In this document: positions 1-64,000 of the stretch, in pieces | Numbering within the stretch: position 1 is the stretch's first letter | Layout of the letters: each line of letters begins with the position of its first letter | NCBI GenBank assembly: GCA_964437465.1 | Contig: CAYTGI010000003.1 | Coordinates: 5,731 to 69,730, forward strand | Direction of reading: 5' to 3' | DNA: 64,000 nt | Source of the DNA: an uncultured Candidatus Saccharibacteria bacterium | GTDB taxonomy: Bacteria > Patescibacteriota > Dojkabacteria > J137 | Made by a program: the position numbers and the translations under genes | Notes under the pieces: generated by a model | Database searches by the model: none | Seen by the model: the letters and a program-made list of their open reading frames with translations, nothing else | What the model was told of the DNA's origin: nothing

Positions 1-167
1 AATTCTACTCTTGAATAGCTCTCTTGATATAATATATCTAATTTCATTGAAATATAATAAAAAATAATTAAAATATTATATATTTTTAATATTGAAAGGT
101 AAATTAGATTGCTTAGTGGAAAACTATTCGTGATACAATTATTAGCGTATTTGTTAAATTAAATTGA

Positions 168-3100
168 ATGCTTGGTAAAGTAAAAAAACTATTTGATTCT
201 TCAAACAAAAAACTTAGAGCAACAAGAAATGACTTAACTGCAATAAGAGATTTAGAAGAAGACATAAAAAAAATGTCTGATAAAGACATAAAGAAAAGAA
301 TCTCAGAGATGAAAGATGAGTTAAAAGAACTAGTTAATAAAATTCCAGAAGAACAAAAAAAGTCTCTAACAAAAGTAAATCGAAGAGAAAAATTCCCTGA
401 TAATGAAAAAGAAGTACAGGAAAAGCTTTGGGAGTTTATGCCAGAAGTTTATGCAATGTTAAACGAATCTTTCAGACGAACAGTTGGATTCACCTATCAT
501 GATGTGCAATTACAAGCTGGAATATTATTAGGTAAAGGCCAGCTTCTTGTAGAGCAATATACTGGTGAGGGGAAAACTATGACTTTTATGCTTCCGCTTG
601 CACTTTATGCATTAGCAGGTCGAGGTGCACATCTTGTTACTGTCAATAACTATCTTACAAAAGTAGGTGGTGAGTACGCAGGCTACATGCTATCAAGGCT
701 AGGATTGTCTGTAGGAATTATCTCTCCTGATGGATCATTTAAATTTGTTGAGAATAAAGATCTTGAAAAATATAAATCTAAGGATTCGATTGAAGAGGAG
801 TATGACAGAATATCAATTGATGCAATGGGTGGGAGAAATCTAGTTTCATGTCAGAAAAGAGAAGCTTATTATTGCGATGTAACTTACGCTACAAATAATG
901 AGCTTGGATTCGACTATCTTAGAGATAATATGGCTTGGGATATTGGTAGATTAGCTCAAAGAGAACTGTACTTCTGCATTATTGATGAGGCCGACTCAAT
1001 TCTGATTGATGAGGCTAGAACTCCTTTGATTATTTCTGCAACTCCTGACGAAACTGATACAGAGAAGTACGCTCGTTTCGCAGCTGCTGTAAAAAATTTA
1101 GATGAAGGTGAGGAAAAAGACTACGTTGTTGATTATAAGGCTAGAAGTGTAAATCTAACTGAGTCAGGAATGTCTAAGGTTGAAGAGTTCTTAGAAGTAG
1201 ATAATGCTTGGGCTGACTACTCTACTGCTTACCACATAGAGAATGCACTTAAAGCAAAAGCATTATTCATTAAAGATGATCAATACATGGTTAGAAATGG
1301 AAATGTTTACATTGTAGATGAATTTACAGGACGTGTTCTTGAGGGAAGAAGATATTCAGAAGGTCTTCACCAAGCAATTGAGGCAAAAGAAGGTGTTGAA
1401 ATAAAACAAGAAAGTAAAACTTTCGCTACAATCACTTTCCAAAACTTTTTTAGAATATACAAAGTTCTGGCTGGTGGTTCAGGAACAATTATGACTGAAT
1501 CTGAGGAGTTTTATAAGATTTACGGTTTAGATTCAGTAGTTATACCTACAAATAAACCAAGAATTAGAATTGATTATCCAGATAGGATCTATAAAACAGC
1601 TGAAGCTAAATTTAAAGCAGTTGTTAGTGAAATTATTGAAATGCACGAACAAGGAAGACCAGTTCTTGTCGGTACTACTTCCGTTGAAAAGTCAGAATTA
1701 ATCTCTAAGCTTTTAGACAGAGAAGGTATTCCTCATGAAGTTCTAAATGCAAAATTTCACGAGCAGGAATCTAGAATTGTTGCTGAAGCTGGAAAGAAAG
1801 GTGCTGTAACTGTTGCTACAAACATGGCTGGTAGAGGTACAGATATTGTTATCGGTGGTGGATCTAGAGGTGATGATTCATATAACGAAGTGGCTGAACT
1901 TGGAGGACTACATGTAATTGGTACAGAAAGACATGATTCAAGAAGAATTGATAATCAGCTTAGAGGAAGGACAGGAAGGCAAGGAGAACCAGGAAGCACA
2001 AGATTCTACGTCTCGCTTGATGATCAGATTATGAGAGTTCTTGGTGGAGAATTCTTATCTAAACTTTTAAATATGGTTAGAGTTCCAGACGACATGCCTA
2101 TTGAGATGCAGATGATCGCAAATCAAATTGAAACTGCACAAAAAAGAGTTGAGGGAGTTAATTTTGACTCAAGAAAGCGTATTGTTGAATACGACGATGT
2201 TATGAATCAACATAGAGAGATTTTCTATACTAAGAGAAACAATGTTCTATTTACAACAGACCATGCTTTAGGTAAATTCATAGAAGCTGATAGAGCAATT
2301 GATATTAATCTTCCAGAACATGAAGATAAAAAAGCAAAATATCAAGATGAAGCTGATGACAATAAGGAAAGAGCTGAAGAAATGATTGAACACTTAGTTT
2401 TAAGTACTATTGAAAATCAGATTTTTTCTACAATTCCTGAAGGAACTAAAATAAAAGAAGAAACTGCTGAGAGGGTAATTGAAAGGATCACTAAAACTAT
2501 ACCAGCTCCTCTACTTCAAAGATCTATGGGAGTAGCTAGCTCATCCTTAGCAAAAGAGTATTTAAAGAAAATAGAAAAAGGTGAAGATCCTCAAGAAATA
2601 TTGATAGAAGCCTCTAAAAAATCATTTGAAGATAAAGTTAAAGAACTTGAAACTGATTACTACACGGTAATAAAAATGCTAAATCTTGAAACATTAGATA
2701 AAGCTTGGGTTGATCATTTAGAAATAATGAAAGATGTTAGAGATAGTATCTCTCTATCTGGCTATGCGCAGAGGAACCCATTAGTTGAATATAAAAATAT
2801 AGCATTTCAAATTTTTGAATCATTTATCACTAAAGTAGATTTAGAAGTGTCATCTAAATTCTTCAAAGTAACTAAAGTGCGAAGGGTTAGCCAACCTCAA
2901 AATATTCAAACTAATGATGATGAGGTTAGTGATGTTTTGACTGGGGACAGAGAGATGCTACCTGGTCCTGGTGATGCAGTTAGATCAAAAGATGTGATTT
3001 CAGATATTGATAATGCTGTGAAAAAACGAAATCAAAGAATGCGAACAAACTCTTCAGAACAAGGTTCAAGAACAGTTGTCTCAGAAAAAAAGTATGGAAG

Positions 3101-3209
3101 AAATGATCGTGTTACAGTTGAATACACTGATGGTAGAAAACATGAGGATGTTAAATATAAAAAAGTCCAAGCTGATGTTGAGGCAGGGAATGCTAGGGTG
3201 ATTAGCTAA
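168..3209 (+). CDS. secA: Preprotein translocase ATPase SecA (divergent; insertion in preprotein-binding region, no C-terminal Zn-finger)
   Basis: SecA DEAD-motor motifs are present (TGEGKTMTFMLPLAL, IIDEADSILIDEARTPLII, TNMAGRGTDI). Length is 1013 aa. The C-terminus lacks the CxCx8CH zinc-binding tail. Confidence 0.93.
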   Translation: MLGKVKKLFDSSNKKLRATRNDLTAIRDLEEDIKKMSDKDIKKRISEMKDELKELVNKIPEEQKKSLTKVNRREKFPDNEKEVQEKLWEFMPEVYAMLNESFRRTVGFTYHDVQLQAGILLGKGQLLVEQYTGEGKTMTFMLPLALYALAGRGAHLVTVNNYLTKVGGEYAGYMLSRLGLSVGIISPDGSFKFVENKDLEKYKSKDSIEEEYDRISIDAMGGRNLVSCQKREAYYCDVTYATNNELGFDYLRDNMAWDIGRLAQRELYFCIIDEADSILIDEARTPLIISATPDETDTEKYARFAAAVKNLDEGEEKDYVVDYKARSVNLTESGMSKVEEFLEVDNAWADYSTAYHIENALKAKALFIKDDQYMVRNGNVYIVDEFTGRVLEGRRYSEGLHQAIEAKEGVEIKQESKTFATITFQNFFRIYKVLAGGSGTIMTESEEFYKIYGLDSVVIPTNKPRIRIDYPDRIYKTAEAKFKAVVSEIIEMHEQGRPVLVGTTSVEKSELISKLLDREGIPHEVLNAKFHEQESRIVAEAGKKGAVTVATNMAGRGTDIVIGGGSRGDDSYNEVAELGGLHVIGTERHDSRRIDNQLRGRTGRQGEPGSTRFYVSLDDQIMRVLGGEFLSKLLNMVRVPDDMPIEMQMIANQIETAQKRVEGVNFDSRKRIVEYDDVMNQHREIFYTKRNNVLFTTDHALGKFIEADRAIDINLPEHEDKKAKYQDEADDNKERAEEMIEHLVLSTIENQIFSTIPEGTKIKEETAERVIERITKTIPAPLLQRSMGVASSSLAKEYLKKIEKGEDPQEILIEASKKSFEDKVKELETDYYTVIKMLNLETLDKAWVDHLEIMKDVRDSISLSGYAQRNPLVEYKNIAFQIFESFITKVDLEVSSKFFKVTKVRRVSQPQNIQTNDDEVSDVLTGDREMLPGPGDAVRSKDVISDIDNAVKKRNQRMRTNSSEQGSRTVVSEKKYGRNDRVTVEYTDGRKHEDVKYKKVQADVEAGNARVIS

Positions 3210-3229
3210 AAGTTAAAAATTTAGACGAT

Positions 3230-3748
3230 TTGAAAAACTATTTCCAAGCCAATCCAGACAAACCATTTCACCTCTCAATAGGCGCTGTAGTAATGAACGA
3301 AGATTATTCTAAAGTTCTTTTTCATCACATTCCTAAGTTTCAAGATTATGAAGACATTTATTTACTTATGAGAGAAAGTATGGAAACTGAAGAAAAATTT
3401 GAAGATACACTTACTAGAGGTGTTAAAGAGGAATTTGGTGCAGAAGTAGAGATTATTGATTTCCTAGGATCACTTGTTGCGATTGATAATTGGTTCGGGG
3501 AGATTAATAAAGAAACAGAAGTTCAAAAAACAACACTATATTTTCTTACTAAATTTAAGTCTCAAGATAAGAATCAAAGAGTAGATGAAGGAACAATTGA
3601 ATCGAAGTCTACTCTAGTTTGGTTAAGCATTGAAGAGGCTATAGAAAAAATGCGTAATTTCTTTTCAAAATATAAGATTAATAATCTGAATGAAGTGGAT
3701 GTACTCAATAGAGCTAGAGAATACATAGATATCCACATGCTCACATAG
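3230..3748 (+). CDS. NUDIX-family hydrolase
   Basis: Nudix-box-like segment RESMETEEKFEDTLTRGVKEEFGAEV, read against the REx2EExG signature. Size (172 aa) is typical. Confidence 0.5.
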   Translation: MKNYFQANPDKPFHLSIGAVVMNEDYSKVLFHHIPKFQDYEDIYLLMRESMETEEKFEDTLTRGVKEEFGAEVEIIDFLGSLVAIDNWFGEINKETEVQKTTLYFLTKFKSQDKNQRVDEGTIESKSTLVWLSIEEAIEKMRNFFSKYKINNLNEVDVLNRAREYIDIHMLT

Positions 3749-3771
3749 AGAATAATCTATTTATAATCCCC

Positions 3772-4044
3772 TTGCAAAAAAGGTCAAAGAATCATAGATT
3801 GTATACACAATTATTATTTTCAAACATGCCAAACTCATTTAAGACTTATTTCTGGGACATTGACTCAGAAAAGCTTAATCTCGAAGAAGATTACATTTAT
3901 ATTATTTCAAGATTATTAGAACTGGGTAAGTTCGAATCTGTACAATGGATATTCAACCATTACTCTAAACTAGATATACAAGATGCACTATATAATGGAA
4001 ATGTTTCAGAACAGACAAAAGAATTTGTTAAAGCTTTAATATAA
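3772..4044 (+). CDS. Hypothetical small protein, possible cognate partner (antitoxin-like) of the downstream nucleotidyltransferase
   Basis: 90-aa ORF ending 4 bp before the AbiEii-like gene on the same strand. No motif recognised. Confidence 0.35.
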   Translation: MQKRSKNHRLYTQLLFSNMPNSFKTYFWDIDSEKLNLEEDYIYIISRLLELGKFESVQWIFNHYSKLDIQDALYNGNVSEQTKEFVKALI

Positions 4045-4047
4045 ATA

Positions 4048-4677
4048 ATGTTATATAAAGAGGTTTTGCCAAAAAGATCATATGATCTCTTAGAGGAGAT
4101 TATGTTAAATCAGGATTTTGATGACTTTTATCTAGCTGGCGGGACAGCTTTAGCACTTCAACTTGGACATAGAATATCAATTGACTTAGACTTTTTTACA
4201 CAAAGTCAGTTCCCGATCTCACTTCTAAATGCATTTCCAGATAACTATACAACCAACTACGCAAGAAGAAATTCTATTCAAGTTATTTCGAGAGAAACTA
4301 AAGTTGAATTTATTTACTGGGCATTTCCGATTACAAAAGAAAAAAAAGTAGTTCAAGGTTTGAGACTTCTCGATCCAATTGACATTGGCTTGATGAAGCT
4401 TTTAGCGATACAGGGAAGAACGACTAAAAAGGATATTGTCGATTTGTATATTATTGATAAAGAAGTAATAAAATTAGAGGAATTAATTAAGCTATTCCAA
4501 GAACACTATCCAAAAGAAAGTTTTAATCTCTATCAAAGTTTCAAAGATATTTTCAATACAAAAAAAATTCATAGTGACCCTATGCCTAACATGAACACAG
4601 AATGTAACTTTAATGAGATTTTTGAGATGATGAAAGAGTTAGTAATTGGGGTTGTTAAGAAAGATTTTTTAAGTTGA
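4048..4677 (+). CDS. AbiEii/AbiGii-like nucleotidyltransferase (type IV toxin-antitoxin toxin family)
   Basis: N-terminal motif FYLAGGTALALQLGHRISIDLDFF is characteristic of the AbiEii nucleotidyltransferase fold. Tightly coupled to the upstream small ORF. Confidence 0.55.
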   Translation: MLYKEVLPKRSYDLLEEIMLNQDFDDFYLAGGTALALQLGHRISIDLDFFTQSQFPISLLNAFPDNYTTNYARRNSIQVISRETKVEFIYWAFPITKEKKVVQGLRLLDPIDIGLMKLLAIQGRTTKKDIVDLYIIDKEVIKLEELIKLFQEHYPKESFNLYQSFKDIFNTKKIHSDPMPNMNTECNFNEIFEMMKELVIGVVKKDFLS

Positions 4678-4727
4678 TGAATTTGAATTTAATAAATGTT
4701 AATTTGAATTAAGGTTATAAATAAAAA

Positions 4728-5075
4728 ATGATTTTAAGTTCAGTACCATCAGATACAAATAATGAGCCTCAGAATCAAAACAACGGTTCAGACGATACTA
4801 CTCCACCTCACTATCCAGACTCACAAACAACAGATAGAATAAAGAATCTTGCCTATGTTGGAACAGCACTAAATGAAACTGCGAGCGATACAACTTTTAT
4901 GACAAATTTTTATGTTGCGAAAGAATCTCTACTAAGATTTAAAGAGGGAATAGATAGGTTAAATTTAGATAGTGCATCCAAGAAAGGTATGTATGACTTA
5001 ATAGAATATCTGGATCAGAAGATTGACAAAAGAATTAAGTATGCGAACACAACTGGTGAAAAACCAATGACTTAA
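4728..5075 (+). CDS. Hypothetical protein
   Basis: 115-aa ORF with a low-complexity N-terminus. No recognised motif. Confidence 0.3.
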   Translation: MILSSVPSDTNNEPQNQNNGSDDTTPPHYPDSQTTDRIKNLAYVGTALNETASDTTFMTNFYVAKESLLRFKEGIDRLNLDSASKKGMYDLIEYLDQKIDKRIKYANTTGEKPMT

Positions 5076-5214
5076 GTCTATATCTGTGATATAATGTAAC
5101 TGCTCCCATTCCCTGGTTAGGGAATATTAAGGAGCAATGACTGCTCCGAAGTCATCACTTAAACTAAAGAATAAGTATTTGGATTGTGGTCGTGTTTAAT
5201 TTTTATAAAAATAA

Positions 5215-6537
5215 ATGAAAGATAATAAACAAAGATTCTCTAAGAGAGGGTCCAACAAAGATAGAAGAAATTTTAAAAATAAGAAAGGATCAGGAGGAGG
5301 ATATCAAAAAAATCCAAGATTCAACAATAATAGAAATAACAAAAGTAGAGGAAATAGGGGTTCTAGAGGTGATCGTATAAATATACCTTTAGAAAAGTTG
5401 TTTAATAAAAGACAAGAAGGTGAGGTAGAAGCAGAGTTTAAGCCAATGTTTAGGATTGAAGACTTACCTATAGATGATAGATTAAAGCAAAATGTCATAA
5501 GCAAAGGTTTTAAAAATCTTACGCCAATTCAAGATCAAGCTATTCCAGCTTCTGTAATAGGCCAAGATGTTGTTGGTATTGCTGATACTGGTAGTGGAAA
5601 AACAGCTGCATTTCTAATTCCTGCTATTAATAAAACTATTCAAGATCCTAAAAAAAATGTACTAATCATTACTCCAACAAGAGAGTTAGCTCTTCAAATT
5701 AATAAGGAATTTAGAGATCTTGCTAAAGGATTAAATATATTTTCTGCAGTATGTATTGGTGGAACAAATATGAAAAACCAAGTTTTTTTCTTAAGAAAGA
5801 AACATAATTTTGTTATAGGAACCCCGGGTAGAATACTAGATTTGGTAAGAACAAAAAACTTAAAGCTAAACAATACACACACATTAATTTTAGATGAAGT
5901 AGATAGAATGTTAGATATGGGGTTTATTGATGATGTAAAAGAGATTATTAATAATGTACCCTCATATAGACAAACATTATTCTACTCAGCAACGAATTCT
6001 AAACCAGTCTACAACTTAATGAGGAAGTTCTTAGCAGTAGATCATGCAACCTTCTCTGTTAAAAAAAGAGATACTAGTAAAAATGTTGATCAAGACATTA
6101 TAGAGGTAACTATCAATGATTCAAAAGAAGAAGTACTATTATCAATCTTGAACCAAGATAATGTAGAAAAGACAATTGTATTTGTTAGAACAAAAAGATT
6201 CGCAGAAAAATTAACTAGCTATCTTCAAAAAAATAAAATGAAGGTTGTATCACTTCATGGTGATAAATCTCAGAATCAACGAAAAAGAAGCTTAGAACTT
6301 TTCAAACAGGACAAAGTTGATATTCTCGTAGCTACCGATGTTGCAGCTAGAGGTCTAGATATTCCAGATGTTAGTCACGTTATCAACTATGATCTTCCTG
6401 AGAATTATGAGGATTATATTCATAGGGTTGGAAGAACAGGAAGAGCTGACAATGTAGGATCTGCACTAAATTTTGTCGATCATAAAAAATTAACAAATAG
6501 AGAAAGAGAAGAACTTTCAAAGATTAAAAGCTCATAG
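5215..6537 (+). CDS. DEAD-box ATP-dependent RNA helicase with R/G/N-rich N-terminal tail
   Basis: Q-motif and Walker A (DTGSGKTAAFLIPAI), DEVD box (DEVDRML), SAT, and HRVGRTGRA motifs. N-terminus is rich in RGG/NNRNN. Confidence 0.9.
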   Translation: MKDNKQRFSKRGSNKDRRNFKNKKGSGGGYQKNPRFNNNRNNKSRGNRGSRGDRINIPLEKLFNKRQEGEVEAEFKPMFRIEDLPIDDRLKQNVISKGFKNLTPIQDQAIPASVIGQDVVGIADTGSGKTAAFLIPAINKTIQDPKKNVLIITPTRELALQINKEFRDLAKGLNIFSAVCIGGTNMKNQVFFLRKKHNFVIGTPGRILDLVRTKNLKLNNTHTLILDEVDRMLDMGFIDDVKEIINNVPSYRQTLFYSATNSKPVYNLMRKFLAVDHATFSVKKRDTSKNVDQDIIEVTINDSKEEVLLSILNQDNVEKTIVFVRTKRFAEKLTSYLQKNKMKVVSLHGDKSQNQRKRSLELFKQDKVDILVATDVAARGLDIPDVSHVINYDLPENYEDYIHRVGRTGRADNVGSALNFVDHKKLTNREREELSKIKSS

Positions 6538-6590
6538 ATGCTAGTCATCAGTCCTGAAATTGTGTAAAGTTATTCATAGCTATTGAAATT

Positions 6591-8438
6591 ATGCTTGAAG
6601 GACTTTATAGACTATTAATTGGTCAAAAATACAAGGATTATGAAGAGGATAGATTAATATCTCTTTTTTTTACCAACATTTTTTCGATTCTTGGATTCTT
6701 AATCATATTAGCCTATGGTATTGTTAACCTGTACTTTGGGTTTTTCCTGCCTGCTTTTATGGAGATAGCTTCTTCATTTATTTTATTACTAGTCTTTATA
6801 TATACAAGAAAATCAGGGGATCCTACTAGCTTCAATTATGTAAAAATTGCACTAATTGTTGGTCTGTATGTATATGTATTTTTAACTGGAGGTTCTCAAG
6901 GGACCGGTTTTCTTTGGGTATACACTTTTCCAGTAGCTATTTTCGCAATAACATCTAGTTCTGTAGCAATAGCAGTAACATTATTTTTTTACTCATTTTT
7001 AATCATATTTCAAGTATTAAATTTAATAGGTATTTATTCTTTACCTTACACAGCTGAGGATGTAAATACATTTCTTTTTAGTATTGTTGTTGTTACAGCT
7101 GTTGTGTATTTGCTTAGAGTAAATTTGGAAAAAAGTAACAAAACTATAACGGAGCAAAGAGTAGAGCTTCAAAGGCTAAATCAAAGATACACATCTGAAT
7201 TAGAAAAGAAAAGTATTTTAGAAAAAGATTTTACATTAACAATAAAGAAGTTTAAAGATCAAAATAGTCAACTTGAAAATACAAAGGTGGCAATGATTAA
7301 CCTCCTTGAAGATATCAATGAGGAGAAGAATAGATCTCAAGAGCAAACAGATAGATTAAAGCAGTTTGAAGAAGCAGTGGAAAATGCTAATGATCATATA
7401 GTGTTTACTTCAACAGACGGGGAAATAATCTATGCTAATAAAGCTGTCGAAGAGACCACTGGATTTGAGAAAGAAGAGATTATTGGCAAAACTCCTCGAA
7501 TTTGGGGTGGGCAAATGTCGAAAGAGTTCTATGATGAGTTCTGGCGGACAATAAAGTATGATAAAAAAATATTTAAAGGTGAGGTAATAAATAGAAAGAA
7601 AAATGGAGAACTATATACAGCAAGTATTCAATCTATACCAATTTTAGGAGACTCTGGAGAAATAAAGTTTTTTGTTGGAATAGAAAGAGATATTACTGAG
7701 GATAAAGAAATTGAAAAACTAAAGTCTGAGTTTGTTTCTATAGCTTCACATCAATTAAGAACCCCAGCAACAGGTGTAAAATGGTTTACTGAAATATTAC
7801 TAGATGATAAAGCAGGAGAGCTTAACGATCAACAACGAGAATATATGAAAGAGGTATATCACAGTAATGAAAGAATGCTTAAGTTAATTAATGATCTCTT
7901 AAACGTATCTCGAATAGAAACTGGAAAGAAGTTTACGATAGAAATTAAAACTGTTGATGCAGCAGATATAATAAATCAAGAGATTAAAAATATGAAAATT
8001 ATAGCCGAAAAGAAGAATATAACCATCTTAAAAGATGAAAGTATTCCTAAAAAATTAGAGATAGACTTAGATCCAGATAAATTTTCTCAAGTTATAAAAA
8101 ATCTTATTGATAATGGAATAAAGTACTCACCAGAAAAAACAAAAGTAACTGTGGGGCTTCGTGAGGAGGAAGATAATGCTGTTTTCTGGGTTAAAGATGA
8201 AGGAATTGGAATTCCTGTCGCTCAGCAAGATAGAATATTTGAGAAATTCTTTAGGGCAGATAATGTCCTTAAAGCTGACACTGATGGAACAGGTTTAGGA
8301 CTATATATTGTAAAGGCTATTGTAGAAGGACATCAAGGTAGTGTTAGTTTTGAAACGGAAGAAGGTAAAGGTACAACATTTTTCATTAGTTTTCCAAAAG
8401 AACAACACAGTAAAGATAAGAGAACTATAAGAGTTTAA
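6591..8438 (+). CDS. Membrane sensor histidine kinase with PAS domain
   Basis: About 5 N-terminal transmembrane segments and a coiled coil. PAS-like segment (VFTSTDGEIIYANKAVEETTGF). H-box (SHQLRTP). HATPase N/G boxes (NLIDNGIKYS, GTGLGL). Confidence 0.85.
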   Translation: MLEGLYRLLIGQKYKDYEEDRLISLFFTNIFSILGFLIILAYGIVNLYFGFFLPAFMEIASSFILLLVFIYTRKSGDPTSFNYVKIALIVGLYVYVFLTGGSQGTGFLWVYTFPVAIFAITSSSVAIAVTLFFYSFLIIFQVLNLIGIYSLPYTAEDVNTFLFSIVVVTAVVYLLRVNLEKSNKTITEQRVELQRLNQRYTSELEKKSILEKDFTLTIKKFKDQNSQLENTKVAMINLLEDINEEKNRSQEQTDRLKQFEEAVENANDHIVFTSTDGEIIYANKAVEETTGFEKEEIIGKTPRIWGGQMSKEFYDEFWRTIKYDKKIFKGEVINRKKNGELYTASIQSIPILGDSGEIKFFVGIERDITEDKEIEKLKSEFVSIASHQLRTPATGVKWFTEILLDDKAGELNDQQREYMKEVYHSNERMLKLINDLLNVSRIETGKKFTIEIKTVDAADIINQEIKNMKIIAEKKNITILKDESIPKKLEIDLDPDKFSQVIKNLIDNGIKYSPEKTKVTVGLREEEDNAVFWVKDEGIGIPVAQQDRIFEKFFRADNVLKADTDGTGLGLYIVKAIVEGHQGSVSFETEEGKGTTFFISFPKEQHSKDKRTIRV

Positions 8439-9634
8439 TTTAGATTTATTCTGTAAATTTTATCATCACCTTCTCTTACTTCTCCTCTTCCGTCTCTATT
8501 TGAAGTTGTGAAATAAACATTATTATCTGGACCTTGTTTTAACTCACGTATTCTTCCATACTCGTTATTGGCAATACTACCTATTTGAGTAACCTCATCT
8601 CCTTTTATCTTAAGCACAATTATCCCCTCTCCCCTTAATGCAGCAACTAATAAAATATTATCCCAGTCGGTATTAGTACCTTCAATAAACAGTATACTTC
8701 CAGGTGCAATTGCAGGAGTGTATTGAATGATAGGTGTAAACATATTATTACTTGTCTCCTCTCCTCTAATTATGGGCCAACCATAATTCTGACCTCTTCG
8801 AATTAAGTTTATTTCATCTTGCCCTGTTCCTCCATCAAAACCAGATGGGCCATGTTCAGATTGATACATTTCTTTAGTTTCTGGATGCCAATCCATACCT
8901 TGAGCATTTCTATGTCCTAATGACCATATTTCACCTCTAGCTTCAGGATTGTTTAAAAATGGATTATCATCCGGTATAGAACCATCTTTATTTATTCTTA
9001 ACGTTTTTCCAGCTAATGATGAAAGATCTTGAGCCAATTCTTTCTGCGCAACATCTCCTGTTGTAATATATAGCTTACCATCAGGACCAAATCCTAGCTC
9101 ACCTCCTGAATGAACTCTTCCTGAAGGGATATCCTCAATGAGTGAGTCAACTTTACTTAGTGTTTCATTTTGATATAAGTATTTGTCAACTCTTAACAAT
9201 ACCTCAGAATTTGATGAATTATATGTATGGTAAATATAAATGAATGAATTTTGACTAAATTCAGGATCTTTTTTCATATCCATTAATCCTGCCTCACCTA
9301 TTGATACTATTTCATTGGATAAATCTAAAATAGGCTCATCTAGTACTACCCCATCTTTTATAATTTTAATTTGTCCGGTTCTTTCAGTAACTAAGGTAGT
9401 CTCTTCATCAATAAAAACTATTGACCAAGGAATCTCTAGATCTGAAGCATAAAGATCAACCTGTATTAAGTCTAAATTTACTAAATCATTATTTTCTGAA
9501 TTTAGCGATCTATTAGTACTAGCAAAAGGGGGTAAAATATCGAATTGGAAAAGTAAAAATAATATTACAAATAATGCAGTTGAAAGCAAACCAACTGTTA
9601 TAGAGAGAAATAAAGTAACTCTTCTATAGTTCAT
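8435..9634 (-). CDS. PQQ-dependent sugar (glucose/sorbosone) dehydrogenase family beta-propeller protein
   Basis: N-terminal transmembrane/signal segment. Motifs HSGGELGFGPDGKLYITTGD and GHRNAQG are typical of the soluble quinoprotein dehydrogenase family. Confidence 0.6.
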   Translation of the reverse strand: MNYRRVTLFLSITVGLLSTALFVILFLLFQFDILPPFASTNRSLNSENNDLVNLDLIQVDLYASDLEIPWSIVFIDEETTLVTERTGQIKIIKDGVVLDEPILDLSNEIVSIGEAGLMDMKKDPEFSQNSFIYIYHTYNSSNSEVLLRVDKYLYQNETLSKVDSLIEDIPSGRVHSGGELGFGPDGKLYITTGDVAQKELAQDLSSLAGKTLRINKDGSIPDDNPFLNNPEARGEIWSLGHRNAQGMDWHPETKEMYQSEHGPSGFDGGTGQDEINLIRRGQNYGWPIIRGEETSNNMFTPIIQYTPAIAPGSILFIEGTNTDWDNILLVAALRGEGIIVLKIKGDEVTQIGSIANNEYGRIRELKQGPDNNVYFTTSNRDGRGEVREGDDKIYRINLN

Positions 9635-10038
9635 TTTATTTCCTCGAAATTAAGTGCTAAGGAATTAATACAATATCTTTTTCCGGTTTTTTCAGCTGGA
9701 CCATCATTAAAAACATGTCCAAGGTGAGAACCGCAATTGGAGCAAATCACTTCATCTCTTATCATTCCGTGTGATCTATCTTCTTTTACATCAATTTTAT
9801 TTGAACTAATAGCATCATAGAAACTAGGCCAACCTGATCCTGATTCAAATTTAGTATGTGAGGAGAATAAGGGTTCAGCACAAACAATGCATTTGTATAT
9901 ACCAGTTTTTTTGTTACCTAGAAGATGTCCTGAAAAGGGAGCTTCTGTACCTCCTAATACACATACCTCGTATTGTTCTTTTGATAACTTTTCTTTTAAT
10001 TCTTGTTTTTTCTCTTCATCCATACTTAATGTTATCAA
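9631..10038 (-). CDS. msrB: Peptide-methionine (R)-S-oxide reductase MsrB
   Basis: Two CxxC pairs and the catalytic segment RSHGMIRDEVICSNCGSHLGHVFNDGP. Confidence 0.85.
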   Translation of the reverse strand: MITLSMDEEKKQELKEKLSKEQYEVCVLGGTEAPFSGHLLGNKKTGIYKCIVCAEPLFSSHTKFESGSGWPSFYDAISSNKIDVKEDRSHGMIRDEVICSNCGSHLGHVFNDGPAEKTGKRYCINSLALNFEEIK

Positions 10039-10088
10039 AATTTGAGGTAGATTAAATAAGTTTTATGCCTAATAAATTTATATTAAAA

Positions 10089-10348
10089 AACTTACGAGAA
10101 GTAGGGGTCTGGGGGACTTAGCAGTCAACCATGCGAGTAAGTTAGACTTGCTAAGCCCCCAGGACTTTTGCATACTTTTAGTCATAAAAGTATGTATATA
10201 AACTTTTTCTTATCCCTGTACTTTTTATAACTAAAAAGTACCAAAAAGTTTTGGGAAGAATTCCAGCCTATCTCTCAGTTACTCTTTGAGGCACGCATAT
10301 CAAGGAGAATTCTCCCCCTGCCTGCCGTCAGACAGGCAAAACCTCATG
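10089..10348. repeat. Copy A of a ~260-bp palindrome-rich repeat element (inverted relative to copy B)
   Basis: ~95% identical to the reverse complement of 26519-26775. Contains a long hairpin (ctgggggacttagca...tgctaagcccccag) and perfect palindromes catacttttagtcataaaagtatg, gtactttttataactaaaaagtac, ggagaattctcc, and a gcctgccg..caggc terminal hairpin. Confidence 0.85.
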
Positions 10349-10464
10349 ATACTATTACTTTATTTTGCTAGTTTGTAAAACTGGATATAAAACTTATGAT
10401 ATGTGATAAAAAACGTAACTCCTTTCTTCATACAACTTTCACATAACTTTGATAGAATCACTAT

Positions 10465-11142
10465 ATGAAGATATTAGTAGTAGAAGACGAAGATACAATA
10501 CGAGAGGTCGAAAAAGCCTATCTTCTTAGAGCTGGCTTCAAGATAATTGAAGCAGAAGATGGTAAAGAGGCATTAGAGAAATTTAAAAACGATAAATTTG
10601 ACTTAGTACTGTTAGATCTAAATTTACCCTATATTGACGGTATAGAAGTTTGTAAAAAAATTAGGCAAACAAGTAATGTTCCTCTTATAATGGCTACAGC
10701 TAGAGTTGAGGAGATTGATGAAATTGTTGGTTTAGAGATAGGAGCAGATGATTATATTAAAAAACCTTTTTCTCCTTCTGTTCTTGTCGCAAGGGTTCAA
10801 TCTCTTTTAAGAAGATCAGGACACGAAGTGATAGAAATTCAAGGTCTAATTATTGACCCTGAGAAAATGCTCGTAAAAGTTGCCGAAAAAGAAGTTAATC
10901 TTACGACAACTCAGTTCAATATTCTATACACACTTGCAAGTAAACCCGGAAAGGTATTTACTAGAGATGAAATTTTAGATAAAGCATATGACGAAACACT
11001 TCCTAAAGACGTACTTGATAGGACTGTAGATGCTCATATTAAAAGTATTAGAAAAGCTATTGAGAAAAATCCGAAAAAACCTGAATTTGTAATTACTGTA
11101 ATTGGCAAGGGGTATAAATTTAATGAAGAAAAAAGTAACTAA
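10465..11142 (+). CDS. OmpR-family response regulator
   Basis: Receiver domain (MKILVVEDE, LDLNLP, KP) plus C-terminal winged-helix DNA-binding domain (LTTTQFNILYTLA). Confidence 0.88.
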   Translation: MKILVVEDEDTIREVEKAYLLRAGFKIIEAEDGKEALEKFKNDKFDLVLLDLNLPYIDGIEVCKKIRQTSNVPLIMATARVEEIDEIVGLEIGADDYIKKPFSPSVLVARVQSLLRRSGHEVIEIQGLIIDPEKMLVKVAEKEVNLTTTQFNILYTLASKPGKVFTRDEILDKAYDETLPKDVLDRTVDAHIKSIRKAIEKNPKKPEFVITVIGKGYKFNEEKSN

Positions 11143-12322
11143 TACAAAAAACACATTTTTCAAAGAAGTTTATTCAGATTTTCTAAAGATTTCTAGAAAG
11201 ACAAGTGTAAAAATAGCAATAGTAGTATCTCTTGCAATGCTTACTCTTTTGGCTTTATTAAATTTAGTAGTTATAGAAAGAAGTAAAGATACTTTTGTAA
11301 ATGTTATTAAGACAATTACAATAGGTCCAGTTGATGGAGGTAATATAGTTTTAGAGAGGGAAGAAGTTAGGCAGTATAATATTCTCCATTTCTTTCAAGA
11401 TGGGACCGAAAGACCAACACCACTTCAAGAAGAATTTGTTGAGCAATTTCAGGCATCTTTAATAAGTGTTAGTTTGATCGCAATAGTTGTTTCATTGGTC
11501 ATCGGTTTTGTTTCCTCTCAGATTTTTACTAGGCCTTTAAGGTCCTTAAGCTCGGGTATGCGTAATTTAAGAAATAATGATTATAACCTAAGATTAAAAA
11601 ATATTGGTTCAGAAGAGTTTGATGAAGTAATCTGTGAGTTTAATAGACTTACAGATGAGCTATCTAAGGTTGAATCATTGAGAAAAGATTTAATTTCAGA
11701 CACCTCGCATGAACTTAAAACTCCAATAACAAGTTTACTTGGACAGTTAAACGGTATTAAAGAAGGTGTTTTTGAACTTGATGGAAAGAGAACAGACCTT
11801 CTAATAAATCAAGTAGAAAGATTAGCTGAAATAGTTAATAGACTTCAAGAATTTTCAAGAATACAAAGTAATCAGATAAAAATTAAAAAGAAAAGGATAG
11901 AATTCCTAACTTTTTTGAAAAATATTTTCTCTCAGTTTGAACAGGATTTAAAAAATAATAAGATTAAACAAAAATTTAATATTGATAAAGGCTTTGTTGT
12001 AAATGGAGATGAATACCTTCTCGAACAAGTTTTTTCAAACTTAATTCAAAATGCAATTAAATACTCAAAAGCAAGTAAAATTATAGTTACAGCAAATGAA
12101 AAATTAATTGAGTTTACTGATGATGGCATAGGAATTGCAGATACTGATAAGCCGTACATTTTTGAACGATTTTATAGAGTCGAAAAATCAAGAAATAGAA
12201 AAACAGGTGGTTTAGGTTTAGGCCTTGCTATTGTAAAAGAGATTGTAGAATCTCATGGATGGAAAATAAAAGTAAAAGATAATATTCCAAGAGGGACAAA
12301 GTTTATTATAAGCCTTCAATAA
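11102..12322 (+). CDS. Sensor histidine kinase (HAMP-HisKA-HATPase)
   Basis: Two transmembrane segments, H-box (SHELKTP), N-box (NLIQNAIKYS), G-boxes (DDGIGI, GGLGLGLAIVK). Overlaps the response-regulator gene by 41 bp. Confidence 0.82.
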   Translation: MARGINLMKKKVTNTKNTFFKEVYSDFLKISRKTSVKIAIVVSLAMLTLLALLNLVVIERSKDTFVNVIKTITIGPVDGGNIVLEREEVRQYNILHFFQDGTERPTPLQEEFVEQFQASLISVSLIAIVVSLVIGFVSSQIFTRPLRSLSSGMRNLRNNDYNLRLKNIGSEEFDEVICEFNRLTDELSKVESLRKDLISDTSHELKTPITSLLGQLNGIKEGVFELDGKRTDLLINQVERLAEIVNRLQEFSRIQSNQIKIKKKRIEFLTFLKNIFSQFEQDLKNNKIKQKFNIDKGFVVNGDEYLLEQVFSNLIQNAIKYSKASKIIVTANEKLIEFTDDGIGIADTDKPYIFERFYRVEKSRNRKTGGLGLGLAIVKEIVESHGWKIKVKDNIPRGTKFIISLQ

Positions 12323-12403
12323 AATTAACCTGAATTTCATACCAGTTTCATAAATATGTTTTAGTATTTATATTGTAAGGTATTATTTTTTAAATCCTTC
12401 TAT

Positions 12404-12910
12404 ATGAAAAAGAATAACATTATACAGATCACAGTAGTTTCAGCTGCAACAATTATAACTTTTACTGGTGCAACTTTAGTCATACCTAGAGCAGCTAAAG
12501 CAGAAGATTTAATTCCAAGTCAGACCCAAGTTCAGAGTTTTGAAGAGATAATTACTTCAGAGCCTAGAGCTCACAAAAAATATGACCATTTCTCTAAATT
12601 TCACGAAAATGGTATCAGAAATCATGCAAAAAGATTTGAAAAATGGAATCATAACAATGAGGTTTTAGAATATTTAGGTATAACTCGAACTGAAGCTCTT
12701 GAGGCAAGGATGAATGGAAAGAGTTTTAAGGATATTGCATTAGAAAAAGGGTTAGATGTTGAGGAGGTAGCTAATATATTTGAGGACAATCTTGTTGAGA
12801 AGTTAAACAAAAAGGTGGCTGATGGTAAATTAAGTACCCAAAGATATGAAAAAATAGTGAGTAATTTAGACGAATTAAAACAAAAATTTATAGAAGGGGA
12901 CTTTAATTAA
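12404..12910 (+). CDS. Hypothetical secreted protein
   Basis: N-terminal signal/transmembrane segment, helical and charged. No motif recognised. Confidence 0.35.
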   Translation: MKKNNIIQITVVSAATIITFTGATLVIPRAAKAEDLIPSQTQVQSFEEIITSEPRAHKKYDHFSKFHENGIRNHAKRFEKWNHNNEVLEYLGITRTEALEARMNGKSFKDIALEKGLDVEEVANIFEDNLVEKLNKKVADGKLSTQRYEKIVSNLDELKQKFIEGDFN

Positions 12911-12930
12911 GTATTCTTAATCATAATAAA

Positions 12931-12958
12931 AAAGAGAGCATATTGCTCTCTTTTTTTT
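12931..12958. terminator. Bidirectional rho-independent terminator
   Basis: Hairpin agagagc-atat-tgctctct flanked by an A-run and a T-run, between convergent ORFs. Confidence 0.6.
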
Positions 12959-12971
12959 GATTTAGTTCTAC

Positions 12972-13283
12972 TTACAAGAATGATATTGCAAGACCAATAA
13001 TAACCCCAACTAATAGAGCTACAATAGTAACTAGCAAATACTCACCCCCAGTATCAATTGATTTAAGTCCGTAATCAATTTTTTTAAGAACATTTGTGCT
13101 TTTCTTATCATCATCATTATGTGTATCAGCTTTTGGCTCATCCACTGCTCCCCCTGGAGTAATTGGTCTAATAACAGGTTTTGTTCCAACAGAAGATGAT
13201 GGAACGGACGCAATTTTTTCTTTACTTTCAGCATTGTCTTGACTTGTTCCGCTTGGAGCTAATGTTGTATTTAGTTTTTCCAT
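12972..13283 (-). CDS. Hypothetical tail-anchored membrane protein
   Basis: Low-complexity S/T/D-rich N-terminus and a C-terminal transmembrane helix. Confidence 0.3.
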   Translation of the reverse strand: MEKLNTTLAPSGTSQDNAESKEKIASVPSSSVGTKPVIRPITPGGAVDEPKADTHNDDDKKSTNVLKKIDYGLKSIDTGGEYLLVTIVALLVGVIIGLAISFL

Positions 13284-13570
13284 TTATGTAATTTTTTACC
13301 TTATATATTCTTACATTTATAAAAAATGAAGTCAAAGCATATATTTAGTTTGAAGTAGCAATGAAATCGAAAAATATTGACCTTTTTATTATTTCATTTA
13401 TATTACAAACACGTTCAAAACATCCATCTTCATTACATAAATCGCAGGGGTCTGAGATTATGAAACCATAAGGAAAAAATAGCATACAAAGTAGGAGTAT
13501 AATTCCTATTATTACATATTTTATTTTTCTCATGTTAGACCAACTATAATAGCCATGCCAAGAGTACTTA

Positions 13571-13954
13571 CTAATTCATGGGACATATTAAATAAATATA
13601 ATTTTTTACTTCGCCCCCCCAGATAACAGGGTTTAAACTTCCCATGGCTATAAAGCCAAACCAACTAATTATGGCTACAAAGAGTGTTAGAACTACATTA
13701 TCTAGTTCTTCTACATTTTGACCTGTATATGATATGAATAAAGCTAATGCAATTGCTGTAACTAATGCTTTAATCATTGATAAGATATAATCTAATGGAG
13801 AAGATTCTAAATCTTCAATCTTTTTACCTATTAAACCCATCCAGTAATTTCCAAATACTTTAGGATTAAACCATATCATTCCTAAAATAGTATTAAAAAC
13901 AACTGCTAGAACTAGGCCAATAACACTTATCTCAGCACCCAGTAGTTCAATCAT
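13571..13954 (-). CDS. Hypothetical integral membrane protein
   Basis: About four predicted transmembrane helices. Confidence 0.35.
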   Translation of the reverse strand: MIELLGAEISVIGLVLAVVFNTILGMIWFNPKVFGNYWMGLIGKKIEDLESSPLDYILSMIKALVTAIALALFISYTGQNVEELDNVVLTLFVAIISWFGFIAMGSLNPVIWGGEVKNYIYLICPMN

Positions 13955-13995
13955 AATTAAATTTTAATAAATATGTAATATTCTACTAAAAATAT

Positions 13996-16248
13996 TTAAT
14001 TACCTCCAAAATACTGCCATATAGCTTCTTTCACTTTTTCATCAGGAAATTGATAAATATAGTGAACCTGAACTTCACTAGTTTCAGAATTTATGCTCTG
14101 TCTTCTGACTATATCTTGATTGCTAGGTTCTCTTTCTTTTATTAGCCAGTTTTCCCTTATTCCAATACAAGATCCTGAACAGTTTGTTATTCCTCCACCA
14201 TAATATACGTTTTCTGGTTTTTCAAAAGGGGTTTTGGTTTGGAAATAGCTTGAAGATGAATCTATTTCTTTCATATAGTTTTTAAGCCAAGGAGCTATTG
14301 TAAATGCAGGCCAACCATATAATTGACTCATTGGTTCGTTATTATTGTTACCTGCCCAACCTAAGGTTACAAAATCTGGTGAATAAACTATTAAGAATGA
14401 ATCCTTATTCTCTTGTGTTGTTCCAGTTTTCCCAGATATGTCTCTATCATCCCAAGCAATTCGATCACCAGTACCAACATCTAAGTTCTTCAACGACTGG
14501 TTTAATAAATATACTGCTTCAGTATCAGCAATTTTTTTTGGATTAGGCTCTTTTTCGTAGATAATTTTTCCCTCTGAATCTTCAATTTTTAAAATAGGAT
14601 CTATTTCTACATACTCTCCTCCATTTGCAAATACTGAATACGCTCCAGCATGCTCAATAGGATATATATCACCTCCACCAAGAATTAGGGAAATTCCATA
14701 ATTTTGAACATCATTGTATGTTGTATAACCGAAAGCTTTTGAGGTTTCAATATATTCCTCTACTCCTATCATGTGCATAATAATTAGTGCGGGTATATTT
14801 CTAGATTCTCTAAGCATTCTCTCAGCATAAGCATTATATGTTCCTAAAAATTTAGAGTCCCAGTTCTTAGGGATATAATCTCCAAAAGATATAGGTATAT
14901 CAGGTAAGAAACTTCCAGGAGCTAGTAAGCTCTTTGAATAGGCTATATAATAACCTAGTGGTTTGTTAGTTGAGCCAGGAGATTGTAATGAAGTTAGAAT
15001 ATTAACCTCAGGATTGTATTTACAATTATTTCCTTTTTCATCACAGCCTATGTTACCTCCCTCAAATGATCTAGAACCACTCATTGTAATTATATCTCCT
15101 GTTTTTGGTATGATAGTCATTAATGCAGCGTTATATGCATTATATTTCTCATTATTGATAGAGGCGTTTAATGTGTACTCCTCTGCTTTTCTTTGAAGTT
15201 CGTAATCTAGTGTTGTATATATTTTATATCCGCCAGTTTGTAGATCGTCTAATGCAAATGGTTCTAACCCATTCTTATAATTTCTTTTTTGCAGTTGTTC
15301 TACAACATAATTTACAAAATGTCCCGATTTAATTTCTAGTTTTGGAGATTTATAATTTACTTGCTCTTTATAGGCACTGATTATTTTCTCAGGTGTTATT
15401 AAGTTTTCATCTTTGTAGCCTAGTAGTTGAAGTTGTGCATTAATAATTGAATGTTTTTGAAGCAACTGGGTATACACATATTCTTTTCTTTCTTCTAGGA
15501 GTTGTAGAGATAACTCATTATTTGAACTAATAGTTGGTGACAATTGTACAGGATCGTTAACAATTGCTGATAAAACTATTGATTCTGAGAAGCTTAAATC
15601 TGAAACATTCTTACCAAAGTAAAAGTCAGCAGCAGTTTTAATACCAATAATATTTGATCCATATGGTGTGATGTTGAAATATAGCTCCATCAAGCTTTCT
15701 TTTGGAAAATCTTTATCAATTCTAGAGGCAGTAAATATCTCCTCCACCTTTCTTGATATTGTAGGATCGTTTTTTTTAGTTAAAATTTTAACTATTTGTT
15801 GAGTGATGGTGCTTCCTCCGCATTTTTGATCAGTTGATACAGTTTTAATTGAGCATCTTACTATTGCATCAGCCCTGTAACCATCGTGAATAAAGAAAGT
15901 ACTATCCTCTGCAGCAAGAAAAGCAGCAATAGTATATGAATTTATCTCATTAAAAAATACTCTATCACTGTTGCTAAAGTCATTATGTAATCGAAATAAG
16001 CTTTCTCCTTTTCGATCATAGATTTCAGAAGCATAAGGGACTTCTGAAATTAAAGACTCAACATCAGGTATGGCTCTAGATCTCTCTTTTAAAAAATCAA
16101 GAACTAAAATAGATGAAATCTGTATTGTTAATATAGAGCTGACTATTAAAACTAAGATAATTAAGAATACTTTAGTATTTCTCTTTTTCCTTTTTGTTGG
16201 TTTTTTAAGCTGTGAAACTTTAGCAATACTTAAAGTTTGCTCAATCAT
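13996..16248 (-). CDS. Class A penicillin-binding protein (bifunctional glycosyltransferase/transpeptidase, PBP1A-like)
   Basis: GT51 motifs (AAEDSTFFIHDGY, GGSTITQQ) and transpeptidase motifs (SPGSTNKP, KTGTT). N-terminal transmembrane anchor. Confidence 0.85.
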   Translation of the reverse strand: MIEQTLSIAKVSQLKKPTKRKKRNTKVFLIILVLIVSSILTIQISSILVLDFLKERSRAIPDVESLISEVPYASEIYDRKGESLFRLHNDFSNSDRVFFNEINSYTIAAFLAAEDSTFFIHDGYRADAIVRCSIKTVSTDQKCGGSTITQQIVKILTKKNDPTISRKVEEIFTASRIDKDFPKESLMELYFNITPYGSNIIGIKTAADFYFGKNVSDLSFSESIVLSAIVNDPVQLSPTISSNNELSLQLLEERKEYVYTQLLQKHSIINAQLQLLGYKDENLITPEKIISAYKEQVNYKSPKLEIKSGHFVNYVVEQLQKRNYKNGLEPFALDDLQTGGYKIYTTLDYELQRKAEEYTLNASINNEKYNAYNAALMTIIPKTGDIITMSGSRSFEGGNIGCDEKGNNCKYNPEVNILTSLQSPGSTNKPLGYYIAYSKSLLAPGSFLPDIPISFGDYIPKNWDSKFLGTYNAYAERMLRESRNIPALIIMHMIGVEEYIETSKAFGYTTYNDVQNYGISLILGGGDIYPIEHAGAYSVFANGGEYVEIDPILKIEDSEGKIIYEKEPNPKKIADTEAVYLLNQSLKNLDVGTGDRIAWDDRDISGKTGTTQENKDSFLIVYSPDFVTLGWAGNNNNEPMSQLYGWPAFTIAPWLKNYMKEIDSSSSYFQTKTPFEKPENVYYGGGITNCSGSCIGIRENWLIKEREPSNQDIVRRQSINSETSEVQVHYIYQFPDEKVKEAIWQYFGGN

Positions 16249-16484
16249 AATATTTGATTGTATTTTGTTGATAAGTTATCCCTTAATTTAGATTAAGGAT
16301 GAGCGACTCATTCTGAGCCTTAAGCTAGACTTATTCAGGGTCGATAAATGTATCATTTAAGTTGTCGACATTATTAATTAATATGTCAACGAAGCTATAC
16401 TTAAATCTACATTAAGTTATTTATAACTGCAAGGGGATTTTAATAAATTAAGCGTAAAATTTTTACGTAACATCTGGGGACTTG

Positions 16485-16838
16485 TTATTCTAACCCTTTT
16501 TGTGTAAGTAGATTTTTGACATCTTCCTTCCATTTAAAAGTTTCTTTTGTATTTGCTTCAACAAAAACTGCATATTTGTCTAAGAAAGCTTGTAGCTTCT
16601 CAGACCCGCTTCTGGTGATGAATTGGTATGGCTTAACACCAGTTATACTATATTTACCTTCTACTCCCTTAAGTCGCAAATCAGTTAACTTTGATTTGAC
16701 TTCTTTTTTGATATCAGTTGGCATTTCTTTAATAATAGAAACCCAGAACTGGTGGATTCTATTTTGTTTATTAGCAGTAATTCGATAGTCTTCGAATTCC
16801 TCAGCTTTTACAAATAAATATTTAATATTCATATTCAT
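16485..16838 (-). CDS. Hypothetical protein
   Basis: 117-aa ORF with no recognised motif. Confidence 0.3.
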   Translation of the reverse strand: MNMNIKYLFVKAEEFEDYRITANKQNRIHQFWVSIIKEMPTDIKKEVKSKLTDLRLKGVEGKYSITGVKPYQFITRSGSEKLQAFLDKYAVFVEANTKETFKWKEDVKNLLTQKGLE

Positions 16839-16919
16839 TCAGATTTTATCATATTATTCCAAATCTGAATTGTTATCACACCTTTATTATGGTAGATTTT
16901 GAATAAATAGATCAAATAA

Positions 16920-18245
16920 ATGGGAATAAGGCTAAAAGTTGTTCTTACAAATTTCACAATATACCTTATCTATATGCTTATCGCGATAGGTATTGTTTCT
17001 GTATTTATTAGGGAAGAATTAAAAAAAGCAGCTCAGGAACAGAATATTGTCCTTGTAGAATCAGTAAATAATGTTTTTCTTAAGGATCTCTTGCTTTCTG
17101 AGTCTACAGTTGAGTTTTTATCTAATGATTCAAGGGTAAGTGAGTTTATATCTAACCAAACTATAGAGAGTACAAACAGAGTTGAAGATTTAATATTAGA
17201 AAATGTATCTAACATCCCTGGGCATGATTTTACTTATATTTTAGACACTGATGGACTAACAATATTCTCAACTGATTCAAGACTATTATATAATAACTAC
17301 TCATTTAGAGAATATTTTACAAATGCAATTGAGGGGGAAAGTGGGGCTTCTGTAGCTGTTGGAGTAACTACTAATGAACCAGGATTTTATTTCTCAAGTC
17401 CAATTTATGAGGAAGGAGATAGAGATACAATTATTGGTGTTTTGGTTATGAAATTTAATCCTTCTAATTTTTTTGATAGTGTTAACGAAACTCTTGATCT
17501 TGGTAAAAGTAGCCAAGTATCGATAGTGGATAAAAGAGGAATAATTTTCTTCTCTAGCCATAAGGAAAAACTATATAGCTTTTTAGGGCAACCTGGAGAA
17601 GGCATTATTCAAGAGACAAATGAGAAAAGGGTTTTGAACGAGCTTCCTATTAAAAGTCTAAATTATAATGACGCTCAAAACTATGTCACACACAGTGCTT
17701 CCGGTCTATTTCAGGTAAGGTCTCAAGATAATCCTAATAGTTTTTATACTATTCTAAAAGTTGATGATTATCCTTTCTTTATTTTCTCTTCCTTTAATAT
17801 TGGTGCGGTAGATTCAGCGTTACAAAATCTTTTATTAATTGTAATTTCAATAGTTCCAATACTTTTAATTGTTGGCGCGATTCTTACCACCTATATGACA
17901 ACTAAACAGCTAAAAAAACTTGATGAATTTATCAATATTACTACTGATGCAGCAAAGCGAAGGGCTAAAGTAGTAACAAACGAAATTGATCAAAGTGGTC
18001 AGAAGTTTGTAGAAAATTATAATAAGCTTATAGATGAGTATAACTCGTTGAAAGATAGCTTCGAGGGTGATTTAACTGACAAATTTAATAAATATATTGC
18101 TGAAATAGAAAGTCTTCAAGAAATTAATAAAACTTTGAGGGATAGACTGGACAATAAAATGGACTTGGATTCAAGACTTGGTAAGTATTTTGATGAAGAT
18201 ATTTTAGACAATGAAGATGTTGACTTAGAAAAAAAGGACATTTAG
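16920..18245 (+). CDS. Membrane protein with Cache-like extracellular sensor domain and C-terminal coiled coil (no output domain)
   Basis: Transmembrane segment, ~280-aa periplasmic domain, second transmembrane segment, then a coiled coil. Call rests on architecture alone. Confidence 0.3.
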   Translation: MGIRLKVVLTNFTIYLIYMLIAIGIVSVFIREELKKAAQEQNIVLVESVNNVFLKDLLLSESTVEFLSNDSRVSEFISNQTIESTNRVEDLILENVSNIPGHDFTYILDTDGLTIFSTDSRLLYNNYSFREYFTNAIEGESGASVAVGVTTNEPGFYFSSPIYEEGDRDTIIGVLVMKFNPSNFFDSVNETLDLGKSSQVSIVDKRGIIFFSSHKEKLYSFLGQPGEGIIQETNEKRVLNELPIKSLNYNDAQNYVTHSASGLFQVRSQDNPNSFYTILKVDDYPFFIFSSFNIGAVDSALQNLLLIVISIVPILLIVGAILTTYMTTKQLKKLDEFINITTDAAKRRAKVVTNEIDQSGQKFVENYNKLIDEYNSLKDSFEGDLTDKFNKYIAEIESLQEINKTLRDRLDNKMDLDSRLGKYFDEDILDNEDVDLEKKDI

Positions 18246-18375
18246 TCTATTTCTGCCTATTAACTTCATAAATGAAAAAAAGAACATTATTAATAATAAC
18301 TCCCTCTTATTCTACTGTTACTCAATAAAAAACACAATCTTCAATACTACTATAACTATATTTGAATGGTAAAAA

Positions 18376-18448
18376 AGCAGATGACGAGGCTCGAACTCGC
18401 AACCTCTTCCTTGGCAAGGAAGCGTTCTACCAATTGAACTACATCTGC
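18376..18448 (-). tRNA. tRNA-Gly (GCC)
   Basis: Reverse complement folds as a cloverleaf: GCAGATG acceptor, GTTC/GAAC D-stem, anticodon loop TTGCCAA, T-arm GCGAG-TTCGAGC-CTCGT. CCA not encoded. Confidence 0.85.
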
Positions 18449-18544
18449 TCTTACAGAATATTCTCTTCGTGAATTATATCAGATTTTGTAATTTTCAAGT
18501 TTTTAAAAGTTACACTAAAGACCATTTTTATCTATACTATATCT

Positions 18545-20047
18545 ATGAAGTTAAGTAATACATTTTTTTACATCTTTTGTGTAGTAATGATATTCATTTC
18601 TTCTGCTCTACTTCTATTTATTATTAGAAATATTTTTGTCATTTCAAATGCTCAAGAGGTAGTTTATATTCCACTAGATAGTGAAGTAGCAGTTTCATTT
18701 ATAGGTTCAGAAGTTGAAATCAACCCTTTTGTTTACATTAAGATGATTGATAATAATGGAACATACATAAATCCAGGTAGTTTAATGCCAAAGAGTTACA
18801 CTTATGAGGTAAATGAAGAACTATTGTTTAGAAATTTCGGAATTAATCTAGGTAATCAAAACTTTGCTCAAATTGATGAATCAAATAGAGTTATAAATTG
18901 TGAGAATGATACATATTACTTCGTAATAGATGAACAAAATTTTACAAAAGATCTACTAGATAATTTATCAAACGGGGTTAATTCTATAGAGCTATCGAAA
19001 TATATAGCTGAAGGGGAAACTGAAATGTTAGAGGTCTGTAAGAAATTTAACTCAGAAATAATTCAGATTAGCACAACACTTGAAAATAGTATTGGACTAG
19101 ATAAGACTTCAGTAAATAGTTATATCGGTCTATTTAATGAAAAGAATGATTATATATGGGATATATATAATCACAGTTTATTTGATTCTTATATTACCAA
19201 AGCAAAAGAAAAGTTTACCGTTGCTCCTTTCCCGGGTGCTTTTGAAGAGTTTGACAACTTTGTAGCTATTTATGTAAAACCCATAAACGGCAAAGAGATT
19301 AACGTTGAAAAAACTAAAGATAAAATCTCTAGATGGCTAAACAATAGAAATTCGATAATAGCTTTAGAATTTGACTCAGTTAATATTAATAGGAACTTTA
19401 ATAACAAGCCTGTTTACGACTTAACTAATTTAGTCGGTTCTGGGCAAACTAGAATAGATTTAATTAGGGATGGACAGGGTAATTCTGCTGTATATTTCGC
19501 AGAGCTGGGGTTAGAAGAAGTTCAGAAAGTAATAATTATGCCTGGTGAAGAGTTTTCTTATCTAAAGCAGATAGCTAAACAGCCTGGCTTAAATAGAACG
19601 GCTAGTGGAAGGTTAATTGGTATGGGATATTGCAATTCAACAACAACAATATTTAGAGCAGCTTTAGAAACTGGCTTACCAATAACTGATCGATCCTCTC
19701 ATGGAACAAATATTGCATCTTATGATTGGGGGTATCCAATGAATATTGTAGATTCCACATTTTATGCAGTTGAGGGATCTGAAATTGATTTAAAATTTAT
19801 TAATGACTTTGATTACCCAATTATGCTTTACTATGAAAAGGAGCAAGATGAAAATAATTTTCAGTATCATTACGTTCACATTTTTACCAGCTCAGAAGCT
19901 CAAAAAAGAAAGGTAGAACTATACGATTGGCGAAAATGGGGAGTTTATTCTCCTACACATTTCCAGGCTGAATTCAAAAGAAGAGTATGGGAAAATAATA
20001 ATGTAAAACTCGAGGATAGCTTTTTTAGTAGATATATAGATAGATAA
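18545..20047 (+). CDS. VanW-family protein
   Basis: N-terminal transmembrane segment. C-terminal segment GRLIGMGYCNSTTTIFRAALETGLPITDRSSHG resembles the VanW conserved core. Confidence 0.5.
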   Translation: MKLSNTFFYIFCVVMIFISSALLLFIIRNIFVISNAQEVVYIPLDSEVAVSFIGSEVEINPFVYIKMIDNNGTYINPGSLMPKSYTYEVNEELLFRNFGINLGNQNFAQIDESNRVINCENDTYYFVIDEQNFTKDLLDNLSNGVNSIELSKYIAEGETEMLEVCKKFNSEIIQISTTLENSIGLDKTSVNSYIGLFNEKNDYIWDIYNHSLFDSYITKAKEKFTVAPFPGAFEEFDNFVAIYVKPINGKEINVEKTKDKISRWLNNRNSIIALEFDSVNINRNFNNKPVYDLTNLVGSGQTRIDLIRDGQGNSAVYFAELGLEEVQKVIIMPGEEFSYLKQIAKQPGLNRTASGRLIGMGYCNSTTTIFRAALETGLPITDRSSHGTNIASYDWGYPMNIVDSTFYAVEGSEIDLKFINDFDYPIMLYYEKEQDENNFQYHYVHIFTSSEAQKRKVELYDWRKWGVYSPTHFQAEFKRRVWENNNVKLEDSFFSRYIDR

Positions 20048-21211
20048 ATGAAAAGAAAAATTATCATTACAGGGGGACATTCAACACCTGCTTTCGCAGT
20101 TTTAAATGAGCTACAAAGACATAGTGATTTGAAGGTTGTATGGGTGGGAGAAAAGTTTAATCAGTTGGGAAATAAAAATCCTTCTGCTGAATACACAACC
20201 GTTAAAGAAAAGTATAAAATCCGATTTATTAATCTTAAGTCAGGGAAATTAGTTAGAAAGTGGAATGCAGAAAATGCTGCTCATGGCCTATTCCAGTTAT
20301 TTAGACTTGTCGTTGGAAGCCTAAAAGCTTTATGTATAATTTTAACAGTTCGGCCAAGATTAATTTTATCTTTTGGAGGGTTTACAGCAGTCCCAATAGT
20401 GTTTTGGGCACATTTCTTTGGAATTAGAGTTATTACCCATGAACAAACCTTAGTTCCAGGCCTTGCAAATAAAATTATTGCAAAGTACGCAGATAAAATT
20501 CTTTTAAGTTGGTCAAGAGCTGCTCACGGTTTTCCAGAAAAAAAACTAATTCTAACTGGAAATCCCATTAGAGAAGAAGTTTTCCAAATTCAGTCAAATA
20601 TAACTGCAAACTTTGATGAGAATTTGCCCATTATCTACATTACTGGAGGAAACCAAGGGGCTCATGAAATCAACTCAAGAGTTTTTGCAATAATTAAAGA
20701 CCTTCTAGATATCGCTAATGTTATTCACCAGACAGGAAATTCAACTGTCACAAAGGACTATGAGAAAGCATTAGGGATTTGGGAAGAATTAGAAGATTAT
20801 AAAAAAGCAAGATATATTGTAAGATCCTACATGGGACCAGAAGTAATTGGTGAAGTTATGAATAGATCTGATCTAATAGTTTCCAGAGCTGGGGCAAATA
20901 CAATTACAGAGATCTTAGCTCTAGGTAAACATAGCATCTTAATTCCAATTCCATGGTCTTCTGGAAATGAACAAGAGGAGAATGCACAGTTAGTTGCTGA
21001 CGTAGGCCTTGCTTTAAGACTTACACAAAATGAAGAACTTGAGCCGATGGATTTGTATAATGCTATTGTTGATGGTTTAGATAGAGTTGAGAGAGGACTT
21101 GGTTTTAGAGGTAGAGATATGAAAAAGGTAAAAGAAGATGCTTCAAGCTTGGTTAAGCTAGATGCGGCTGATCTAGTGACTCAGGTCGTTCTAAAGATGG
21201 CTTACTCTTAA
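20048..21211 (+). CDS. murG: MurG-like undecaprenyldiphospho-muramoylpentapeptide beta-N-acetylglucosaminyltransferase
   Basis: G-loop IIITGGHSTPAFAV, and HEQTLVPGLANK and SRAGANTITEILALGKHSILIPIP segments collinear with E. coli MurG. Confidence 0.7.
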   Translation: MKRKIIITGGHSTPAFAVLNELQRHSDLKVVWVGEKFNQLGNKNPSAEYTTVKEKYKIRFINLKSGKLVRKWNAENAAHGLFQLFRLVVGSLKALCIILTVRPRLILSFGGFTAVPIVFWAHFFGIRVITHEQTLVPGLANKIIAKYADKILLSWSRAAHGFPEKKLILTGNPIREEVFQIQSNITANFDENLPIIYITGGNQGAHEINSRVFAIIKDLLDIANVIHQTGNSTVTKDYEKALGIWEELEDYKKARYIVRSYMGPEVIGEVMNRSDLIVSRAGANTITEILALGKHSILIPIPWSSGNEQEENAQLVADVGLALRLTQNEELEPMDLYNAIVDGLDRVERGLGFRGRDMKKVKEDASSLVKLDAADLVTQVVLKMAYS

Positions 21212-22277
21212 ATTTTTTAATCAAGTAATATTGAAACATAAGAATTACACAAATTGCTAAAACTATATAGTTCAGCAATAAGAAAGGATTTAAGATGCCG
21301 TCTACTAATGTTCCAAGAGCATTTTGAAAGTTATCTCTAAATTCATTATTTATAAAATTAAACTCATTTTCAGGCAGGTTTAATACGAAATTCTGTAAGA
21401 TAAGCACAATTATTACTGTTAATCCAGTCTGAATTAATACAGCCCTACCCAGTATCTTTAAAGATCTACTTAGATCTTTTCGATTATTTATAATAAACAT
21501 AACTACTAACAGTACTAAGAAAAGCAATAGATAATTTAAAACAACTTCAGTCGATCGATAAGCATCTTGTAGAAATACTAATGATCTAGAAATGTTAGAT
21601 ATTAATTCAGGATTTGTATCAAAAGCTATTAATAGTTCTCCTATTTTTGAATTATTTTGAATATTTAAAACCGAGTTAGAAATATCTGTATAATCAAGAG
21701 ATTGGATTTCTGAATCAATTCCTTCAGGAAGACAATCTAAAGTTGTCGGTACTCCATTGGATAAATTAACTTGTATTTCAAATTGTCTTTCATTTGAGCA
21801 GATAGGAAACTCAGCAACTTTGTTACCTAGATCTCTTTGTAAGTTAGGTACTGTGTTATCAATTCTTTCAGCAATTTTTTCTGAGGGGAAGAAGATTAGG
21901 AAATCAGCAGCTTCGAATTTTACATATTCAATTAACCTATCGATATTAGTATCTACAATCTCTTGGGTTAGGGCAGGATCAAGAAAACTAATTATGCCTT
22001 CTTGAACTATAGGTAGAAATTCTGAAGTTATTGGAGATACATCAACTAACTCACTATTTCCTCCAGCAAGACTAGAGGAAATTAATCTTTCAATCTCTTC
22101 GCTATTTTCTTCTCCAATATATTCTGGAATATCAGAATAAAGTCCACTCTCTTCTATAGTGTTTTTATATAAATCTCCATCTCTTAGGGCATAAAATAAA
22201 CCTGCTAGGGGTGTCAGAGTACTAAGCAATAACAAAATTATTGAAATTAGAAAGCCGTTAACGATTTTCTTCATCAC
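21153..22277 (-). CDS. Hypothetical membrane protein
   Basis: N-terminal transmembrane segment plus about three C-terminal transmembrane helices. Convergent with murG, overlapping it by 59 bp. Confidence 0.35.
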   Translation of the reverse strand: MMKKIVNGFLISIILLLLSTLTPLAGLFYALRDGDLYKNTIEESGLYSDIPEYIGEENSEEIERLISSSLAGGNSELVDVSPITSEFLPIVQEGIISFLDPALTQEIVDTNIDRLIEYVKFEAADFLIFFPSEKIAERIDNTVPNLQRDLGNKVAEFPICSNERQFEIQVNLSNGVPTTLDCLPEGIDSEIQSLDYTDISNSVLNIQNNSKIGELLIAFDTNPELISNISRSLVFLQDAYRSTEVVLNYLLLFLVLLVVMFIINNRKDLSRSLKILGRAVLIQTGLTVIIVLILQNFVLNLPENEFNFINNEFRDNFQNALGTLVDGILNPFLLLNYIVLAICVILMFQYYLIKKFKSKPSLERPESLDQPHLA

Positions 22278-22323
22278 TCTGATTATATTGAAATTAATAT
22301 CGATTTGAAAGCATTAATCTCAT

Positions 22324-23688
22324 TTATACATAATAAAACTTAGACTTCTTGAAATCATTTAAAATCTCTTCTTTATCATAAGGGCTTACAAACCATATTC
22401 TTGGTTTACTTTTGTTTAAAAACTTTTGAATAAATAGCTTTAATTCTTCTATCTGAAGTTCTTTCAATGCTTTATTCCCTTTTTTATAGTCATAATACAT
22501 GTAAGGTGAATTATCTAATGCTTCTACACCAAATCTTTCTGCATAATCATCAATAATAACTTCGTTACTTCTAAATATATGGTTGCTAATTATATTATTA
22601 AACCATGTTTTTCCATACTCGCTGTTAAAAAAATCTTCTACTCTGTTATAAATTGCATCGTAAGATGCATTTAATGTCTTTATTAAATTATCTCTATCAC
22701 AGGTAAACTTAAATCCTCTAATTTTTTGATCTATGCCAAATGTTACATCATATGTGTCTGCGCCGTAAATAAGCTGTTGTTCTTCTCTTAGAAATTGGTG
22801 ATTAATCTGCCAAAAGAACGAATTCAGTAGTATTGTCATTTTATTTTCTTTATATTCTATCTCTTCTGGGAGTGAATAATAGAAGCCAATTGAAATAAAA
22901 ACTCCACTCATGTTTTCTTCTTTAAAATGGTCGTAATCAAATTCTTGTTCAACATTAACTTTGTTTATTCTATGTTTTCTTCCTGATTTTTTTATATTAG
23001 AATATCTTTCTACTAGCTTTAATTCCTGTTCATCTAGTATTGTGGGTGACTGAATAGTCAGAATTAGATTTTCACTAGATATTATTGCGTTCTTATATTT
23101 TATTAAATCATTAACAGAAATTTTTTTAATACTGTCTTTTGTTCCGATTACTCTTTCTCCTCTATAAGAATAATACTTGCTAATGAATTTTCGTTCGTAC
23201 TGTAAATCTGGATCTCTATCTTCTTTATTATATCTTTCCAGTTCACCTAAAATTATCCCTCTTTCTTTTTCTATATAGTCTTGAATTTTACTGTCAGGAA
23301 AATTAATTATTCCCCAGAAATATCTTAAAATTCTTTTGGATGCTTTTTTATTACCATTCCCGTAGAAATATATGTATTTGAAAGATGTTGAGGCGTTAGC
23401 GCTAAAACCAGCTCTGTATTTAGTTCCAAACACAAAACCATCAAACTTATCTTTATCTGGAATATAGTCATTAGGATTACCGAACATTACATGTTCAAGA
23501 AAGTGCGCTGTACCATGAGGTACTCCAATTTCAGTTTCAAAAGCACTACCACCAGCGCATACAATTGAGAAATTAAATTCTATACTTTTAGGATTTATTG
23601 AATGTATTAATTCAAGACCATTCTTAAACACATATCTCCTGTTTTCTACTTTGAGGTTAAAGTCTTTCCACTTTTTTATTAGTTTCAT
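22324..23688 (-). CDS. M16-family (insulinase-like) metallopeptidase
   Basis: Inverted zinc motif HFLEHVMF (HxxEH) near the N-terminus. Two-domain size (454 aa). Confidence 0.6.
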   Translation of the reverse strand: MKLIKKWKDFNLKVENRRYVFKNGLELIHSINPKSIEFNFSIVCAGGSAFETEIGVPHGTAHFLEHVMFGNPNDYIPDKDKFDGFVFGTKYRAGFSANASTSFKYIYFYGNGNKKASKRILRYFWGIINFPDSKIQDYIEKERGIILGELERYNKEDRDPDLQYERKFISKYYSYRGERVIGTKDSIKKISVNDLIKYKNAIISSENLILTIQSPTILDEQELKLVERYSNIKKSGRKHRINKVNVEQEFDYDHFKEENMSGVFISIGFYYSLPEEIEYKENKMTILLNSFFWQINHQFLREEQQLIYGADTYDVTFGIDQKIRGFKFTCDRDNLIKTLNASYDAIYNRVEDFFNSEYGKTWFNNIISNHIFRSNEVIIDDYAERFGVEALDNSPYMYYDYKKGNKALKELQIEELKLFIQKFLNKSKPRIWFVSPYDKEEILNDFKKSKFYYV

Positions 23689-23732
23689 ATTTTTGATGAT
23701 ACCATGAAAAAGAGATACACTAACAAATCTAC

Positions 23733-25706
23733 TTACTCTACACTAGTATCTCTAAACTCACCGAGTTTAGCGAGATCGTCCGGATTTGTAGTTATTAGAT
23801 TATGTTCATTTTCACTTGCAACAACCTGAATAGCAACATGGTTAGCGCCCGCAAAGAAAATACCCTGACCTATTCCTGCTGAAAGTAAGAAAGACTTTTC
23901 TCCTTCAGTTAAATAGAAAACTTTTTGAAGTTTGTCTATCGCAGCTGGAGCCTGTTTTAAAAGAATCTGCATTGAAGCATTATTAACAATCGCCTTACCA
24001 TAATCTGAACTTAAGAAGTCATCTACGTCTTGTGTAATTGTAGTAAGACCTAATCCATATTTCCTAGCCCTTTTAGCGATTTGATATACAAAATAGGCAG
24101 CATCTTCATACTGCATCATAATCCATGCCTCGTCTATAATTAATAACCTCTTTCTTTTATCTTTCTTGATCTTAGTCCATATAAAATCAAGCATTGAGTA
24201 CATCGCCATAGGTCTTAGATCAGGGGTTAAGTCTCTAATACTAAAAGCTGTAAAAGTATTATGGATATCGATGGTAGATTTTTGATCAAAAACACCAGCT
24301 GCACTACCTTTAATGTACCTTTCAAGCCTTCTAGCCATCGAATGAGCTTCTTCTTCAGCCATTGCGTTAAGAACCTTATATAGATCTTCTAGTAGAGGAG
24401 GTTCATTAGCATGAGTAGATTTATCAGGGGTAATTCCTTTCTCAGAATAAGTAAGAATTATAGCTCTATCTAAAATAGCTGCTTCCTCTCCTGTAAGTTG
24501 GCCTCCTAGCATTATTCTAATAAGTCCCGAAACAGATCTAATCTTAAATCTTAATTCATCCTCATCTTGATCGTAGAGTCCTGATAACTCAAAAGGGTTA
24601 AGTTTTTGTTCTCCGTCCTGAGAAAACGATATGTATTCACCTCCAACAGCCTGACATAACCTATCGAACTCTTTTTCAGGGTCAATAATTATTATATCAA
24701 CACCAAGCATTAAAGATCTAACTGCCTCAAGCTTAACTGTGTAAGATTTACCAGAACCAGATGCAGCCAAAACAACTGAGTTTGCATTCGGCAAAGAAAA
24801 TCTATCAAAAATCACTAAAGAGTTATTGTGTAGATTAATTCCATATAGAACTCCTTTTTCCATTGTTAGCTCACTAGAGACAAATGGGAATGTACTTGCA
24901 ATAGCTGTCGTATCCAAGTTTCTAGTCATATTTATTTTATCCAAACCATACGGAATAGTTGTTTGGAAACATTCTTCCTGTTGTAAGGTTGCAACTTTTA
25001 TAATTAATCCAATTGTTGCTGCTGTCGATTCAAGATTTTTTGCAACTTGGTCTAGCTCATCCAATGTATCTGCGTGAATTGTTAAATACATTCCGTACTG
25101 GAAGAACTTCTCATTTCCAGCTGCTAGTTGTTGTTGTAAGTTAAGTGCGTCCTGCAGTTTTTGTTTAATTATTGGATCTCCTTGTTGACCAGCTTTGATT
25201 TCTAGGTTAATAGTAGCTTGAAATTCAGCAATTCTTCTTTTTAAAAGTTTAAGCATTTCAGTTGTATCTTTTGGATAGTAGAAAGTACTTATATCAATTG
25301 GATATTCAAAATTAATTAGTGGTTCTAGCCAATTAGGATTAACAATACTTGGATAATCTACCACGAAGTATGATCTAAAATATCTACTACCTATAACAAT
25401 ATTACTAAAGTTAACTTCAATAGCTGAAGGAGCAATTATATCCTTTACATCAATTAGACCACTAGCAAAATCTTGGATAGCTTTTTGTTCTTTTGATAAA
25501 GCTTGAGCCTCTTTGGAATTTACAGGTTGCTTACTCCTTTTTCCTGTAGAAAATTTTCTTCTTTGGTTATTAATTTTTTGACTTTGAAGTTGTGGATTTG
25601 CCCCTCTTTGAACTACCTGCATCCTTTGAGGTAACTGAGATTGTTGAGTATTACCTACCACTTCCTTTCCATTCTTTTTTGTCTTAAATATGTCAAAAAT
25701 TCCCAT
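23733..25706 (-). CDS. VirB4/TraC-family type IV secretion/conjugation-like ATPase
   Basis: Walker A VVLAASGSGKSY and Walker B LLIIDEAWIMM. N-terminal VirB4-like domain preceded by a Q-rich low-complexity segment. Confidence 0.6.
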   Translation of the reverse strand: MGIFDIFKTKKNGKEVVGNTQQSQLPQRMQVVQRGANPQLQSQKINNQRRKFSTGKRSKQPVNSKEAQALSKEQKAIQDFASGLIDVKDIIAPSAIEVNFSNIVIGSRYFRSYFVVDYPSIVNPNWLEPLINFEYPIDISTFYYPKDTTEMLKLLKRRIAEFQATINLEIKAGQQGDPIIKQKLQDALNLQQQLAAGNEKFFQYGMYLTIHADTLDELDQVAKNLESTAATIGLIIKVATLQQEECFQTTIPYGLDKINMTRNLDTTAIASTFPFVSSELTMEKGVLYGINLHNNSLVIFDRFSLPNANSVVLAASGSGKSYTVKLEAVRSLMLGVDIIIIDPEKEFDRLCQAVGGEYISFSQDGEQKLNPFELSGLYDQDEDELRFKIRSVSGLIRIMLGGQLTGEEAAILDRAIILTYSEKGITPDKSTHANEPPLLEDLYKVLNAMAEEEAHSMARRLERYIKGSAAGVFDQKSTIDIHNTFTAFSIRDLTPDLRPMAMYSMLDFIWTKIKKDKRKRLLIIDEAWIMMQYEDAAYFVYQIAKRARKYGLGLTTITQDVDDFLSSDYGKAIVNNASMQILLKQAPAAIDKLQKVFYLTEGEKSFLLSAGIGQGIFFAGANHVAIQVVASENEHNLITTNPDDLAKLGEFRDTSVE

Positions 25707-25708
25707 TT

Positions 25709-26380
25709 TTAAATACTTATAATTCCTCTTTCAATATCTTGTTCTCTAAGGTTTAGTATTTCAAGTCCAGTTTGATCTGGCTCATACATAGAGTAATAAA
25801 GCTTAATTAGTTCATCATTTTGTAGTTGTCTAGCAGCTATTCCTAGATTACCAAACTGTTTAAGAATATGATCTCTTTTGGGAAATAGTTCTTCTTTTGC
25901 TTTAACAACTAGTTCTGAAATATTTACAATTTTCTTCTCTTTTCCCAGTAGCTGTCTCATCCATCCTGTTGTTATGATTGGAAGCCTATTCGTAGGTATT
26001 ATTGCATAAAAACGTTTATCTAAAACTTGAGTTGACTGAGTCAAGTTAGTTATAAAGTCCTGATATATAGATACTTGATTAATTATCGCATCACTTGTAA
26101 TTCGCATTTTGTACTTATCTAGTAATTTAAGATATTTTGCAATGTCAGTTCTTTGAGTTCTAATTACAATTTGAATTGGGAAGGTAATTGAATTTAAAAA
26201 TGCTGCAAAAGAACCAATCCTAGCATCCTGTTCTTTTCCATCCAAAAGATCAAAGTTTAAGGAGGTTGTCTCTATTACAACAGAAACTTTACCGTTTTTT
26301 AGAACAACTAAATCATCTCTTATATCTTCTACATCAAGGTGTTGTTGTGTACTTACTTTTTTTGGATCAAATATTCCCAT
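25709..26380 (-). CDS. Hypothetical protein, possibly a stand-alone VirB4 N-terminal-domain-like paralog
   Basis: 223 aa, immediately upstream of and co-directional with the VirB4-like gene. Shares the N-terminal MGIFD start and resembles VirB4 N-domain texture. Weak. Confidence 0.3.
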   Translation of the reverse strand: MGIFDPKKVSTQQHLDVEDIRDDLVVLKNGKVSVVIETTSLNFDLLDGKEQDARIGSFAAFLNSITFPIQIVIRTQRTDIAKYLKLLDKYKMRITSDAIINQVSIYQDFITNLTQSTQVLDKRFYAIIPTNRLPIITTGWMRQLLGKEKKIVNISELVVKAKEELFPKRDHILKQFGNLGIAARQLQNDELIKLYYSMYEPDQTGLEILNLREQDIERGIISI

Positions 26381-26518
26381 AGTTTTAGATATTTTGCCTA
26401 TACTATCTTACAAGGTAGGGATAAGAGAATCAATTTTTAGTATATATGTGTCTCTAAATTGATTATGTTTTATATCTACTAGCTAGTTTCTTCAACTAGC
26501 AAAATAAAGAATAAGTAA

Positions 26519-26775
26519 CATGTGGGGTTTGCCTGCCGGCAGGCAGAGGGAGAATTCTCCTTGTTAAGCGTGCCTCAAAGAGTAACTGAGAGATAGGCTG
26601 GAATTCTTCCCAAAACTTTTTGGTACTTTTTAGTTATAAAAAGTACAGGGATAAGAAAAAGTTTATATACATACTTTTATGACTAAAAGTATGCAAAAGT
26701 CCTGGGGGCTTAGCAAGTCTAACTTACTCGCACGGTTGACTGCTAAGACCCCCAGACCCCAACTTCTCGTAAGTT
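26519..26775. repeat. Copy B of the ~260-bp palindrome-rich repeat element (inverted relative to copy A)
   Basis: Reverse complement aligns along its full length with 10089-10348, with about 12 mismatches or indels. Confidence 0.85.
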
Positions 26776-26872
26776 TGTTATTGCTACTTTATTAGATATA
26801 AAACTAATTATTTTGTATACTCATTCAGTTTTAAGGTGACTTTGGGTCGCTTTGTTGCTATAATATGGTGTC

Positions 26873-27241
26873 ATGAGTATATTCGAGATTTTTAGAAAAA
26901 CAGAATCAGGTTCAAGTGAAGTGGGAAGCTTTGAGTGCGGTAGCGATTCCCTTACTAAAGCGTTTATTGATCTAACTTCTATGGTTGGGCTTTCTAATCC
27001 AAATTCGCTAGTTTCAACCTCACCTAAAGGTGTCTCAATAAGCAAGAAAGGAGATAAGTATATTATTAAGTTACTTATGTTTGATCCTCCTGTAGAACTT
27101 GAATGGAGCGATCTTACTCCATTGAACAAGCTATTTAATACTCTTAATTCAATTTCAGAAGAAGAAAGAGAGGTTGGGAGTGTTAGCTTTAAAAAACTAA
27201 ATACTGGGCATAAATTCTTTCAAATAGCTTTAGCTAAATAG
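26873..27241 (+). CDS. Hypothetical protein
   Basis: 122-aa ORF (MSIFEIFRK...). Preferred over the overlapping antisense ORF only on composition. Confidence 0.3.
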   Translation: MSIFEIFRKTESGSSEVGSFECGSDSLTKAFIDLTSMVGLSNPNSLVSTSPKGVSISKKGDKYIIKLLMFDPPVELEWSDLTPLNKLFNTLNSISEEEREVGSVSFKKLNTGHKFFQIALAK

Positions 27242-28442
27242 TTTTCTCTATTATTGCTACACTCTCTAAATGATAAGTATGTGGGAACATATCAAACCCA
27301 TTGATTTTCTTAATTTTGTACCCATGATTTTCTAATTCTTTAATATCCCTAGCTTGTGTTACAGGGTTGCACGAAATATAAACTATCTTTTTAGGATCAA
27401 AACTTAATACATTGTTTATCCCATTTTGTTCTAATCCAATTCTAGGTGGATCGACAATTAAAATTTGTTCTTTATGAACCTCTTCAATTAAGTCATTAGA
27501 ATTTAGGTCTTTCTGTATCATTGAATAGTTATAGGCTTTATTCAAATCAATGTTTTGTTTCGAGTATTTGATATTTTCAGAATCAATCTCATAACCAAAT
27601 ACTTTTTTAAACTGTTTTGAAAAAATAATACCAATAGTGCCAACACCTGCATAAAGGTCAATGAGATATTCACTATTCTTTTCTTTTAGCTCTTGAGTTA
27701 TGTAATCAATAATTTTTTCAAAGGTTTTTAGGTTATTCTGAAAAAAAGTGTTAACTCCTACATCAAATACAGAATCCTTAACTTTTACTCTTATATATTC
27801 TTTTCTTAAACTCTTAACAACATCTCCTTCAGATAGGTCAGTTAGTTTGGGTTGTTTAACTAAATTTATAGAACTAAATCCAAGTTCTTCTGCTTCCTTT
27901 AAAATATTTTTGTACTTTTCTGTGTTACCCTCTTTCGATACAAAAGAAATCATACTCTCATTTCCTTGAGCTTTTACAACAATGTATCTTAGATCTCCAG
28001 TGTGTTTTACTAAATCATATATCTCTATTCCTTCCGAGATTGCTAATTCAAAAAGTAGTCTTGCTTTTAAAAACCATTCTTTTTTAAAAAGTACTGGTTC
28101 CGACATATCAACAACCCAGTTGAATCTACCCGCTTTACGTTGTCCAAAACGATTATTTGGTTCATGAAATGGGTTATAACTACAAACATAATCCATTCTA
28201 AATCTATATTCATGGATAATATCTGATTTAGTAATGTTAATTTTATATTTGTTATTAAAAATTATATTTAATGCTTGGTTTTTAATAAATATTTGATCTT
28301 CATAATTTAAGTCTTCTAAAGGAATTGAACCTATTTGGCCAAAATAAAGAGAAGGTTGATCTTTTACTTTACCCTCTCTTCTAAGTTTATTTGCTGATTC
28401 TACTAAGAATTTTTTATAAGTTTTATTAGAATCTATTATCAT
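27234..28442 (-). CDS. RlmD/TrmA-family RNA (uracil-5-)-methyltransferase
   Basis: SAM motif DLYAGVGTIGI and motifs VDPPRIG, ISCNPVTQARD, DMFPHTYHLE collinear with RumA/TrmA. Confidence 0.72.
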   Translation of the reverse strand: MIIDSNKTYKKFLVESANKLRREGKVKDQPSLYFGQIGSIPLEDLNYEDQIFIKNQALNIIFNNKYKINITKSDIIHEYRFRMDYVCSYNPFHEPNNRFGQRKAGRFNWVVDMSEPVLFKKEWFLKARLLFELAISEGIEIYDLVKHTGDLRYIVVKAQGNESMISFVSKEGNTEKYKNILKEAEELGFSSINLVKQPKLTDLSEGDVVKSLRKEYIRVKVKDSVFDVGVNTFFQNNLKTFEKIIDYITQELKEKNSEYLIDLYAGVGTIGIIFSKQFKKVFGYEIDSENIKYSKQNIDLNKAYNYSMIQKDLNSNDLIEEVHKEQILIVDPPRIGLEQNGINNVLSFDPKKIVYISCNPVTQARDIKELENHGYKIKKINGFDMFPHTYHLESVAIIEKTI

Positions 28443-29122
28443 TACTTCAATTCTCCCACGTAGTATCTTTCTAATTGATCAAGAGCAGTTTGCAGCGAAC
28501 CGTGCTGATTATTAAAGATTACACTAGCATCAATCCCACACATACTTGCAATCTGCTCGTAACCTCCTGGATGAGTATTCGCCCAGCTTTCAGGGATATC
28601 GTAGACTTTGTCATCAACAACAGTAAGGCATCTTATAGACAAGTCATCTGCCTCATTAACTTCTGATATTGAAAAAGTCTGTAGAGTTGGCTCTAAGGAC
28701 ATAGATTCAGTCATATCAACAGTACCTACTAAGTAATCATTTAACTGACTTATTGCATTCTGACTATCTCCATGAACGTTATTAAAAGCACTTGAAGCAT
28801 CTATACCACACATGTCTGCAATTTGATCATATCCACCTGGATGGATATTTGCGTAACTTTCTGGAATTCTATAAACATTGTTATTAACAATAGTTAAGCA
28901 CTCAGTTTCTAAGTTATCGGCCTCTTCAATCTCATCAAGTGTAAATGCAGCTACAATTTCATTTTCTTGTTCGTTTTGGATTAGTTCAGCTGGGGGTGTA
29001 TCTTGTGTTTTAATTGGATCCTCTTCGGAGTTTTCTTTAAGAAGAGTAAATCCAAGGTATATTATTAGAATTAAAATAATTGCCCCTAATACAGGGTAGA
29101 CCAGTTTATATACAAAGTTCAT
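28442..29122 (-). CDS. Membrane-anchored protein with two tandem cytochrome b5-like heme-binding domains
   Basis: N-terminal transmembrane segment. Two ~70-aa repeats, each with a b5 signature (VYRIPESYANIHPGGYDQI...VHG and VYDIPESWANTHPGGYEQI...QHG). Confidence 0.5.
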   Translation of the reverse strand: MNFVYKLVYPVLGAIILILIIYLGFTLLKENSEEDPIKTQDTPPAELIQNEQENEIVAAFTLDEIEEADNLETECLTIVNNNVYRIPESYANIHPGGYDQIADMCGIDASSAFNNVHGDSQNAISQLNDYLVGTVDMTESMSLEPTLQTFSISEVNEADDLSIRCLTVVDDKVYDIPESWANTHPGGYEQIASMCGIDASVIFNNQHGSLQTALDQLERYYVGELK

Positions 29123-29178
29123 GAGAAAAATTTAAAAAGTACTAATGAAGTTTATAGAAAGAATTAAGCTCAATCAAA

Positions 29179-30153
29179 TTATGTTTTTTTTCTTCTTTTA
29201 TTGAACTTTTTCCAGGGCTGATTATTTGTTTCAGAACTAGCTTTATTTTCTTTAATTGTATTTTTATCTCTATCTTCTGTTTGAATTTTCTTATTTTTAT
29301 TACTAAAAAACTTTAGCTGTACTCTTAAAATAAATTGGATTGATGGTACAATAAGAAGCAAACTTGATGCTATAAAAATTCCAGGAATAACAAAATTTAC
29401 ACCCATCCCGAAAAATAAAGGAAAAATAATGAAGAATATAGCTATCATTAAATAATTCTTTATAAGATCACTGTTATCTCTAAGATTTTCAATTACATTA
29501 TTAATTGTGTGCTTAGCATTTCTCCTTGTTTGAAGCCAGCTTAAGCTAAACAATATTGAAGACCATATTCCTGCATTAGCAATTGTTAAAATGTCTATAT
29601 CTCTAACTTGGTAAAACCTTGATACTACGGATATTAATGTTAACTGTGAAATTACAGATAAAAATATAAGAAATAAATTCAAAGCAAGGACTTTTAACAA
29701 TGCAAAGTAACCTCCTTCAATTTTAGAGGATCTAAAAATGAAGTAGATGTTTCCAAGATTAATAGAAATGAAGAATAAAGACACCGCAGATATAACAGAT
29801 AATAGAACATCCTGCTGACTTCTTTCAGGTATAATTTCTGAGATTGTATAGTCTATTTCTGTATCAGTAATATATTCCTCAATACTGTTTTGTACCTCCT
29901 CAAAGCCTATGTTTTGAAAATAAATTTTCTCATTTTGTCTATCTATTCTCGTTACACCTACTGAAGTTTGAAAGTTTCTAAAAAAATCTTCGCTAATTTC
30001 ATTCTCTGAACTTAAGTTCACAATAATTTTTTCATTAAAATCAGAAAAGTAGAAAATATTATTAACTAGTAATGTTGGAATAGATAGAACCAGTAAAAAG
30101 CTAATAAATATTACTAATGCATTATTTTTTATTCTTTTAAGATTTTTATTCAT
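29179..30153 (-). CDS. SecF-like membrane protein (architecture-based)
   Basis: Transmembrane segment, ~90-aa periplasmic loop, then about 5 transmembrane helices over 324 aa. Lies directly downstream of the SecD-like ORF with an 8-bp overlap. Confidence 0.35.
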   Translation of the reverse strand: MNKNLKRIKNNALVIFISFLLVLSIPTLLVNNIFYFSDFNEKIIVNLSSENEISEDFFRNFQTSVGVTRIDRQNEKIYFQNIGFEEVQNSIEEYITDTEIDYTISEIIPERSQQDVLLSVISAVSLFFISINLGNIYFIFRSSKIEGGYFALLKVLALNLFLIFLSVISQLTLISVVSRFYQVRDIDILTIANAGIWSSILFSLSWLQTRRNAKHTINNVIENLRDNSDLIKNYLMIAIFFIIFPLFFGMGVNFVIPGIFIASSLLLIVPSIQFILRVQLKFFSNKNKKIQTEDRDKNTIKENKASSETNNQPWKKFNKRRKKT

Positions 30154-31552
30154 AACTTTTTCTCAAACCAAATATGCTTCTTATAGTTTGGTTTTCAATT
30201 AAAAATGTATTAATAATAAAGTTTAGGTGAAAGAAAATTGTAATAACTAATGATATAAAACCAGCTACAATAACCTCTAAAGTCTGAGTAAACATACCTA
30301 AATCCACATTAAAGACATAAATAGATATTAGTGAAAGTATTGAGATTAATCCTAGAACAACGAAATCAAAATTCTTCTGAGTTAAATCAGTTTTATCCTC
30401 AGTTTTTAATAAATCAAATATAACAAAAGTAAAGATTGCAATAACTGTAATAATTCCAATAATAAATCCACTAGAGATTGGTGTTTGAACAAATTTCAAT
30501 ATATTAGTTAAAGTTAAAAGACCAAATGAAATTCCAGAAATGAATAGAATTGTCTTTCTTGCTTTTAAACTTTTACCTACATTCAGTACCAATAGTCCTA
30601 GTCCAACAATTATTGATCCTGCAATAAGTGTTGTCCCTTCTGGATTAAATACTGGAGCTTCTACTTTAGTTTCCTCAACAAGATTAATTGAGTAAGCTAA
30701 TGCTTCATCTTCTGTAAATAAACTATGAACTATGTTTAAGATATTATAATTTGACCTTGGATCACTTGATTCTACAAGTAAAGCTCTCATTGTTGATTCA
30801 TTAATGTCATCACGAATAATGTGCAGGATTTTTTCCCCGTCTATAATCATATTAGCTCCTATTTCTTCACCTGAAAAAAATCTATTAAAGTAAGAAACAA
30901 AGTTTGGAAGTCTTCTTACTGAGTCAATTCTTCTATCATCAACTGAAATTACTAAATTGCTTCCACTTACACTTGATCTTTGAGTTTGAGAACCACCAGC
31001 TCCATCATCTACATTTTGTTGGAAGCTTATGTTACTTGCGTATCTTATTGTTTTAATATCTTCCTCACTTACCTCGAAATCGATTTCACTTTCTGGATTG
31101 TTTGGATCTACTAGATATCTAAACTCAATTTCTCCTCTTGAAAACAACCAATCTGCATAAACTTCCCTCTCTGGATAGTTATTTGGAATTATAAGGTTTA
31201 GTTTGTATTCATCATTTGTTATCTCACCTTGAACTGTTATGTCGTATATTTCTGCAAATTTTATTCTAGAATCAATTGTATTGACTGCTTTTGTTAAAAA
31301 GTCTCTCTTATCTTCAGAAGAAATTTCCTCTTCTCCAAAGTCCACATTTGCAGTAAAAACCTCACTTGCATACACATCTTTACCTTGAGTTAAACTTCCG
31401 TAGTCTGCACCAATTCCTATTCGTGAAAATCCTACAGAAGGATATCTATAAGTCTGCCCATTTAAGTTAAAGGTGAATTCAGGTAGTGCTAGTACAAGAA
31501 GCAGAATAAATGTAATTATCGTTAAAAAGATTTTAAATGTTTTTATATTCAT
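30146..31552 (-). CDS. SecD-like membrane protein (architecture-based)
   Basis: Transmembrane segment, ~270-aa periplasmic domain, then a cluster of about 5 C-terminal transmembrane helices. No conserved motif verified. Confidence 0.35.
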   Translation of the reverse strand: MNIKTFKIFLTIITFILLLVLALPEFTFNLNGQTYRYPSVGFSRIGIGADYGSLTQGKDVYASEVFTANVDFGEEEISSEDKRDFLTKAVNTIDSRIKFAEIYDITVQGEITNDEYKLNLIIPNNYPEREVYADWLFSRGEIEFRYLVDPNNPESEIDFEVSEEDIKTIRYASNISFQQNVDDGAGGSQTQRSSVSGSNLVISVDDRRIDSVRRLPNFVSYFNRFFSGEEIGANMIIDGEKILHIIRDDINESTMRALLVESSDPRSNYNILNIVHSLFTEDEALAYSINLVEETKVEAPVFNPEGTTLIAGSIIVGLGLLVLNVGKSLKARKTILFISGISFGLLTLTNILKFVQTPISSGFIIGIITVIAIFTFVIFDLLKTEDKTDLTQKNFDFVVLGLISILSLISIYVFNVDLGMFTQTLEVIVAGFISLVITIFFHLNFIINTFLIENQTIRSIFGLRKSYE

Positions 31553-31593
31553 AGCAATGATTATACAAAAGGTTGGCTAAAACTCAAATAAAT

Positions 31594-32640
31594 TTACATG
31601 CTGGAAAGTTTATATTTTGTTCCTCTTCCCTTTCCTTCTATCTTTAAAAGCTTTTTTCTTACAAGATCATTCAGGTCTCTAAAGGCTGTCATTGTAGAAA
31701 CATCCATCATGTGACAATAATCTTCTCTCTTTATTGTGGGTACATTTTGTAAATATTTTAAAATTTTTAACTGTCTTTTGTTTAAGTTTAAAAATGGTTG
31801 TTGTTTTGATTTTTCTTCAATAGCAACAAATTCATTTATTTCTTCTCTTGAAGATATTAAATCACTTGAAACTATTGAAGTAAATATATCTATCCAATGG
31901 GACATATCATATGTTTTTCTTACAATGTCGTATCCTTTTAAGAATTTTTCTTCGTTATTTACGATCATTCTAATTACCGATGTGTAAGTCTTGGAACCAA
32001 AACCGTTTTTTAAAAAAAGATAATCAAGGATTGATAGAATGAAAAATTTGTTACCAGCAGGAAATGGTGAAATCTCCATCAATCTAAACATAACTATTGC
32101 AATTCTGACAATTGGAATTATTGTAGGTGAGGAATATTTGTACCATTCCACAAGTTCGTTAATCTCATTTTCAATTTCATTCACATTTAACGAAGTATCT
32201 CTAACGACAACATAACTATCCCATCTTTCATCTAACTTTTCGTTGAAAGATCGAAAATTAGCTTCCCATGTTTCTCTCCACTGATTTAAAATAAGTTTAG
32301 CTAAATGTAACATTATGGGTTTATCAAATTCTGAATACGTATCTGCTACATTTGATCTATTAAAATCCAAAACATTTTTGAAGTTCTTAATGATAATTGA
32401 TCTCATCTCATCCATAGTTTCAATCTTTTGAGAATTAGCAATTTTTTCAGCATCCTTTATTGTTAGTTCTAATCCAAGCATGTTTGAGAAATGCAAAATG
32501 TCATACGATTTTGTTTGAAGCAGAAGCTTTTGTCTAACACCGTAAGATAAATCCTGGTTTTCCAGAATTGCTTTACTTCTTTCAATCTTCACAAGATTCT
32601 GAACTACTTTATCGCTGTAATTGAATTTTGGTGTGTACAT
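31594..32640 (-). CDS. Fic/DOC-family protein with degenerate active-site motif and C-terminal winged-helix
   Basis: Fic-motif position reads ISPFPAGNKFF (HxFx[DE]GNGRxxR with His replaced by Ser and Arg replaced by Lys/Phe). C-terminal wHTH typical of Fic proteins (FRDLNDLVRKKLLKIEGKGRGTKYKL). Confidence 0.45.
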   Translation of the reverse strand: MYTPKFNYSDKVVQNLVKIERSKAILENQDLSYGVRQKLLLQTKSYDILHFSNMLGLELTIKDAEKIANSQKIETMDEMRSIIIKNFKNVLDFNRSNVADTYSEFDKPIMLHLAKLILNQWRETWEANFRSFNEKLDERWDSYVVVRDTSLNVNEIENEINELVEWYKYSSPTIIPIVRIAIVMFRLMEISPFPAGNKFFILSILDYLFLKNGFGSKTYTSVIRMIVNNEEKFLKGYDIVRKTYDMSHWIDIFTSIVSSDLISSREEINEFVAIEEKSKQQPFLNLNKRQLKILKYLQNVPTIKREDYCHMMDVSTMTAFRDLNDLVRKKLLKIEGKGRGTKYKLSSM

Positions 32641-33070
32641 ATTAAATCATAATACGTAAATGATATGAAAATAATAACATTTAAATTCAATGTATAAAAA
32701 TAGAAATAACTTTTTCTTTGGAGTAAAATCGTTGAATAAATTTAGAGTATAGAAAAGCTGTACAAAATTAAGTCACAACAGATCACTGATCTTGTTGAAA
32801 GGGGTTTCGAGTAACGATAAATCATCCAGGAGAAGGTAAGAGAAATTACGGAGAAGTTCATATTACTTCGAGCACTGTATTAACCCCAGGATATATCTTG
32901 AAGAATAATAACTTTAGAATAGTTTATAAATTTGAATGTGATGGAGATCTACAATTCTGGACTTAGGAAAGAGGGCATGAACCTGATGATATGTTAAATA
33001 TAAAATCAACTCAATTACATCAGCTTATTAAAAGTGGTGAAGTAGAACTTATTCCAACAACTACTGAATC

Positions 33071-33850
33071 CTAAATTTTTTTTTGTAAATCCTTAAGAGC
33101 ATTAAGTCTTCGAATGCCGTTATCTTTAACCTGAACTAGAAAACCTTCATAAGTATGATTTGTTCCATCTTTGTCGGGGTCTATCCATTCCTGGTTTTGT
33201 AGAGGTTCGGTTGAGTCTTTGATTACTATTTTTCCTTCTCTAGTTCCATTATCATCTCCATATTGTTCTGATGAGTTTATGTAATGAATCTCTCGAGTAT
33301 TTCCGTTATCATCTTTAACTACTTTTGTTACTAACATTATATGGTGAGAATTTTTCTTTTTTCCTTTGGATCTTATTACGTCTAGTGGTTTTACTTTATT
33401 AATTGATACTTTCTTTGCATTTTCAGAGTTAGTCATAATTTCAGCACCGAGTTTTTGTACTGGTTTTAATACATACGAAATTTTTCCGATTATACTTTTA
33501 TTAGGAATTTTAAACTTACCCCAAATTGGCTTACCGATTACCTCTAAGTGCCATTCATTTAAAACATGCATTATAAAGCCAGAACAATCTATTCCAATAC
33601 CTCTGTCTATTAAAAACTGTCTGATTTCTTTTTCTGTCATTTCATTAAAGTCTGCACCTTTTAGCTTTTCCCACATCTTTGCCTCAAGTTCGATTTCTTC
33701 CGGTGTTCCTTTTCCTACCATTGCTCTAAGATCTTTTGCCTTTCTTACATTAATAAAGTAGGGGCATCTGACGTCCTTCCCTCCAAGATTTAGGGCTTTA
33801 TATTTATTTATTATCTTCCAGATTGATTCTGGTAGTACTAATTCATTCAT
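33071..33850 (-). CDS. NlpC/P60-like (papain-fold) hydrolase
   Basis: Cys motif GIDCSGFIMHVL and downstream His-His (NSHHIMLV) match the NlpC/P60 Cys-His-His arrangement. Last gene of a 5-gene overlapped operon. Confidence 0.4.
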   Translation of the reverse strand: MNELVLPESIWKIINKYKALNLGGKDVRCPYFINVRKAKDLRAMVGKGTPEEIELEAKMWEKLKGADFNEMTEKEIRQFLIDRGIGIDCSGFIMHVLNEWHLEVIGKPIWGKFKIPNKSIIGKISYVLKPVQKLGAEIMTNSENAKKVSINKVKPLDVIRSKGKKKNSHHIMLVTKVVKDDNGNTREIHYINSSEQYGDDNGTREGKIVIKDSTEPLQNQEWIDPDKDGTNHTYEGFLVQVKDNGIRRLNALKDLQKKI

Positions 33851-34157
33851 TTAATTTTTTTGAATATTTTTTAATTTCTTTTAAAATTTCTTTTTCAAAA
33901 TTTTGCTGAGCTTTCATCCATTTTTCTATTTTACTTTTGAACTTACTTGCCTCTCCTGATATTATTAAATCTTCTAAAGGTTTTGAATACATCTGGTTTA
34001 CTGTATCAAAAGCTTTCTCAAATGTTTCCCCATTCAGGTGAGCTATTTCTTTTAGATATATTTCAAAATATTTAATCATAAAAGAAGTTAACTTTTCAGT
34101 CTCAACTTCATTATGAAACAAAGAACTAATTTCACTTATTATGTCATCAGACTTCAT
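33843..34157 (-). CDS. Hypothetical small helical protein
   Basis: 104 aa. Overlaps the upstream gene by 11 bp and the downstream gene by 8 bp. Confidence 0.35.
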   Translation of the reverse strand: MKSDDIISEISSLFHNEVETEKLTSFMIKYFEIYLKEIAHLNGETFEKAFDTVNQMYSKPLEDLIISGEASKFKSKIEKWMKAQQNFEKEILKEIKKYSKKLNE

Positions 34158-35583
34158 TTCTTATAGTCTTAAACGCTTCTGATAACCATGCAGGCAAACT
34201 TCTTTGCTTATCTATTATCCCATAATTAAACTGAAACCTACAAAGCTCGTCTAATTTTCTTTTTTTTGAATCAGGTTTTTGAAAATTAATAACAAATCCT
34301 GCACCCTCAATATCTTCAATTGAATAGCCATTACTTTTAAAAATTAGTGGCCTATCTTGTTCTTCATCAATGTATATTACGTTTTCTTTATCAGTTGGAT
34401 GTTTGTCTGACCAGTCTTTAGAAGAATTGTCACTTTGTAATCTATAAATTCCAGATTTAAAATTGTGGTCTTTTACATGGGTATCTTTATCAGCTCTTAA
34501 GAAAACTTGAGATCCTTTAAGATTAATCATATGTTCGTAGTCAAAGCTTATATGAATATCTAAGAATTCTGCAATATGCATTAAAAACTGGGGTATTGTA
34601 TTACCATGCTCTATTTCAAGATATGTTTGGAAAGGGATATTTGATGTTTGTCTTGCGTTAATCTCTATTAGGTATGCCTCATCTTCTTTAATAATAAGAT
34701 CTAATCCAAATAGTCCTCTATACCCTTGCTCTATTAACATCTTACCTATCTTGCTAATTTCTGTAGTAAGATCTACAAGTAGCTCATCACTAATTTCTTT
34801 TGAGTAAAACCAGTCAAAATCATTTCCTACAGTTGCCCCAACTGAGCTAGTTAATTCTTTAATCCCTGTAATTTGGTACTGTAGTCCTCCTATGTAAATA
34901 GAATTGTTATATATGCAAACATTTACTGTCATTGGAATACCTTCAATGTATTCACTTATTTTTACAATATTTCCAGCCTTCTCATTAGACATATTCTCAA
35001 GTTCATCTTTTGAAATAGAAAAATGAGTTCCTGAACCTGTGTGTGCTCTTTCTTCTTGTAGGACAAACTTATCTCCGAATTGTTCAATGATCTTTTCATG
35101 AGTTAGTTCATGAAAATATTTCTTCTGATTTTTAGGAGTTCTAATTTTTGCTCCTTCTAAATGACTTACTGCTTTAATTTTATTCTCAAAGATTTGATGA
35201 AGTTCATAATCGTTTCCTAAAAGTCTTCCACCCAAATTACTTATCTTATAATTCAGAGTATTAGTTGGTATGAATGTAAGTGCATAAAAACCTTTATTAG
35301 TCTTAATTTTATTAATCCAATCTTTTGTTTGATTTTGGCTTAATAAGTTACCAGTAGATTTATGAAGTAACTCTACACCTTCCTTTTCTAAACAGAAAAT
35401 TGAGATACCTTTTTCTAAAAGATTATCCACAATATCATTATCCTCAATACAACAGATATGAAAATTTTCGAGATATTTCTCTAATCCAATTGCTCTTTCA
35501 GCTTCTCTTGAAAAATATATTAGGGGTATATCCTTTGTTTTTTCATTGATCTTATCTACAAGTTCTTTGAATTCTTTTCTCAT
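34147..35583 (-). CDS. ATP-grasp family ligase
   Basis: ATP-grasp hallmark LIEINARQTS with the upstream GLFGLDLI segment. 478 aa with an extra N-terminal domain. Confidence 0.5.
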   Translation of the reverse strand: MRKEFKELVDKINEKTKDIPLIYFSREAERAIGLEKYLENFHICCIEDNDIVDNLLEKGISIFCLEKEGVELLHKSTGNLLSQNQTKDWINKIKTNKGFYALTFIPTNTLNYKISNLGGRLLGNDYELHQIFENKIKAVSHLEGAKIRTPKNQKKYFHELTHEKIIEQFGDKFVLQEERAHTGSGTHFSISKDELENMSNEKAGNIVKISEYIEGIPMTVNVCIYNNSIYIGGLQYQITGIKELTSSVGATVGNDFDWFYSKEISDELLVDLTTEISKIGKMLIEQGYRGLFGLDLIIKEDEAYLIEINARQTSNIPFQTYLEIEHGNTIPQFLMHIAEFLDIHISFDYEHMINLKGSQVFLRADKDTHVKDHNFKSGIYRLQSDNSSKDWSDKHPTDKENVIYIDEEQDRPLIFKSNGYSIEDIEGAGFVINFQKPDSKKRKLDELCRFQFNYGIIDKQRSLPAWLSEAFKTIRNEV

Positions 35584-36107
35584 TATTTTACGTAAAATAT
35601 TTTGAATCTTTTAAATTTGTCATCAGGTTCATAATCGTCGAAACCAAAAACGTTAGAGATTATTATGGATCCAGGTTTTAGTTCATTAAAAAGTTTTTCT
35701 CCTAACTCATTCATAGCTGATCTATAAATATATAGATAAACGATATCAAAATCTGAGTATGATTCTTTAAAAAAATCTCCATTTATGAATTTTGCATTTT
35801 CTTTAGACTTATTAAAAATATTTAACATTCTAGACAATAGTGTTAAAAAGGGATTTATATCAATTCCAGTTGAAGCAAGTCCTTTTCTTGATGCCCACCT
35901 AACTGTTCTCCCATCACCCGACCCTATATCAATAAATTTTTTCCCTTTGGGATCAATTTCCAGATAACTCCATAACTCATCTAATTTCTTTAATCTTGAA
36001 GGATAATAGGGTGTGTCGATAAAAAATCCTCTTAGAAGATAAATGGATAAAAAAATCCAAAGTGATATAAAAGTAAAAATACCTATCAAAAGCAAAATAT
36101 CCATCAT
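35583..36107 (-). CDS. Class I SAM-dependent methyltransferase
   Basis: Motif I FIDIGSGDGRTV, after an N-terminal transmembrane segment. Confidence 0.5.
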   Translation of the reverse strand: MMDILLLIGIFTFISLWIFLSIYLLRGFFIDTPYYPSRLKKLDELWSYLEIDPKGKKFIDIGSGDGRTVRWASRKGLASTGIDINPFLTLLSRMLNIFNKSKENAKFINGDFFKESYSDFDIVYLYIYRSAMNELGEKLFNELKPGSIIISNVFGFDDYEPDDKFKRFKIFYVK

Positions 36108-37039
36108 CTTCCAGAAGCAATTGTAATAAATATGCTATTTTCGTCTTTTTTATATTCTCTTAAGAATGCTGCAATGCCCAATAACGAAGTGTAGCTTAGC
36201 TCAATTCCACTTTTCTCAACAAATTCTTTTGCATTTTCCAGTTCATCGTTAGAGATTGAAAGTGCATAACCTTTAGTTTCTTTGATTATTTTTTCAAGCA
36301 TTGGTTTTCTGAGTAAAGATTTATCTACTATAGCATCTGCATAAGATTTTACTTCTGATACTTCAGTGTCTTCAACTAATGGATGGCAAGATTGAGTTTG
36401 AACTAGAACAATAGGGGGAATGTTTGATTCTTTCTCTAGCTCTAATTGTAATCCATGCGCAATACCTACAGCTGTTGTACCTGAAGATACTGAGCAGTAT
36501 ATCTTTGCTTTCATATTTCTATTTTTGTTTATTATTTCTTTAGCAATCTCAGAACCTAAAGACCAATAACCTTTTACTATCTCATCATCAGTAGAAGCTC
36601 TTAAGTTAGGTATGTTCTTTTCAGCGGAAATTCGAGCTGCTTTTTTTCTTGCTTTATTATCGAAATAAATTTCATGAGTATCTCCTGCTAGTTGGGTAAT
36701 AATATCTTTTTTCTGTTCATTAACTTCTGTAGATAAGACAATATGCATCTTAAAGTTTTGAAAGTTGTTAGCATATTTAAGAAAACTTATAGCAGCATTT
36801 CCAGAAGAAGAGATTACAGCTTCTTGGACTCCTTCTTTCATTAAGATCGAGATTTTATAAGCAGTTCCCCTGTCTTTCCATGATCCTGTAGGATTTTTAT
36901 CTTCTCGTTTAATAAATAAGTAGGAATTATTATCCAGTTCTATTTTGTCCACAGGAGTATATCCTTCTTCTAGTGTAAGGTGTTGTTTATCACTTAGTTC
37001 TACGCTTTTCTTTATAAAACGGTTTTTCCAGATACTCAT
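36104..37039 (-). CDS. Threonine synthase-like PLP-dependent (fold type II) enzyme
   Basis: Lysine motif KNPTGSWKDRG (matches ThrC NPTGSFKDRG), SSGNAAISFLKYA, and Gly-rich loop VSSGTTAVG. Confidence 0.6.
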   Translation of the reverse strand: MSIWKNRFIKKSVELSDKQHLTLEEGYTPVDKIELDNNSYLFIKREDKNPTGSWKDRGTAYKISILMKEGVQEAVISSSGNAAISFLKYANNFQNFKMHIVLSTEVNEQKKDIITQLAGDTHEIYFDNKARKKAARISAEKNIPNLRASTDDEIVKGYWSLGSEIAKEIINKNRNMKAKIYCSVSSGTTAVGIAHGLQLELEKESNIPPIVLVQTQSCHPLVEDTEVSEVKSYADAIVDKSLLRKPMLEKIIKETKGYALSISNDELENAKEFVEKSGIELSYTSLLGIAAFLREYKKDENSIFITIASGR

Positions 37040-37063
37040 ACCTGTTTTATAGCAAACCTATTC

Positions 37064-37363
37064 ATGATAAGATTATGTACGAAATATATAAATTTTACAA
37101 TGCATAATATGAGTGAAAATAAAGAAGGATGGATAAAAATTGAAAACGGAGAATTTTTATGTACTGAATGTGAGAATGTTGTAAAACCCTTGACTAGTAC
37201 AAGTGAAGGGATGGTTGAGGCAGATTTAGAAGATGTAAAGAAGCAGTTAAAAGAATTTCCAAACAAAGTAATCTACGCTGTTTGCCCAATTTGTGGAATG
37301 GAATATATTTTCAGGTTGGATGGAGAGGATCTTTTCGTAGAACCTAGTGATGAAGAGAAATAA
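37064..37363 (+). CDS. Zinc-ribbon protein
   Basis: CTEC...CPIC four-Cys arrangement. Divergent from the ThrC-like operon. Confidence 0.4.
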   Translation: MIRLCTKYINFTMHNMSENKEGWIKIENGEFLCTECENVVKPLTSTSEGMVEADLEDVKKQLKEFPNKVIYAVCPICGMEYIFRLDGEDLFVEPSDEEK

Positions 37364-37985
37364 ATCAAAGGAAGAATTTCAGGTTTCCTTGGACAAGATT
37401 GGTAAACTAATTTCAGACAGAGGACTTCAAACCTCTGTTTTTGAATATGATACAGATAAAGTCATAAAATTCCCCAAAAATAATATTGTTAATAAGTTTT
37501 TTAATACTGAACAGCTTAGTAAAAATTTTGATATATTAATCGATTCCTTCAAGGAATACATACCAGAAACAGTAATATCCCAGGTTGAAGGAAAAGAAGT
37601 AGCAATACAGAACAGGATATTCAATAACCATCATCTAAGCTCGAAGGAACCAATAGAAGTTTATTCCCAATTAGAGGAGATATATAAAAACTCTGAAAAA
37701 CTATTCAAAGATAAAGGAATTATGGTGGATCTCATTGGAGGAGAATCTTTTTGGCCATTTTTACTCAGGTACATATTTTCCCTAGGAAATAAAGAAAAGG
37801 CTAATCCTACCTTAAGCAACATACTAGTTGATGAAAAGAAAGGAGTCTATTTAACAGATTTTAATTCTGTTATTTCAAAATTCTCTCAAGCAAGATCTAT
37901 TAAAGATATATTTATTGTTATATATGCAAAAATACACTTTTTTATTCAGAAGTTTTATTTAAGAAATTTTGTAACTCACACATAA
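37347..37985 (+). CDS. Hypothetical protein
   Basis: 212 aa, overlaps the upstream Zn-ribbon ORF by 17 bp. Confidence 0.35.
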   Translation: MMKRNKSKEEFQVSLDKIGKLISDRGLQTSVFEYDTDKVIKFPKNNIVNKFFNTEQLSKNFDILIDSFKEYIPETVISQVEGKEVAIQNRIFNNHHLSSKEPIEVYSQLEEIYKNSEKLFKDKGIMVDLIGGESFWPFLLRYIFSLGNKEKANPTLSNILVDEKKGVYLTDFNSVISKFSQARSIKDIFIVIYAKIHFFIQKFYLRNFVTHT

Positions 37986-38183
37986 CATTGAAAAAGAAAG
38001 GTTTCACGAATAGCAGCAAAGATCAGAGGTTTTTTAGTAAAACTTCTGATTTTTTTGTTGTATATTTATATAAGCCAGTAGTGATATAAAATGTCCAACA
38101 CCGCTATTTAGGTCTGGCAAAATCGCTTTAGTCTGTGGACTATAAGTTGAGCCAGCATATATTGTCGTTTCGACAATTTTTAG

Positions 38184-38843
38184 CTACTGGCTGCTTTGTT
38201 CAATATTCTCAATTTCCTCTGTAACTTCTTCTTCTTCTTTATTTGTTTCTTGATCTATTAAAATACTACTTTCAGGTAATTCATCAGCCTGGCACCTTGA
38301 ATCCTGACTTTCGTTTACATTGTAATTTATGAGATATACAAGATAATAAGCTGGATCTTCTTGATTGAAGTTATCTTCTATACTAAAACTAAATCCATCA
38401 TTGGAAAAGTATGCATCATTAATATTAAACGGAAAAACTTTAATTAGTGACCCATTTACTAATTCATAGTTGTAAGGAAAATTAATTGATGTTCCATAAT
38501 TTTCTTGGAACTGTTCTAAGTAAAAAGAGCTCACCTCCTCTAAGGTTAGGTTTGAAGAAATAATATCGTATGCGACATAGTCGCAGCTATGTTTTTCATC
38601 TTCAGGGGTAATATCAAACCCTCCGATTAAAACTTCAGGACCAAGTATTGAGCTTGATTCAGATGGTAAGTTCAGGAGTTCAAACGAGCTTCTGTACTCA
38701 TCAAGGTTATTATTATTTATTAGAATTGATGAGGGAAATCCAAAAAAGAGCGATGTTAAAGTTAACGGGCAAATTAACATGAAAGGTATTGTAAAGAGGA
38801 ATAATAGAAGTTGAGGAGTGAATATTCTATCTGGCTTCATCAA
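38184..38843 (-). CDS. Hypothetical secreted protein
   Basis: N-terminal transmembrane/signal segment, acidic C-terminus. Overlaps pth by 17 bp. Confidence 0.35.
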   Translation of the reverse strand: MMKPDRIFTPQLLLFLFTIPFMLICPLTLTSLFFGFPSSILINNNNLDEYRSSFELLNLPSESSSILGPEVLIGGFDITPEDEKHSCDYVAYDIISSNLTLEEVSSFYLEQFQENYGTSINFPYNYELVNGSLIKVFPFNINDAYFSNDGFSFSIEDNFNQEDPAYYLVYLINYNVNESQDSRCQADELPESSILIDQETNKEEEEVTEEIENIEQSSQ

Positions 38844-39387
38844 TAATTTCTGTAATCTCTTCTTTTAGCGAACTAGTTAATATTTTTATCTCTTCAGTAG
38901 TAAATCTCCCTAGAACATAATCAGATCCAGAGATATTTTTTTTCTCATCTTTTGTCCTGTTATCTATACCTAATCTTAATCTCCAAAATTTAGTTGTGTT
39001 CAATACTTGCTCAATGGAAAGTATTCCGTTATGACCATGTGGTCCTTTTCCAAATTGAAGTTTGCTTTCTCCAATTTCAATATCAAGGTCGTCATGAACA
39101 ACTAATATTTCATCAGGTGTAATAGCAAAATATTTTATCAGCTTATTCACAGTTCTTCCTGAATTATTCATTAAGGTTGTTGGCTTAGCTAGGAGTGTTT
39201 TTTGTTTGTTCATCTGGATTGCAACTAGTTCTGCTTCGAACTTCTTTTCTTCTTTAAAATCAAACTCGCTAAAAAGATCTAAAAATATAAAGCCTGCATT
39301 ATGTCTTGTCTTTCTAAATTTGTCTCCAACGTTACCTAAACCTACAATTAGTCTTATATTCTTGAAATCGAAGTCATTTTGATTCAT
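38827..39387 (-). CDS. pth: Peptidyl-tRNA hydrolase
   Basis: N-terminal Pth signature LIVGLGNVGDKFRKTRHNAGF, and HGHNG. Confidence 0.88.
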   Translation of the reverse strand: MNQNDFDFKNIRLIVGLGNVGDKFRKTRHNAGFIFLDLFSEFDFKEEKKFEAELVAIQMNKQKTLLAKPTTLMNNSGRTVNKLIKYFAITPDEILVVHDDLDIEIGESKLQFGKGPHGHNGILSIEQVLNTTKFWRLRLGIDNRTKDEKKNISGSDYVLGRFTTEEIKILTSSLKEEITEIIDEAR

Positions 39388-39446
39388 TATGTACTATCTT
39401 TAAAACTTATGAATTATATCATTCTTAAACGTTTCTTCGTCAAAAC

Positions 39447-39989
39447 ATGAAATTAGTGTATAATCCTTGGATTTTAGTAAACAGTATGAAGTATTTGATA
39501 ATTCTTGGATTGGTTATATTTTTCTTCTTCTTTTTAATTGAGGGAAGAATCATTGCTCAAGAAGAAGCCGGGTTATTATCTTTAGAAAATAAGGCAGAGG
39601 AAGAAAAGTGTAATGCTATAAAAAATAATCTGCAATTTAGAGCTAGCTACTATAATGTTAATACAGATTTAATTATTTCTGATTATTCTAATCTTTATAG
39701 TTCTTTACTTAAAGCTCGTGATATTTACGATGAGCTAGATTTCTCAACTGTTGAACTAAATAGACATATTCAAAGATTAGAAAGATTTATTGAAGATACT
39801 AGAATTAATAAAGAGGATTTAGTATCAAGTTTAGGCAGTGCTTCAGAGCATGTTTGTGAGGATGAAAGAGCAATGAGAAGAGATATTATTGATGCTAAAG
39901 GTTATTTAAAAGATTTAAAGCAGGAGATTAGTGATTTAAATTCATTCTTATTACTAAAAGTTTCTCCAACTATACAAGATTTTAACTAG
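39447..39989 (+). CDS. Hypothetical membrane-anchored coiled-coil protein
   Basis: N-terminal transmembrane segment followed by a helical region. No motif recognised. Confidence 0.3.
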   Translation: MKLVYNPWILVNSMKYLIILGLVIFFFFFLIEGRIIAQEEAGLLSLENKAEEEKCNAIKNNLQFRASYYNVNTDLIISDYSNLYSSLLKARDIYDELDFSTVELNRHIQRLERFIEDTRINKEDLVSSLGSASEHVCEDERAMRRDIIDAKGYLKDLKQEISDLNSFLLLKVSPTIQDFN

Positions 39990-39994
39990 AAAAA

Positions 39995-40348
39995 ATGAAC
40001 GATTTTTTTAAAAATATTTGGAAAACATTGAGATTAATATTCGTAATCTTACTATTTGTTGTAATTGCTTTGCTTGTTGGTTATTTACTTGGGAATAGGG
40101 CTTTGGATAGAGATAAATTAGAAGATGAGATAAGGACAGATATAGAAAATAGTGTAAGAGATGATCTTGAGGAAGATATTAGGTCTGAGTATGAGGATAG
40201 GCTTGAACAAGCTGAAAAGTTAAGAGAGGAAGAGCTTCAGAATATGATTGATGCATTGTTAGACGATATCGATGCAAGAGTTAATGGTATAGATACTGAG
40301 TCTCAGCTTGAAGAGTTTAATGAGGAGATTGAGTTTGGAATAGAATAG
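39995..40348 (+). CDS. Hypothetical membrane-anchored acidic coiled-coil protein
   Basis: Transmembrane segment plus an E/D-rich helix. Confidence 0.3.
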   Translation: MNDFFKNIWKTLRLIFVILLFVVIALLVGYLLGNRALDRDKLEDEIRTDIENSVRDDLEEDIRSEYEDRLEQAEKLREEELQNMIDALLDDIDARVNGIDTESQLEEFNEEIEFGIE

Positions 40349-40365
40349 CTTCTAATTATATAGTT

Positions 40366-40788
40366 ATGAGTGAGAATTTTGACCTTCCCTATGATTATGA
40401 AATAGGTTGGGATGAAGATCCAGATGTACGTTCAAGAATAAATTTATCTCTTGATATATATTATGTAGATAGAGCAGTTTATATGAATGAAGTTGGAATC
40501 AAAATATTAGAAGATTTCAGAGATAGAGCTTTAGTAACATTATCAACCTTACATCAGACAGGATATCTAGAAAGTGTAGTTATGAGGGCTGGTCAAGAAC
40601 GCCACTACGATTATTTACAAAACTCTTTGATTGATCTCAGGGAATTTATACAAGGCATAAAAAAAGCTGATCAACTTTCTCAAAAAGAAATTGTGAAGAT
40701 AAACTTACTATCTGAGATTTGGATTAAAGTATCTCCATACATTCATAGTTCTCAAGATACAAACTATGAAATATTCTCTCAGAACTAG
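40366..40788 (+). CDS. Hypothetical protein
   Basis: 140-aa ORF with no motif. Confidence 0.3.
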   Translation: MSENFDLPYDYEIGWDEDPDVRSRINLSLDIYYVDRAVYMNEVGIKILEDFRDRALVTLSTLHQTGYLESVVMRAGQERHYDYLQNSLIDLREFIQGIKKADQLSQKEIVKINLLSEIWIKVSPYIHSSQDTNYEIFSQN

Positions 40789-40838
40789 TTGTCATTAAAT
40801 GGTAACATTGGTATAATCCCACAATTAATTTCTTTCTA

Positions 40839-41255
40839 ATGAGCGAAATACCACAAGGTCCTGTGTATGATGAAAGTAGAAAAGCAGTGCAATCAAGAAT
40901 AGAAAGAGCAAAGCATTACTATGCTAGCAATATAGATACTACTCCATCATTTTATTATGATCAATTAAGAACTTTAGGAGATATAGTTGAAGTTATTGAA
41001 GATTACAGAACCCACATTGATGATGCGTACTATGATGGCTTAATAAATATTAATATTAATGAGTTTTGGGAAAGAATTAAATCTCCTATTATTCAGTCAA
41101 TTAGGGCAAAAGGAATGCAAATAGATTTATCAGATTACCATAATAAAGAAATTATAATGCTGGTATCTTTAGATGTAAATGAGATTATAAGATGTTTTCC
41201 AGATCTTTTTCCATTTGAATTAACTAATATTTCTCCAAATAGTGATAAGAATTAA
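40839..41255 (+). CDS. Hypothetical protein
   Basis: 138-aa ORF with no motif. Confidence 0.3.
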   Translation: MSEIPQGPVYDESRKAVQSRIERAKHYYASNIDTTPSFYYDQLRTLGDIVEVIEDYRTHIDDAYYDGLINININEFWERIKSPIIQSIRAKGMQIDLSDYHNKEIIMLVSLDVNEIIRCFPDLFPFELTNISPNSDKN

Positions 41256-42340
41256 CTTAGTGGATGGTTCTCACGGTGGGCTTCTTCTGCAAATTTATCC
41301 GATGCATGAACGTATCTTGAAGTTGTTTGAAGACTAGAGTGACCTAGAAGTCTTTGGATTGCTGCTGGATTAGCCCCTTCTTCTGCTAAATACGTTGCGA
41401 AACCATGTCTTAGACTGTGCGCGCTTGTTGGAACAATTATTCCTAATTTTCTTCGATAGTCAGCTATTTTCATCTGTATATAGTTTTGTGAAAGTCGAAC
41501 TATATATGGATTCTCTGTAGCTTTTCTTGTTCCTTTTGTTGGAATAAACATTGCTGGGAATTCGTCCGTTCTAAATTTTAAGTATTCATTCATAAAGTGA
41601 ATTGCCCGCTCTGTTAAATAGACAAACCTTTGTTTTTTTCCTTTACCCATTACATAAATTTTATTATCAGCTAGTTGATTATTCTCAATTCTAATCATGT
41701 CTCGATCTAGAGAAGCTACCTCTGAAATTCTCATTCCAGTTGAGAAAATTAATTCTAAAATTGATCTATTTCTAGCAGCAACAACTGGATCATTTTCAAC
41801 TTCACTAGGGTACTCTAAAAGCTTTATTAATTCATCAAGCTCAGCTACCTGTTTTTCTTTTTTTTCAGCTTTAATCATTTTTACTGCATTCGCAGGGATC
41901 GGAGGTTCTTTGTCGATATCTTCTAGAAATGTTAAGTATCTACGAAGGGCAGATAACATTCGATTAACTGAGCTATCTGAAAGCTGACCTTTATATAAAG
42001 CCTTTTTCTTCTCGGAAATCTCCGATCTACTCTTTTCTATTATCTCCTTAGTTAATTCTTCTCCTTTTTGAAATGCATGAAGAATTGGAATATAGTTTTG
42101 ATCTCTTAAGAATCCCTTGTATTCAATAATATCTATTTTAGAAAGTTTCTCGAAAGAAGTTTCAATGTAGTATAAAAACGAAGAAAAGATCTCCAAATCT
42201 CGAGAGTAATTGTCTAATGTTTGTTTTGAATAATTATCATTTTTTAAACTCAAGATAAACTCTCGCATGAGAGGTAACGCATAAGGACTTAAAGTCTTTC
42301 TCGAATTTATATCTTTTACTCTATCTACCGCATCTTTCAT
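41252..42340 (-). CDS. Tyrosine site-specific recombinase/integrase (XerC/D-like)
   Basis: C-terminal catalytic box HSLRHGFATYLAEEGANPAAIQRLLGHSSLQTTSRYVH (R..HxxR..Y) and N-terminal core-binding domain. Confidence 0.85.
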   Translation of the reverse strand: MKDAVDRVKDINSRKTLSPYALPLMREFILSLKNDNYSKQTLDNYSRDLEIFSSFLYYIETSFEKLSKIDIIEYKGFLRDQNYIPILHAFQKGEELTKEIIEKSRSEISEKKKALYKGQLSDSSVNRMLSALRRYLTFLEDIDKEPPIPANAVKMIKAEKKEKQVAELDELIKLLEYPSEVENDPVVAARNRSILELIFSTGMRISEVASLDRDMIRIENNQLADNKIYVMGKGKKQRFVYLTERAIHFMNEYLKFRTDEFPAMFIPTKGTRKATENPYIVRLSQNYIQMKIADYRRKLGIIVPTSAHSLRHGFATYLAEEGANPAAIQRLLGHSSLQTTSRYVHASDKFAEEAHRENHPLS

Positions 42341-42364
42341 ACATTAGTATAGAGGTTTGGTGAG

Positions 42365-42370
42365 TATAAT
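42365..42370 (+). promoter_or_regulatory. Candidate -10 element (TATAAT) reading into the GC-rich structured region
   Basis: Perfect TATAAT hexamer just 5' of the structured segment. Such hexamers also occur by chance in AT-rich DNA. Confidence 0.25.
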
Positions 42371-42841
42371 GGCAAGGAGCAAGTGTTCACGTAGGTATGT
42401 ACACATGTATGCATGTAGGCGTGTACTCACGGATTTCCCCTTCTAGCAGGAGGGGTTAGGGGAGGTAGAATGTCGAGGTCTACCCCACCTTAATCCTCCC
42501 CTGCTAGGTGAGGAAATTATTTAATAAGACTAATTACTAAAAACTAACAACTAAATTTACTCAAGTACTGAGGTACCAAGGTACAAAAAAGATTAAAGAC
42601 AGAAGAAGAAAGATACCAGATTACAGAATTCAGATATTAGATACCAGATTGGATAGATCAGGCTACTAAGTTACTAGCCAAAAAAACTAAAAGCTAGCAG
42701 CTAATAGCTAATAGTTAATACCTAATCACCCAACTTCCTAATTCTAAACTTAATCTTAAAAATATAAGTTCATCACTAATAACTCGCTACTCACAACTAT
42801 TATCTTTCATAATGTATAATCAATTTAATTAACAAAAATAT

Positions 42842-43237
42842 ATGGAAGAAAATAATGACATTCAAAACGAAGTATCTACAGCTTCATCTCCAGATGTAGA
42901 AACAACTCCCGAATCTAAGTCAAAAGGTATTCTCTTTAGATCTTGGGCTTTAATTGCAGCTGGTATCGGGGTTTTAGTTGCAGCGCTTGGGACTTTTTTA
43001 AAATTTTTTATGAAGCTATCTTTTGTAGGAAAGTTCATTTTCATAACAATTTTAATTTTATTTTCTAGCTTTTTCTATGTTTTTGGTTATCGAACAGGAG
43101 TGGAAAATGGAAAATCTGAAGTTGAACAAGAAGTTTTAGAAATTACTAACTATGAAGTAGATGAGCTTGATGAATTAATGAATCAAATTGATCAGTTAAG
43201 AAATACTTTGGATACACTAAGAGAGATAAATGAATAA
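42842..43237 (+). CDS. Hypothetical membrane protein
   Basis: Two transmembrane helices and a C-terminal coiled coil. Overlaps glyA by 8 bp. Confidence 0.35.
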   Translation: MEENNDIQNEVSTASSPDVETTPESKSKGILFRSWALIAAGIGVLVAALGTFLKFFMKLSFVGKFIFITILILFSSFFYVFGYRTGVENGKSEVEQEVLEITNYEVDELDELMNQIDQLRNTLDTLREINE

Positions 43238-44606
43238 AAAGATAAAAGAGATAATAAAAAATGAGTACGATAGACAACACTCTACTTTAGGGATGATTCC
43301 ATCGGAAAACTACTCTTCTAAGTCTGTTAGAGAAGCTGTTGGTTCGGTTTTAATGCATAAATATTCTGAAGGTTATCCAAATGCTAGATACTATGAAGGG
43401 AATAGTGTTGTTGACGAATTAGAAGATTTAGCTCGAGAAATGGTTTTAAAGGTTATGCTTAAACATGATAAACCTGAAATTAAAGATGACTGGCACGCGA
43501 ACGTTCAAGTTCTTTCAGGAAGTTCAGCTAATTTAGCAGTTTATAACTCTGTTCTAAAGCCGGGGGATAAGATTATGAGTATGTATCTTCCGGACGGAGG
43601 ACATCTATCTCACGGTTGGAGCTATAACACCAAAGGTGCAAATTCTAAATCACAAAATATCAATTCTAAAATAACAGGTGATCTTGCATATTTAGGAGGA
43701 AATAAAAAAGTAAATTTTACTTCTAAAATCTTTGAAGTTTTACAGTATAAAACAGATCCGAAAACTGGATTATTTAACTACGATGAAATTGAAAAGCTAG
43801 CTTTAGAGTTTAAACCTAAATACATAATTACAGGTGGAACTTCTTATCCTAGGGATATTGATTATAAAAGAATGAGAGAAATTGCGGATAAAGTTGAAGC
43901 TTATTATCATGCGGATGTCGCCCATGAAGCTGGACTTATAGCCGGAGGAGCTGTTCCTTCACCTTTTGAATTCGCCGACTTTGTTACTTTTACTACTCAT
44001 AAAACACTTAGAGGACCTAAAGGAGCAGTTGCAATGTCTAGGAAGAAATATGCTAAGAAGCTAGATAGATCAGTTTTTCCAGGTCTTCAAGGAGGGCCAT
44101 TTAATCATCAAATTGCTGGGATTACTCAGGCTTTGTTTGAAGCTGATACTAAAGAGTTTGAAGGGTACGCCAAACAAGTTGTTAAAAACGCAAAGGTGCT
44201 TGCTGAAGAGTTAATGAATTATGATTTTAATGTAATTAGTAAAGGAACGGACAAACACTTAGTTTTAATTGAAGTACTCTCTAAAGGTATTCCTGGATCA
44301 CTATTCGCAAGAGCTTTAGCTTTAGTTGGAATAATCGCAAATAAAAATACTGTACCTTACGAAAAAGGAAGTCCTGCTAACCCATCCGGAGTTAGATTCG
44401 GGACTCCAATATTAACTACAAGAGGTATGAAAGAAGATGTAATAAAAGAGGTAGCAGCAATTATTAAAGATACTTTTGAAGTATGTTTAGAGCATGTTGA
44501 AGAATACGAAGATGACTTTGAAAAAACATTTTTAGAAGATGAGGAAACTGTTCTTCTTCAAAAAAGGGTTAGTTCGTTAGCAAATAAGTATAAACTTCCA
44601 GAATAA
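43230..44606 (+). CDS. glyA: Serine hydroxymethyltransferase
   Basis: Motifs LGMIPSENYSSKSVREAVGSVLMHKYSEGYP, the PLP-lysine region TTHKTLRGPKG, and SGVRFGTP. Carries a ~30-aa insertion (WSYNTKGANSKSQ...). Confidence 0.9.
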   Translation: MNKKIKEIIKNEYDRQHSTLGMIPSENYSSKSVREAVGSVLMHKYSEGYPNARYYEGNSVVDELEDLAREMVLKVMLKHDKPEIKDDWHANVQVLSGSSANLAVYNSVLKPGDKIMSMYLPDGGHLSHGWSYNTKGANSKSQNINSKITGDLAYLGGNKKVNFTSKIFEVLQYKTDPKTGLFNYDEIEKLALEFKPKYIITGGTSYPRDIDYKRMREIADKVEAYYHADVAHEAGLIAGGAVPSPFEFADFVTFTTHKTLRGPKGAVAMSRKKYAKKLDRSVFPGLQGGPFNHQIAGITQALFEADTKEFEGYAKQVVKNAKVLAEELMNYDFNVISKGTDKHLVLIEVLSKGIPGSLFARALALVGIIANKNTVPYEKGSPANPSGVRFGTPILTTRGMKEDVIKEVAAIIKDTFEVCLEHVEEYEDDFEKTFLEDEETVLLQKRVSSLANKYKLPE

Positions 44607-44643
44607 AATACTTAATAGTTAGCAATTAATAATTAACTAAAGA

Positions 44644-45147
44644 ATGGATACTAATGATTTGCTAAAACGAGTTAAATATATTGCATTGCAATGTAGGAGT
44701 TTAATAAATCATACTTTTAAGGATGATTATCCATCTTCAGGAAATATCGGTATATTTTCTCAAAGTTATTTAGAATTTGCATCTTTAAAAAACATATCAC
44801 AAAAACTTACAAATCCAAACAGTAATCCTAAACACAAGTATTTTGAATTAATAGACCCTATACTAGTTGGTAATGATACATTTACTCATCTGTACGTAAG
44901 GAAATATGATGATAGTGATTATGGGAAAAATAAAGGTGATGTTGATTATTTAGTTGATTTAGAAAAATATGTCCATCTAAAAGAAGCAGTTATAAAAGGT
45001 GGGTTTAAGAATGCTTTAATGTATAAAAGACCAGGTTGGGATACGATTCAGATTTCGAACAAAGGTTATGATGTTATCTCTTACTTATCAACTAAAGAAA
45101 TGGCAGAAAAAGTTAGAGTTAAGTTTGATTCTAAGACGGATCTGTAA
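44644..45147 (+). CDS. Hypothetical protein
   Basis: 167-aa ORF with no motif. Confidence 0.3.
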   Translation: MDTNDLLKRVKYIALQCRSLINHTFKDDYPSSGNIGIFSQSYLEFASLKNISQKLTNPNSNPKHKYFELIDPILVGNDTFTHLYVRKYDDSDYGKNKGDVDYLVDLEKYVHLKEAVIKGGFKNALMYKRPGWDTIQISNKGYDVISYLSTKEMAEKVRVKFDSKTDL

Positions 45148-45217
45148 TTCCTATAATGTCTTAAACAACTTTGGAACCTTCTACCTTTGGAACTTTTTAA
45201 CATTGAAACCTTCGGGC

Positions 45218-46114
45218 CTAATACTCAAAGTTACTCGATAACCTAACAACATTTCTCAATAAACATGCAACCGTAAGTGGACCGACTCCTCCAGGGACTG
45301 GTGTAATCCAAGAAGCTTTTTCTTCAAGCTCGTGAGACCAGATAAAATCACCTTTATATTGATCTTCTTTTTTCTCACTAGTAACATCAATTAGAATTGC
45401 CCCATTTTTAATCATTGTATGATCGATTAAATCTGTTTTTCCGGTTGCTGAAACAATGATATCTGCTTTAGTTGTAAACTCATGAAGATTTTCTGTATTT
45501 TTATTTGCTATAGTTACAGTCCCTCCTAGAGAGCTTAGAATCTGAGCTAAGGGTTTTCCAATTAAATTTGAGTTGTTTATAATAACAATATTCTTACCTA
45601 ATAGACTTTTTATTTTAAAGCTTCCTTCTGTTAAGGCTGACCAGGTTAAATTTTCTTCAATACATACATTTAAACATTCTAAAACAGCTTCAACGGTTGC
45701 TGGTGGTATTGATCCATTTAGTAAATAAGAGCTACTTCCTTGATTTAAAGCAGTTAATCCGTCTGCATCTTTTTCAGGTACTAGTGCGTTAAGAAACTCA
45801 TTTGCATACCCATTAAGATTATCGTAAAGAGGTAATTGAATTAGCGCTCCATTCACACCGACATTGTGTCTTAGCCTATTTATCTCATGCATAAATGCTT
45901 CCTTAGTTATATCATCAGGAAATTCATAAAGCCTAGGTTCAATTCCAACCTCTTTTGCTCTTTTCATTTTGAGCTTAACGAACATTCTGCTAGCTGGATC
46001 ATTTGAAGCAAGAAAAATTACTAATCGAGGTGTTCTACCAAGTATCTGGATGTTCTCTCTTATACCATTAAGAATATTATCTGCAATCTCTTTACCGTTT
46101 ATATAATTAGCCAT
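45218..46114 (-). CDS. folD: Bifunctional 5,10-methylene-THF dehydrogenase/cyclohydrolase
   Basis: N-terminal MANYINGKEIA and C-terminal PVPGGVGPLTVACLLRNV motifs. Size is 298 aa. Confidence 0.85.
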   Translation of the reverse strand: MANYINGKEIADNILNGIRENIQILGRTPRLVIFLASNDPASRMFVKLKMKRAKEVGIEPRLYEFPDDITKEAFMHEINRLRHNVGVNGALIQLPLYDNLNGYANEFLNALVPEKDADGLTALNQGSSSYLLNGSIPPATVEAVLECLNVCIEENLTWSALTEGSFKIKSLLGKNIVIINNSNLIGKPLAQILSSLGGTVTIANKNTENLHEFTTKADIIVSATGKTDLIDHTMIKNGAILIDVTSEKKEDQYKGDFIWSHELEEKASWITPVPGGVGPLTVACLLRNVVRLSSNFEY

Positions 46115-46132
46115 AAACCAATTCTACCACTC

Positions 46133-47062
46133 CTAGAGAATATTGTAATCTTTAGGGTTTCCTAATATGTTATCCCTAGTATCTTTTACAATTGTCTCTA
46201 CAGATTCTTTTGTTAAAAATGCAATATGCTTTGTTTGAATTACGTTATCTCTTAACAGTCTAGAATCAAACATATCGTCACAATCTCCAGAGTCCCACAC
46301 ATCAACTCCAAGCCCAGAAAGAATCCCTTCATCTAAAGCTTTAATTGTATCATCAGAATTAAGTATGTCTCCTCGCGCAGTATTAATAAGATAGTTTGGT
46401 TTAAACCTCATTTTACTGATTAAGTCATAATTTACAGAGTGTTTAGTATGCTCATTTAATGGAGCGTGTATTGAAACAAATTGAGATCTATCAAAAAGTT
46501 CTTCAAGAGAGTTCACCCTCTCTATTCCATCGTAAAATTGAACAACAGGATCAAAATAGATTACATACATTCCAAAACCTTTAGCAATTTCGGAGAAATG
46601 TTGACCGATCTTTCCTAATCCATAAATACCTATTGCTCTACCATGAAGAGCTGTACCCATAGATTCTTTTGTACGGTGATTTTCATAGTTCTTATGCTTT
46701 TTTATTTCTACTGGTATTTTACGAACTGTAGCTAGAAGTAATGTGAAAGCAAATTCTGCAATTGACTCTGGGGAGTATCTAGCAACTCTAAAAACTTCAA
46801 ATCCAATCTCTTTAGCTAAATCCACATTTACATTATTAAAACCGGCTGTTCTTAACGCTAACTTTCTAGTTCCTGAATCATACAGCTTTGGAAGGTCTGA
46901 ATCTGGAATTGTACAGTCAGTGAATATTGAAATAGCATAGTAACCTTGTGACTTTTCTAAAGTGTAAAGATCAGTAGTAAATTCAGCTTCAGGTATATTA
47001 ATTCTTTCAGTTTCAACTATCTCTTGTTCAAAATCTTGCCATTCAAAAAAAATAGATCTCAT
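46133..47062 (-). CDS. D-isomer-specific 2-hydroxyacid dehydrogenase (LdhA/SerA-like)
   Basis: NAD fold GIYGLGKIGQHFSEIAKGFGMYVIYFDP and catalytic region NTARGDI, ...H. Confidence 0.7.
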   Translation of the reverse strand: MRSIFFEWQDFEQEIVETERINIPEAEFTTDLYTLEKSQGYYAISIFTDCTIPDSDLPKLYDSGTRKLALRTAGFNNVNVDLAKEIGFEVFRVARYSPESIAEFAFTLLLATVRKIPVEIKKHKNYENHRTKESMGTALHGRAIGIYGLGKIGQHFSEIAKGFGMYVIYFDPVVQFYDGIERVNSLEELFDRSQFVSIHAPLNEHTKHSVNYDLISKMRFKPNYLINTARGDILNSDDTIKALDEGILSGLGVDVWDSGDCDDMFDSRLLRDNVIQTKHIAFLTKESVETIVKDTRDNILGNPKDYNIL

Positions 47063-47439
47063 TTTCTCTTCTTTTTAAGTTTAATTATGAATCTAAAGAA
47101 TATAAGTAGGCCTATTGTTGCAAAAAAGAAAATATGTTTAAGTAATTGATTTATGTCGACAATCGGCTCGAATTCTGATTTCCCATCATTCATCTTAATA
47201 AAACCAATAGGTTTAATACTTGAACTAATTCCATATCCTCCACCTTCTCCTTCAGCATCATCTCCAAGCTCATTTTTTCCTGTGCCCTTACCAATTCCTC
47301 CTCCTCCAGAATAAGAAACTTTTGAAACAGGAATGATTGTAGAACCATTCTTTTCTATTGGATCTCCGTAGACAGTTTTTGTATCAGAAGTTGACTCAAC
47401 TAAATTTTTAATTTGTTGTATTAAATCTTTTAGTTCCAC
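47059..47439 (-). CDS. GerW/YtfJ-like protein with Gly-rich loop and C-terminal transmembrane anchor
   Basis: Segment YGDPIEKNGSTIIPVSKVSYSGGGGIGKG...GGGYG...IKPIGFIKMNDG resembles the GerW/YtfJ family core. Assignment is from memory of that family. Confidence 0.4.
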   Translation of the reverse strand: MELKDLIQQIKNLVESTSDTKTVYGDPIEKNGSTIIPVSKVSYSGGGGIGKGTGKNELGDDAEGEGGGYGISSSIKPIGFIKMNDGKSEFEPIVDINQLLKHIFFFATIGLLIFFRFIIKLKKKRK

Positions 47440-47501
47440 AAACTAGTATATTTAAATCTAGAACTAAAGTCCAACTATCTTTTCTGTAGATCAAAGAATC
47501 A

Positions 47502-47507
47502 TATAAT
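47502..47507 (+). promoter_or_regulatory. Candidate -10 element upstream of the tRNA-Arg/tRNA-Lys cluster
   Basis: TATAAT lies 34 bp upstream of the tRNA-Arg 5' end. The -35 is weak. Confidence 0.3.
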
Positions 47508-47540
47508 GTTAAAATAGCAAAGCAAATTTTGGATTGATGA

Positions 47541-47614
47541 GCGCCAGTAGCTCAGCTGGATAGAGCAACTGCCTTCTAAGCAGTAGGTCCCAGGTTCGAA
47601 TCCTGGCTGGCGTA
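47541..47614 (+). tRNA. tRNA-Arg (TCT)
   Basis: Cloverleaf GCGCCAG/GCTC-AGCTGGATA-GAGC/ACTGC-CTTCTAA-GCAGT/CCAGG-TTCGAAT-CCTGG/CTGGCGT-A. Confidence 0.85.
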
Positions 47615-47649
47615 TGAAAGTAAATTAAAAATTCAAAAGGTTATAATTC

Positions 47650-47670
47650 AAATCTAGTTGGTCCTATAGC
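47650..47670 (+). pseudogene. tRNA 5'-fragment (acceptor + D-arm-like, GGTCCTATAGCTCAACCGGTA) immediately upstream of tRNA-Lys
   Basis: 21 nt closely matching the 5' part of the adjacent tRNA (GGGCTGATAGCTCAATCGGTAGAGC). No anticodon arm, T-arm or 3' half follows. Confidence 0.5.
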
Positions 47671-47681
47671 TCAACCGGTAT

Positions 47682-47764
47682 CCCGAAGAATGGGCTGATA
47701 GCTCAATCGGTAGAGCAGTTGCCTCTTAAGCAATTGGTTCTGGGTTCGAGTCCCAGTCAGCTCA
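47682..47764 (+). tRNA. tRNA-Lys (CTT)
   Basis: Cloverleaf GGGCTGA/GCTC-AATCGGTA-GAGC/GTTGC-CTCTTAA-GCAAT/CTGGG-TTCGAGT-CCCAG/TCAGCTC-A. Flanked by the 11-bp inverted repeat tcccgaagaat/attcttcggga. Confidence 0.8.
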
Positions 47765-47964
47765 TTCTTCGGGATTAAGCGATTGGTTGTGGGCTCCGAA
47801 AATTAAAATCCAAAGGATTTTAAAATTTTCGAGAGTCCTCGTTTTTCTATTGAAGACAAAATTAAAGAAAAAACGGGATTCGAGTCCAACCCGGATCATA
47901 AATAGGAAAAAAAGAATGAATTTTGATTTTGGAGACTAATGAAGAAATATATAGCAACTAAGGT

Positions 47965-49491
47965 TTAGCCATTTTCGTACTTATCTATCTTTTCCTTTAA
48001 TTCGATCATCTTAAGTTCTCTATCTACCATTAATCTATTCAGGTTTTCCAATTCTTCGTTTCTTTTTCTCAATTCATCTTCAATCATCTTACTTTCATTA
48101 ATATTAGTAGAGATGCTAGCTACAGCATAGATTTCTCCTTTATTGTTGAATAAAGGAAATTTTCTTGAAGAGTAAATTAGATCTCCATGATCCTTTGTAG
48201 GTAGTATTTCTTCAACAGTTATCTCATCTCCTATTGTTAAAGCCTTCTTGTCATTTTCCTCAATTTTATTCGCAATCTTAACTGGAAAAAGATCTAAATC
48301 TAGTCTATTTTCAATTCTATGGAATCTAATATCTAATATTTCAATAAATGCCTTATTTGCAAAAACGTACTTACCATTAAGGTCTTTAACATATATAAGT
48401 GCGGAGGTATTGTTTAAAATATCACTAAATCTGGATTTAGTGATTTGTAAATCCTCGTTTAATTTTTCAGCCTGATTATGTATTTTACTTGTAGAGAAGC
48501 TGACAAGATATATGATAATTCCACTAGTTAAAGATAAAGCACCTCCGACAAATAGAACTAATAAAGGAAAAATACTTAACACCTCTTCATTAGAAAAGTC
48601 AGGCTCAGAATAAATTAAAAATTTTATTCTTTTACCACCAAAAGATATAGTTTTTTCGTTTTTTAAAGTTTCATCAGAGACAATATCTATAACTTGACCT
48701 CTTGAATATATAATATTGTTATCTTCCCATACTTCTATATAAACATCAGCACTTTGTTTAGGTGAATTATCAAATATAGTGTCAAAAAAATCATTAACAC
48801 TGAAAGCCATAGAAATAAATCCTTCTACTTCAAGTTGATCTACAGGTTCATTGGTAGTATGTATATCTGCTGGAAAAGGGATTAGGTAATGAAATCCTGG
48901 TTCATTATTAATTAAAAAGTTAAATACATCCGAAGCTGAAGCTAACCCAGATGTCCAAGCACGATTCAAAGCTTCTCTTCTTACACTTTCTTGCCCGATA
49001 TCCCAGCCTAATGTATCCTCAAGTCCTTCTAATGGATAAATATATGTAGCAGGAAAGTATGGTCCGGTTTCAGATGTGCTCTCTATTTCAAACTCATCAA
49101 GTCCATCGTAGACAACCGAACGATCATTTCTAATACTTGTTTCAAATTCATCTACTGCATCTTTGGGTATTATCGGGACATAATAAACTGAGGCAATACC
49201 CCTCAAAGAATGTAAACTTAAAATATGACTGAAGTATTCTATCCAGCTTTTTCTATTAAATTCTTCTAATAAGTTAAAAGTTGAGCTTGCATCTTTTAAG
49301 ACAATCTCGTAGTTATCAATTTGACTTTCAGCGCTTGCGATGAGATTTTCAGAAGCTATGTCAAATCTTTCTCTTGATATATTTTTGAAAGAGTTCATTA
49401 GGATGTATGAAGAAGTAATAGTCAATATAATTAATACTAGAGGTATAAGGTATACTGACAATTTTAATATTTTTTGAAACTCTTTCTCCAT
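47965..49491 (-). CDS. CHASE-like periplasmic sensor + PAS domain membrane protein lacking kinase/output domain
   Basis: Transmembrane segment, ~270-aa extracytoplasmic domain, second transmembrane segment, PAS (ALIYVKDLNGKYVFANKAFIEIL), then a coiled coil and stop. No HisKA or HATPase. Confidence 0.55.
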   Translation of the reverse strand: MEKEFQKILKLSVYLIPLVLIILTITSSYILMNSFKNISRERFDIASENLIASAESQIDNYEIVLKDASSTFNLLEEFNRKSWIEYFSHILSLHSLRGIASVYYVPIIPKDAVDEFETSIRNDRSVVYDGLDEFEIESTSETGPYFPATYIYPLEGLEDTLGWDIGQESVRREALNRAWTSGLASASDVFNFLINNEPGFHYLIPFPADIHTTNEPVDQLEVEGFISMAFSVNDFFDTIFDNSPKQSADVYIEVWEDNNIIYSRGQVIDIVSDETLKNEKTISFGGKRIKFLIYSEPDFSNEEVLSIFPLLVLFVGGALSLTSGIIIYLVSFSTSKIHNQAEKLNEDLQITKSRFSDILNNTSALIYVKDLNGKYVFANKAFIEILDIRFHRIENRLDLDLFPVKIANKIEENDKKALTIGDEITVEEILPTKDHGDLIYSSRKFPLFNNKGEIYAVASISTNINESKMIEDELRKRNEELENLNRLMVDRELKMIELKEKIDKYENG

Positions 49492-49734
49492 TAATACATC
49501 TTAAATAAATAGTCTTTACATGTAAATTACATTTATTTAAGAATAGTAGCTTATGAGGTATAATTCATAGCAACTTACTTGGTGGCTATTGCTCCCCGCA
49601 AGGCGGGACTAATGTGGTCATATATTTTTACTACAATACGTTTGTAAAAATGTGACCTTATTGAGCAGTCTCCAACTTCGCTATTTGTATATCTATGTTG
49701 ATATAGTGAAGAAATGACATTACATAGAGTATTT

Positions 49735-49763
49735 GGTGGCTATAGCTCAGTTGGTAGAGCGTC
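49735..49763 (+). pseudogene. tRNA 5'-fragment (GGTGGCTATAGCTCAGTTGGTAGAGCGTC) upstream of tRNA-His
   Basis: 29 nt nearly identical to the first 29 nt of the adjacent tRNA-His, then diverges. A shorter similar piece (ggtggctattgctcc) lies at 49581-49595. Confidence 0.5.
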
Positions 49764-49783
49764 AAAGTTTTAGATTATAGTGG

Positions 49784-49860
49784 GGTGACCGTAGCTCAGT
49801 TGGTAGAGCGTCGGTTTGTGGTACCGAATGTCGTGGGTTCGAGCCCCATCGGTCACCCCA
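49784..49860 (+). tRNA. tRNA-His (GTG) with encoded G-1 and CCA
   Basis: G-1 then GTGACCG/GCTC-AGTTGGTA-GAGC/TCGGT-TTGTGGT-ACCGA/GTGGG-TTCGAGC-CCCAT/CGGTCAC-C-CCA. Confidence 0.85.
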
Positions 49861-49876
49861 CTGTAATTTAGAAGAG

Positions 49877-49926
49877 GTTTGCCTGCCTGCCGGTAGGCAG
49901 GTGGTACCGAATGTCACGGGTTCGGA
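49877..49926 (+). repeat. Third copy of the gcctgcc-ggcaggc hairpin motif, followed by a tRNA-His 3'-arm-like fragment
   Basis: ggtttgcctgcctgccggtaggcagg matches the terminal hairpin of the 260-bp element. It is followed by ggtggtaccgaatgtcacgggttcggac, close to the tRNA-His anticodon-arm and T-arm sequence. Confidence 0.6.
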
Positions 49927-50221
49927 CTTAATTTTCTAAACGATCCCGATACAATCGGGAGAGTTTATAGAAAATTTGTTCCCGTTTCGGGAGCCCCGTT
50001 AGCCACCCAAAGATTTTTTCTGCAGTTTATAATACACTCAAAAAGTTGACAGTATTAGGAAAATTTTACTCTAATAAAATATATTATAGGTGGTTTAAAA
50101 TCGTTTTAAGTATCAAAACACCATTTTTTTATAGTTTTTAAATATATTTGAGAAAATTCTTCTTTTTGAATAACTCAGTTTGAAGTAAAAAATTGTTTTT
50201 CTTTAACTTTATAAGCTAAAC

Positions 50222-50503
50222 TTGAATGTGAAGTACAATGCATTTGCTTTGATTGAAATTATTGTTGTAGCAGCTTTAATTGCTTTTTTATCAACAATAA
50301 CATTCATTGCTATTAGTCCATCTCAAAACTTTCAGGATGTAAATAGTGCTCTAAGAAAACAGGAGCTTCTAGTAATAGTAAATGCTATTGAATTATACCA
50401 ATTAGACAACAATGGCAATTTCTCATTATTACGTGGTCAGTTCCCTGTACCAATGTACGATATTTCTTTAGCTAATATTAGAATTGATACTGGTACTTGT
50501 TAG
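50222..50503 (+). CDS. Type IV pilin/pseudopilin-like small protein
   Basis: N-terminal KYNAFALIEIIVVAALIA resembles the prepilin leader and hydrophobic stem, with Glu at +5 after a putative NA|F cleavage. Confidence 0.4.
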   Translation: MNVKYNAFALIEIIVVAALIAFLSTITFIAISPSQNFQDVNSALRKQELLVIVNAIELYQLDNNGNFSLLRGQFPVPMYDISLANIRIDTGTC

Positions 50504-50837
50504 GGTATTCCAATAGAGCTACTACCTGAGTTAGAAAATGAATATTACATACCAAAAGAAGAAGCTATAAGTGGCCTATATCGAGTACTTCCTATTGAAA
50601 ATGTAGGTACATTTGCTTGTACTACTCTAGTAGATGGAAGTTTTTATTATATTTTTTTCTAGTTGAGTTTTTCCATAATCCGATTCAAACGCTATATGTT
50701 AACCACACATTAAACTTTTTTTTTAGGATTATTTAATCATCAAACAACTAACCTAGTCTTACCATATCTATCCCATATCTAATACATTTATATTCTTATT
50801 ATTCTTTATAATGTAGCTGTATTATAATATCTGATAG

Positions 50838-51836
50838 ATGGGAATAAATTTTTTTAGAGAAAATAAAGCAAAAAGATTTTTAAATTGGATATTAATAATA
50901 GCTATTATTTACATTATTTTTTTTAGGCCACAGATAAATGATTTATTATTTCAGGACTTTATAACTTTGTTTTTAAGCATTATTGTTGAGGCTTTCCCGT
51001 TTGTAGTTCTGGGTGTCTTAATCTCAATATTTGTAGCCTTATTTATAAAATCAGAAACGATATTTAAGTATATCTCTAAAAATCCAGTTGTTGCTAATAT
51101 GCAAATTTCTCTTTTAGGAACTTTTATGCCTGTTTGTGAATGCGGTAATGTGCCAGTTGCTAGAAGATTTTTAATGAAAAATTTTACTGTATCCCAAACA
51201 ATTACTTTTTTATTAGCTGCACCGATAGTAAATCCAATAACAATCTACTCTACTATTGCTGCATTCGGTTTTAATATTAACGTAGTTTTAATAAGAGTCT
51301 TTGGAGCATTATTAATTGCAAATTTAACTGCCCTAATTTTTATTTTTCTCAACGATCGTAAAAAGTTGCTTAGAGAAGATTTTATTGAATATTGTGAAGT
51401 TCATGGCGATCATTCACATAAACATACTTTAAAAGATGTGTTTACTGAAGGATCGGATATATTTAGAGATGAGTTTATACAAATAATGAAGATGCTTATT
51501 CTTGGATCATTTATTGCAGCAATTTCTCAGACTCTAATTCCTAGAGATGTAATTGTATCAATTGGTAATAATGGAGTGCTTTCAATTATTGCTATGATGA
51601 GCTTAGCTTTTGTTATTTCTATCTGCTCTAATGTAGATGCATTCTTCGCACTTGCATATGTGAATTCCTTTACTATAGGATCGATAATAAGCTTTCTTCT
51701 TTTCGGTCCAATGATTGATATTAAAATGTTAAGTATGCTTAAATCTACTTTTACAACTCGAACTTTATTGATAGTTAGTCTGTCTGTTGCATTACTATCC
51801 TTTATAATTGGTCTATTAGCTAATCTAATATTATGA
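50838..51836 (+). CDS. DUF318/COG0701-family permease
   Basis: Multi-transmembrane protein with a conserved Cys cluster (MPVCECGNVPVARRF). Paired with a downstream COG3689-like gene, as is typical. Confidence 0.5.
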   Translation: MGINFFRENKAKRFLNWILIIAIIYIIFFRPQINDLLFQDFITLFLSIIVEAFPFVVLGVLISIFVALFIKSETIFKYISKNPVVANMQISLLGTFMPVCECGNVPVARRFLMKNFTVSQTITFLLAAPIVNPITIYSTIAAFGFNINVVLIRVFGALLIANLTALIFIFLNDRKKLLREDFIEYCEVHGDHSHKHTLKDVFTEGSDIFRDEFIQIMKMLILGSFIAAISQTLIPRDVIVSIGNNGVLSIIAMMSLAFVISICSNVDAFFALAYVNSFTIGSIISFLLFGPMIDIKMLSMLKSTFTTRTLLIVSLSVALLSFIIGLLANLIL

Positions 51837-52558
51837 ACAAAATAAGTGAGGGAATAGTTATATTGGGATTCAGCGTATATTCGATATACTTAATAATAAT
51901 CGACGACATAAATCTATATATTCATCCTAGATTTGTATCTTTTTCTTTAGTAACTGCAATTATTGCGGCAATCTATGGATTGATAATAATTTTTTTAAAC
52001 AGAAAATCTTTCACTATAAAAGCATATGTACCTAAATTTTATATAAGCGCATTAATATTTGTAATTGTAGTTGGATTTGGCTTTCCTGCTATGCCGCTAA
52101 GTGCAGTTACTGCAGAAAAAAGGATAGATAATCTAAATAATACTAACTTATATTTAGAGCCGAACTCTTACGATCCAAGATTAAACAAGCTTTTAGATAA
52201 AGAAGATAAAGATATTAACGATTGGGTTTATATAGTAATCAACTATCAAAATAAAGAATATTTTAAAAATCAGAAAGTTAACCTAAATGGTTTTGTTCTT
52301 CCAGATAAAAACTATTCATCGGGATTTTTTTATATTACAAAGTTTACTATTACTTGTTGTGCTGTTGACGCAACACCAGTTGGATTGTCAGTAAGATACG
52401 ATTGGATGGATGAGTTTGCAGTTAACGATTGGGTTGAGCTGGAGGGAGATATAGAATTAAGATTTAGAGATGAAGAAAACAAGCTTAATCCATACGTGAT
52501 AATTTATCCAGATACTATTCGTAAAATTGATCCACCAGAGGATCCTTATCTTTTTTAA
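51833..52558 (+). CDS. DUF1980/COG3689-family membrane protein (permease partner)
   Basis: N-terminal transmembrane helices and a C-terminal domain with the CC motif (FTITCCAVDATPVG). Overlaps the upstream permease by 4 bp. Confidence 0.45.
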   Translation: MNKISEGIVILGFSVYSIYLIIIDDINLYIHPRFVSFSLVTAIIAAIYGLIIIFLNRKSFTIKAYVPKFYISALIFVIVVGFGFPAMPLSAVTAEKRIDNLNNTNLYLEPNSYDPRLNKLLDKEDKDINDWVYIVINYQNKEYFKNQKVNLNGFVLPDKNYSSGFFYITKFTITCCAVDATPVGLSVRYDWMDEFAVNDWVELEGDIELRFRDEENKLNPYVIIYPDTIRKIDPPEDPYLF

Positions 52559-52603
52559 ACCTTTCAAATGGCACTTATGAGTTTCAATATTTAGTATTGT
52601 GAT

Positions 52604-52641
52604 AAAAAAAAGACTCTTCTCAGTTAAAGAGTCTTTTTTTT
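52604..52641. terminator. Bidirectional rho-independent terminator
   Basis: A-run, then hairpin agactctt-ctcagtt-aaagagtct, then T-run, between convergent genes. Confidence 0.6.
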
Positions 52642-52655
52642 ATATATTCAATATA

Positions 52656-52907
52656 TTACTCAGCATCAGAAAGAATATGAGGAGACAGCATTCCTGCAAT
52701 CTTCATCATATGAATTTGCTCACTTCCTAAAACCTTTGCAAGTTTTTCATCAGGATTAATCATAGTCTTATTATTAGGATCCTGTAGATTGTTTTCTTTA
52801 ATATAAGCCCAAAGTTGCTTTGTTATTTGAGGTCTAGATAAAGGTTCTGAACCAACAATTGCTTGGAGTTCAGCAGATAGTGTTTTCTTAGTTTGTAATC
52901 CTGCCAT
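52656..52907 (-). CDS. SWIB/MDM2-domain protein
   Basis: LSRPQITKQLWAYIKENNLQDPNNKTMINPDEKLAKVLG matches the SWIB domain consensus. Confidence 0.6.
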   Translation of the reverse strand: MAGLQTKKTLSAELQAIVGSEPLSRPQITKQLWAYIKENNLQDPNNKTMINPDEKLAKVLGSEQIHMMKIAGMLSPHILSDAE

Positions 52908-53087
52908 TTTTATATTATAAAAAATTTATTTATAAGATAACTTAACATATTTCGGAGTTAGTATCATGTTTATCCATTGAAAACTCATTACTCTTATTCG
53001 ATACTTACAGCCAGATAATCAAGTTCCATGTACTTCATCAGGTGTCTAGCAGGATATCGGATCGTAATATTCCCGGCAACATGGTCA

Positions 53088-53768
53088 TCAATACCAAGAA
53101 ATACCTTCTTCAGTAACTTCAAAACCATAGATCATAATTGCGTGTCTTGTTTCTTGCTCCTCCAAAGGTCTATATAATCCATTTAGGTCAGAAACCCCAA
53201 CTATTAATACTTTTCCTTGATTAATATCTTTTGCTAGCTCGATAATCTTACTGTCAGGATCAAAGCCATCTCGATTGTAGTGATGCGCGGTATTATAATG
53301 TCTTTTAAACTCTCCTATTGCTCTAGAACCATAATCCAGTCTTGCTAATTCTAAAGCCATTTCAAAAAAGATAAAGTGATAAATTCGACCACCATTTGAT
53401 TCAGCAATTTTCTCAGCTACTTCATCGTATTCAACTTCTTCTCCTAAATACTGTAATGCATAATATGTAGCCAGCTCAGTGCAGTTTCCTTCACGTGCAT
53501 ATTGTTCATTAGGAATTGGAATATTAGCTTCTGGATTATCTGGATTAGCGGTTATTTTAATACCTGGAACAAATGTTTCATGGTAATATTTACCTTGGTC
53601 ATTGTCCATTTCTTGGCTTAGTGTGTTCAACATAACCATAGCACCAATTTCAAGTTCAATTGCCTTCTCTGTTATTGGTTCTTCTGCCATAAGATCTCTA
53701 TATAACTTACTTATATTATCACTGAGAAAATAGCTTGCATAGTTTAGATTATATATACATATATACAC
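53088..53768 (-). CDS. Putative papain-like (C39-like) cysteine peptidase-domain protein
   Basis: Candidate catalytic Cys (GNCTELATYYALQ) and His (TRHAIMIYGF). The true start is probably an internal Met near 53690. Confidence 0.3.
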   Translation of the reverse strand: MYICIYNLNYASYFLSDNISKLYRDLMAEEPITEKAIELEIGAMVMLNTLSQEMDNDQGKYYHETFVPGIKITANPDNPEANIPIPNEQYAREGNCTELATYYALQYLGEEVEYDEVAEKIAESNGGRIYHFIFFEMALELARLDYGSRAIGEFKRHYNTAHHYNRDGFDPDSKIIELAKDINQGKVLIVGVSDLNGLYRPLEEQETRHAIMIYGFEVTEEGISWY

Positions 53769-53805
53769 AAAGTTATTTAACTAGTATGATGTGCAAGATA
53801 TCCTT

Positions 53806-54399
53806 CTAATTAAGCTCAAGCATACCTCGGAACCCTCTTGAAGAATAAAAAGACTCAGCACCATTATGATACATAAATACAGTATCATATCGTCGATCTC
53901 CAAATAATGCCCCTCCAAGCTCTCTAATTTTTTGTGGAGTACTAAGCCAAGTGGATGTTTTTAAATCAAACTCTCCTAATTCTTGAAGAGCTCTATAAAG
54001 TTCTTCATTTAATATTTCTATTCCCATGTCTTTTGCAATTTCAACTGCATTTCCTCCTGGATTTATTCCTTTTTTCTTTCGTTGGTCTTCTCCTTCTTTG
54101 TCATAGCAAATACTTCTTCTATCTGGTGTTTCTTGGGAACAATCGATTATAAACAACTTATTTCCTAATTTAACTACATCGGGCTTACCACCAGTTCGCT
54201 CCATTGCAACAATTGATCCTATCTTGTTTTTTGTTAGCTTCTTTTCAACTTCAGTCCACTCTACTCCTTTATGTCTGTTCTTATTTTCTTCAAAGCGAGA
54301 TTTTAGAGTTTTCAATAATTCTTTTTTCTCATCAATACTAAATTTTTTATTAACTTTGATTTTAGTTATTGGGTTACCGCTTCCTTTTGGCATTTTCAA
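53806..54399 (-). CDS. DUF4256-like hypothetical protein
   Basis: Recollected similarity to the DUF4256 family (ERTGGKPDVV...GEFD.KTS.W..TP..IR.LGGALF.DRRYD.VF.YHNGAES.Y..RGFRG). Unverified. Confidence 0.3.
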   Translation of the reverse strand: MKMPKGSGNPITKIKVNKKFSIDEKKELLKTLKSRFEENKNRHKGVEWTEVEKKLTKNKIGSIVAMERTGGKPDVVKLGNKLFIIDCSQETPDRRSICYDKEGEDQRKKKGINPGGNAVEIAKDMGIEILNEELYRALQELGEFDLKTSTWLSTPQKIRELGGALFGDRRYDTVFMYHNGAESFYSSRGFRGMLELN

Positions 54400-54410
54400 A
54401 AATTTAATAA

Positions 54411-57400
54411 TTATTTTTTTCTTTTATATTTACTATATTTTCTATTTTGTCTTCTATCTTTTTTAAACTTATCACCAAAAGTGATACAAGAAGCTACCGC
54501 CCCAATTATTACTACTATTAAAACGAGATTAGTTAAATTAAACCCAGTAGGAAGTAGTTCTGAAATAAATGTTTCTTCAGTTTCATCAGTTTCTGAGGAT
54601 TGCTCTCCTTCTTCTGCTGTTAATTCCCAAACTGTTGGATCTATTGGCATCTCTGTTGAAGGGTCATCGGTACATACTGGTTGTTGATTAAATTCAATCT
54701 CATCGTTAATATCTCCGTCTTGATCATCATCCCAGTTTCCGCAGGCTTGATTTTGGACCATAATCATATCCTCAGGTATTGTAATTCTAAAAGTTAAAAC
54801 CACTTCATTTTCTGAATTTTCCTCATCAGTTCCTCCTGGATCAGGACCAATATTTCCTTCCCATACTAATTCCTCTGATATTTCGTTATACATGCAGTTA
54901 GTTGTTATTGAAATACCTCTAGGTTCACATGTAAAACTATTATCAACATAACTTGTTCCTTCTGGAATTGTATCTACAAGAATTACATCTAAAGCTTCAG
55001 TATTTCCATCATTCATCCATACCTGTTTCCATTCAAGCTCAGGTAAGCCCACTTCATTAAAAACTTTCTTTCCTGTAGGAGGGTCGAAAACGTTAGAATA
55101 AACAACTGGAGTTTCGGTAAAGTCTTCATTATCATCATCGTCTTCTTCATCAGAATATTTGTAAGAAATATAGACTTGGTTGTCTATCGTTTCAATTAAG
55201 GAATCATTTAGCTCTCTAACATCAACAGCAAAAACAACATCTCCAGATTCTCCAACTTCAAGATACCCTAGAGGAAACGCACAAACACTTCCAGCATTTC
55301 CATTTGGATCACAAATCCAGCCTGGGGTGCTTAGTGAAGAGTTGAAAGTAGTATTTTGTGGGACGTATTCAGTTATTACAGCATCTTCAGCATCCATATC
55401 ACCTCCATTTCCATAATTCAGTGTATATAAAAGTGTTTCTCCATATCCTATTTCTTCAACTTGAGGTTCTTTATCTATTCCTAAATTAGGTTTTGCGTCA
55501 ATATCGTCAGTATCAGTATCCTGATTATCATCAGGATTAAAATCTGGACCGTATTCTTCATCATAGTTTATTGAAGCAGCATTATAAATCTGATCCTCTC
55601 TAGCAGGTAAACTGTTATCCACATCTACAGCAAATAGAACTTCGTCTGTTTCTCCTGCTCCTAAGGATCCATAATCAAATACACATAGCTGATCAGGTTC
55701 TTCGTCGGTTGTGGAGCATGACCATCCTGGAGTACTATCTGATGAGTTAAAGCTAGTAAATTCTGGGGTAAAATCCTCTATTAACACATTGTTGGCGGTT
55801 GTGTTACCTTTATTTTCTATAGAAAGTGTATAGATTATAGTTTGTCCTGCATTAACAATTGTAAGTCCATCATCCTTAACAATAGATAAGTCTATCTCTC
55901 TTCTTACAGGGGTATCTTCATCGTCACTATTATTACCTGGTGTTAAGTCAGGACCACTTGCCCAGTCATCACTAATAGATATTGTATTATCTATTTGATT
56001 AACACTTTCTGGCATAGAACTGTTGACAGTTACAACAAATAAAGCTGATCCAGTATCTGATGGATTTAAGGTTCCAACAGAGTACGTACATGTACTTCCA
56101 GCTGTATCATCCGGAGCGCATATCCATCCTGGAGTACTAGACCCGCTATCAAAGGTAGTATATTCCGGTACAGTTTCTGTCAAAATTACATTTGTTGATG
56201 TTTGGTTTCCAGCATTTTCATAGAAAATATTATAAACAATCTGTTCTCCATTAAATACATCAATACCTGAATCATTTTTTGTAACAACAAGATCTGGACC
56301 TGCAATGACAGGTGTAACTTCAGAATCACTATTGTCACCAGGGTTTTCGTCAGTTCCATTTGTGCCATCATCTGAAATTGTAACGTTATTAGTTACATCG
56401 TTTACTCCTCCTGGGAAGACTGCATCTGTATCTACAACAAAATCAACTGATCCGCTATCACCAACATCAAGATCGCCAATAGAGAAAGTACAAGTACTAC
56501 CATCATTATTATCAGGAACACATGACCATCCAGGAGTGCTTGATCCTGGATTAAAAGTTGTATTATCAGGAACTACATCAGTAAGTACAACTCCTGTTGC
56601 ATCTTGACTTCCCACATTTGAATAGTCAATTGTATAGGTTATTGGATCTCCAGGAGGAACTGTAACATTACTATCCCCTTTTGAAACTTGTAAATCAGGA
56701 GCTGCTGTAACTGGTGTTGTATCTGGATCATCATTATTTGCAGGAGTTGGGTCAGCTCCGTTTGTCCCATCATCACTGATTGAGGCTGTATTATCAATTT
56801 CATCGTATCCAGAAGGTAAGGTTGTGTCTAAATCAACTGCAAAAGTTATAGAACCTGAATCACCTGCATCTAGATCGCCAATTGAGAAAGTACATGTACT
56901 GCCTTCGTTATTATCAGGAACACATGCCCATCCTGAAGTACTCGTAGCGCTATTAAATGTTGTACCAGTAGGAACATTATCTGTTATCTCAACTCCAGTA
57001 GCATCTTGATTACCAGAATTTGTATAGTCTAAAGTGTATGAGACAGTATCTCCTGGTAAGGCTGTTGCTCCTCCATCATCTTTAGTTATTTCTAAATCAG
57101 GTGCAGCATCAAGAGGATCAGTATCGGTACTTGTATTATTTCCTGGAGTTGGATCATCACCATGAGTTCCATCATCTGAAACATCTGCAGTATTAGTAAA
57201 GTTATCTATTCCAGATGGAATATTAGAGTCTATATCAACAGCAAAGTCTATTGTCGTGTTTGCTCCGTCAGTCAAGGTTCCAACTGAATACGTACAAGTG
57301 CTTCCAGAAGAGTTATCTGGTAGACATGTCCAACCTGGTGAACTTGATCCGTTATTAAAAGTTCCATAATCTGGCACTGTATCTGTAATCTCTACATTAT

Positions 57401-60400
57401 CAGCTTGAAAATCACCAACATTCTCAATAAACAGTGAATAAACGGTAGTTGAACCAGGAGTTACAGAATTAACTCCATTAGATTTTGTTATCTCTAAATC
57501 TGGAGCAGTAATAGTTAAGTCATCTTGTGCATCAATATCGTTCGTAGTTCTCTCATTAGGATTTGAACCATCAATGCTTGAATACTGGTTGATAGTAGCA
57601 GTATTAGTAATGACATCACCTCTTGATTGTCCAGTATCAATAGTTACGTCAAAAGTTATTGTACTTGTATCTCCAACTGCTAAAGTTGCCCATGAAGCTG
57701 TGATTGTTCCTCCAGACTCACTTAATGTGTCTGGTGCTACTCCAGAGTCGTGTGTTAAGTTTCCATCAAAGGTTAAACCTGATGGTAGTGGATCTTCTAA
57801 ATCTATTTCAAATGCATCACTTGTACCAGTATTTTCTATAGTTATCGTAACCTCAATTGAGTCGTTTACTGGTGCTTGATCAGGATTAAAGTTTTTTGTG
57901 ATAGTAATTTCAGGTTCAACTACTGTTGTTGTTACATCATTTGAAATACTTGGAGTTCCGCTATTAACAGTAATCTCAGCATTATTAACCAAATCTGTTT
58001 GTCCTGGAGGAAGACCATCGTTTCCAACTACATCTAATACATCAGCTTCAAGCTGAATTGTGAAAGTATTATTACTTGGATTTCCATCAACTGGAACTGA
58101 AAATGCTCCGAAAGAGAATGTTACAGGATTTCCACTTGAAGCTCCTCCTGAAATTGTTGGACTTGGTACAGTACCGTTAAATCCTGTTGAATCAACTGTT
58201 CCAGATCCAGAAACATACTGCATACCGTTTGGGATATTATCTACTACTTCAAGTGATGTTATAGAACCCTCAGGAACTATTACTTCAATCTCATAGGTAA
58301 CTGTTTCTCCTATTGTTACCTCACTTCCAGCAGTATAAGTCTCAGAAGTTGTTACAAGAGATTTTGTAGTAGTAGAAGACTCAAGTGTAACTGGTGCAGA
58401 GTCAGAATCATTATAGTCATTTATAAGAAATCCAGAACCATCTCTTTCTCCATCACCATCTCCTGAATTACCTGGGATATTTGATCCTGTAGGATTACTG
58501 GTTGTTCCTGTTCCAGGAAGACTAGTATAGGTTAGATCTGCTGTATTAGGAATTGTTGTTCCGACTAGAACAGCGTTGTCAACAGTTCCACTTAGATCTA
58601 TTGTTAGAGTTTCACCAGGTTCAAGAAAGCTTATTGAGACATCTACTAGGTTACCTGGAATATTAGAATTATCTGTTACAACTCCAGAACCTGAAGCAGA
58701 TGGAGTTACTGAAGATAAAATAACATCAGAGTCTATTGAATCTAATACATTTACATCATAAGCATTCAAAGCATTATTTCCTGTAGAGGTATTAGTCACT
58801 ACAATCTGATACTCAATGGTGTCTCCAGCATCAAGTGGAGTGGTAGTAACTGACTTTGAAATGTCTAGCTCTGGCTCAGCAACTATCACACTGACGTTTG
58901 ATGAGTTAGATCCAACTGTACTTATCCCAACATAACCTTGGAACCTATTGTTAAGGGTAATTCCTGACTGATTCCCTGATTCATTTAAAACTAAAGCATT
59001 AAACTCAACGACAATATATTCATTATCTGCATCTCTATCATCATTTGTAATATCTCCAAATTTAAAGTAAATATCAGTTCCACTAGAGTAAGAGTCTGAA
59101 TTGGAGGTAGAGTTGCTAGAAATTGCATCATCAGGTAGTTCACACTCCGGAGTGAATGAATCTACGTTTGCTTCATTCCCAGTAAAATTAAGGTCTGGGT
59201 TTGCTCCACCAGTACATCCTAAACCTCCCGGGGTTAAAGTTGTTGAGGTTGTTGTAGCTGCATTAGATATAAATGCTACGAATGAAGTTCCGTCATTTAA
59301 AAATTGCATTCCATCAGGGAGTCTATCCCTAAATTTGAAGTCAGGTGTTATCCCTTCAGCGACTCTTGCTTCAAGTCTATATCTTACTATTTCTCCAATA
59401 GCAACTCTTTCAGTTCCCGCAACATTGGTTGAATGTGCTTCAGAGGTGGAAACTATAGATTTATTAGGAAATGGTTCGAATACATTTATTGTAGCGCTAT
59501 CCTCAGTAAAGTAATCGTTAGCGCTTCCTCCTGGATCACCAGTATTTCCAGTTCTCTCTGTAGAGTTAGTATTAAAAGTAGATTGAGCAGTTGTAATATC
59601 TCCTGGTAATGAAGTCCACTCAACCTCTGCATCATTATCTATTGTTTGCCCTGTAAAAACAGTATTATCTAGTGTAACGTCGTAAGTTAATGTACAATCC
59701 TCTCCTAGTGGTAATTCATCAATCGTTGCTATTAAAGTAGGAGCCCCAGTATCATTTAAAACAGGTGGTGTTATTACTCCAGCTGAACATGAAAAGTTAA
59801 ACGTTGCAGCAGTATAAGTAAGATCGGAAGGAATGACATCATCAAAGCTAACATTATAAGCATTTAGATCACTATTACCGGTGTGTGAAATAGTAACTGA
59901 ATATTGAACTGTATCTGACGCATCTGCAGATGTTGGAGAAGCACTTTTACTAACTTGAAGATCAGGTTCTCTAATAGTTACATTCGGTGCATTATCACTA
60001 ACTTGTCCTAAGCTCCAACTTAACTCTGCATCGTTATTTCTATTTTGATTTCTTACATTTGCTGCAGTATTTAGTACAACTACGTCGTAAGTTATAGTTA
60101 TAGTTTCATCCGTTAAGTTATCTGTGTCACTATTTGTTAAGGTTCCAAAATCAAAAGTTATGTCTTCCCCTGAGTTTATTGCCGTTGAGTTACTACATAC
60201 ATCCCCAAATGTACCAATACTTGTTGAAAGTCCTGCTGAAGCTACTATTGATGAACAACTTACGAATGCTAGACCAGTATCTAGAGCATCATTTACAATT
60301 GCTGAAGTGAGTGTTCCTTCAGGTATAGTTAGCTCAACTTCATAAGTTATTATTTCTCCAATAGCAACATTGTTACCTGAAGTATGAGCTTGATTTGTTG

Positions 60401-63400
60401 AGTCAATGGTTTTGTCAACTAAAGGTGTTAAAGTAGTCACTTCTGCAGTATCAAACCTTGGTTCAACCATGTGGTTATCACCATTTTCAACTCCTGCATA
60501 GTTAAAAATATCAGCAGTGTTAGTAATAACCTCTTCTGGTTCTACTGATGTGGTTAACTCAAGATCATATGTAATAACTGCTATATTTCCGCCACTAGTT
60601 GAAGAGAAAGAGTCAAGAGATCCTTGTGTAGGGCTTGGGTTCGTTAGCACAATTCCATCTTCAAATATAGGATTGACATCTGTACCATCAATAGGAGTGT
60701 TCGCCAAAGAGTTTCCAGCTCCATCTGTTATACATAAATTTAACCCAGATCCAGGAATTTGAAATCCAGCTTCAAGTGTGTCTTTGAATTGAACATCAAA
60801 AGCACCGTTTACTCCACTTCCTTCATTTTCTAAAACAATAGCAAAGGTTACAATATCACCTGCATCTAAATCAGAAATATCACTATTTATTTCAGTTGTA
60901 TCTAATGCATTAGAAGAAACTGTACCTGTAAACCTCTGACATCCACCACCTGGAGCTGAAAAACTAACAGGAGAAAAAGGATCAGGATCATAAACTGGGC
61001 TTTCTCCATTTGTTGCTACAACTCCTTTTGTTATTTGTATGTCAGGTTGAGTTAGCTCAAATTGAATTATTGAGTCTGCTACTTCAGAACTTAAGTTAGT
61101 AGAACCTTCATTACTTCTTATCTGATTAGTTAAAAATAAGCCATCAGCAAAAGGATCATCAGCAGCGTTAATAGTAAATAGAAGATCGATCTGACTACTT
61201 TGTGTACTTGGATCATCAAAATCTCCATAATCTATTGTAAGTTGGTTAGCTGAAGTTGTTGTAGATAATGTCGGAACAAGCCCAGGAGAACCTAGGACTC
61301 CTACAGTTATGTCGTAGAGTGTGTCTGTTGGTCCAAATTTAACTACACCAGCTGCTGGAGGGGAGGATGTGTAACCTCCGTCTGTCGGACTAGTACTATC
61401 GAAAGTCCATGCTGGCCCAATTACTTCATCAGCATCTGGATCATCTACTTGGAAAACAGGTAGTGGGAAAAAATCGTCAAATGATACTTCTTCAAAGTCA
61501 GAAGTTGGTAATGTAAATTCTACTCTAAAAGTTATTGAATCTCCAGGAGCTACTTGAACAGGAGGAGTGAAAGATGTATTTCCGTTAATAGCATAAATTG
61601 TTTTTGATATTGATCCTCTCTCAATTCCAACAGAAGCACTACTCTCATCGGCTTCCGTAGAGCCTGTAGGGGAAAATGAACTATTATCTAAGACTGATCC
61701 CTCAATACTCACATCATTTGTTAACGTATCTCCTTGGTCAACACTTGGATCTCCTGAAGGAAAATCATCAGAAAATGATTCTTGAATAATTGTTCGATAT
61801 GTAACCGTCCCTGTTGTAGCCCCGTCATTAAAGCTATCACAATCTGGGGTTACAGTCCCTGTTTGTTCAATACATCCTCCAAGTACATTAGCATCTAAAG
61901 CTCTAGTTACCAACTCGTCAGAGATATTAAAAATAATTGTGGTAGTTCCATCATTAGGAGCGGGATCAGCTGGAGTATAGTTTGACAAAACTTCGTAATT
62001 TGCTAAATCAAAATTGCCACTGCTAGTTGATCCGTGCTCAGTTAAAGATAGAGTAGGTGTAAATGTATCGTCAAATCTTTGTCCATCAGAAATAACGTCT
62101 GTGGAGACTATATCAGTAAAACTGAAAAAATCGGAAATTTGGAAGCTATATGTATATTCCAAAACATCTCCTGGAGAATTCCCAGGTGAATTATTATCTT
62201 GAAAAACGGAAACTGATTTTTGAATTGCAATAGATTTGTCTGTAAGAGTGTGATCATTACTTGTTATGTCTGAAGATACGGGTGTTGGTAAATCTCTTGT
62301 ATCTATTGGGTCCCAGGTTCCTTCAGCTGCTGCATCATTTACAGAAGTTGTATCGTTTCCAGTAGTTTCTGAAATTATTAATGAAGAATTGGCATCTTCA
62401 TAGGGTACAAAGAATGAAAATGTTACAGAAGCATCGTTACTTCCTGTACCTCCAGTAACACTTGTACATGTAATTCTAAGTTCGTTATTTGGTGGATTTT
62501 GAGCTCCTGGTGTAGATGGCTCAGTATTTGTGGAACAAGTACCAGGAGAAACACTATCTACTTGTAAATATTCAATATTATCTGGGAGATAATCAATTAG
62601 ATCAAAATCATCTATAGTTTGTCCATCAGCTATATCAGCCGTTATTGTATACTGTCTTGGGAAATTAGGTCCTGTTGCTGTTTCAGACTCTGGCCCGATG
62701 TATGATTTACTAATTGAAAATAGAGTTGGTGTTAGAGATGAGGTGCTAAAAGTCTCAGTAATACTTGGATCGGATGTTGGATTATCTAGGGGATCTTCTC
62801 CAAATTGAAATCCTCCTCTAGCTTGAACATCTAAAGCAGTTGATAAATCAGCGTTTTCACTCATAGATACATTAACAGTTACATCCGCTGTAGGTTGTAA
62901 ATCAGTAAATGATCCAAAAGGTAGTTGAAGAGTGACTAAGGTATCTCCTGCAGTTCCACATATAGATAAAGGTGTATTTGGAGCAGTAACTGCATAGGGA
63001 TGATCTACGCATCCAGTACCTAACCCATCATCTGGAAATTCTTGGACAATGCTTGTAACAGAAGATCCTAAATATGTGGCACTTACAAAACTAAGTCCAT
63101 CTGCTTCGTCTCCAGGTCCAAAAGGAAAAATACCATCAGCTCCTGTGTTAGGGAAAATTAAATCTATAAATGGACCGTATCCAGTATCTGCACCACTATT
63201 ATTAAAGCTAACATTAAAAGAAAAATCTTCTCCTAATAATGATTCAGAAGGTAAAGAAGCAGAAACACTAGGAACAGCTGCAGCTTCTGTTTGACCTGTA
63301 AAAAAAATACTTAGTGCTGAGAATGCAATCGAGCTTGACGTTATTATAGCTAATGACACTACAGAATATCTAAGTGCCTTCTTTTTTAAATTCCTAGTGT

Positions 63401-63410
63401 TGATTTTCAA
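54411..63410 (-). CDS. Giant (2999 aa) cell-surface protein with multiple DUF11-type repeats and C-terminal LPXTG sorting signal
   Basis: N-terminal signal peptide. At least nine ~150-aa repeats open with P[DE]L.[IV][ST]K and carry GSTCT[FY]S..L. The C-terminus has LLPTGF, a hydrophobic helix and the tail KKDRRQNRKYSKYKRKK. Confidence 0.8.
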   Translation of the reverse strand: MKINTRNLKKKALRYSVVSLAIITSSSIAFSALSIFFTGQTEAAAVPSVSASLPSESLLGEDFSFNVSFNNSGADTGYGPFIDLIFPNTGADGIFPFGPGDEADGLSFVSATYLGSSVTSIVQEFPDDGLGTGCVDHPYAVTAPNTPLSICGTAGDTLVTLQLPFGSFTDLQPTADVTVNVSMSENADLSTALDVQARGGFQFGEDPLDNPTSDPSITETFSTSSLTPTLFSISKSYIGPESETATGPNFPRQYTITADIADGQTIDDFDLIDYLPDNIEYLQVDSVSPGTCSTNTEPSTPGAQNPPNNELRITCTSVTGGTGSNDASVTFSFFVPYEDANSSLIISETTGNDTTSVNDAAAEGTWDPIDTRDLPTPVSSDITSNDHTLTDKSIAIQKSVSVFQDNNSPGNSPGDVLEYTYSFQISDFFSFTDIVSTDVISDGQRFDDTFTPTLSLTEHGSTSSGNFDLANYEVLSNYTPADPAPNDGTTTIIFNISDELVTRALDANVLGGCIEQTGTVTPDCDSFNDGATTGTVTYRTIIQESFSDDFPSGDPSVDQGDTLTNDVSIEGSVLDNSSFSPTGSTEADESSASVGIERGSISKTIYAINGNTSFTPPVQVAPGDSITFRVEFTLPTSDFEEVSFDDFFPLPVFQVDDPDADEVIGPAWTFDSTSPTDGGYTSSPPAAGVVKFGPTDTLYDITVGVLGSPGLVPTLSTTTSANQLTIDYGDFDDPSTQSSQIDLLFTINAADDPFADGLFLTNQIRSNEGSTNLSSEVADSIIQFELTQPDIQITKGVVATNGESPVYDPDPFSPVSFSAPGGGCQRFTGTVSSNALDTTEINSDISDLDAGDIVTFAIVLENEGSGVNGAFDVQFKDTLEAGFQIPGSGLNLCITDGAGNSLANTPIDGTDVNPIFEDGIVLTNPSPTQGSLDSFSSTSGGNIAVITYDLELTTSVEPEEVITNTADIFNYAGVENGDNHMVEPRFDTAEVTTLTPLVDKTIDSTNQAHTSGNNVAIGEIITYEVELTIPEGTLTSAIVNDALDTGLAFVSCSSIVASAGLSTSIGTFGDVCSNSTAINSGEDITFDFGTLTNSDTDNLTDETITITYDVVVLNTAANVRNQNRNNDAELSWSLGQVSDNAPNVTIREPDLQVSKSASPTSADASDTVQYSVTISHTGNSDLNAYNVSFDDVIPSDLTYTAATFNFSCSAGVITPPVLNDTGAPTLIATIDELPLGEDCTLTYDVTLDNTVFTGQTIDNDAEVEWTSLPGDITTAQSTFNTNSTERTGNTGDPGGSANDYFTEDSATINVFEPFPNKSIVSTSEAHSTNVAGTERVAIGEIVRYRLEARVAEGITPDFKFRDRLPDGMQFLNDGTSFVAFISNAATTTSTTLTPGGLGCTGGANPDLNFTGNEANVDSFTPECELPDDAISSNSTSNSDSYSSGTDIYFKFGDITNDDRDADNEYIVVEFNALVLNESGNQSGITLNNRFQGYVGISTVGSNSSNVSVIVAEPELDISKSVTTTPLDAGDTIEYQIVVTNTSTGNNALNAYDVNVLDSIDSDVILSSVTPSASGSGVVTDNSNIPGNLVDVSISFLEPGETLTIDLSGTVDNAVLVGTTIPNTADLTYTSLPGTGTTSNPTGSNIPGNSGDGDGERDGSGFLINDYNDSDSAPVTLESSTTTKSLVTTSETYTAGSEVTIGETVTYEIEVIVPEGSITSLEVVDNIPNGMQYVSGSGTVDSTGFNGTVPSPTISGGASSGNPVTFSFGAFSVPVDGNPSNNTFTIQLEADVLDVVGNDGLPPGQTDLVNNAEITVNSGTPSISNDVTTTVVEPEITITKNFNPDQAPVNDSIEVTITIENTGTSDAFEIDLEDPLPSGLTFDGNLTHDSGVAPDTLSESGGTITASWATLAVGDTSTITFDVTIDTGQSRGDVITNTATINQYSSIDGSNPNERTTNDIDAQDDLTITAPDLEITKSNGVNSVTPGSTTVYSLFIENVGDFQADNVEITDTVPDYGTFNNGSSSPGWTCLPDNSSGSTCTYSVGTLTDGANTTIDFAVDIDSNIPSGIDNFTNTADVSDDGTHGDDPTPGNNTSTDTDPLDAAPDLEITKDDGGATALPGDTVSYTLDYTNSGNQDATGVEITDNVPTGTTFNSATSTSGWACVPDNNEGSTCTFSIGDLDAGDSGSITFAVDLDTTLPSGYDEIDNTASISDDGTNGADPTPANNDDPDTTPVTAAPDLQVSKGDSNVTVPPGDPITYTIDYSNVGSQDATGVVLTDVVPDNTTFNPGSSTPGWSCVPDNNDGSTCTFSIGDLDVGDSGSVDFVVDTDAVFPGGVNDVTNNVTISDDGTNGTDENPGDNSDSEVTPVIAGPDLVVTKNDSGIDVFNGEQIVYNIFYENAGNQTSTNVILTETVPEYTTFDSGSSTPGWICAPDDTAGSTCTYSVGTLNPSDTGSALFVVTVNSSMPESVNQIDNTISISDDWASGPDLTPGNNSDDEDTPVRREIDLSIVKDDGLTIVNAGQTIIYTLSIENKGNTTANNVLIEDFTPEFTSFNSSDSTPGWSCSTTDEEPDQLCVFDYGSLGAGETDEVLFAVDVDNSLPAREDQIYNAASINYDEEYGPDFNPDDNQDTDTDDIDAKPNLGIDKEPQVEEIGYGETLLYTLNYGNGGDMDAEDAVITEYVPQNTTFNSSLSTPGWICDPNGNAGSVCAFPLGYLEVGESGDVVFAVDVRELNDSLIETIDNQVYISYKYSDEEDDDDNEDFTETPVVYSNVFDPPTGKKVFNEVGLPELEWKQVWMNDGNTEALDVILVDTIPEGTSYVDNSFTCEPRGISITTNCMYNEISEELVWEGNIGPDPGGTDEENSENEVVLTFRITIPEDMIMVQNQACGNWDDDQDGDINDEIEFNQQPVCTDDPSTEMPIDPTVWELTAEEGEQSSETDETEETFISELLPTGFNLTNLVLIVVIIGAVASCITFGDKFKKDRRQNRKYSKYKRKK

Positions 63411-63577
63411 TTCTATACAACAAAAACATCTTGTTAAAATAATATATCGAAATTAACAAGCCATAACAACTCATAGTGAGTATATAAAGTTATTTTCATA
63501 TGAAGTAATAGAAAATATAAAGATGGCAATAGTGATAAATAGTAAAATTATCAAAATTAGGGTTTTAATATAGTCCT

Positions 63578-64000
63578 TCAATTCTGCTCTATCGGATTCG
63601 CCCTTACTACCAATCTTTTTTCTGCTGTCCATAATGGTGTACAAGTATATAAAGTTAAAATATGTTCATTTGTTTGTTCTTCTATATAAACTTCATCGGG
63701 ATTTACAATAAATACGTCAGAGACCTTGTATACATATTCCTGATTTTCCCAATAAACTGCAAGATAATCTCCAGTTTTAACTTTATCTAGGTGGTAAAAA
63801 GTATTGTTTCCCGTTGTGAATTGATATCTATGAGCTATTAACACCATGTTTCCTCCGTCAATTGGATTCCCAGAAAATTGCCTATGCCAAATACCTTTAT
63901 TTAAATTATCTATATCACCTCCTAAAATTTTTGAATCTAGAAAAATACTTGGCAGTATCAAACTGTTATCTCTTTTAGTTATTTTGTTGTCATCTTCAAC
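63578..64000 (-). CDS. Sortase (partial; N-terminus beyond window end)
   Basis: Catalytic triad context: LIAHR (His), TLYTCTP (Cys), RLVVRANP (Arg). The ORF runs off the window, so the true start is upstream of 64000. Confidence 0.75.
   Translation of the reverse strand, partial: VEDDNKITKRDNSLILPSIFLDSKILGGDIDNLNKGIWHRQFSGNPIDGGNMVLIAHRYQFTTGNNTFYHLDKVKTGDYLAVYWENQEYVYKVSDVFIVNPDEVYIEEQTNEHILTLYTCTPLWTAEKRLVVRANPIEQN

Follow-up and report, generated by a model that had tools for sequence, protein, structure and literature searches.

The window analysed here is a 64,000-nt stretch from the genome of a Candidatus Dojkabacteria member (CPR), in which two ~340-bp copies of a repeat lie in inverted orientation, each of them between a pair of divergent genes (Table 1). 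The region between the copies contained genes for a response regulator and a histidine kinase, PBP1A (Transgly and Transpeptidase), tRNA-Gly, VanW, MurG, an M16 peptidase, a VirB4/TraG-type ATPase and a TraC-like protein, and the gene list that a sequence-only reading had given for this interval (a two-component system, PBP1A, tRNA-Gly, murG, an M16 peptidase and a VirB4-like ATPase) was correct by annotation.

The pair was found by three approaches. Alignment of positions 10089-10348 with the reverse complement of 26519-26775, the ~260 bp to which the sequence-only reading had confined the repeat, gave 260 columns with a mean column identity of 97%, far above the 80% taken there as the lower limit for a real pair, and the mismatches were confined to columns 15, 28 and 43 and to columns beyond 208. 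An independent repeat search returned arms at 10055-10334 and 26530-26809 (280 nt, 94% complementary) and an additional collinear piece at 10342-10387 and 26480-26525 (46 nt, 76%). Local blastn of the window against itself matched one copy to the other with E = 3e-129 and found no third copy in the 64 kb. These results bear out the inverted pair, and they also extend it, as the earlier bounds captured the core region but homology reaches further at both ends of each copy.

The MsrB flank and the first 62 nt of the left copy were reproduced at 100% identity in an independent Logan assembly (run SRR7048222, L086), on a 901-bp contig with MsrB that stops within the element ~15 nt short of the identical core, as is expected at a repeat. 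The recovery of this left outer junction, the differences between the copies in their ends and in their unique flanks, and the agreement of the assembled order with the synteny of relatives all make it very improbable that the pair is an assembly artefact arising from the duplication of one true copy or the mis-joining of a segment. The identical core of 165 nt would favour such an artefact, since it presumably exceeds many short reads, and the orientation of the 16-kb block between the copies in an assembly consequently hinges on read pairs.

Table 1 Features of the two copies in the window
Feature	Position	Strand	Right-copy counterpart	Details and basis
Left copy	10056-10397	+		342 bp; between divergent MsrB (9631-10023, -) and response-regulator (10465-11142, +) genes
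Right copy	26464-26807	-		344 bp; between divergent TraC-like (25709-26380, -) and 122-aa (26873-27241, +) genes
Core, 165 nt	10132-10296	+	26568-26732 (-)	100% identical between copies
Left copy, 5' terminal inverted repeat ATAAGTTTTAT	10056-10066	+		Pairs with ATAAAACTTAT; sequence reading, MFE fold, motif positions
Left copy, 3' terminal inverted repeat ATAAAACTTAT	10387-10397	+		Sequence reading, MFE fold, motif positions
Right copy, 5' terminal inverted repeat GTTTTATATCTA	26793-26804	-		Pairs with TAGATATAAAAC; sequence reading, motif positions
Right copy, 3' terminal inverted repeat TAGATATAAAAC	26467-26478	-		Sequence reading, motif positions
Hairpin B, GGGGTCTGGGGG...CCCCCAGGAC then TTTT	10104-10169	+	~26692-26760 (-)	G+C-clamped long stem-loop
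Palindrome/hairpin C, TACTTTTAGTCATAAAAGTA	10173-10192	+	26672-26691	
Palindrome/hairpin D (inner), TACTTTTTATAACTAAAAAGTA	10219-10240	+	26624-26645	Half-sites as in C
Hairpin F, TGCCTG-loop-CAGGCA	10319-10338	+	TGCCTGCCGGCAGGCA	Stem retained, loop differs by an indel
Subterminal hairpin G, CTAGTTT-GTA-AAACTGG	10368-10384	+	GCTAGTT-GAAGA-AACTAGC	

Empty sites and synteny in related genomes

Both spacers that hold a copy were much shorter in the nearest relatives compared, which share only ~72% nucleotide identity. The spacer between MsrB and the response regulator was 441 bp here versus 94 bp in locus L090, and in L005 it was 33 bp as called, or ~86 bp with the MsrB start as we re-read it. The TraC-side spacer was 492 bp here versus 115 bp in L006 and 96-109 bp in L002 and L005, and it did not exceed 233 bp in 29 of 32 Dojkabacteria loci. 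With spacers of only ~90-115 bp in the relatives, each copy is a separate insertion of ~340 bp, and the promoter-proximal native sequence of the response-regulator and TraC-like genes aligned with that of the relatives outside the element. At ~72% identity, the empty sites place the insertions after a fairly old split and do not indicate recent mobility. A different insertion of ~225 bp with inverted ends occupied the same spacer between MsrB and the response regulator in L094, which shows that small insertions of such kind do occur there.

A comparison of synteny, as the sequence-only reading had proposed, showed that positions 7-37 kb of the window are collinear and in the same orientation in CAZWRA010000007.1 (L088 and L090) and in L005, both without the repeat. 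The order and orientation of the block's genes and of its outer flanks are thus shared with relatives that lack the repeat, in agreement with the earlier view that the block is not a mobile island; what that view overlooked was that each copy is itself a MITE-like insertion with terminal inverted repeats. Judged by its gene order, the 16.2 kb between the copies is ordinary ancestral chromosome. Identical inverted elements around a block with conjugation-type ATPase genes could also suggest a composite transposon or genomic island of 16.9 kb with the repeats as its inverted ends, but the interior genes adjoin the outer flanks in the same order in the repeat-less relatives, the interior is of a housekeeping kind (PBP1A, MurG, tRNA-Gly), and neither a transposase nor an integrase was found within the 16-kb block, so that we consider this reading extremely improbable and rejected it.

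A site-specific invertible segment of the Hin/Gin/Fim or shufflon type was also rejected, because no invertase or recombinase lies beside the repeats. No recombinase was detected within or adjoining 10-27 kb, and the only one in the window was a tyrosine recombinase (Phage_integrase family) at 41252-42340, 15 kb from the repeats. L005 likewise encodes a tyrosine recombinase, adjoining Pth. A replication terminus at 22 kb, where the GC skew peaks, was discarded as well, because in our reading of the profile against the gene map the skew follows gene strand.

Termini, hairpins and coding capacity of the element

The terminal inverted repeats are perfect over 11 bp in the left copy and 12 bp in the right copy, lie at the limits of homology and have a GTTTTAT core in common; the termini can be written as TAAGTTTTATATC. 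In the minimum free energy fold of the left copy, they form the closing stem. The dinucleotide TA adjoins the terminus at three of the four ends, and at every end it is found 0-1 nt beyond the GTTTTAT core, although TA is its own reverse complement and a target-site duplication is therefore indistinguishable from an extension of the terminal repeat. The sequence ATAAT flanks the right copy only, and the empty sites of the relatives are too diverged for base-by-base alignment.

Other readings of the termini were tried and rejected. The sequence TTATGTTTTAT, which we take to resemble a XerD arm, is restricted to a single terminus, and neither copy is located at a dif site, which disfavours Xer/dif-like termini. 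The motif GTTTTA...AAAAC was also considered as a CRISPR repeat or tracrRNA-like sequence, and this was dismissed given that there were no cas genes and no array and that the ends are not conserved. An IS200/IS605-derived PATE was rejected because the element has inverted termini and no fixed target is common to the 5' flanks, GATTAAAT and ACAAAATA.

Each copy folds into several hairpins, one of them terminator-like, and includes two palindromes, and the fold z-score was -6.3 on both strands. Hairpin B has a predicted free energy of -31.2 kcal/mol in either copy and is present in both consensus folds. A simple terminator scan made no call there, probably because the loop of 11 nt is larger than the 3-8 nt that the scan allows. 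From its stem and the TTTT that follows, hairpin B is predicted to be intrinsic-terminator-like, and it probably acts as a terminator on the forward strand of the element. The half-site arrangement of the palindromes, TACTTTT-N4-12-AAAAGTA, was matched four times in the window versus 0.05 matches expected, and all four matches were within the two copies. The stem of hairpin G is retained between the copies, with one U-A pair changed to U-G, within a stretch of just 76% identity.

The repeat had been described as non-coding, and this held, as no plausible ORF was found: the ORFs in the element span only 20-38 aa, and all three substitutions between the copies in the longest of them are non-synonymous. 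A type I toxin or other small protein was rejected because the peptide is not hydrophobic and every substitution in it is non-synonymous. A search of the protein database with the 46-aa stop-to-stop peptide of the element, for copies called as spurious ORFs, gave no candidates. Among the Rfam 15 covariance models, no family matched the element, the best being eukaryotic miRNA models with E ~0.3 or more, and the only models that passed the gathering threshold in the window were those of four tRNAs.

A covariance model of hairpins B-D found one outside match, at L017:263-371 on another Dojkabacteria contig (23.5 bits, E ~0.003 over 1.4 Mb), and regex searches for conserved strings of hairpins B-C returned L017 alone. 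The match has the same GGGGTYTGGGG/CCCCA clamp, an upper stem that is wholly different and yet fully complementary, and a TTTTTT tract in place of TTTT, which is followed by an identical 14-mer, TTTTGCATACTTTT, and by AAAAGTATG. This partial look-alike, consisting of hairpin B and one palindromic hairpin, adjoins a zur/ZIP zinc locus.

The L017 match is a hint of selection on a structured RNA or terminator, as opposed to purely selfish DNA. It thereby lends support to an alternative in which the repeat is a mobile or duplicated small-RNA or terminator cassette, composed of a 5' leader, hairpin B with its U-tract terminator and hairpins C-E, in which RNA function accounts for the conservation, and in which the inverted ends form a closing helix and are not transposase sites. 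The strength of hairpin B and the UUUU after it on the forward strand, the fold z-score, and the complementary upper stem, U6 tract and identical 14-mer of L017 are in line with such a cassette, as is the location of six of the 10 substitutions in the aligned part at unpaired positions, which make up 33% of positions in the single-sequence folds. However, this enrichment is weak (P ~0.07 by our own binomial estimate), the two strands fold equally well, Rfam gave no match, the one homologue is partial, no promoter-like site is common to both copies, and the right copy carries a mutated form of the candidate -10 seen in the left one. RNA selection would also not be expected to keep all 165 nt of the core identical, with 57 of these positions unpaired. 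Taken together, we regard the small-RNA or terminator cassette as unlikely.

Identity between the copies and orientation of the 16-kb block

The copies are identical across the 165-nt core and differ by 12-30% in their ends. None of 200,000 shuffles reached the observed identical run in a longest-run permutation, and there were 0 differences in the 165 core positions versus 10 in the 84 positions of the adjacent aligned flanks (Fisher P = 1.3e-5). The same pattern was observed at positions predicted to be unpaired, with 0 of 57 differing in the core versus 6 of 25 in the flanks (P = 5e-4). Because the unpaired positions in the core are invariant too, selection on structure alone cannot account for its perfection, and the core is best read as a putative gene-conversion tract between the two copies. 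The sequence-only reading had left a choice between recent spread and concerted maintenance of the repeat; the perfect core and diverged ends (P ~1e-5) fit concerted maintenance, and recent spread is disfavoured by the 12-30% divergence of the ends. A gene-conversion footprint between copies 16 kb apart would mean that short repeats are subject to homologous exchange in a genome of this kind.

The same features bear on whether the repeats serve as a recombination substrate, through which the 16-kb block, with its two-component system, cell-wall genes and TraC/VirB4-like genes, flips orientation within the population. An inverted identical tract of this length suffices for crossover by RecA-dependent recombination, and the inverted orientation, the 16.2-kb spacing and the 165-nt tract suit this reading, as does the combination of a perfect core and diverged ends, which is a signature of repeated exchange between copies. 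Both inner operons have their promoters inward of the element, so inversion would not disconnect them. Against such flipping, the assembled orientation is that of the two repeat-less relatives, which means that no inversion has been fixed, no invertase lies beside the repeats, and gene conversion does not need crossovers. We therefore consider population-level flipping quite unlikely. The earlier proposal that the repeats can mediate large inversions stands in so far as they are a possible substrate, but no inversion has been fixed relative to the two relatives.

The known cases closest in this respect are rrn operons, IS copies and tuf genes, in which near-identical inverted copies likewise lie kilobases apart with identity peaking in the middle of the repeat, as in concerted evolution. 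The present repeat differs from those that mediate rrn, IS or tuf inversions in being only ~340 bp long and in having no inversion relative to the relatives.

Proposed mobile-element affinities of the repeat

Overall we favour, with moderate confidence, a reading in which a non-autonomous, MITE-like mobile element of ~340 bp is present twice, each copy having inserted independently between divergent promoters. Like MITEs, the element is small (<~600 bp) and non-coding, has terminal inverted repeats at its ends and shows presence or absence at orthologous sites. No related autonomous IS was found, as the 58 ORFs of the window include no transposase and no matching terminal-repeat pairs were found in the 1.35 Mb of relatives' DNA. 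The termini of typical MITEs are their best conserved part, and here they are the most diverged part of the element, against that pattern.

Under the MITE-like reading, the element would have entered short neutral stretches, one between MsrB and the response-regulator operon and the other between the 122-aa gene and the operon with the TraC-like and VirB4-like genes. Its mobilisation may have depended on a transposase acting in trans from another locus, perhaps with TA as the target. Once in place, the copies would have diverged at their ends, while gene conversion between them would have preserved identity over the central 165 nt. Such recombination could also turn the 16-kb block around, although no inversion was seen.

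Further copies were sought widely. An exact core 18-mer gave 0 matches in the genome collection, and a core 22-mer and a gapped stem pattern gave 0 matches each in metagenomes. Three patterns run on viral contigs gave a single match (L001), which alignment showed to be due to chance. Neither blastn nor nhmmer detected the element in 85 loci (1.35 Mb) of Dojkabacteria and other CPR, and in loci added beyond these the sole nhmmer match was L086, which is the junction of the window itself. No match was obtained by blastn in phage and plasmid collections, and no other full copy was present in 1.4 Mb of relatives' DNA. The terminal-repeat motif was found nowhere else above chance, with no inverted pair 0.1-4 kb apart in the 1.35 Mb of relatives' DNA, and no parent insertion sequence was found there or in the window. 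Of the dispersed repeat family that had been proposed, only these two copies were found in the window self-search, the relatives' loci and the public pattern scans, and the terms "family" and "mobile" rest on two insertions.

Comparison with known repeats gave partial likenesses. Correia/NEMIS elements of Neisseria and RUP of Streptococcus pneumoniae are bacterial MITEs of ~100-155 bp, with terminal repeats of ~26 bp in Correia. In their general features, they resemble the present element in being small, non-coding and intergenic near promoters, with terminal inverted repeats, stable hairpins, possible terminator- or promoter-like signals and a possible TA target, and in lacking their own transposase. 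The present element differs in its ~340-bp length, in its terminal repeats of 11-12 bp, in an interior of separate hairpins in series and not one long foldback, and in having two copies only, with ends more diverged than the centre. The modular BOX repeats of pneumococcus, and other structured repeats such as ERIC and REP/BIME, are likewise intergenic and non-coding, a few hundred bp long, with hairpin modules and effects on transcript termination or stability, but they occur in tens to hundreds of copies, generally without clear terminal inverted repeats, whereas this element has two copies, defined inverted ends and empty orthologous sites. PATEs derived from IS200/IS605 are also small and non-coding with subterminal hairpins; unlike this element with its inverted termini, they lack terminal inverted repeats, their left and right hairpins are similar on one strand, and they insert 3' of a fixed tetra- or pentanucleotide. 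A Y1 transposase gene is present in the related Dojkabacteria genome L002, and blastn found no similarity between the element and that locus.

We found no paper in the open literature describing MITEs in CPR/Patescibacteria, whose genomes are small and gene-dense. A more far-reaching version, which we consider improbable, is that hairpins B-C constitute an undescribed structured RNA or terminator module, common to at least one other Dojkabacteria lineage (L017), that was spread in a CPR genome by a MITE-like vehicle, with ongoing exchange making the 16-kb block naturally invertible. In annotation, the copies should be taken neither for borders of an island nor for regulatory regions inherited with the flanking operons. 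The locus clearly illustrates the entry of a small non-coding element into two promoter-proximal spacers, and is otherwise a bacterial repeat of an ordinary kind.

Extent and anatomy of the inverted repeat

The sequence-only reading had described two inverted repeats aligning end to end, and this held: its intervals (10089-10348 and 26519-26775) align over 260 columns with 97% mean column identity, and mismatches are confined to columns 15, 28, 43 and those beyond 208. An independent repeat finder returned inverted arms of 280 nt at 94% identity (10055-10334 and 26530-26809) and a second, weaker collinear piece of 46 nt at 76% (10342-10387 and 26480-26525), so that homology extends past those intervals. 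In local blastn the left and right copies matched with E = 3e-129, and the 64-kb window, searched against itself, contained no third copy.

Features of the repeat and of the spacers that hold it (window coordinates)
Feature	Position	Strand	Description
Left copy, homology limits	10056-10397	+	termini ATAAGTTTTAT...ATAAAACTTAT
Left copy spacer			MsrB (start 10023, -) to response regulator (10465, +)
Right copy, homology limits	26464-26807	-	termini GTTTTATATCTA...TAGATATAAAAC
Right copy spacer			TraC-like gene (start 26380, -) to 122-aa gene (26873, +)
Consensus over four termini			TAAGTTTTATATC
Small hairpin	before hairpin B		AACTT-ACGAG-AAGTT
Hairpin B			long, G+C-clamped, then TTTT; dG -31 kcal/mol
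Two palindromes	after hairpin B		identical half-sites, TACTTTT...AAAAGTA
Hairpin E	3' of palindromes		long, imperfect, two GAATTC sites
Hairpin F, then subterminal hairpin G	3' of hairpin E

The inverted termini coincide with the homology limits in both copies, and a terminal stem closes the element in the single-sequence fold, whose z-score against shuffles was -6.3 on either strand. The palindrome TACTTTT...AAAAGTA was exclusive to the element, with 4 matches in the window vs 0.05 expected. No credible ORF was present, in agreement with the earlier non-coding assignment; neither a promoter-like site common to both copies nor an Rfam match for the element was found. The G+C content of the element was 36-37%, vs 30% in the remaining intergenic DNA (window, 32%). 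Both copies occupy divergent intergenic spacers, in the same orientation relative to the inner gene, a coincidence that is statistically weightless at n = 2.

Insertion into an ancestral gene order

Candidatus Dojkabacteria MAGs gave the best matches to the response regulator and to the TraC-like protein (25709-26380). The nearest genomes reached were GCA_964635995.1 (loci L006, L088 and L090), an ENA contig (locus L005) and GCA_020429545.1 (loci L002 and L091), and nucleotide identity of the nearest relatives to the window was ~72%. Contig CAZWRA010000007.1 was collinear with window 7-37 kb in a single orientation; the order, read from the 37-kb end, is tRNA methyltransferase, 123-aa gene, TraC-like, VirB4-like, M16, MurG, VanW, tRNA, PBP, DUF1761, histidine kinase, response regulator, MsrB, GSDH and PAS kinase; the order in L005 matched across its locus up to GSDH, but without the M16 gene. 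Gene and domain annotation confirmed the housekeeping genes previously listed between the copies. The synteny comparison proposed by the sequence-only reading thus upheld its view that the block is not a mobile island, since block and flanks are collinear in relatives, in the same orientation. Judged from gene order, the 16-kb block is ancestral and uninverted relative to two relatives, and the same collinearity makes it barely credible that the copies are island borders.

The TraC-side spacer was 492 bp in the window vs 96-115 bp in the nearest relatives, and at most 233 bp in 29 of 32 Dojkabacteria loci. The spacer between MsrB and the response regulator was 441 bp vs 94 bp in L090, and in L005 it was 33 bp as called or ~86 bp with the MsrB start as we re-read it. 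The promoter-proximal sequences of the response regulator and TraC-like genes lie outside the element and are alignable to relatives. Given these short spacers and native promoter sequences, each copy is, by this comparison, an insertion of ~340 bp between two divergent promoters. An assembly artefact is very unlikely, because the left junction is reproduced in the Logan assembly of SRR7048222, which contains the same organism: a 901-bp contig, identical over MsrB and for 62 nt into the left copy, ends inside the element, consistent with a repeat-induced break.

In L094, a relative's locus from Logan SRR33375180, the MsrB-response regulator spacer (327 bp) contained a different ~225-bp insertion (2723-2947), unrelated to the element. 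Its ends are ~31-nt imperfect inverted repeats in which GCACGTA/TACGTGC is frequent; another small element has thus struck the same spacer. A 430-bp "gap" (32641-33070) was common to the window and its closest relative (L088:3972-4271, with a 99-aa gene call on the opposite strand); its conservation looks codon-like by our reading, and a small ORF that the 70-aa ORF map missed is probably present there in the window. L005 and L002 have no counterpart, their gap measuring 74-78 bp. In L002 (10945-13273) an IS200-type Y1 transposase gene lies directly 3' of a shortened VirB4-like gene (555 aa vs 646-657), and in L088 the M16 peptidase and VanW were called as short fragments (13305-14103 and 17091-17687), possible pseudogenes.

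Identical centre and possible origin of the element

Differences between the copies were strongly clustered at the element ends. Columns 78-242 (165 nt) contained none, vs 10 in the adjoining 84 well-aligned columns (Fisher P = 1.3e-5), and identity was 81% in the outer 5' part and about 75% in the outer 3' part; no identical run this long arose in 200,000 trials of randomly placed differences. At positions unpaired in the single-sequence fold, 0 of 57 differed in the core vs 6 of 25 in the flanks (P = 5e-4). Hairpin selection alone would leave loops free to vary, so the most likely cause of the perfect core is gene conversion from one copy to the other, or else a centre that was replaced very recently. 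Diverged edges are the expected trace of conversion between short repeats. The identical core with diverged ends supports the concerted maintenance suggested earlier and disfavours simple recent spread.

If conversion took place, the copies do recombine, and a crossover inverting the 16-kb block is possible; none is seen, the assembled orientation being that of two relatives. Active recombination-driven inversion, which would be compatible with a MITE-like origin, is clearly improbable. We lean towards a MITE-like non-autonomous element that would have inserted twice, its centre later being homogenised by gene conversion, a reading that draws on two copies only. A possible TA target-site duplication at the ends is inseparable from the terminal repeat, and no parent IS was found in the window or the relatives' loci. 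Divergence is greater at the ends than in the centre, the opposite of the usual MITE pattern. The element belongs to a known kind, while its own sequence has no detectable relatives; no description of MITEs in Patescibacteria/CPR was found in the open literature searched.

None of the 58 ORFs in the window encodes a transposase, and the sole recombinase is of the Phage_integrase family (41252-42340); L005 likewise encodes one adjoining Pth. The peptidyl-tRNA hydrolase and tyrosine recombinase genes are direct neighbours in L005; in the window four small plus-strand ORFs (39447-41255; 180, 117, 140 and 138 aa), none with a Pfam hit, separate them, and a gene-free gap of 501 bp (42341-42841) follows the recombinase.

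Searches for the element and other features of the window

Public pattern scans returned no true match to the core, the single hit, on a viral contig, being rejected as chance. Across 1.4 Mb of DNA from Dojkabacteria and other CPR genomes, blastn, nhmmer and a covariance model found no second full element, and the single partial match (covariance model, 23.5 bits, rough E 0.003) was L017:263-371 (-), on contig JBDSRX010000075.1. It keeps the GGGGTYTGGGG...CCCCA clamp with an upper stem that is wholly different yet complementary, followed by a U6 tract and identical TTTTGCATACTTTT and AAAAGTATG, which together form a palindrome like hairpin C. The hit is antisense, with the end of a CobW_C-domain gene on one side and the promoter of a Fur-family regulator/ZIP transporter operon on the other. 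This look-alike is probably a true relative of the module of hairpins B and C, and it keeps alive the idea that the module works as a terminator or as a small RNA, which one sequence cannot decide. That the whole element is a mobile small-RNA/terminator cassette is rather unlikely.

Elsewhere in the window, a G+C-rich hairpin (~49881-49902) lies just 3' of tRNA-His (49785-49860), and ~49899-49926 is a 28-nt imperfect copy (~4 mismatches) of the tRNA-His 3' half (49818-49845); the segment 49861-49930 looks like a scar of integration at tRNA-His. A DUF6922 and AbiEii (type IV toxin-antitoxin nucleotidyltransferase) gene pair (3772-4677) has a NUDIX hydrolase gene on one side and a DEAD-box helicase gene on the other. 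A 2999-aa ORF (54411-63410, -), in a stretch with G+C of about 38% vs 32%, carries a 53-nt motif repeated internally at ~1-kb spacing (58267, 59353 and 60316). Immediately upstream of it, on the same strand, is a sortase gene (63578-63961).

Follow-up and report, generated by a model that had tools for sequence, protein, structure and literature searches.

A conserved Patescibacteria gene module encoding a LysW-like zinc-ribbon protein, a PLP enzyme, a methyltransferase, an ATP-grasp ligase and a cysteine amidase

Organisation of the locus

The window analysed here, a stretch of 64,000 nucleotides from an uncultured member of the Dojkabacteria (Patescibacteria), harbours five minus-strand ORFs (Table 1) which according to the ORF listing and the inspected junction sequences overlap successively by 4, 1, 11 and 8 bp, exactly as stated in the first-pass annotation (five genes, overlaps of 1-11 bp). 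Since the N-termini of the ORFs agree with those of their homologues in protein alignments, the start codons and hence the overlaps are credible. The conserved unit reaches past these ORFs (33071-37039) up to a divergent zinc-ribbon gene. In the intergenic region between them promoter-like hexamers occur at no more than chance frequency. The GC content of the operon equals that of the surrounding genome.

With the exception of S104 the minus-strand genes form, together with the zinc-ribbon gene, a conserved and undescribed module of Patescibacteria (ZNR, PALP, TM-MT, GRASP and P259). The gene combination had not been recognised as a described pathway in the first-pass annotation, and no description of such a module or pathway was found in the literature searched.

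Table 1. Features of the module and its surroundings (positions in the window).
Feature	Position	Strand	Remarks
P259, 259-aa cytoplasmic NlpC/P60-superfamily (papain-like) cysteine amidase, highly divergent	33071..33850	-	Cys89 in GIDCSGF, His170
S104, 104-aa Lys/Glu-rich helical ORF	33843..34157	-	lineage-specific insert between GRASP and P259
GRASP, 478-aa three-domain ATP-grasp carboxylate-amine ligase	34147..35583	-	undescribed family
TM-MT, 174-aa class I SAM methyltransferase	35583..36107	-	one N-terminal transmembrane helix; motif I IDIGSGDGR
PALP, 311-aa fold-type-II PLP enzyme	36104..37039	-	ThrC-like, non-canonical; Lys55 in GSWKDR
ZNR/PALP head-to-head intergenic region, 69 bp	37040..37108		presumed bidirectional promoter
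ZNR, 84-aa LysW-like zinc-ribbon protein	37109..37363	+	proposed carrier/substrate; alternative start 37100 or 37064

Conservation of the module

When one genome per species was scanned, a GRASP relative was encoded in 293 stretches, and 80 loci were kept. The gene order recurs in these loci far beyond chance; as the loci are not phylogenetically independent, independent events are fewer than the counts suggest. The module is kept in species of two large groups (classes) of ultra-small Patescibacteria bacteria with genomes of 0.9-1.2 Mb and represents vertically conserved core genes of these small genomes.

GRASP and P259 make up an obligate pair. Of 81 sources, 78 encode both proteins, and in about 75 of these 78 loci the two genes are either neighbours on one strand or fused; about 30 fusion proteins (612-772 aa) occur among the best 150 family representatives. 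ZNR, detected in 50/81 sources by an iterated-HMM census, forms an obligate divergent pair with PALP, lying on the opposite strand in all 47 loci with both genes in range and within 500 bp in 45 of them. In Magasanikbacteria the two pairs are separated by 3-5 kb. In most Dojkabacteria loci a true homologue of TM-MT separates PALP from GRASP, and in seven loci of Magasanikbacteria such a homologue follows P259. The upstream gene for the LysW-like candidate carrier, the ligase-amidase fusions and the membrane anchor at the N-terminus of TM-MT had been overlooked in the first-pass annotation.

The operon had initially been regarded as a quintet, of which the core is retained in relatives, whereas S104 is a lineage-specific insert outside the conserved module. 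No homologue of S104 was detected in 86 loci at E<=1e-3, no protein family model matched it significantly, and it forms a singleton cluster in a collection of 15 billion proteins. In the closest relative (L007) it is absent, and the gap between GRASP and P259 amounts to 30 bp.

Properties of the encoded proteins

ZNR contains a CxxC…CxxC motif and ends with …FVEPSDEEK. The terminal lysine is present in 36 of 36 listed family members (…EEEK, …EPSDEEK, …VVDEGK), and positions -1 and -2 of the tail vary (E or M). Short-form members carry the Pfam domain Zn_ribbon_LysW (PF21344) and match the NCBIfam models carrier_LysW_Arch (E 2.7e-9; 36.9 bits, under the cut-off of 75) and TIGR01206 lysW. Based on this similarity, with scores under the LysW cut-offs, ZNR is proposed to be a LysW-like carrier or substrate protein.

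The domain assignments of the first-pass annotation hold at the superfamily level: PALP, with its motif KNPTGSWKDRG, matches Pfam PALP (127.9 bits), GRASP matches ATP-grasp_3 (47.7 bits), and TM-MT is a class I SAM enzyme (Methyltransf_31, 27.8 bits, cut-off 27). The nearest named relatives of TM-MT are lysine N-methyltransferases, with weak similarity to aKMT (E 2e-8) and DOT1.

The best NCBIfam match of PALP, PRK08329, reached 117 bits (cut-off 358), and the thrC model 39 bits (cut-off 167). Among solved structures the family profile matched ThrC best (6cgq, 111 bits), followed by serine racemase; serine and aspartate racemases were also matched (6lut, 81 bits; 5ybw). The residues K44, E46, S53, K55, R57, N81, K110, S185/S186, Q214, D239 and R244 are invariant in the family alignment. 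Besides being its best structural-sequence relative, ThrC shares with PALP the PLP-lysine motif GS(F/W)KDR. However, the N-terminus of PALP is about 40 residues shorter, the N-S-x-N-P-x-R segment of ThrC is replaced by R-G-S-x-D-D-x-A, all ThrC cut-offs are missed, and the neighbours are the carrier gene and cell-wall genes instead of thrA and thrB, neither of which was seen in the window or in related loci. The assignment as a bona fide threonine synthase was rejected, its scores lying far below the ThrC cut-offs, in agreement with the first-pass annotation.

For GRASP the nearest NCBIfam model was PRK06524 (89 bits, cut-off 684), purT was matched with E 0.048, and neither solved structures nor the Pfam and NCBIfam profiles of the Ddl family were matched by sequence. 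PurK, PurT, Ddl and CarB, which the first-pass annotation had named as examples of primary-metabolism families, were rejected in the NCBIfam comparison. The AF2 model (pLDDT 92.9) resembles PurD, PurK, PurT, biotin carboxylase and BacD in Foldseek at 10-14% identity. The enzyme had been described as extended, but 478 aa is what three-domain enzymes such as biotin carboxylase and PurD normally measure. The family, for which 728 homologues were found, has among its invariant residues K135, D295, E307, N309 and R311 in …IEINARQ….

P259 possesses the motifs GIDCSGF and SHHIM, and invariant in its family are Y31, N34, G46, K47, G48, G86, D88, C89, S90, G91, N144, H170, Y190 and G202, with a conserved flexible loop around G46-K47-G48. 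The NlpC/P60-like assignment is borne out by the relatives, 20 of 33 of which match Pfam NLPC_P60 (best E 4e-6), seven Amidase_6 and one CHAP, and by the invariance of Cys and His. Its AF2 model (pLDDT 90.8) yielded weak Foldseek matches alone, to IdeS, NlpC/P60 and CHAP. P259 shares the DCSG cysteine motif, the downstream histidine, the papain-like fold and the link to peptidoglycan peptides with NlpC/P60 gamma-D-glutamyl-diamino-acid endopeptidases such as the cytoplasmic YkfC, whose natural target type is a Glu-Lys bond; the ZNR tail ends in …E-K. It differs from them in lying under the Pfam threshold (16.3 vs 23 bits for the window protein), in an N-terminal extension of about 80 residues with the invariant GKG loop, in having neither signal peptide nor SH3b domains, and in its obligate ATP-grasp partner. 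PALP, GRASP and P259 all have invariant catalytic residues.

Cell-wall gene context

In other lineages the module is located inside the division/cell-wall (dcw) cluster, near genes for MurB, MraY, an Mpl-like Mur ligase, FtsW, MurG, MurE/F and MltG. This context was seen in four different arrangements: MurB< GRASP> P259> MraY> ATE-like> Mpl-like> ZNR< PALP> in Magasanikbacteria; Mpl-like, ZNR, PALP, GRASP, P259, MraY, FtsW, MurG, MurC in loci L061 and L075; P259 followed by the Mpl-like gene in L038-L044; and MltG … PALP, GRASP, P259, MraY, FemX<, MurF<, MurE in L047. Within the examined region MraY occurs in 36, MurB in 25 and the Mpl-like ligase in 24 of 81 sources. In the clade of the window, by contrast, the module has no Mur gene as a direct neighbour, MurG lying 13 kb away. 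The Mpl/MurC-family paralogue near the module scores almost equally with mpl and murC models (266 vs 273 and 249 vs 263 bits), and a separate true MurC exists beside it (288 vs 135 bits).

Comparison with known systems

The LysW/ArgW system of Thermus and archaea consists of the carrier LysW, the ATP-grasp ligase LysX, the PLP enzyme LysJ and the hydrolase LysK. Likewise, the module combines genes for an ATP-grasp ligase, a PLP enzyme, a putative releasing hydrolase and a small zinc-ribbon protein (CxxC…CxxC) which matches LysW models and has a flexible, acidic tail at its C-terminus, and LysW pathways yield lysine or ornithine, which are diamino acids of peptidoglycan. In contrast to LysW (…EDWGE) the ZNR tail ends with an invariant lysine and its scores miss the LysW cut-offs, GRASP is not of the RimK/LysX type, PALP is a ThrC-like fold-type-II enzyme instead of an aminotransferase, P259 is a papain-like cysteine enzyme instead of an M20 metallopeptidase, and the module lacks a kinase and a reductase and belongs to the dcw cluster.

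The frequent GRASP-P259 fusions recall glutathionylspermidine synthetase/amidase (Gss/GspSA), in which an ATP-grasp-fold amide synthetase and a papain-like (CHAP) cysteine amidase acting on the same bond form a single polypeptide. However, the domain order is reversed, neither GSP_synth models nor, for the window protein, CHAP models are matched, and the pair is associated with a carrier protein and a PLP enzyme. Tubulin tyrosine ligase and RimK, acting on ribosomal protein S6, similarly add residues to an acidic C-terminal protein tail by ATP-grasp chemistry, and on tubulin a papain/transglutaminase-like cysteine peptidase (vasohibin) takes the residue off; yet these systems are eukaryotic or have a ribosomal target, homology is limited to the fold, and in the module the terminal residue is lysine and the genes are tied to a PLP enzyme and cell-wall genes. 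The VanT/VanC/VanXY (D-Ala-D-Ser) and VanH/VanA/VanX operons also combine a PLP amino-acid converter, an ATP-grasp ligase and a peptidase, acting on peptidoglycan precursors with ligase and hydrolase opposed. Family-level homology is absent here: GRASP belongs to ATP-grasp_3 instead of Ddl, the PLP enzyme has fold II instead of fold III, P259 is a cysteine amidase instead of a zinc enzyme, and Van systems have no carrier protein.

Possible function of the module

We tentatively regard the module as a carrier-protein system that supplies the synthesis of peptidoglycan precursors, a reading that may be correct but is held with reservation. As to substrates, reaction directions and the tie to peptidoglycan chemistry, we infer the following scheme. 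The working end would be the flexible ZNR tail with its C-terminal lysine, at which GRASP would form an amide bond using ATP via an acyl-phosphate intermediate, either by coupling (re-attaching or loading) an amino acid to the terminal carboxylate or by acylating the epsilon-amine of the lysine. P259 may hydrolyse the corresponding bond, thereby resetting the carrier and freeing the completed amino acid or peptide, comparable to LysX/LysK on LysW or tubulin tyrosine ligase/vasohibin on tubulin. PALP presumably builds or supplies the carried amino acid by beta/gamma-replacement, elimination or racemase chemistry, its nucleophile possibly being the amine of the tail lysine or a carrier-bound residue. 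TM-MT might tailor the product at the membrane before it enters the reactions of the Mur pathway (Mpl-like ligase, MraY).

The roles of carrier, ATP-grasp loader, PLP modifier and hydrolase map one-to-one onto known systems, and the carrier reading is further favoured by the two obligate pairs, the resemblance to LysW, the terminal lysine, the invariant catalytic residues, the four cell-wall arrangements and the lysine N-methyltransferases nearest to TM-MT. Against it stand the sub-threshold LysW scores with lysine instead of glutamate at the terminus, a ligase other than RimK/LysX, the separation of the pairs in Magasanikbacteria and the lack of a Mur neighbour in the window's clade. Moreover, fold-type-II PLP enzymes require a free alpha-amino acid, and PALP could therefore not act normally on an N-acylated carrier-bound residue. 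A carrier is also not obviously necessary for any single proposed product.

Rather unlikely, in our view, is a carrier-independent supply of a peptidoglycan building block as in VanT/VanC/VanXY, with PALP as racemase or dehydratase producing a D- or non-protein amino acid, GRASP joining free amino acids as an analogue of Ddl or L-amino-acid ligases, P259 as dipeptidase against a competing product and ZNR as regulator or accessory protein. The dcw context, with GRASP-P259 directly upstream of MraY, the usual place of substrate-supply genes, would fit, as would the racemase matches of the PALP profile, the resemblance of GRASP to the free-amino-acid ligases BacD and PurD, and the precedents for a ligase with an antagonistic hydrolase (VanA/VanX, glutathionylspermidine synthetase/amidase). 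No Ddl homologue was detected in the window or in 1.1 Mb of related loci, a search that covered about 15 kb per genome. GRASP itself, however, has no Ddl-family match, and neither the invariant lysine at the end of the tail nor the ZNR-PALP adjacency, the best conserved of all, would be explained. Salvage and editing of host muropeptides seems improbable: P259 would cut the gamma-D-Glu-diamino-acid bond of imported stem peptides like YkfC, GRASP would re-ligate the organism's own diamino acid and the Mpl-like ligase would load the edited peptide onto UDP-MurNAc. Cytoplasmic NlpC/P60 enzymes are known recycling enzymes, a hydrolase-ligase fusion suits an exchange reaction, and the ambiguous Mpl/MurC paralogue accompanies the module beside a true MurC. 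Yet this paralogue is in range in just 24/81 sources, neither a transporter nor an AmpD-like gene was seen in the module, and ZNR, PALP and the methyltransferase would have no role.

A protein-thiocarboxylate route to cysteine or homocysteine similar to CysO/MoeZ/CysM/Mec or MetM/MetO would account for all four roles (small carrier, activating enzyme, ThrC-like PLP enzyme related to users of phospho-substrates, hydrolase). In this scheme sulfide would be transferred to the C-terminal carboxylate of ZNR once GRASP has activated it, PALP would carry out the condensation with O-phosphoserine or O-phosphohomoserine and P259 would free the amino acid after an S-to-N shift. It is considered very unlikely, taking into account that the tail reads …EEEK and not …GG, that no sulfur-transfer gene is present with the module, that the phosphate-binding N-S-x-N-P-x-R motif of ThrC is not conserved in PALP, and that cell-wall context and methyltransferase are unexplained. 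Following the first-pass annotation, which had pointed to the chemistry of amino-acid-derived small molecules or peptides, a secondary-metabolite or RiPP-like cluster for an amino-acid-derived molecule or modified peptide could be envisaged, with S104 as precursor or partner. The enzyme set does recall dapdiamide-, rhizocticin- and graspetide-type clusters, and no described pathway matches, but this framing is hardly tenable for vertically conserved core genes of two classes with 0.9-1.2 Mb genomes that elsewhere belong to the dcw/peptidoglycan cluster, without a transporter or immunity gene seen with the module, with the GC content of the surrounding genome and with S104 lacking homologues. 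An operon of ordinary housekeeping genes (threonine synthase, rRNA/protein methyltransferase, purine/biotin-type ATP-grasp enzyme) would agree with the top NCBIfam names, "threonine synthase" and "biotin carboxylase". Since the scores fall far under the cut-offs, thrA and thrB were not seen in the window or the loci, and linkage and fusion are conserved across classes, it is extremely unlikely.

Operon structure and distribution of its genes

The five overlapping ORFs that the first-pass annotation had reported on the minus strand, in a window with a GC content of about 31%, were recovered with identical boundaries and overlap by 4, 1, 11 and 8 bp in order. Since the N-termini of the ORFs agree with those of their homologues, the predicted starts and the overlaps are credible. 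The ORFs encode a ThrC-like PLP enzyme (PALP), a membrane-anchored methyltransferase (TM-MT), an ATP-grasp ligase (GRASP), a small protein (S104) and a papain-like cysteine amidase (P259). The gene of a LysW-like zinc-ribbon protein (ZNR), which the first-pass annotation had not reported, is located head-to-head with the PALP gene.

Features of the window discussed in the text
Feature	Length (aa)	Position	Strand	Remark
PBP1A		13996-16248
VanW-like protein		18545-20047		directly before MurG
MurG		20048-21211
TraG-like P-loop ATPase		23733-25706	-
Fic domain and DeoR-type HTH protein		31594-32640	-	just downstream of the operon
Intergenic stretch (430 bp)		32641-33070		3' of the amidase gene
P259	259	33071-33850	-	ORF5
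S104	104	33843-34157	-	ORF4
GRASP	478	34147-35583	-	ORF3
TM-MT	174	35583-36107	-	ORF2
PALP	311	36104-37039	-	ORF1
ZNR	84	37109-37363	+	head-to-head with PALP, 69 bp from PALP start
ORF next to ZNR	212	37347-37985	+	overlaps ZNR stop codon by 17 bp
Four small acidic ORFs		39447-41255
Tyrosine integrase		41252-42340
GlyA, FolD, D-isomer-specific 2-hydroxyacid dehydrogenase (VanH/SerA-like)		43230-47062
Single large ORF	2999	54411-63410	-	GC 0.37-0.38

A scan with an ATP-grasp alignment, covering one genome per species, yielded 293 confirmed relatives, of which 80 loci were taken for comparison (81 sources in the counts given below). Their genes were surveyed by phmmer, subsequent clustering and iterated HMMs on stop-to-stop ORFs. 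The five genes proposed as one system by the first-pass annotation did not prove to be conserved as a set. Instead, the pairs GRASP-P259 and PALP-ZNR recur, while S104 has neither a family match nor a homologue in any of 86 loci and forms a singleton cluster in the protein collection. It is also missing from the closest relative of the window (L007), where the genes of GRASP and P259 are 30 bp apart. S104 is therefore regarded as a lineage-specific insert outside the system, and its candidacy as a carrier or RiPP precursor was rejected on the same grounds. The 212-aa ORF overlapping the end of the ZNR gene is without family match and conserved only in L007.

The Rfam search revealed no RNA element within the operon or beside it, the sole matches being tRNAs elsewhere in the window. 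The intergenic stretch behind the amidase gene contains no ORF of at least 40 aa, no Rfam match and no terminator-like site. A role as a defence system was dismissed, given that PADLOC returned no match for GRASP, P259, S104 and ZNR and only a generic methyltransferase similarity for TM-MT. The adjacent Fic/DeoR-HTH protein matches the PADLOC SoFic model (E 6e-16), and its gene is syntenic with the module, on either side, in more than 20 Dojkabacteria loci.

The ATP-grasp ligase and the cysteine amidase

GRASP and P259 form an obligate pair: 78 of the 81 sources contain both, the three exceptions being contigs that end early, and in about 75 of these 78 they are adjacent or fused on the same strand. 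Fused ORFs were detected in L058, L060, L068, L072 and L080; in the window the genes are separate. Furthermore, a profile search against 1.84 billion representatives assigned 829 clusters at 50% identity to the P259 family, and among the best 150 representatives about 30 are proteins of 612-772 aa carrying P259 at the C-terminus and the GRASP motifs in the N-terminal part. The search with GRASP retrieved 728 homologues, and those with a name are labelled Candidatus Dojkabacteria (WS6, Patescibacteria/CPR), to which the source of the window most likely belongs as well.

GRASP matches the Pfam family ATP-grasp_3 (PF02655; 47.7 vs 23.2 bits), and its invariant residues (K135, D295, E307, N309, R311) comprise ATP/Mg residues and an E-x-N-x-R motif. 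The AF2 model (pLDDT 92.9), for which Foldseek found PurD, PurK and biotin carboxylase at E ~1e-16, has the three domains usual for PurD, PurK, PurT, biotin carboxylase and BacD, with which it shares 10-14% identity. The 478 aa are the usual size of such proteins, and the description of the ligase as extended was accordingly dropped. Its placement outside the ATP-grasp families of primary metabolism was borne out by the comparison with curated families, since every score remained below the cut-off (PRK06524, 89 vs 684 bits; CPSase, 30 vs 1027; purT, E 0.048). In NCBIfam there was no match to Ddl and no real match to PurK, PurT or CarB, and no PDB sequence was matched at E<=0.01. Taking furthermore into account the structural identity of only 10-14%, an assignment of GRASP as PurK, PurT, PurD, Ddl, CarB or biotin carboxylase was rejected.

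Judging from its sequence, P259 is a strongly diverged cysteine amidase of the papain-like type. Two residues, Cys89 in the motif GIDCSGF and His170, are invariant among 33 sequences, with H/N at the third catalytic position, and 20 of these 33 relatives match Pfam NLPC_P60 and seven Amidase_6, which agrees with the NlpC/P60-like character proposed initially. Foldseek searches with the AF2 model (pLDDT 90.8) gave weak matches only, namely to IdeS, NlpC/P60 and CHAP enzymes. No signal peptide was predicted for P259. Its N-terminal extension contains an invariant G-K-G loop of low model confidence, indicating flexibility. A weak NCBIfam match to the “MPN552 family” was ascribed to chance, as it occurred in one of 33 members and a literature search yielded nothing.

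The PLP enzyme and the methyltransferase

PALP belongs to the fold-type-II PLP enzymes (Pfam PALP domain, 127.9 bits). Its K55, invariant in 28 sequences, lies in a GSWKDRG motif that corresponds to the PLP-lysine motif (S/T)FKDRG of ThrC. The profile of these 28 family members retrieved solved threonine synthases best (6cgq, 111 bits), followed by serine racemase and dehydratases. However, all five ThrC models tested scored below their cut-offs (among them PRK08329, 117.3 vs 358 bits, and TIGR00260, 39.4 vs 167.1 bits). In the profile alignment the segment nSvNpyRleGqKT of ThrC from B. subtilis and Aquifex faces rgstDdealkGykT of the PALP family. Thus, R-G-S-x-D-D-x-A stands where ThrC has N-S-x-N-P-x-R, and the Arg of this segment is missing from all PALP members aligned. 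In the T. thermophilus ThrC structures the N-S-x-N-P-x-R segment binds the phosphate of O-phosphohomoserine. Due to the low scores and the replacement of this segment, PALP is considered ThrC-like but not a bona fide threonine synthase, as had been suspected from the sequence. Neither the window nor the gene neighbourhoods of the 80 loci showed a thrA, thrB or hom gene.

TM-MT possesses one N-terminal transmembrane helix and the SAM motif I (IDIGSGDGR) of class I methyltransferases, and just exceeds the Pfam threshold of Methyltransf_31 (27.8 vs 27 bits). Its nearest named relatives, though weak, are the lysine methyltransferases aKMT (E 2e-8) and DOT1, by which lysine as the substrate class is only suggested. 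In most Dojkabacteria its gene is located between those of PALP and GRASP, and seven Magasanikbacteria loci have it immediately behind P259.

The zinc-ribbon protein and its C-terminal lysine

PALP occurs in 50 sources and is always accompanied head-to-head by ZNR. The two genes are on opposite strands in all 47 loci with both in range, and less than 500 bp apart in 45 of them; the apparent exceptions are situated at contig or locus ends, L071 aside. The full-length members among the ZNR sequences listed show two CxxC knuckles (CxxC…CxxC), and database relatives carry the Pfam domain Zn_ribbon_LysW (PF21344). Short forms of 54-62 aa reach E 2.7e-9 against LysW carrier models, with scores under the cut-offs (carrier_LysW_Arch, 36.9, 29.3 and 25.9 vs 75 bits; TIGR01206, 27.5 vs 53.2 bits). 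The 84-aa protein of the window alone gave no match to LysW models; in its clade about 25 residues are inserted between the two knuckles. A homology search with a 55-aa ZNR returned 16 close relatives only. P0241 and P0242, relatives of the L005 protein (4668-4835), are 55-aa LysW-like zinc ribbons named “sulfonate ABC transporter” at NCBI, which looks like a propagated misannotation.

The C-terminal residue is Lys in 36 of 36 listed sequences. The tails read …[IVL][IV]EEEK, …EPS[DE]EEK or …EPSDMMK, and …VVDEGK in Magasanikbacteria; positions -1 and -2 vary (E or M) while the terminal K is constant. Because the last residue is invariant on a flexible acidic tail, the tail would be a working end rather than a structural element.

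Cell wall context

Context genes were identified with NCBIfam. In lineages other than the clade of the window, the module is found among cell-wall genes in several arrangements. In Magasanikbacteria the gene order is MurB< GRASP> P259> MraY> arginyltransferase-like> Mpl/MurC-paralogue> ZNR< PALP> (< and >, strand direction), and in L061 and L075 it is ATE-like, Mpl-like, ZNR<, PALP, GRASP, P259, MraY, FtsW, MurG and true MurC. The Dojkabacteria loci L038-L044 carry the Mpl-like gene after P259, with MraY about 5 kb upstream, and L047 has the order MltG … PALP, GRASP, P259, MraY, FemX-like<, MurF< … MurE. Within the compared regions of the 81 sources MraY was found 36 times, MurB 25 times, the Mpl-like ligase 24 times and the ATE-like gene 22 times. 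By our estimate, with about 1,000 genes in the genome, a given gene would by chance lie within 7 kb in about 1-2% of cases. Although shared ancestry inflates these counts, the four distinct arrangements argue for selection. In the window itself PBP1A, the VanW-like gene and MurG are 13-20 kb away, and no Mur gene adjoins the operon.

Since canonical MurE and MurF genes adjoin the module in L047 and a MurD gene in L071, the idea that the module replaces these ligases was rejected. Ddl gave a weak negative result: an approximate E. coli DdlB query found no homologue in the window or the loci (~15 kb per genome).

Inside the division/cell-wall (dcw) cluster an ATE/Bpt-like gene (213-254 aa) is located directly upstream of the Mpl/MurC-paralogue (gene pair at 11275-13322 in L057 and at 3523-5771 in L061). 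This gene pair, overlapping by 4 bp in L057, recurs in about 20 further Magasanikbacteria/Uhrbacteria loci, and the ATE/Bpt-like gene may encode an enzyme from an unusual family that branches stem peptides in a tRNA-dependent manner. The MurE of L047 (13476-14762) exceeds the cut-off of the NCBIfam 2,6-diaminopimelate-ligase model NF001126 (406.7 vs 373 bits) and bears EDPR at what is presumably the specificity motif, DNPR in E. coli. Such a DAP-type MurE raises the question of the source of a DAP-type diamino acid in a cell of the Patescibacteria (CPR).

Proposed function of the module

P259 is linked physically to GRASP by the fusions and PALP genetically to ZNR, with TM-MT added in many lineages. 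The module would thus combine a small tailed protein (ZNR), an ATP-dependent amide former (GRASP), a coupled thiol amidase (P259) and a PLP enzyme (PALP). As these four roles match LysW, LysX, LysJ and LysK, the fusion recalls glutathionylspermidine synthetase/amidase (Gss) and the tail chemistry recalls tubulin, we chose as a working model an amino-group-carrier-type system similar to LysW which feeds the Mur pathway, and regard it as quite possible though short of probable. GRASP would load ZNR by forming an amide bond at its tail and P259 would unload it by hydrolysing this amide, both by putative contact with the tail. PALP might supply or build the carried amino acid through beta/gamma-replacement, elimination or racemisation, TM-MT could tailor the product, and the product would enter the Mur pathway.

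ZNR is, like LysW/ArgW, a small zinc ribbon carrying two CxxC knuckles. However, its tail ends in Lys instead of the canonical …EDWGE, in which the terminal Glu is used, its scores stay below the curated cut-offs (carrier_LysW_Arch, TIGR01206), and in place of the RimK-type LysX, LysZ, LysY, LysJ and LysK the module offers a ThrC-like PALP, an ATP-grasp_3-type ligase and a papain-like amidase; the kinase and reductase of the LysW cluster were not found among the module neighbours. That ZNR departs from LysW in three of four defining features speaks against the carrier model, as do the distance of 3-5 kb between the pairs ZNR-PALP and GRASP-P259 in Magasanikbacteria and the requirement of a fold-II PLP enzyme for a free alpha-amino acid. 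Glutathionylspermidine synthetase/amidase likewise joins an ATP-grasp-fold synthetase to a papain-like amidase, but there the amidase comes first and in the module fusions the ligase, and the window proteins match neither GSP_synth nor CHAP in Pfam. In the tubulin tyrosination cycle a ligase and a cysteine peptidase act on an acidic protein tail, as proposed for GRASP and P259 on ZNR. One may speculate that the …Glu-Lys-COOH end of ZNR corresponds, in encoded form, to “carrier-Lys”, the LysW pathway's last intermediate, and likewise that it presents the type of bond cut by NlpC/P60 enzymes in stem peptides. A more specific version appears rather unlikely, in which a peptidoglycan building block, for instance a diamino acid or a branched derivative of Lys, is made on the ribosomally encoded LysW-like carrier, the encoded C-terminal Lys being the substrate or mimicking the product, GRASP and P259, often fused, reloading and unloading the carrier and PALP performing the chemistry; this would constitute a new, minimal carrier-type pathway connected directly with the dcw cluster.

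A carrier-independent function, either VanT/VanC/VanXY-like or as Ddl plus racemase, would account for the position upstream of MraY and leaves ZNR unexplained; we deem it unlikely, though worth keeping in mind. Salvage and editing of muropeptides with the Mpl-like ligase seems improbable, and a thiocarboxylate route like that of CysO/CysM/Mec very improbable. The first-pass annotation had favoured a natural-product cluster, a framing that we abandoned and now hold for slightly more improbable still, as the set is kept vertically in minimal genomes and located in a dcw context. A coincidental assembly of housekeeping genes is scarcely conceivable. The impression that the gene combination matches no described pathway persisted: in the literature searched, the coverage of which was incomplete, neither the module nor a Lys-tipped LysW-like protein in Patescibacteria is described. 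All folds are nevertheless known, and the logic resembles carrier and ligase/amidase systems already described.

The Patescibacteria represent a large share of bacterial diversity and have minimal genomes lacking most amino-acid synthesis, and nonetheless a peptidoglycan wall. The five-component module is widespread in this major uncultured radiation, is retained in tiny genomes across two or more classes, and is linked with the cell wall by its neighbours, the genes of MraY, MurB, Mpl-like and Mur ligases. Such a module probably has an important part in obtaining or tailoring the precursors of the wall. Should the carrier model hold, the LysW amino-group-carrier principle would reach bacteria far from Thermus and archaea with a new type of chemistry, using a terminal Lys, a fold-II PLP enzyme and a cysteine amidase. 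The model might also account for the supply, in episymbionts, of a wall component otherwise beyond them, and a protein of 55-85 aa with four enzymes would provide a concrete in vitro system. Even if it is wrong, the ATP-grasp/NlpC-P60 pair comprises two sizeable families without a characterised member.

Other features of the window

The single 2999-aa ORF lies in a stretch with a higher GC content than the rest of the window (~0.31) and may encode a giant surface protein or represent horizontally acquired DNA. The TraG-like P-loop ATPase gene and the tyrosine integrase gene beside four small acidic ORFs may be what is left of a mobile element or of a type IV secretion system.

Follow-up and report, generated by a model that had tools for sequence, protein, structure and literature searches.

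Introduction

The closest described systems to the locus studied here are the tRNA-targeting integrative elements, the multi-intron, split, and permuted tRNAs of archaea, the short palindromic elements of the REP and MITE kinds, and the group I introns in the anticodon loops of bacterial tRNAs. tRNA genes are classic integration sites, and integration leaves behind a tRNA gene, an island, and a partial repeat of the gene. To our knowledge, a bacterial tRNA gene is commonly regarded as one stable, single unit, with group I introns and att sites as the only known disruptions.

In this work, we have analysed a 64-kb stretch of bacterial DNA (the window), in which two of the four tRNA genes appear as a working copy inside the broken shell of a predecessor. 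This design, together with a shared palindromic motif, is found in many Patescibacteria. In the literature on nested or interrupted bacterial tRNAs and on the palindrome, we have found no description of it. Standard tRNA finders report the inner gene only, so that such nested structures go unannotated.

Results

The ancestral tRNA-His gene is split by three insertions

The intact tRNAs that ARAGORN and Rfam recognise at the locus are just three, those for Arg, Lys, and His (Table 1). The ordinary tRNA-Arg marks the start of a conserved Arg-Lys-sensor-His block. The inner tRNA-Lys and inner tRNA-His have cloverleaves scoring above the Rfam gathering score for tRNA (29), bear their isotype marks (for His, G-1:C73 and the anticodon GTG), and are both flanked by inverted repeats of 12–16 bp. 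They are taken to be the working genes.

A preliminary description of this DNA had noticed a 21-nt tRNA 5' fragment ahead of tRNA-Lys, two 5' fragments ahead of tRNA-His, and a 3' fragment after it. All of them are present, and they align to full tRNAs, with the His pieces matching the tRNA-His of a relative (L002, see below) at 29/29, 24/24, and 17/18 bases. The fragments are far beyond chance, since two D-arms within 10–40 nt occur twice in the window and never in 100 shuffles. The order is 5' part, complete tRNA, and 3' part, with 15–20 nt in between. Not noticed before were piece b of the outer tRNA-His, the joining of the pieces into a complete tRNA-His, the flanking inverted repeats, and two extra Lys pieces (47775–47796 and 47876–47899).

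The fragments in 49735–50008 are what is left of the original tRNA-His gene, which three insertions have split. When pieces a, b, c, and d are joined, ARAGORN gives a tRNA-His(GTG) with a canonical cloverleaf, nearly identical to the uninterrupted gene of L002, and piece b is both needed and sufficient to complete the 5' strand of its anticodon stem. All 76 nt are still present, and piece d ends with CA, not CCA. Because the joined pieces make a canonical tRNA-His, the insertions are pure and loss-free. Insertion I folds into a rod plus cloverleaf at -53.9 kcal/mol, and the inverted-repeat search gives its arms as 24 nt at 88%. The boundary of Insertion III is ambiguous by one G. Base 49901 is the first of the 24/24 match to L002, yet it is also the last of Insertion II.

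Compared with the outer gene and with L002, the inner tRNA-His differs in four acceptor pairs and two T-stem pairs, all compensated. That is, 12 stem positions differ, and in the acceptor stem as in the T stem both strands are affected. As the L002 gene is identical to the outer pieces and has the same -10 box (GGTATAAT, 13 nt ahead of its tRNA-His), the outer tRNA-His is the ancestral gene and the inner one is the newcomer.

Upstream, fragment A occupies the ancestral start position of tRNA-His. A direct repeat of 19 nt (49576–49594 and 49730–49748, 89%), which consists of fragment A and the second 5' fragment, each with five upstream bases, flanks a non-coding filler of 135 nt on either side. 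No sequence similar to the 139-nt filler was found in any fetched locus. Its small hairpin starts at 49595, overlapping the last base of fragment A.

Table 1 Features of the tRNA-Arg to tRNA-His block (positions in the window; identities to L002 refer to its tRNA of the same isotype).
Feature	Position	Strand	Evidence
tRNA-Arg(TCT), ordinary, without flanking repeat	47541–47614	+	ARAGORN; Rfam 72.8 bits; same gene and order in L002
Relic tRNA-Lys 5' part (positions 1–21), GGTCCTATAGCTCAACCGGTA	47660–47680	+	82% identical to inner tRNA-Lys 5' end
5' arm of the inverted repeat around inner tRNA-Lys, ATCCCGAAGAAT	47680–47691	+	Repeat search; fold
Inner intact tRNA-Lys(CTT)	47692–47764	+	Rfam 72.4 bits; ARAGORN
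3' arm of the same repeat, ATTCTTCGGGAT	47764–47775	+	First base is discriminator A73
Ancestral tRNA-Lys relic (positions 35–56), TTAAGCGATTGGTTGTGGGCTC	47775–47796	+	20/22 to L002, 19/22 to inner tRNA-Lys
AT-rich hairpin inserted in the relic tRNA-Lys, at its T loop	47794–47835	+	Sequence reading; fold -23.3 kcal/mol
Decayed T-arm and acceptor 3' relic, GGATTCGAGTCCAACCCGGATCAT	47876–47899	+	75% identical to inner tRNA-Lys 3' end
CHASE-PAS membrane sensor, 508 aa, complete gene	47965–49491	-	Pfam CHASE 1.3e-24, PAS_4 1.1e-11
Best promoter-like site (TTAAGA-16-TATAAT), read as ancestral tRNA-His promoter	49537–49564	+	10/12 match
Fragment A, duplicate of tRNA-His 5' end (G-1 to position 14), ggtggctattgctcc	49581–49595	+	About 2 mismatches
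Filler of 139 nt between the two tRNA-His 5' ends	49596–49734	+	Opens with small hairpin CCCGCAAGGCGGG
Outer tRNA-His piece a (G-1 to C28), GGTGGCTATAGCTCAGTTGGTAGAGCGTC	49735–49763	+	29/29 identical to L002
Insertion I, 112-nt cassette with inner tRNA-His	49764–49875	+	16-bp inverted repeat 49768–49783 / 49858–49873
Inner intact tRNA-His(GTG), with encoded G-1, C73, and CCA	49784–49860	+	Rfam 66.1 bits; ARAGORN
Outer tRNA-His piece b (positions 29–34), GGTTTG	49876–49881	+	Completes anticodon stem 5' strand; layout parallels L128
Insertion II, 20-nt GC palindrome CCTGCCTGCC/GGTAGGCAGG, in the anticodon between G34 and T35	49882–49901	+	
Outer tRNA-His piece c (positions 35–57)	49902–49924	+	All 23 bases inside the 24/24 L002 match spanning 49901–49924
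Insertion III, 67-nt AT-rich compound hairpin, T loop	49925–49991	+	Inverted repeat; fold -32.6 kcal/mol
Outer tRNA-His piece d (T loop 3' part, T stem, acceptor 3' strand, C73)	49992–50008	+	17/18 identical to L002

The tRNA-Lys locus and the sensor gene

The inverted repeat around the inner tRNA-Lys spans 19 nt including the acceptor stem, is 95% complementary, and folds as a continuous helix. Its 5' arm resembles a hairpin (AATCCCG...CGGGATT) lying at the same place in L002. In the outer tRNA-Lys, positions 22–34 (13 nt) are missing, so the joined pieces do not form a canonical tRNA, and the stems of the relic at 47876–47899 no longer pair on inspection by eye. The tRNA-Lys locus is an older, decayed version of the tRNA-His build, and its outer gene, judging from these losses, is plainly dead.

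Between the two loci lies the sensor gene, which the preliminary description had read as truncated at a rearrangement breakpoint. Its reading of the domains holds, as Pfam finds CHASE and PAS and neither a kinase nor an output domain. The truncation is refuted by the orthologue in L002, which aligns end to end (residues 7–506 against 7–503, 42% identity), has the same length, the same C-terminus, and the same coiled coil (…DRELKMIELK…), and is also kinase-less. The sensor is not part of the tRNA phenomenon.

A syntenic relative

L002 is the only syntenic relative that we have found, with the same gene order and an uninterrupted tRNA-His, and its proteins are 42–61% identical to those of the window. 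For the window proteins no exact matches are on record, and the sensor protein, used as an anchor for relatives, gave only self-hits among close sequences. A scan of genome collections with the 2-hydroxyacid dehydrogenase returned one 50% match without synteny, and the further homologues P0026 and P0027 lie on contigs that are too short or not syntenic. Loci were compared by local alignments, global MAFFT alignments being uninformative. L002 has its own 17-nt duplicate of the tRNA-Lys 5' end, where a repeat of 17–19 nt brackets 95 nt, and a gene for a large serine recombinase (with Resolvase, Recombinase, and Zn_ribbon_recom domains), the 3' end of which overlaps tRNA-His. These two features mark the locus as a hot spot.

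Nested tRNA genes and a conserved palindrome in other genomes

A generic DNA pattern demanding two D-arms, by which the locus set was chosen, matched more than 120 metagenome loci. In about 25–30 of them, a complete tRNA is nested in a broken, cloverleaf-competent outer tRNA with the same anticodon; many matches had to be re-scored, as the intron mode of ARAGORN wrongly joins the 5' half of the outer tRNA to the 3' half of the inner one. Overall, over 100 contigs, drawn from projects of JGI, ENA, NCBI, and Logan, carry the architecture, and the nested loci belong to dozens of uncultivated Patescibacteria. Inner and outer anticodons are the same in 14 of the 15 well-kept pairs. The same insertion sites recur across different tRNA species, and one locus, L128, has the tRNA-His build as well, its palindrome at position 34/35 being identical.

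A conserved palindromic motif, CCTGCCCGCC...GGCAGGCGGGG, delimits many of the inserts, and empty copies of it stand in intergenic DNA and within loops of further broken tRNAs. The exact palindrome CCTGCCTGCCGG(C/T)AGGCAGG is found at ~12 sites among the fetched loci, and 47 stretches of IMG/VR have it as well. The 64-kb window has two copies, with none expected by chance, and exact copies of the Insertion II palindrome lie in unrelated contigs. Records of cultured phages and plasmids hold no exact copies. Phage carriage was also considered for the D-arm-class junction and rejected, the 83 viral matches being unrelated coding sequence.

The arms of the inverted repeats have 30 G.U and 29 A.C mispairs. 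As these two numbers are about equal, the arms are inverted repeats of the DNA and not selected RNA helices, and RNA-level selection on them was rejected. In the window, the arms are unique sequences and not a repeat family. An inner tRNA is nearer to its own outer tRNA than to other inner ones (mean 0.86–0.87 against 0.79–0.84), and the two are identical in L111. Judging from these similarities, local copying is indicated rather than a travelling cargo. At many loci, the outer 3' halves are decayed or missing, which suggests a life cycle.

Discussion

Overall, the best explanation, to which we give a probability of roughly 0.55, is that tRNA genes are overwritten at the DNA level by palindrome-flanked cassettes carrying a cognate tRNA, with the outer pieces left as relics. 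DNA insertions would have disrupted the resident ancestral tRNA-His and tRNA-Lys, the function of which passed to the tRNA inside. The cassette is a complete tRNA of the same isotype and anticodon, whose inverted repeat of 12–16 bp directly prolongs the acceptor stem, and small palindromic elements lie at loop-coding positions, namely the 20-nt GC palindrome in the His anticodon and an AT-rich hairpin in the T loop of either gene. In favour of this explanation are the ancestry of the outer tRNA-His, the loss-free joining of its pieces, the decay of the outer tRNA-Lys around an intact inner one, the nested loci of other Patescibacteria with their shared anticodons, the layout of L128, the recurring motif and its empty copies, the near equality of G.U and A.C mispairs, the backup copies of interrupted tRNAs, and the decayed outer 3' halves. 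The inner tRNA-His would then be read from the old promoter ~220 nt upstream, within a long precursor. The outer relics would be of two ages, that of His being complete and that of Lys having lost 13 nt and broken its stems, and the process would be lineage-wide in Patescibacteria.

If tRNA genes are overwritten in this way, the outer genes should be dead, and the cassettes and palindromes should be mobile, perhaps as hairpin or single-strand-DNA elements, or else spread by recombination through the conserved sequence of the outer gene. A hit on a single-copy tRNA gene would be survivable only if the insert brings a cognate tRNA, and this would account for the same-anticodon rule. No enzyme can be named, since ORF inspection near the ~30 nested loci revealed no consistently linked transposase, nuclease, or recombinase, RAYT and TnpA included. 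What counts against the overwriting is that the outer tRNA-His has zero substitutions relative to L002, despite protein identities of only 42–61%. So do the unique arm sequences of the window, the closeness of inner tRNAs to their own outer ones, and the choice of the loci by a pattern with two D-arms.

This lack of substitutions would also suit an outer tRNA-His that is still functional, as other well-kept outer tRNAs might be. The palindrome-bounded inserts, one of them hosting a whole second tRNA, would then be removed from the RNA in Patescibacteria, with RNase P and RNase Z releasing the inner tRNA and the outer halves being trimmed and ligated, or annealed as a split tRNA. The insertions are indeed exact, and joining the pieces results in a perfect cloverleaf that bears the correct anticodon. 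A GC helix is conserved at the junctions of pieces and inserts, L018 and L032 are told apart by paired changes in the outer T stem, and the stems of the best-kept loci are nearly as clean in outer tRNAs (7 mismatches in 315 pairs) as in inner ones (3 in 336). We take this stem integrity and the lack of substitutions to be equally compatible with recent insertion and with selection acting on outer genes. It also speaks for RNA removal that the rRNA genes of these bacteria are known for many introns, according to a meeting report (PMC10714607). Nevertheless, we consider it unlikely that the outer tRNA-His is still made in this way, given the broken outer tRNA-Lys in the same window, the ruined anticodon or T loops of several outer tRNAs (L059, L075, L012/L018), the lack of a G.U excess in the arms, and the same-anticodon rule, which RNA removal leaves unexplained. 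At the three outer tRNA-His junctions, which the insert helices abut on inspection by hand, no bulge-helix-bulge could be drawn (no 3-nt bulges separated by 4 bp), and within 47400–50200 Rfam gave no group I intron or other family at E up to 10, only the three tRNAs standing above the gathering score. An interrupted tRNA without a backup copy, hairpin-only cases included, was not found in 0.94 Mb holding 349 tRNAs, and we know of no bacterial route that removes an insert from inside an anticodon or a D stem. If true, bacteria would have a counterpart of the multi-intron and split tRNAs of archaea, in which a tRNA serves as part of an intron.

The preliminary description had proposed serial integration and excision of integrase-borne islands, in which case the fragments would be att-site scars at tRNA genes whose islands have since been deleted. 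Its idea of tRNA-gene-targeted rearrangement stands in spirit, as both ancestral genes have repeatedly been hit by insertions, whereas its island is not borne out in the window, where ORFs and Pfam searches on the neighbours revealed no integrase, recombinase, or island cargo within 44–64 kb. That tRNA genes are classic integration sites, that the L002 serine recombinase overlaps the tRNA-His 3' end, and that the 19-nt repeat of the window (around 135 nt) and the 17–19 nt Lys repeat of L002 (around 95 nt) resemble att core duplications all speak for such scars. They are distinctly unlikely all the same: a complete foreign tRNA is sandwiched 15–20 nt from both old halves, the symmetric inverted repeats centred on it are not an att feature, its differences on both stem strands mean that it is not a crossover chimera, and the ~30 nested loci have no consistent recombinase nearby. 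One could also dispense with any mobile element and derive the nested copies from local replication errors, such as slippage, or template switching at the numerous inverted repeats that a tRNA gene contains, with the inner copy later diverged or converted. The identical pair in L111, the pair in L074 that differs only in the acceptor stem, the similarity of each inner tRNA to its own outer one, and the near equality of G.U and A.C are in line with this, as are the locus-specific arms abutting the acceptor stem, which snap-back synthesis would give. We find it very doubtful, since the inner tRNA-His has 12 stem differences while the outer one equals L002 exactly, the reverse of what a recent local copy should show, and since the GC motif and the 20-nt palindrome recur in unrelated lineages and viral contigs, and the same insertion sites in different tRNA species. 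Scarcely credible is an artefact in which the assembler concatenated strain variants of the tRNA loci. It is true that the window belongs to a metagenome-assembled genome and that its proteins are found on a single contig, but the architecture is seen in more than 100 contigs of four sources, L128 independently repeats the tRNA-His layout, and mis-joining cannot give precise, loss-free positions together with complementary arms.

If the replacement at DNA level holds, it would be a new turnover route for essential single-copy genes, and its agents would be a class of small elements that survive by bringing a spare of what they break. Should the outer genes still be in use, tRNA intervening sequences other than group I introns would exist in bacteria, which would reopen the origin of split and intron-bearing tRNAs.

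Comparison with known systems

With the tRNA-targeting integrative elements (phages, ICEs, and islands with att sites), the loci share the tRNA target, the partial duplicates left behind, and an insert that supplies what the hit gene loses, and a recombinase abuts the tRNA-His of L002. The insert here, however, is of ~110 nt, brings a whole tRNA instead of a matching 3' segment, lies inside the old gene between inverted rather than direct repeats, and has neither integrase nor cargo.

The archaeal multi-intron, split, and permuted tRNAs (Thermoproteales, Nanoarchaeum, Caldivirga), including their transposing introns, are alike in having several non-canonical insertions (D arm, anticodon, T loop), pieces that join perfectly, complementary flanks at the breaks, and related inserts across tRNA species. 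In contrast, the host here is bacterial, there is no bulge-helix-bulge, one insert holds a tRNA with the same anticodon, and the outer tRNA-Lys appears dead. Bacterial group I introns in tRNA anticodon loops are likewise intervening sequences whose presence varies between relatives, but the inserts described here show no group I fold in Rfam, measure 20–112 nt, lie at positions outside 37/38, and include a nested tRNA.

As for REP/BIME and MITE- or PATE-like elements, they too are short GC-rich palindromes, identical across sites and genomes, standing between genes and having empty and loaded forms. Here, ORF inspection near ~30 loci showed no RAYT or transposase partner, and only two copies are found in the 64-kb window. 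Unlike those elements, the palindromes here lie inside tRNA genes, at their loops and with no target duplication, and they can enclose a tRNA gene.

Complete tRNA genes nested within older, split tRNA genes

The window has a bacterial, AT-rich composition, and both ARAGORN and Rfam detect three intact tRNAs in the region, for Arg, Lys and His. Every tRNA fragment reported around them in the preliminary description was confirmed in the sequence. Two pairs of D-arms are spaced 10–40 nt apart in the window, while none appeared in 100 shuffles; such a spacing is impossible for complete tRNAs in tandem. At both the Lys and the His locus, a complete inner tRNA lies within the pieces of a split outer tRNA.

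Features of the Arg, Lys and His tRNA loci in the window
Feature	Position	Details
tRNA-Arg(TCT)	47541-47614	intact
Outer tRNA-Lys, 5' fragment		21 nt, upstream of inner tRNA-Lys
Inner tRNA-Lys inverted repeat	47680-47691 / 47764-47775	perfect, 12 bp
Inner tRNA-Lys(CTT)	47692-47764	intact
Outer tRNA-Lys piece		22 nt, positions 35-56, downstream of inner tRNA-Lys
AT-rich hairpin		at T-loop position, 3' of the 22-nt piece
Outer tRNA-Lys relic		decayed T-arm and acceptor, 3' of the hairpin
Sensor gene	47965-49491 (-)	CHASE and PAS_4 domains
Promoter-like site	49537-49564	10/12 match
Fragment A	49581-49595	duplicate of tRNA-His 5' end
Outer tRNA-His, piece a	49735-49763	G-1 to C28
Insertion I	49764-49875	inverted repeat around inner tRNA-His
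Insertion I inverted repeat	49768-49783 / 49858-49873	16 pairs, 3 of them G.T
Inner tRNA-His(GTG)	49784-49860	intact, with G-1 and CCA
Outer tRNA-His, piece b	49876-49881	GGTTTG
Insertion II	49882-49901	palindrome CCTGCCTGCC/GGTAGGCAGG, anticodon site between G34 and T35
Outer tRNA-His, piece c	49902-49924	positions 35-57
Insertion III	49925-49991	compound AT-rich hairpin, T loop
Outer tRNA-His, piece d	49992-50008	3' part of T loop through 3' end

The parse of the outer tRNA-His was guided by L128, a metagenome locus of like layout. Joined together, pieces a to d give a tRNA-His(GTG) call with a canonical cloverleaf, and the old gene has lost zero bases. Upstream, fragment A together with five flanking bases is repeated directly over 19 nt where piece a begins; the two copies enclose ~135 nt that open with the hairpin CCCGCAAGGCGGG. 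The outer tRNA-Lys is dead, since positions 22–34 are absent and its stems no longer pair.

Farther along the window, a 2,999-aa ORF (54411-63410, minus strand), with beta-rich modules repeated many times and a membrane anchor at its C terminus, probably encodes a giant surface protein; a sortase-like ORF (63578-63961) follows it.

Ancestral state in a syntenic relative

The neighbouring 2-hydroxyacid dehydrogenase has a homologue at 61% identity on L002, an NCBI contig of 8.3 kb, which shares with the window the order FolD, dehydrogenase, YtfJ-like protein, tRNA-Arg, tRNA-Lys, CHASE sensor and tRNA-His. The L002 tRNA-His is uninterrupted and starts 13 nt 3' of a GGTATAAT box. Aligned to this full gene, the outer His pieces match at 29/29 (49735-49763), 24/24 (49901-49924) and 17/18 bases (49991-50008), and the window's best promoter-like site lies upstream of fragment A. 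These observations show that the His "fragments" are the resident ancestral gene and that the intact inner tRNA-His is the newcomer. Compared with the ancestral gene, the inner copy has changes in four pairs of the acceptor stem and two of the T stem, every one of them compensated.

The 22-nt outer Lys piece resembles the tRNA-Lys of L002 more closely than it does the inner copy. L002 itself has a hairpin similar to the window arms (AATCCCG...CGGGATT) at the matching site, and its own 17-nt duplicate of the tRNA-Lys 5' end 95 nt 5' of the gene, so the Lys locus is unstable in both lineages. Between tRNA-Lys and the sensor, L002 also carries two 136-aa genes without Pfam match and more coding-like sequence (3316-4612 and 3100-3150), which are missing in the window.

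The sensor lacks an output domain, has no close relative in a large protein database, and had been described as truncated, consistent with a rearrangement breakpoint. However, its L002 orthologue (506 aa once one frameshift is bridged; 42% identity to window residues 7–506) ends at the same C-terminal coiled coil, …DRELKMIELK…, also without a kinase. The kinase-less state is thus ancestral to both and was not made by a breakpoint at these tRNA loci. The frameshift sits in an A-run, reflecting a pseudogene or an assembly error.

Recurrence in other genomes

A generic pattern for nested loci, TAGCTCARYYGGTA-N10-40-TAGCTCARYYGGTAGAGC, matches 5 viral contigs and at least 120 metagenome stretches. 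After re-scoring, ~25–30 loci contain a complete tRNA within an outer tRNA that has 7/7 pairing between its acceptor strands, with isotypes Thr(CGT, GGT, TGT), Val, Ile, Met, Lys(CTT, TTT), Phe and His; proteins nearby bear Patescibacteria, Parcubacteria and Spechtbacteria names. Inner and outer anticodons are identical in 14 of 15 well-kept pairs. The exception class is a phage-borne, cross-isotype tRNA-in-tRNA on phage contigs from IMG/VR and metagenomes (L006, ~6080-6330, and L085), where a complete tRNA-Asn(GTT) with CCA follows position 36/37 in the anticodon loop of a tRNA-Lys(TTT) that is otherwise perfect; flanking arms are absent. A chance find on L063 (~6085-6330) is a tRNA-Gly(CCC) within a broken tRNA-Gly(CCC) that also carries the palindrome; it directly adjoins a nested tRNA-Thr. 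One genome can have several affected tRNA genes, as the window does. On L079 (~10040-10400), three tandem truncated tRNA-Thr-like units (D-arm remnant, short anticodon hairpin, T arm, acceptor 3' strand, CCA) lie 3' of an intact tRNA-Thr.

Many inserts are bounded at position 23/24 by …GGTAGA/CCTGCCCGCC-(A)GTCGCC-[tRNA]-GGCGA-GGCAGGCGGGG/GCA…, with a permuted form at position 31/32. The bounding hairpin and the 20-nt palindrome also exist empty, in intergenic sites and within other tRNAs (D loop, anticodon arm, T loop or variable arm). The exact palindrome, CCTGCCTGCCGG(C/T)AGGCAGG, occurs in 47 IMG/VR viral-contig stretches of 33–70% GC (L131-L177, e.g. L161 2239-2330 and L172 ~515), where it serves as variable arm in a tRNA-Met call of 92 nt and lies in a tRNA D loop, and in none of 50,697 cultured-phage records or the plasmid records listed. 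On L013 (10558-10640) it runs on into a tandem (GGTAGGCAGG)n, which indicates that an arm can expand like a microsatellite.

Within a gene-free stretch of the window (26381-26872), ~245 nt (26518-26768, plus strand) form four hairpins and a closing terminal stem (MFE -93.2, shuffles -63.4 +/- 4.6, z = -6.5). The CCTGCC/GGCAGG palindrome makes up the first of these hairpins and follows a GGTTTG, matching the His locus. The stretch has no Rfam match and is either an unclassified structured RNA or a further pile-up of palindromic elements.

Origin of the nested arrangement

DNA-level overwriting of tRNA genes is the best-supported account. Mispairs in the arms are G.U in 30 cases and A.C in 29, as expected of neutrally decaying DNA inverted repeats rather than selected RNA helices. 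It is unlikely that the outer tRNAs are functional genes with multiple introns, although the best-kept outer stems are almost as clean as the inner ones (7/315 vs 3/336 mismatched pairs) and the outer tRNA-His shows zero change relative to L002: the insert junctions do not allow a bulge-helix-bulge to be drawn, and Rfam gives no intron match. ARAGORN found no anticodon-loop-interrupted tRNA without a backup copy in 0.94 Mb with 349 tRNAs, a limited test on a biased sample. Integrase scars from the serial integration and excision proposed in the preliminary description would account at most for the 19-nt direct repeat and for L002, where a large serine recombinase gene (222-1683; Resolvase, Recombinase, Zn_ribbon_recom) at the contig edge, probably an integrated element, is convergent with tRNA-His and shares 12 nt with the 3' end of the tRNA. 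No nuclease or recombinase is consistently linked to the loci.

The inner copies are more similar to their own outer tRNA (0.86–0.87) than to the outers (0.75–0.82) or inners (0.79–0.84) of other loci; the two are identical in L111, and the L016 outer T stem has the inner's 5' strand and a different 3' strand. This hints at local copying, or at recombination-driven spread via conserved outer-gene sequence.

In the searchable literature, neither bacterial tRNA-in-tRNA nesting nor this palindrome was found described, which is not proof of novelty. Many loci retain the outer 5' part only, or have ruined outer loops, which suggests a cycle that starts with a fresh insertion and ends in decay. On the overwriting account, loop positions of single-copy tRNA genes would receive palindromic elements and palindrome-flanked cassettes, and a lineage would survive where the cassette brings the cognate tRNA. 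The old gene would decay afterwards, with the His locus representing a recent stage and the Lys locus an old one.
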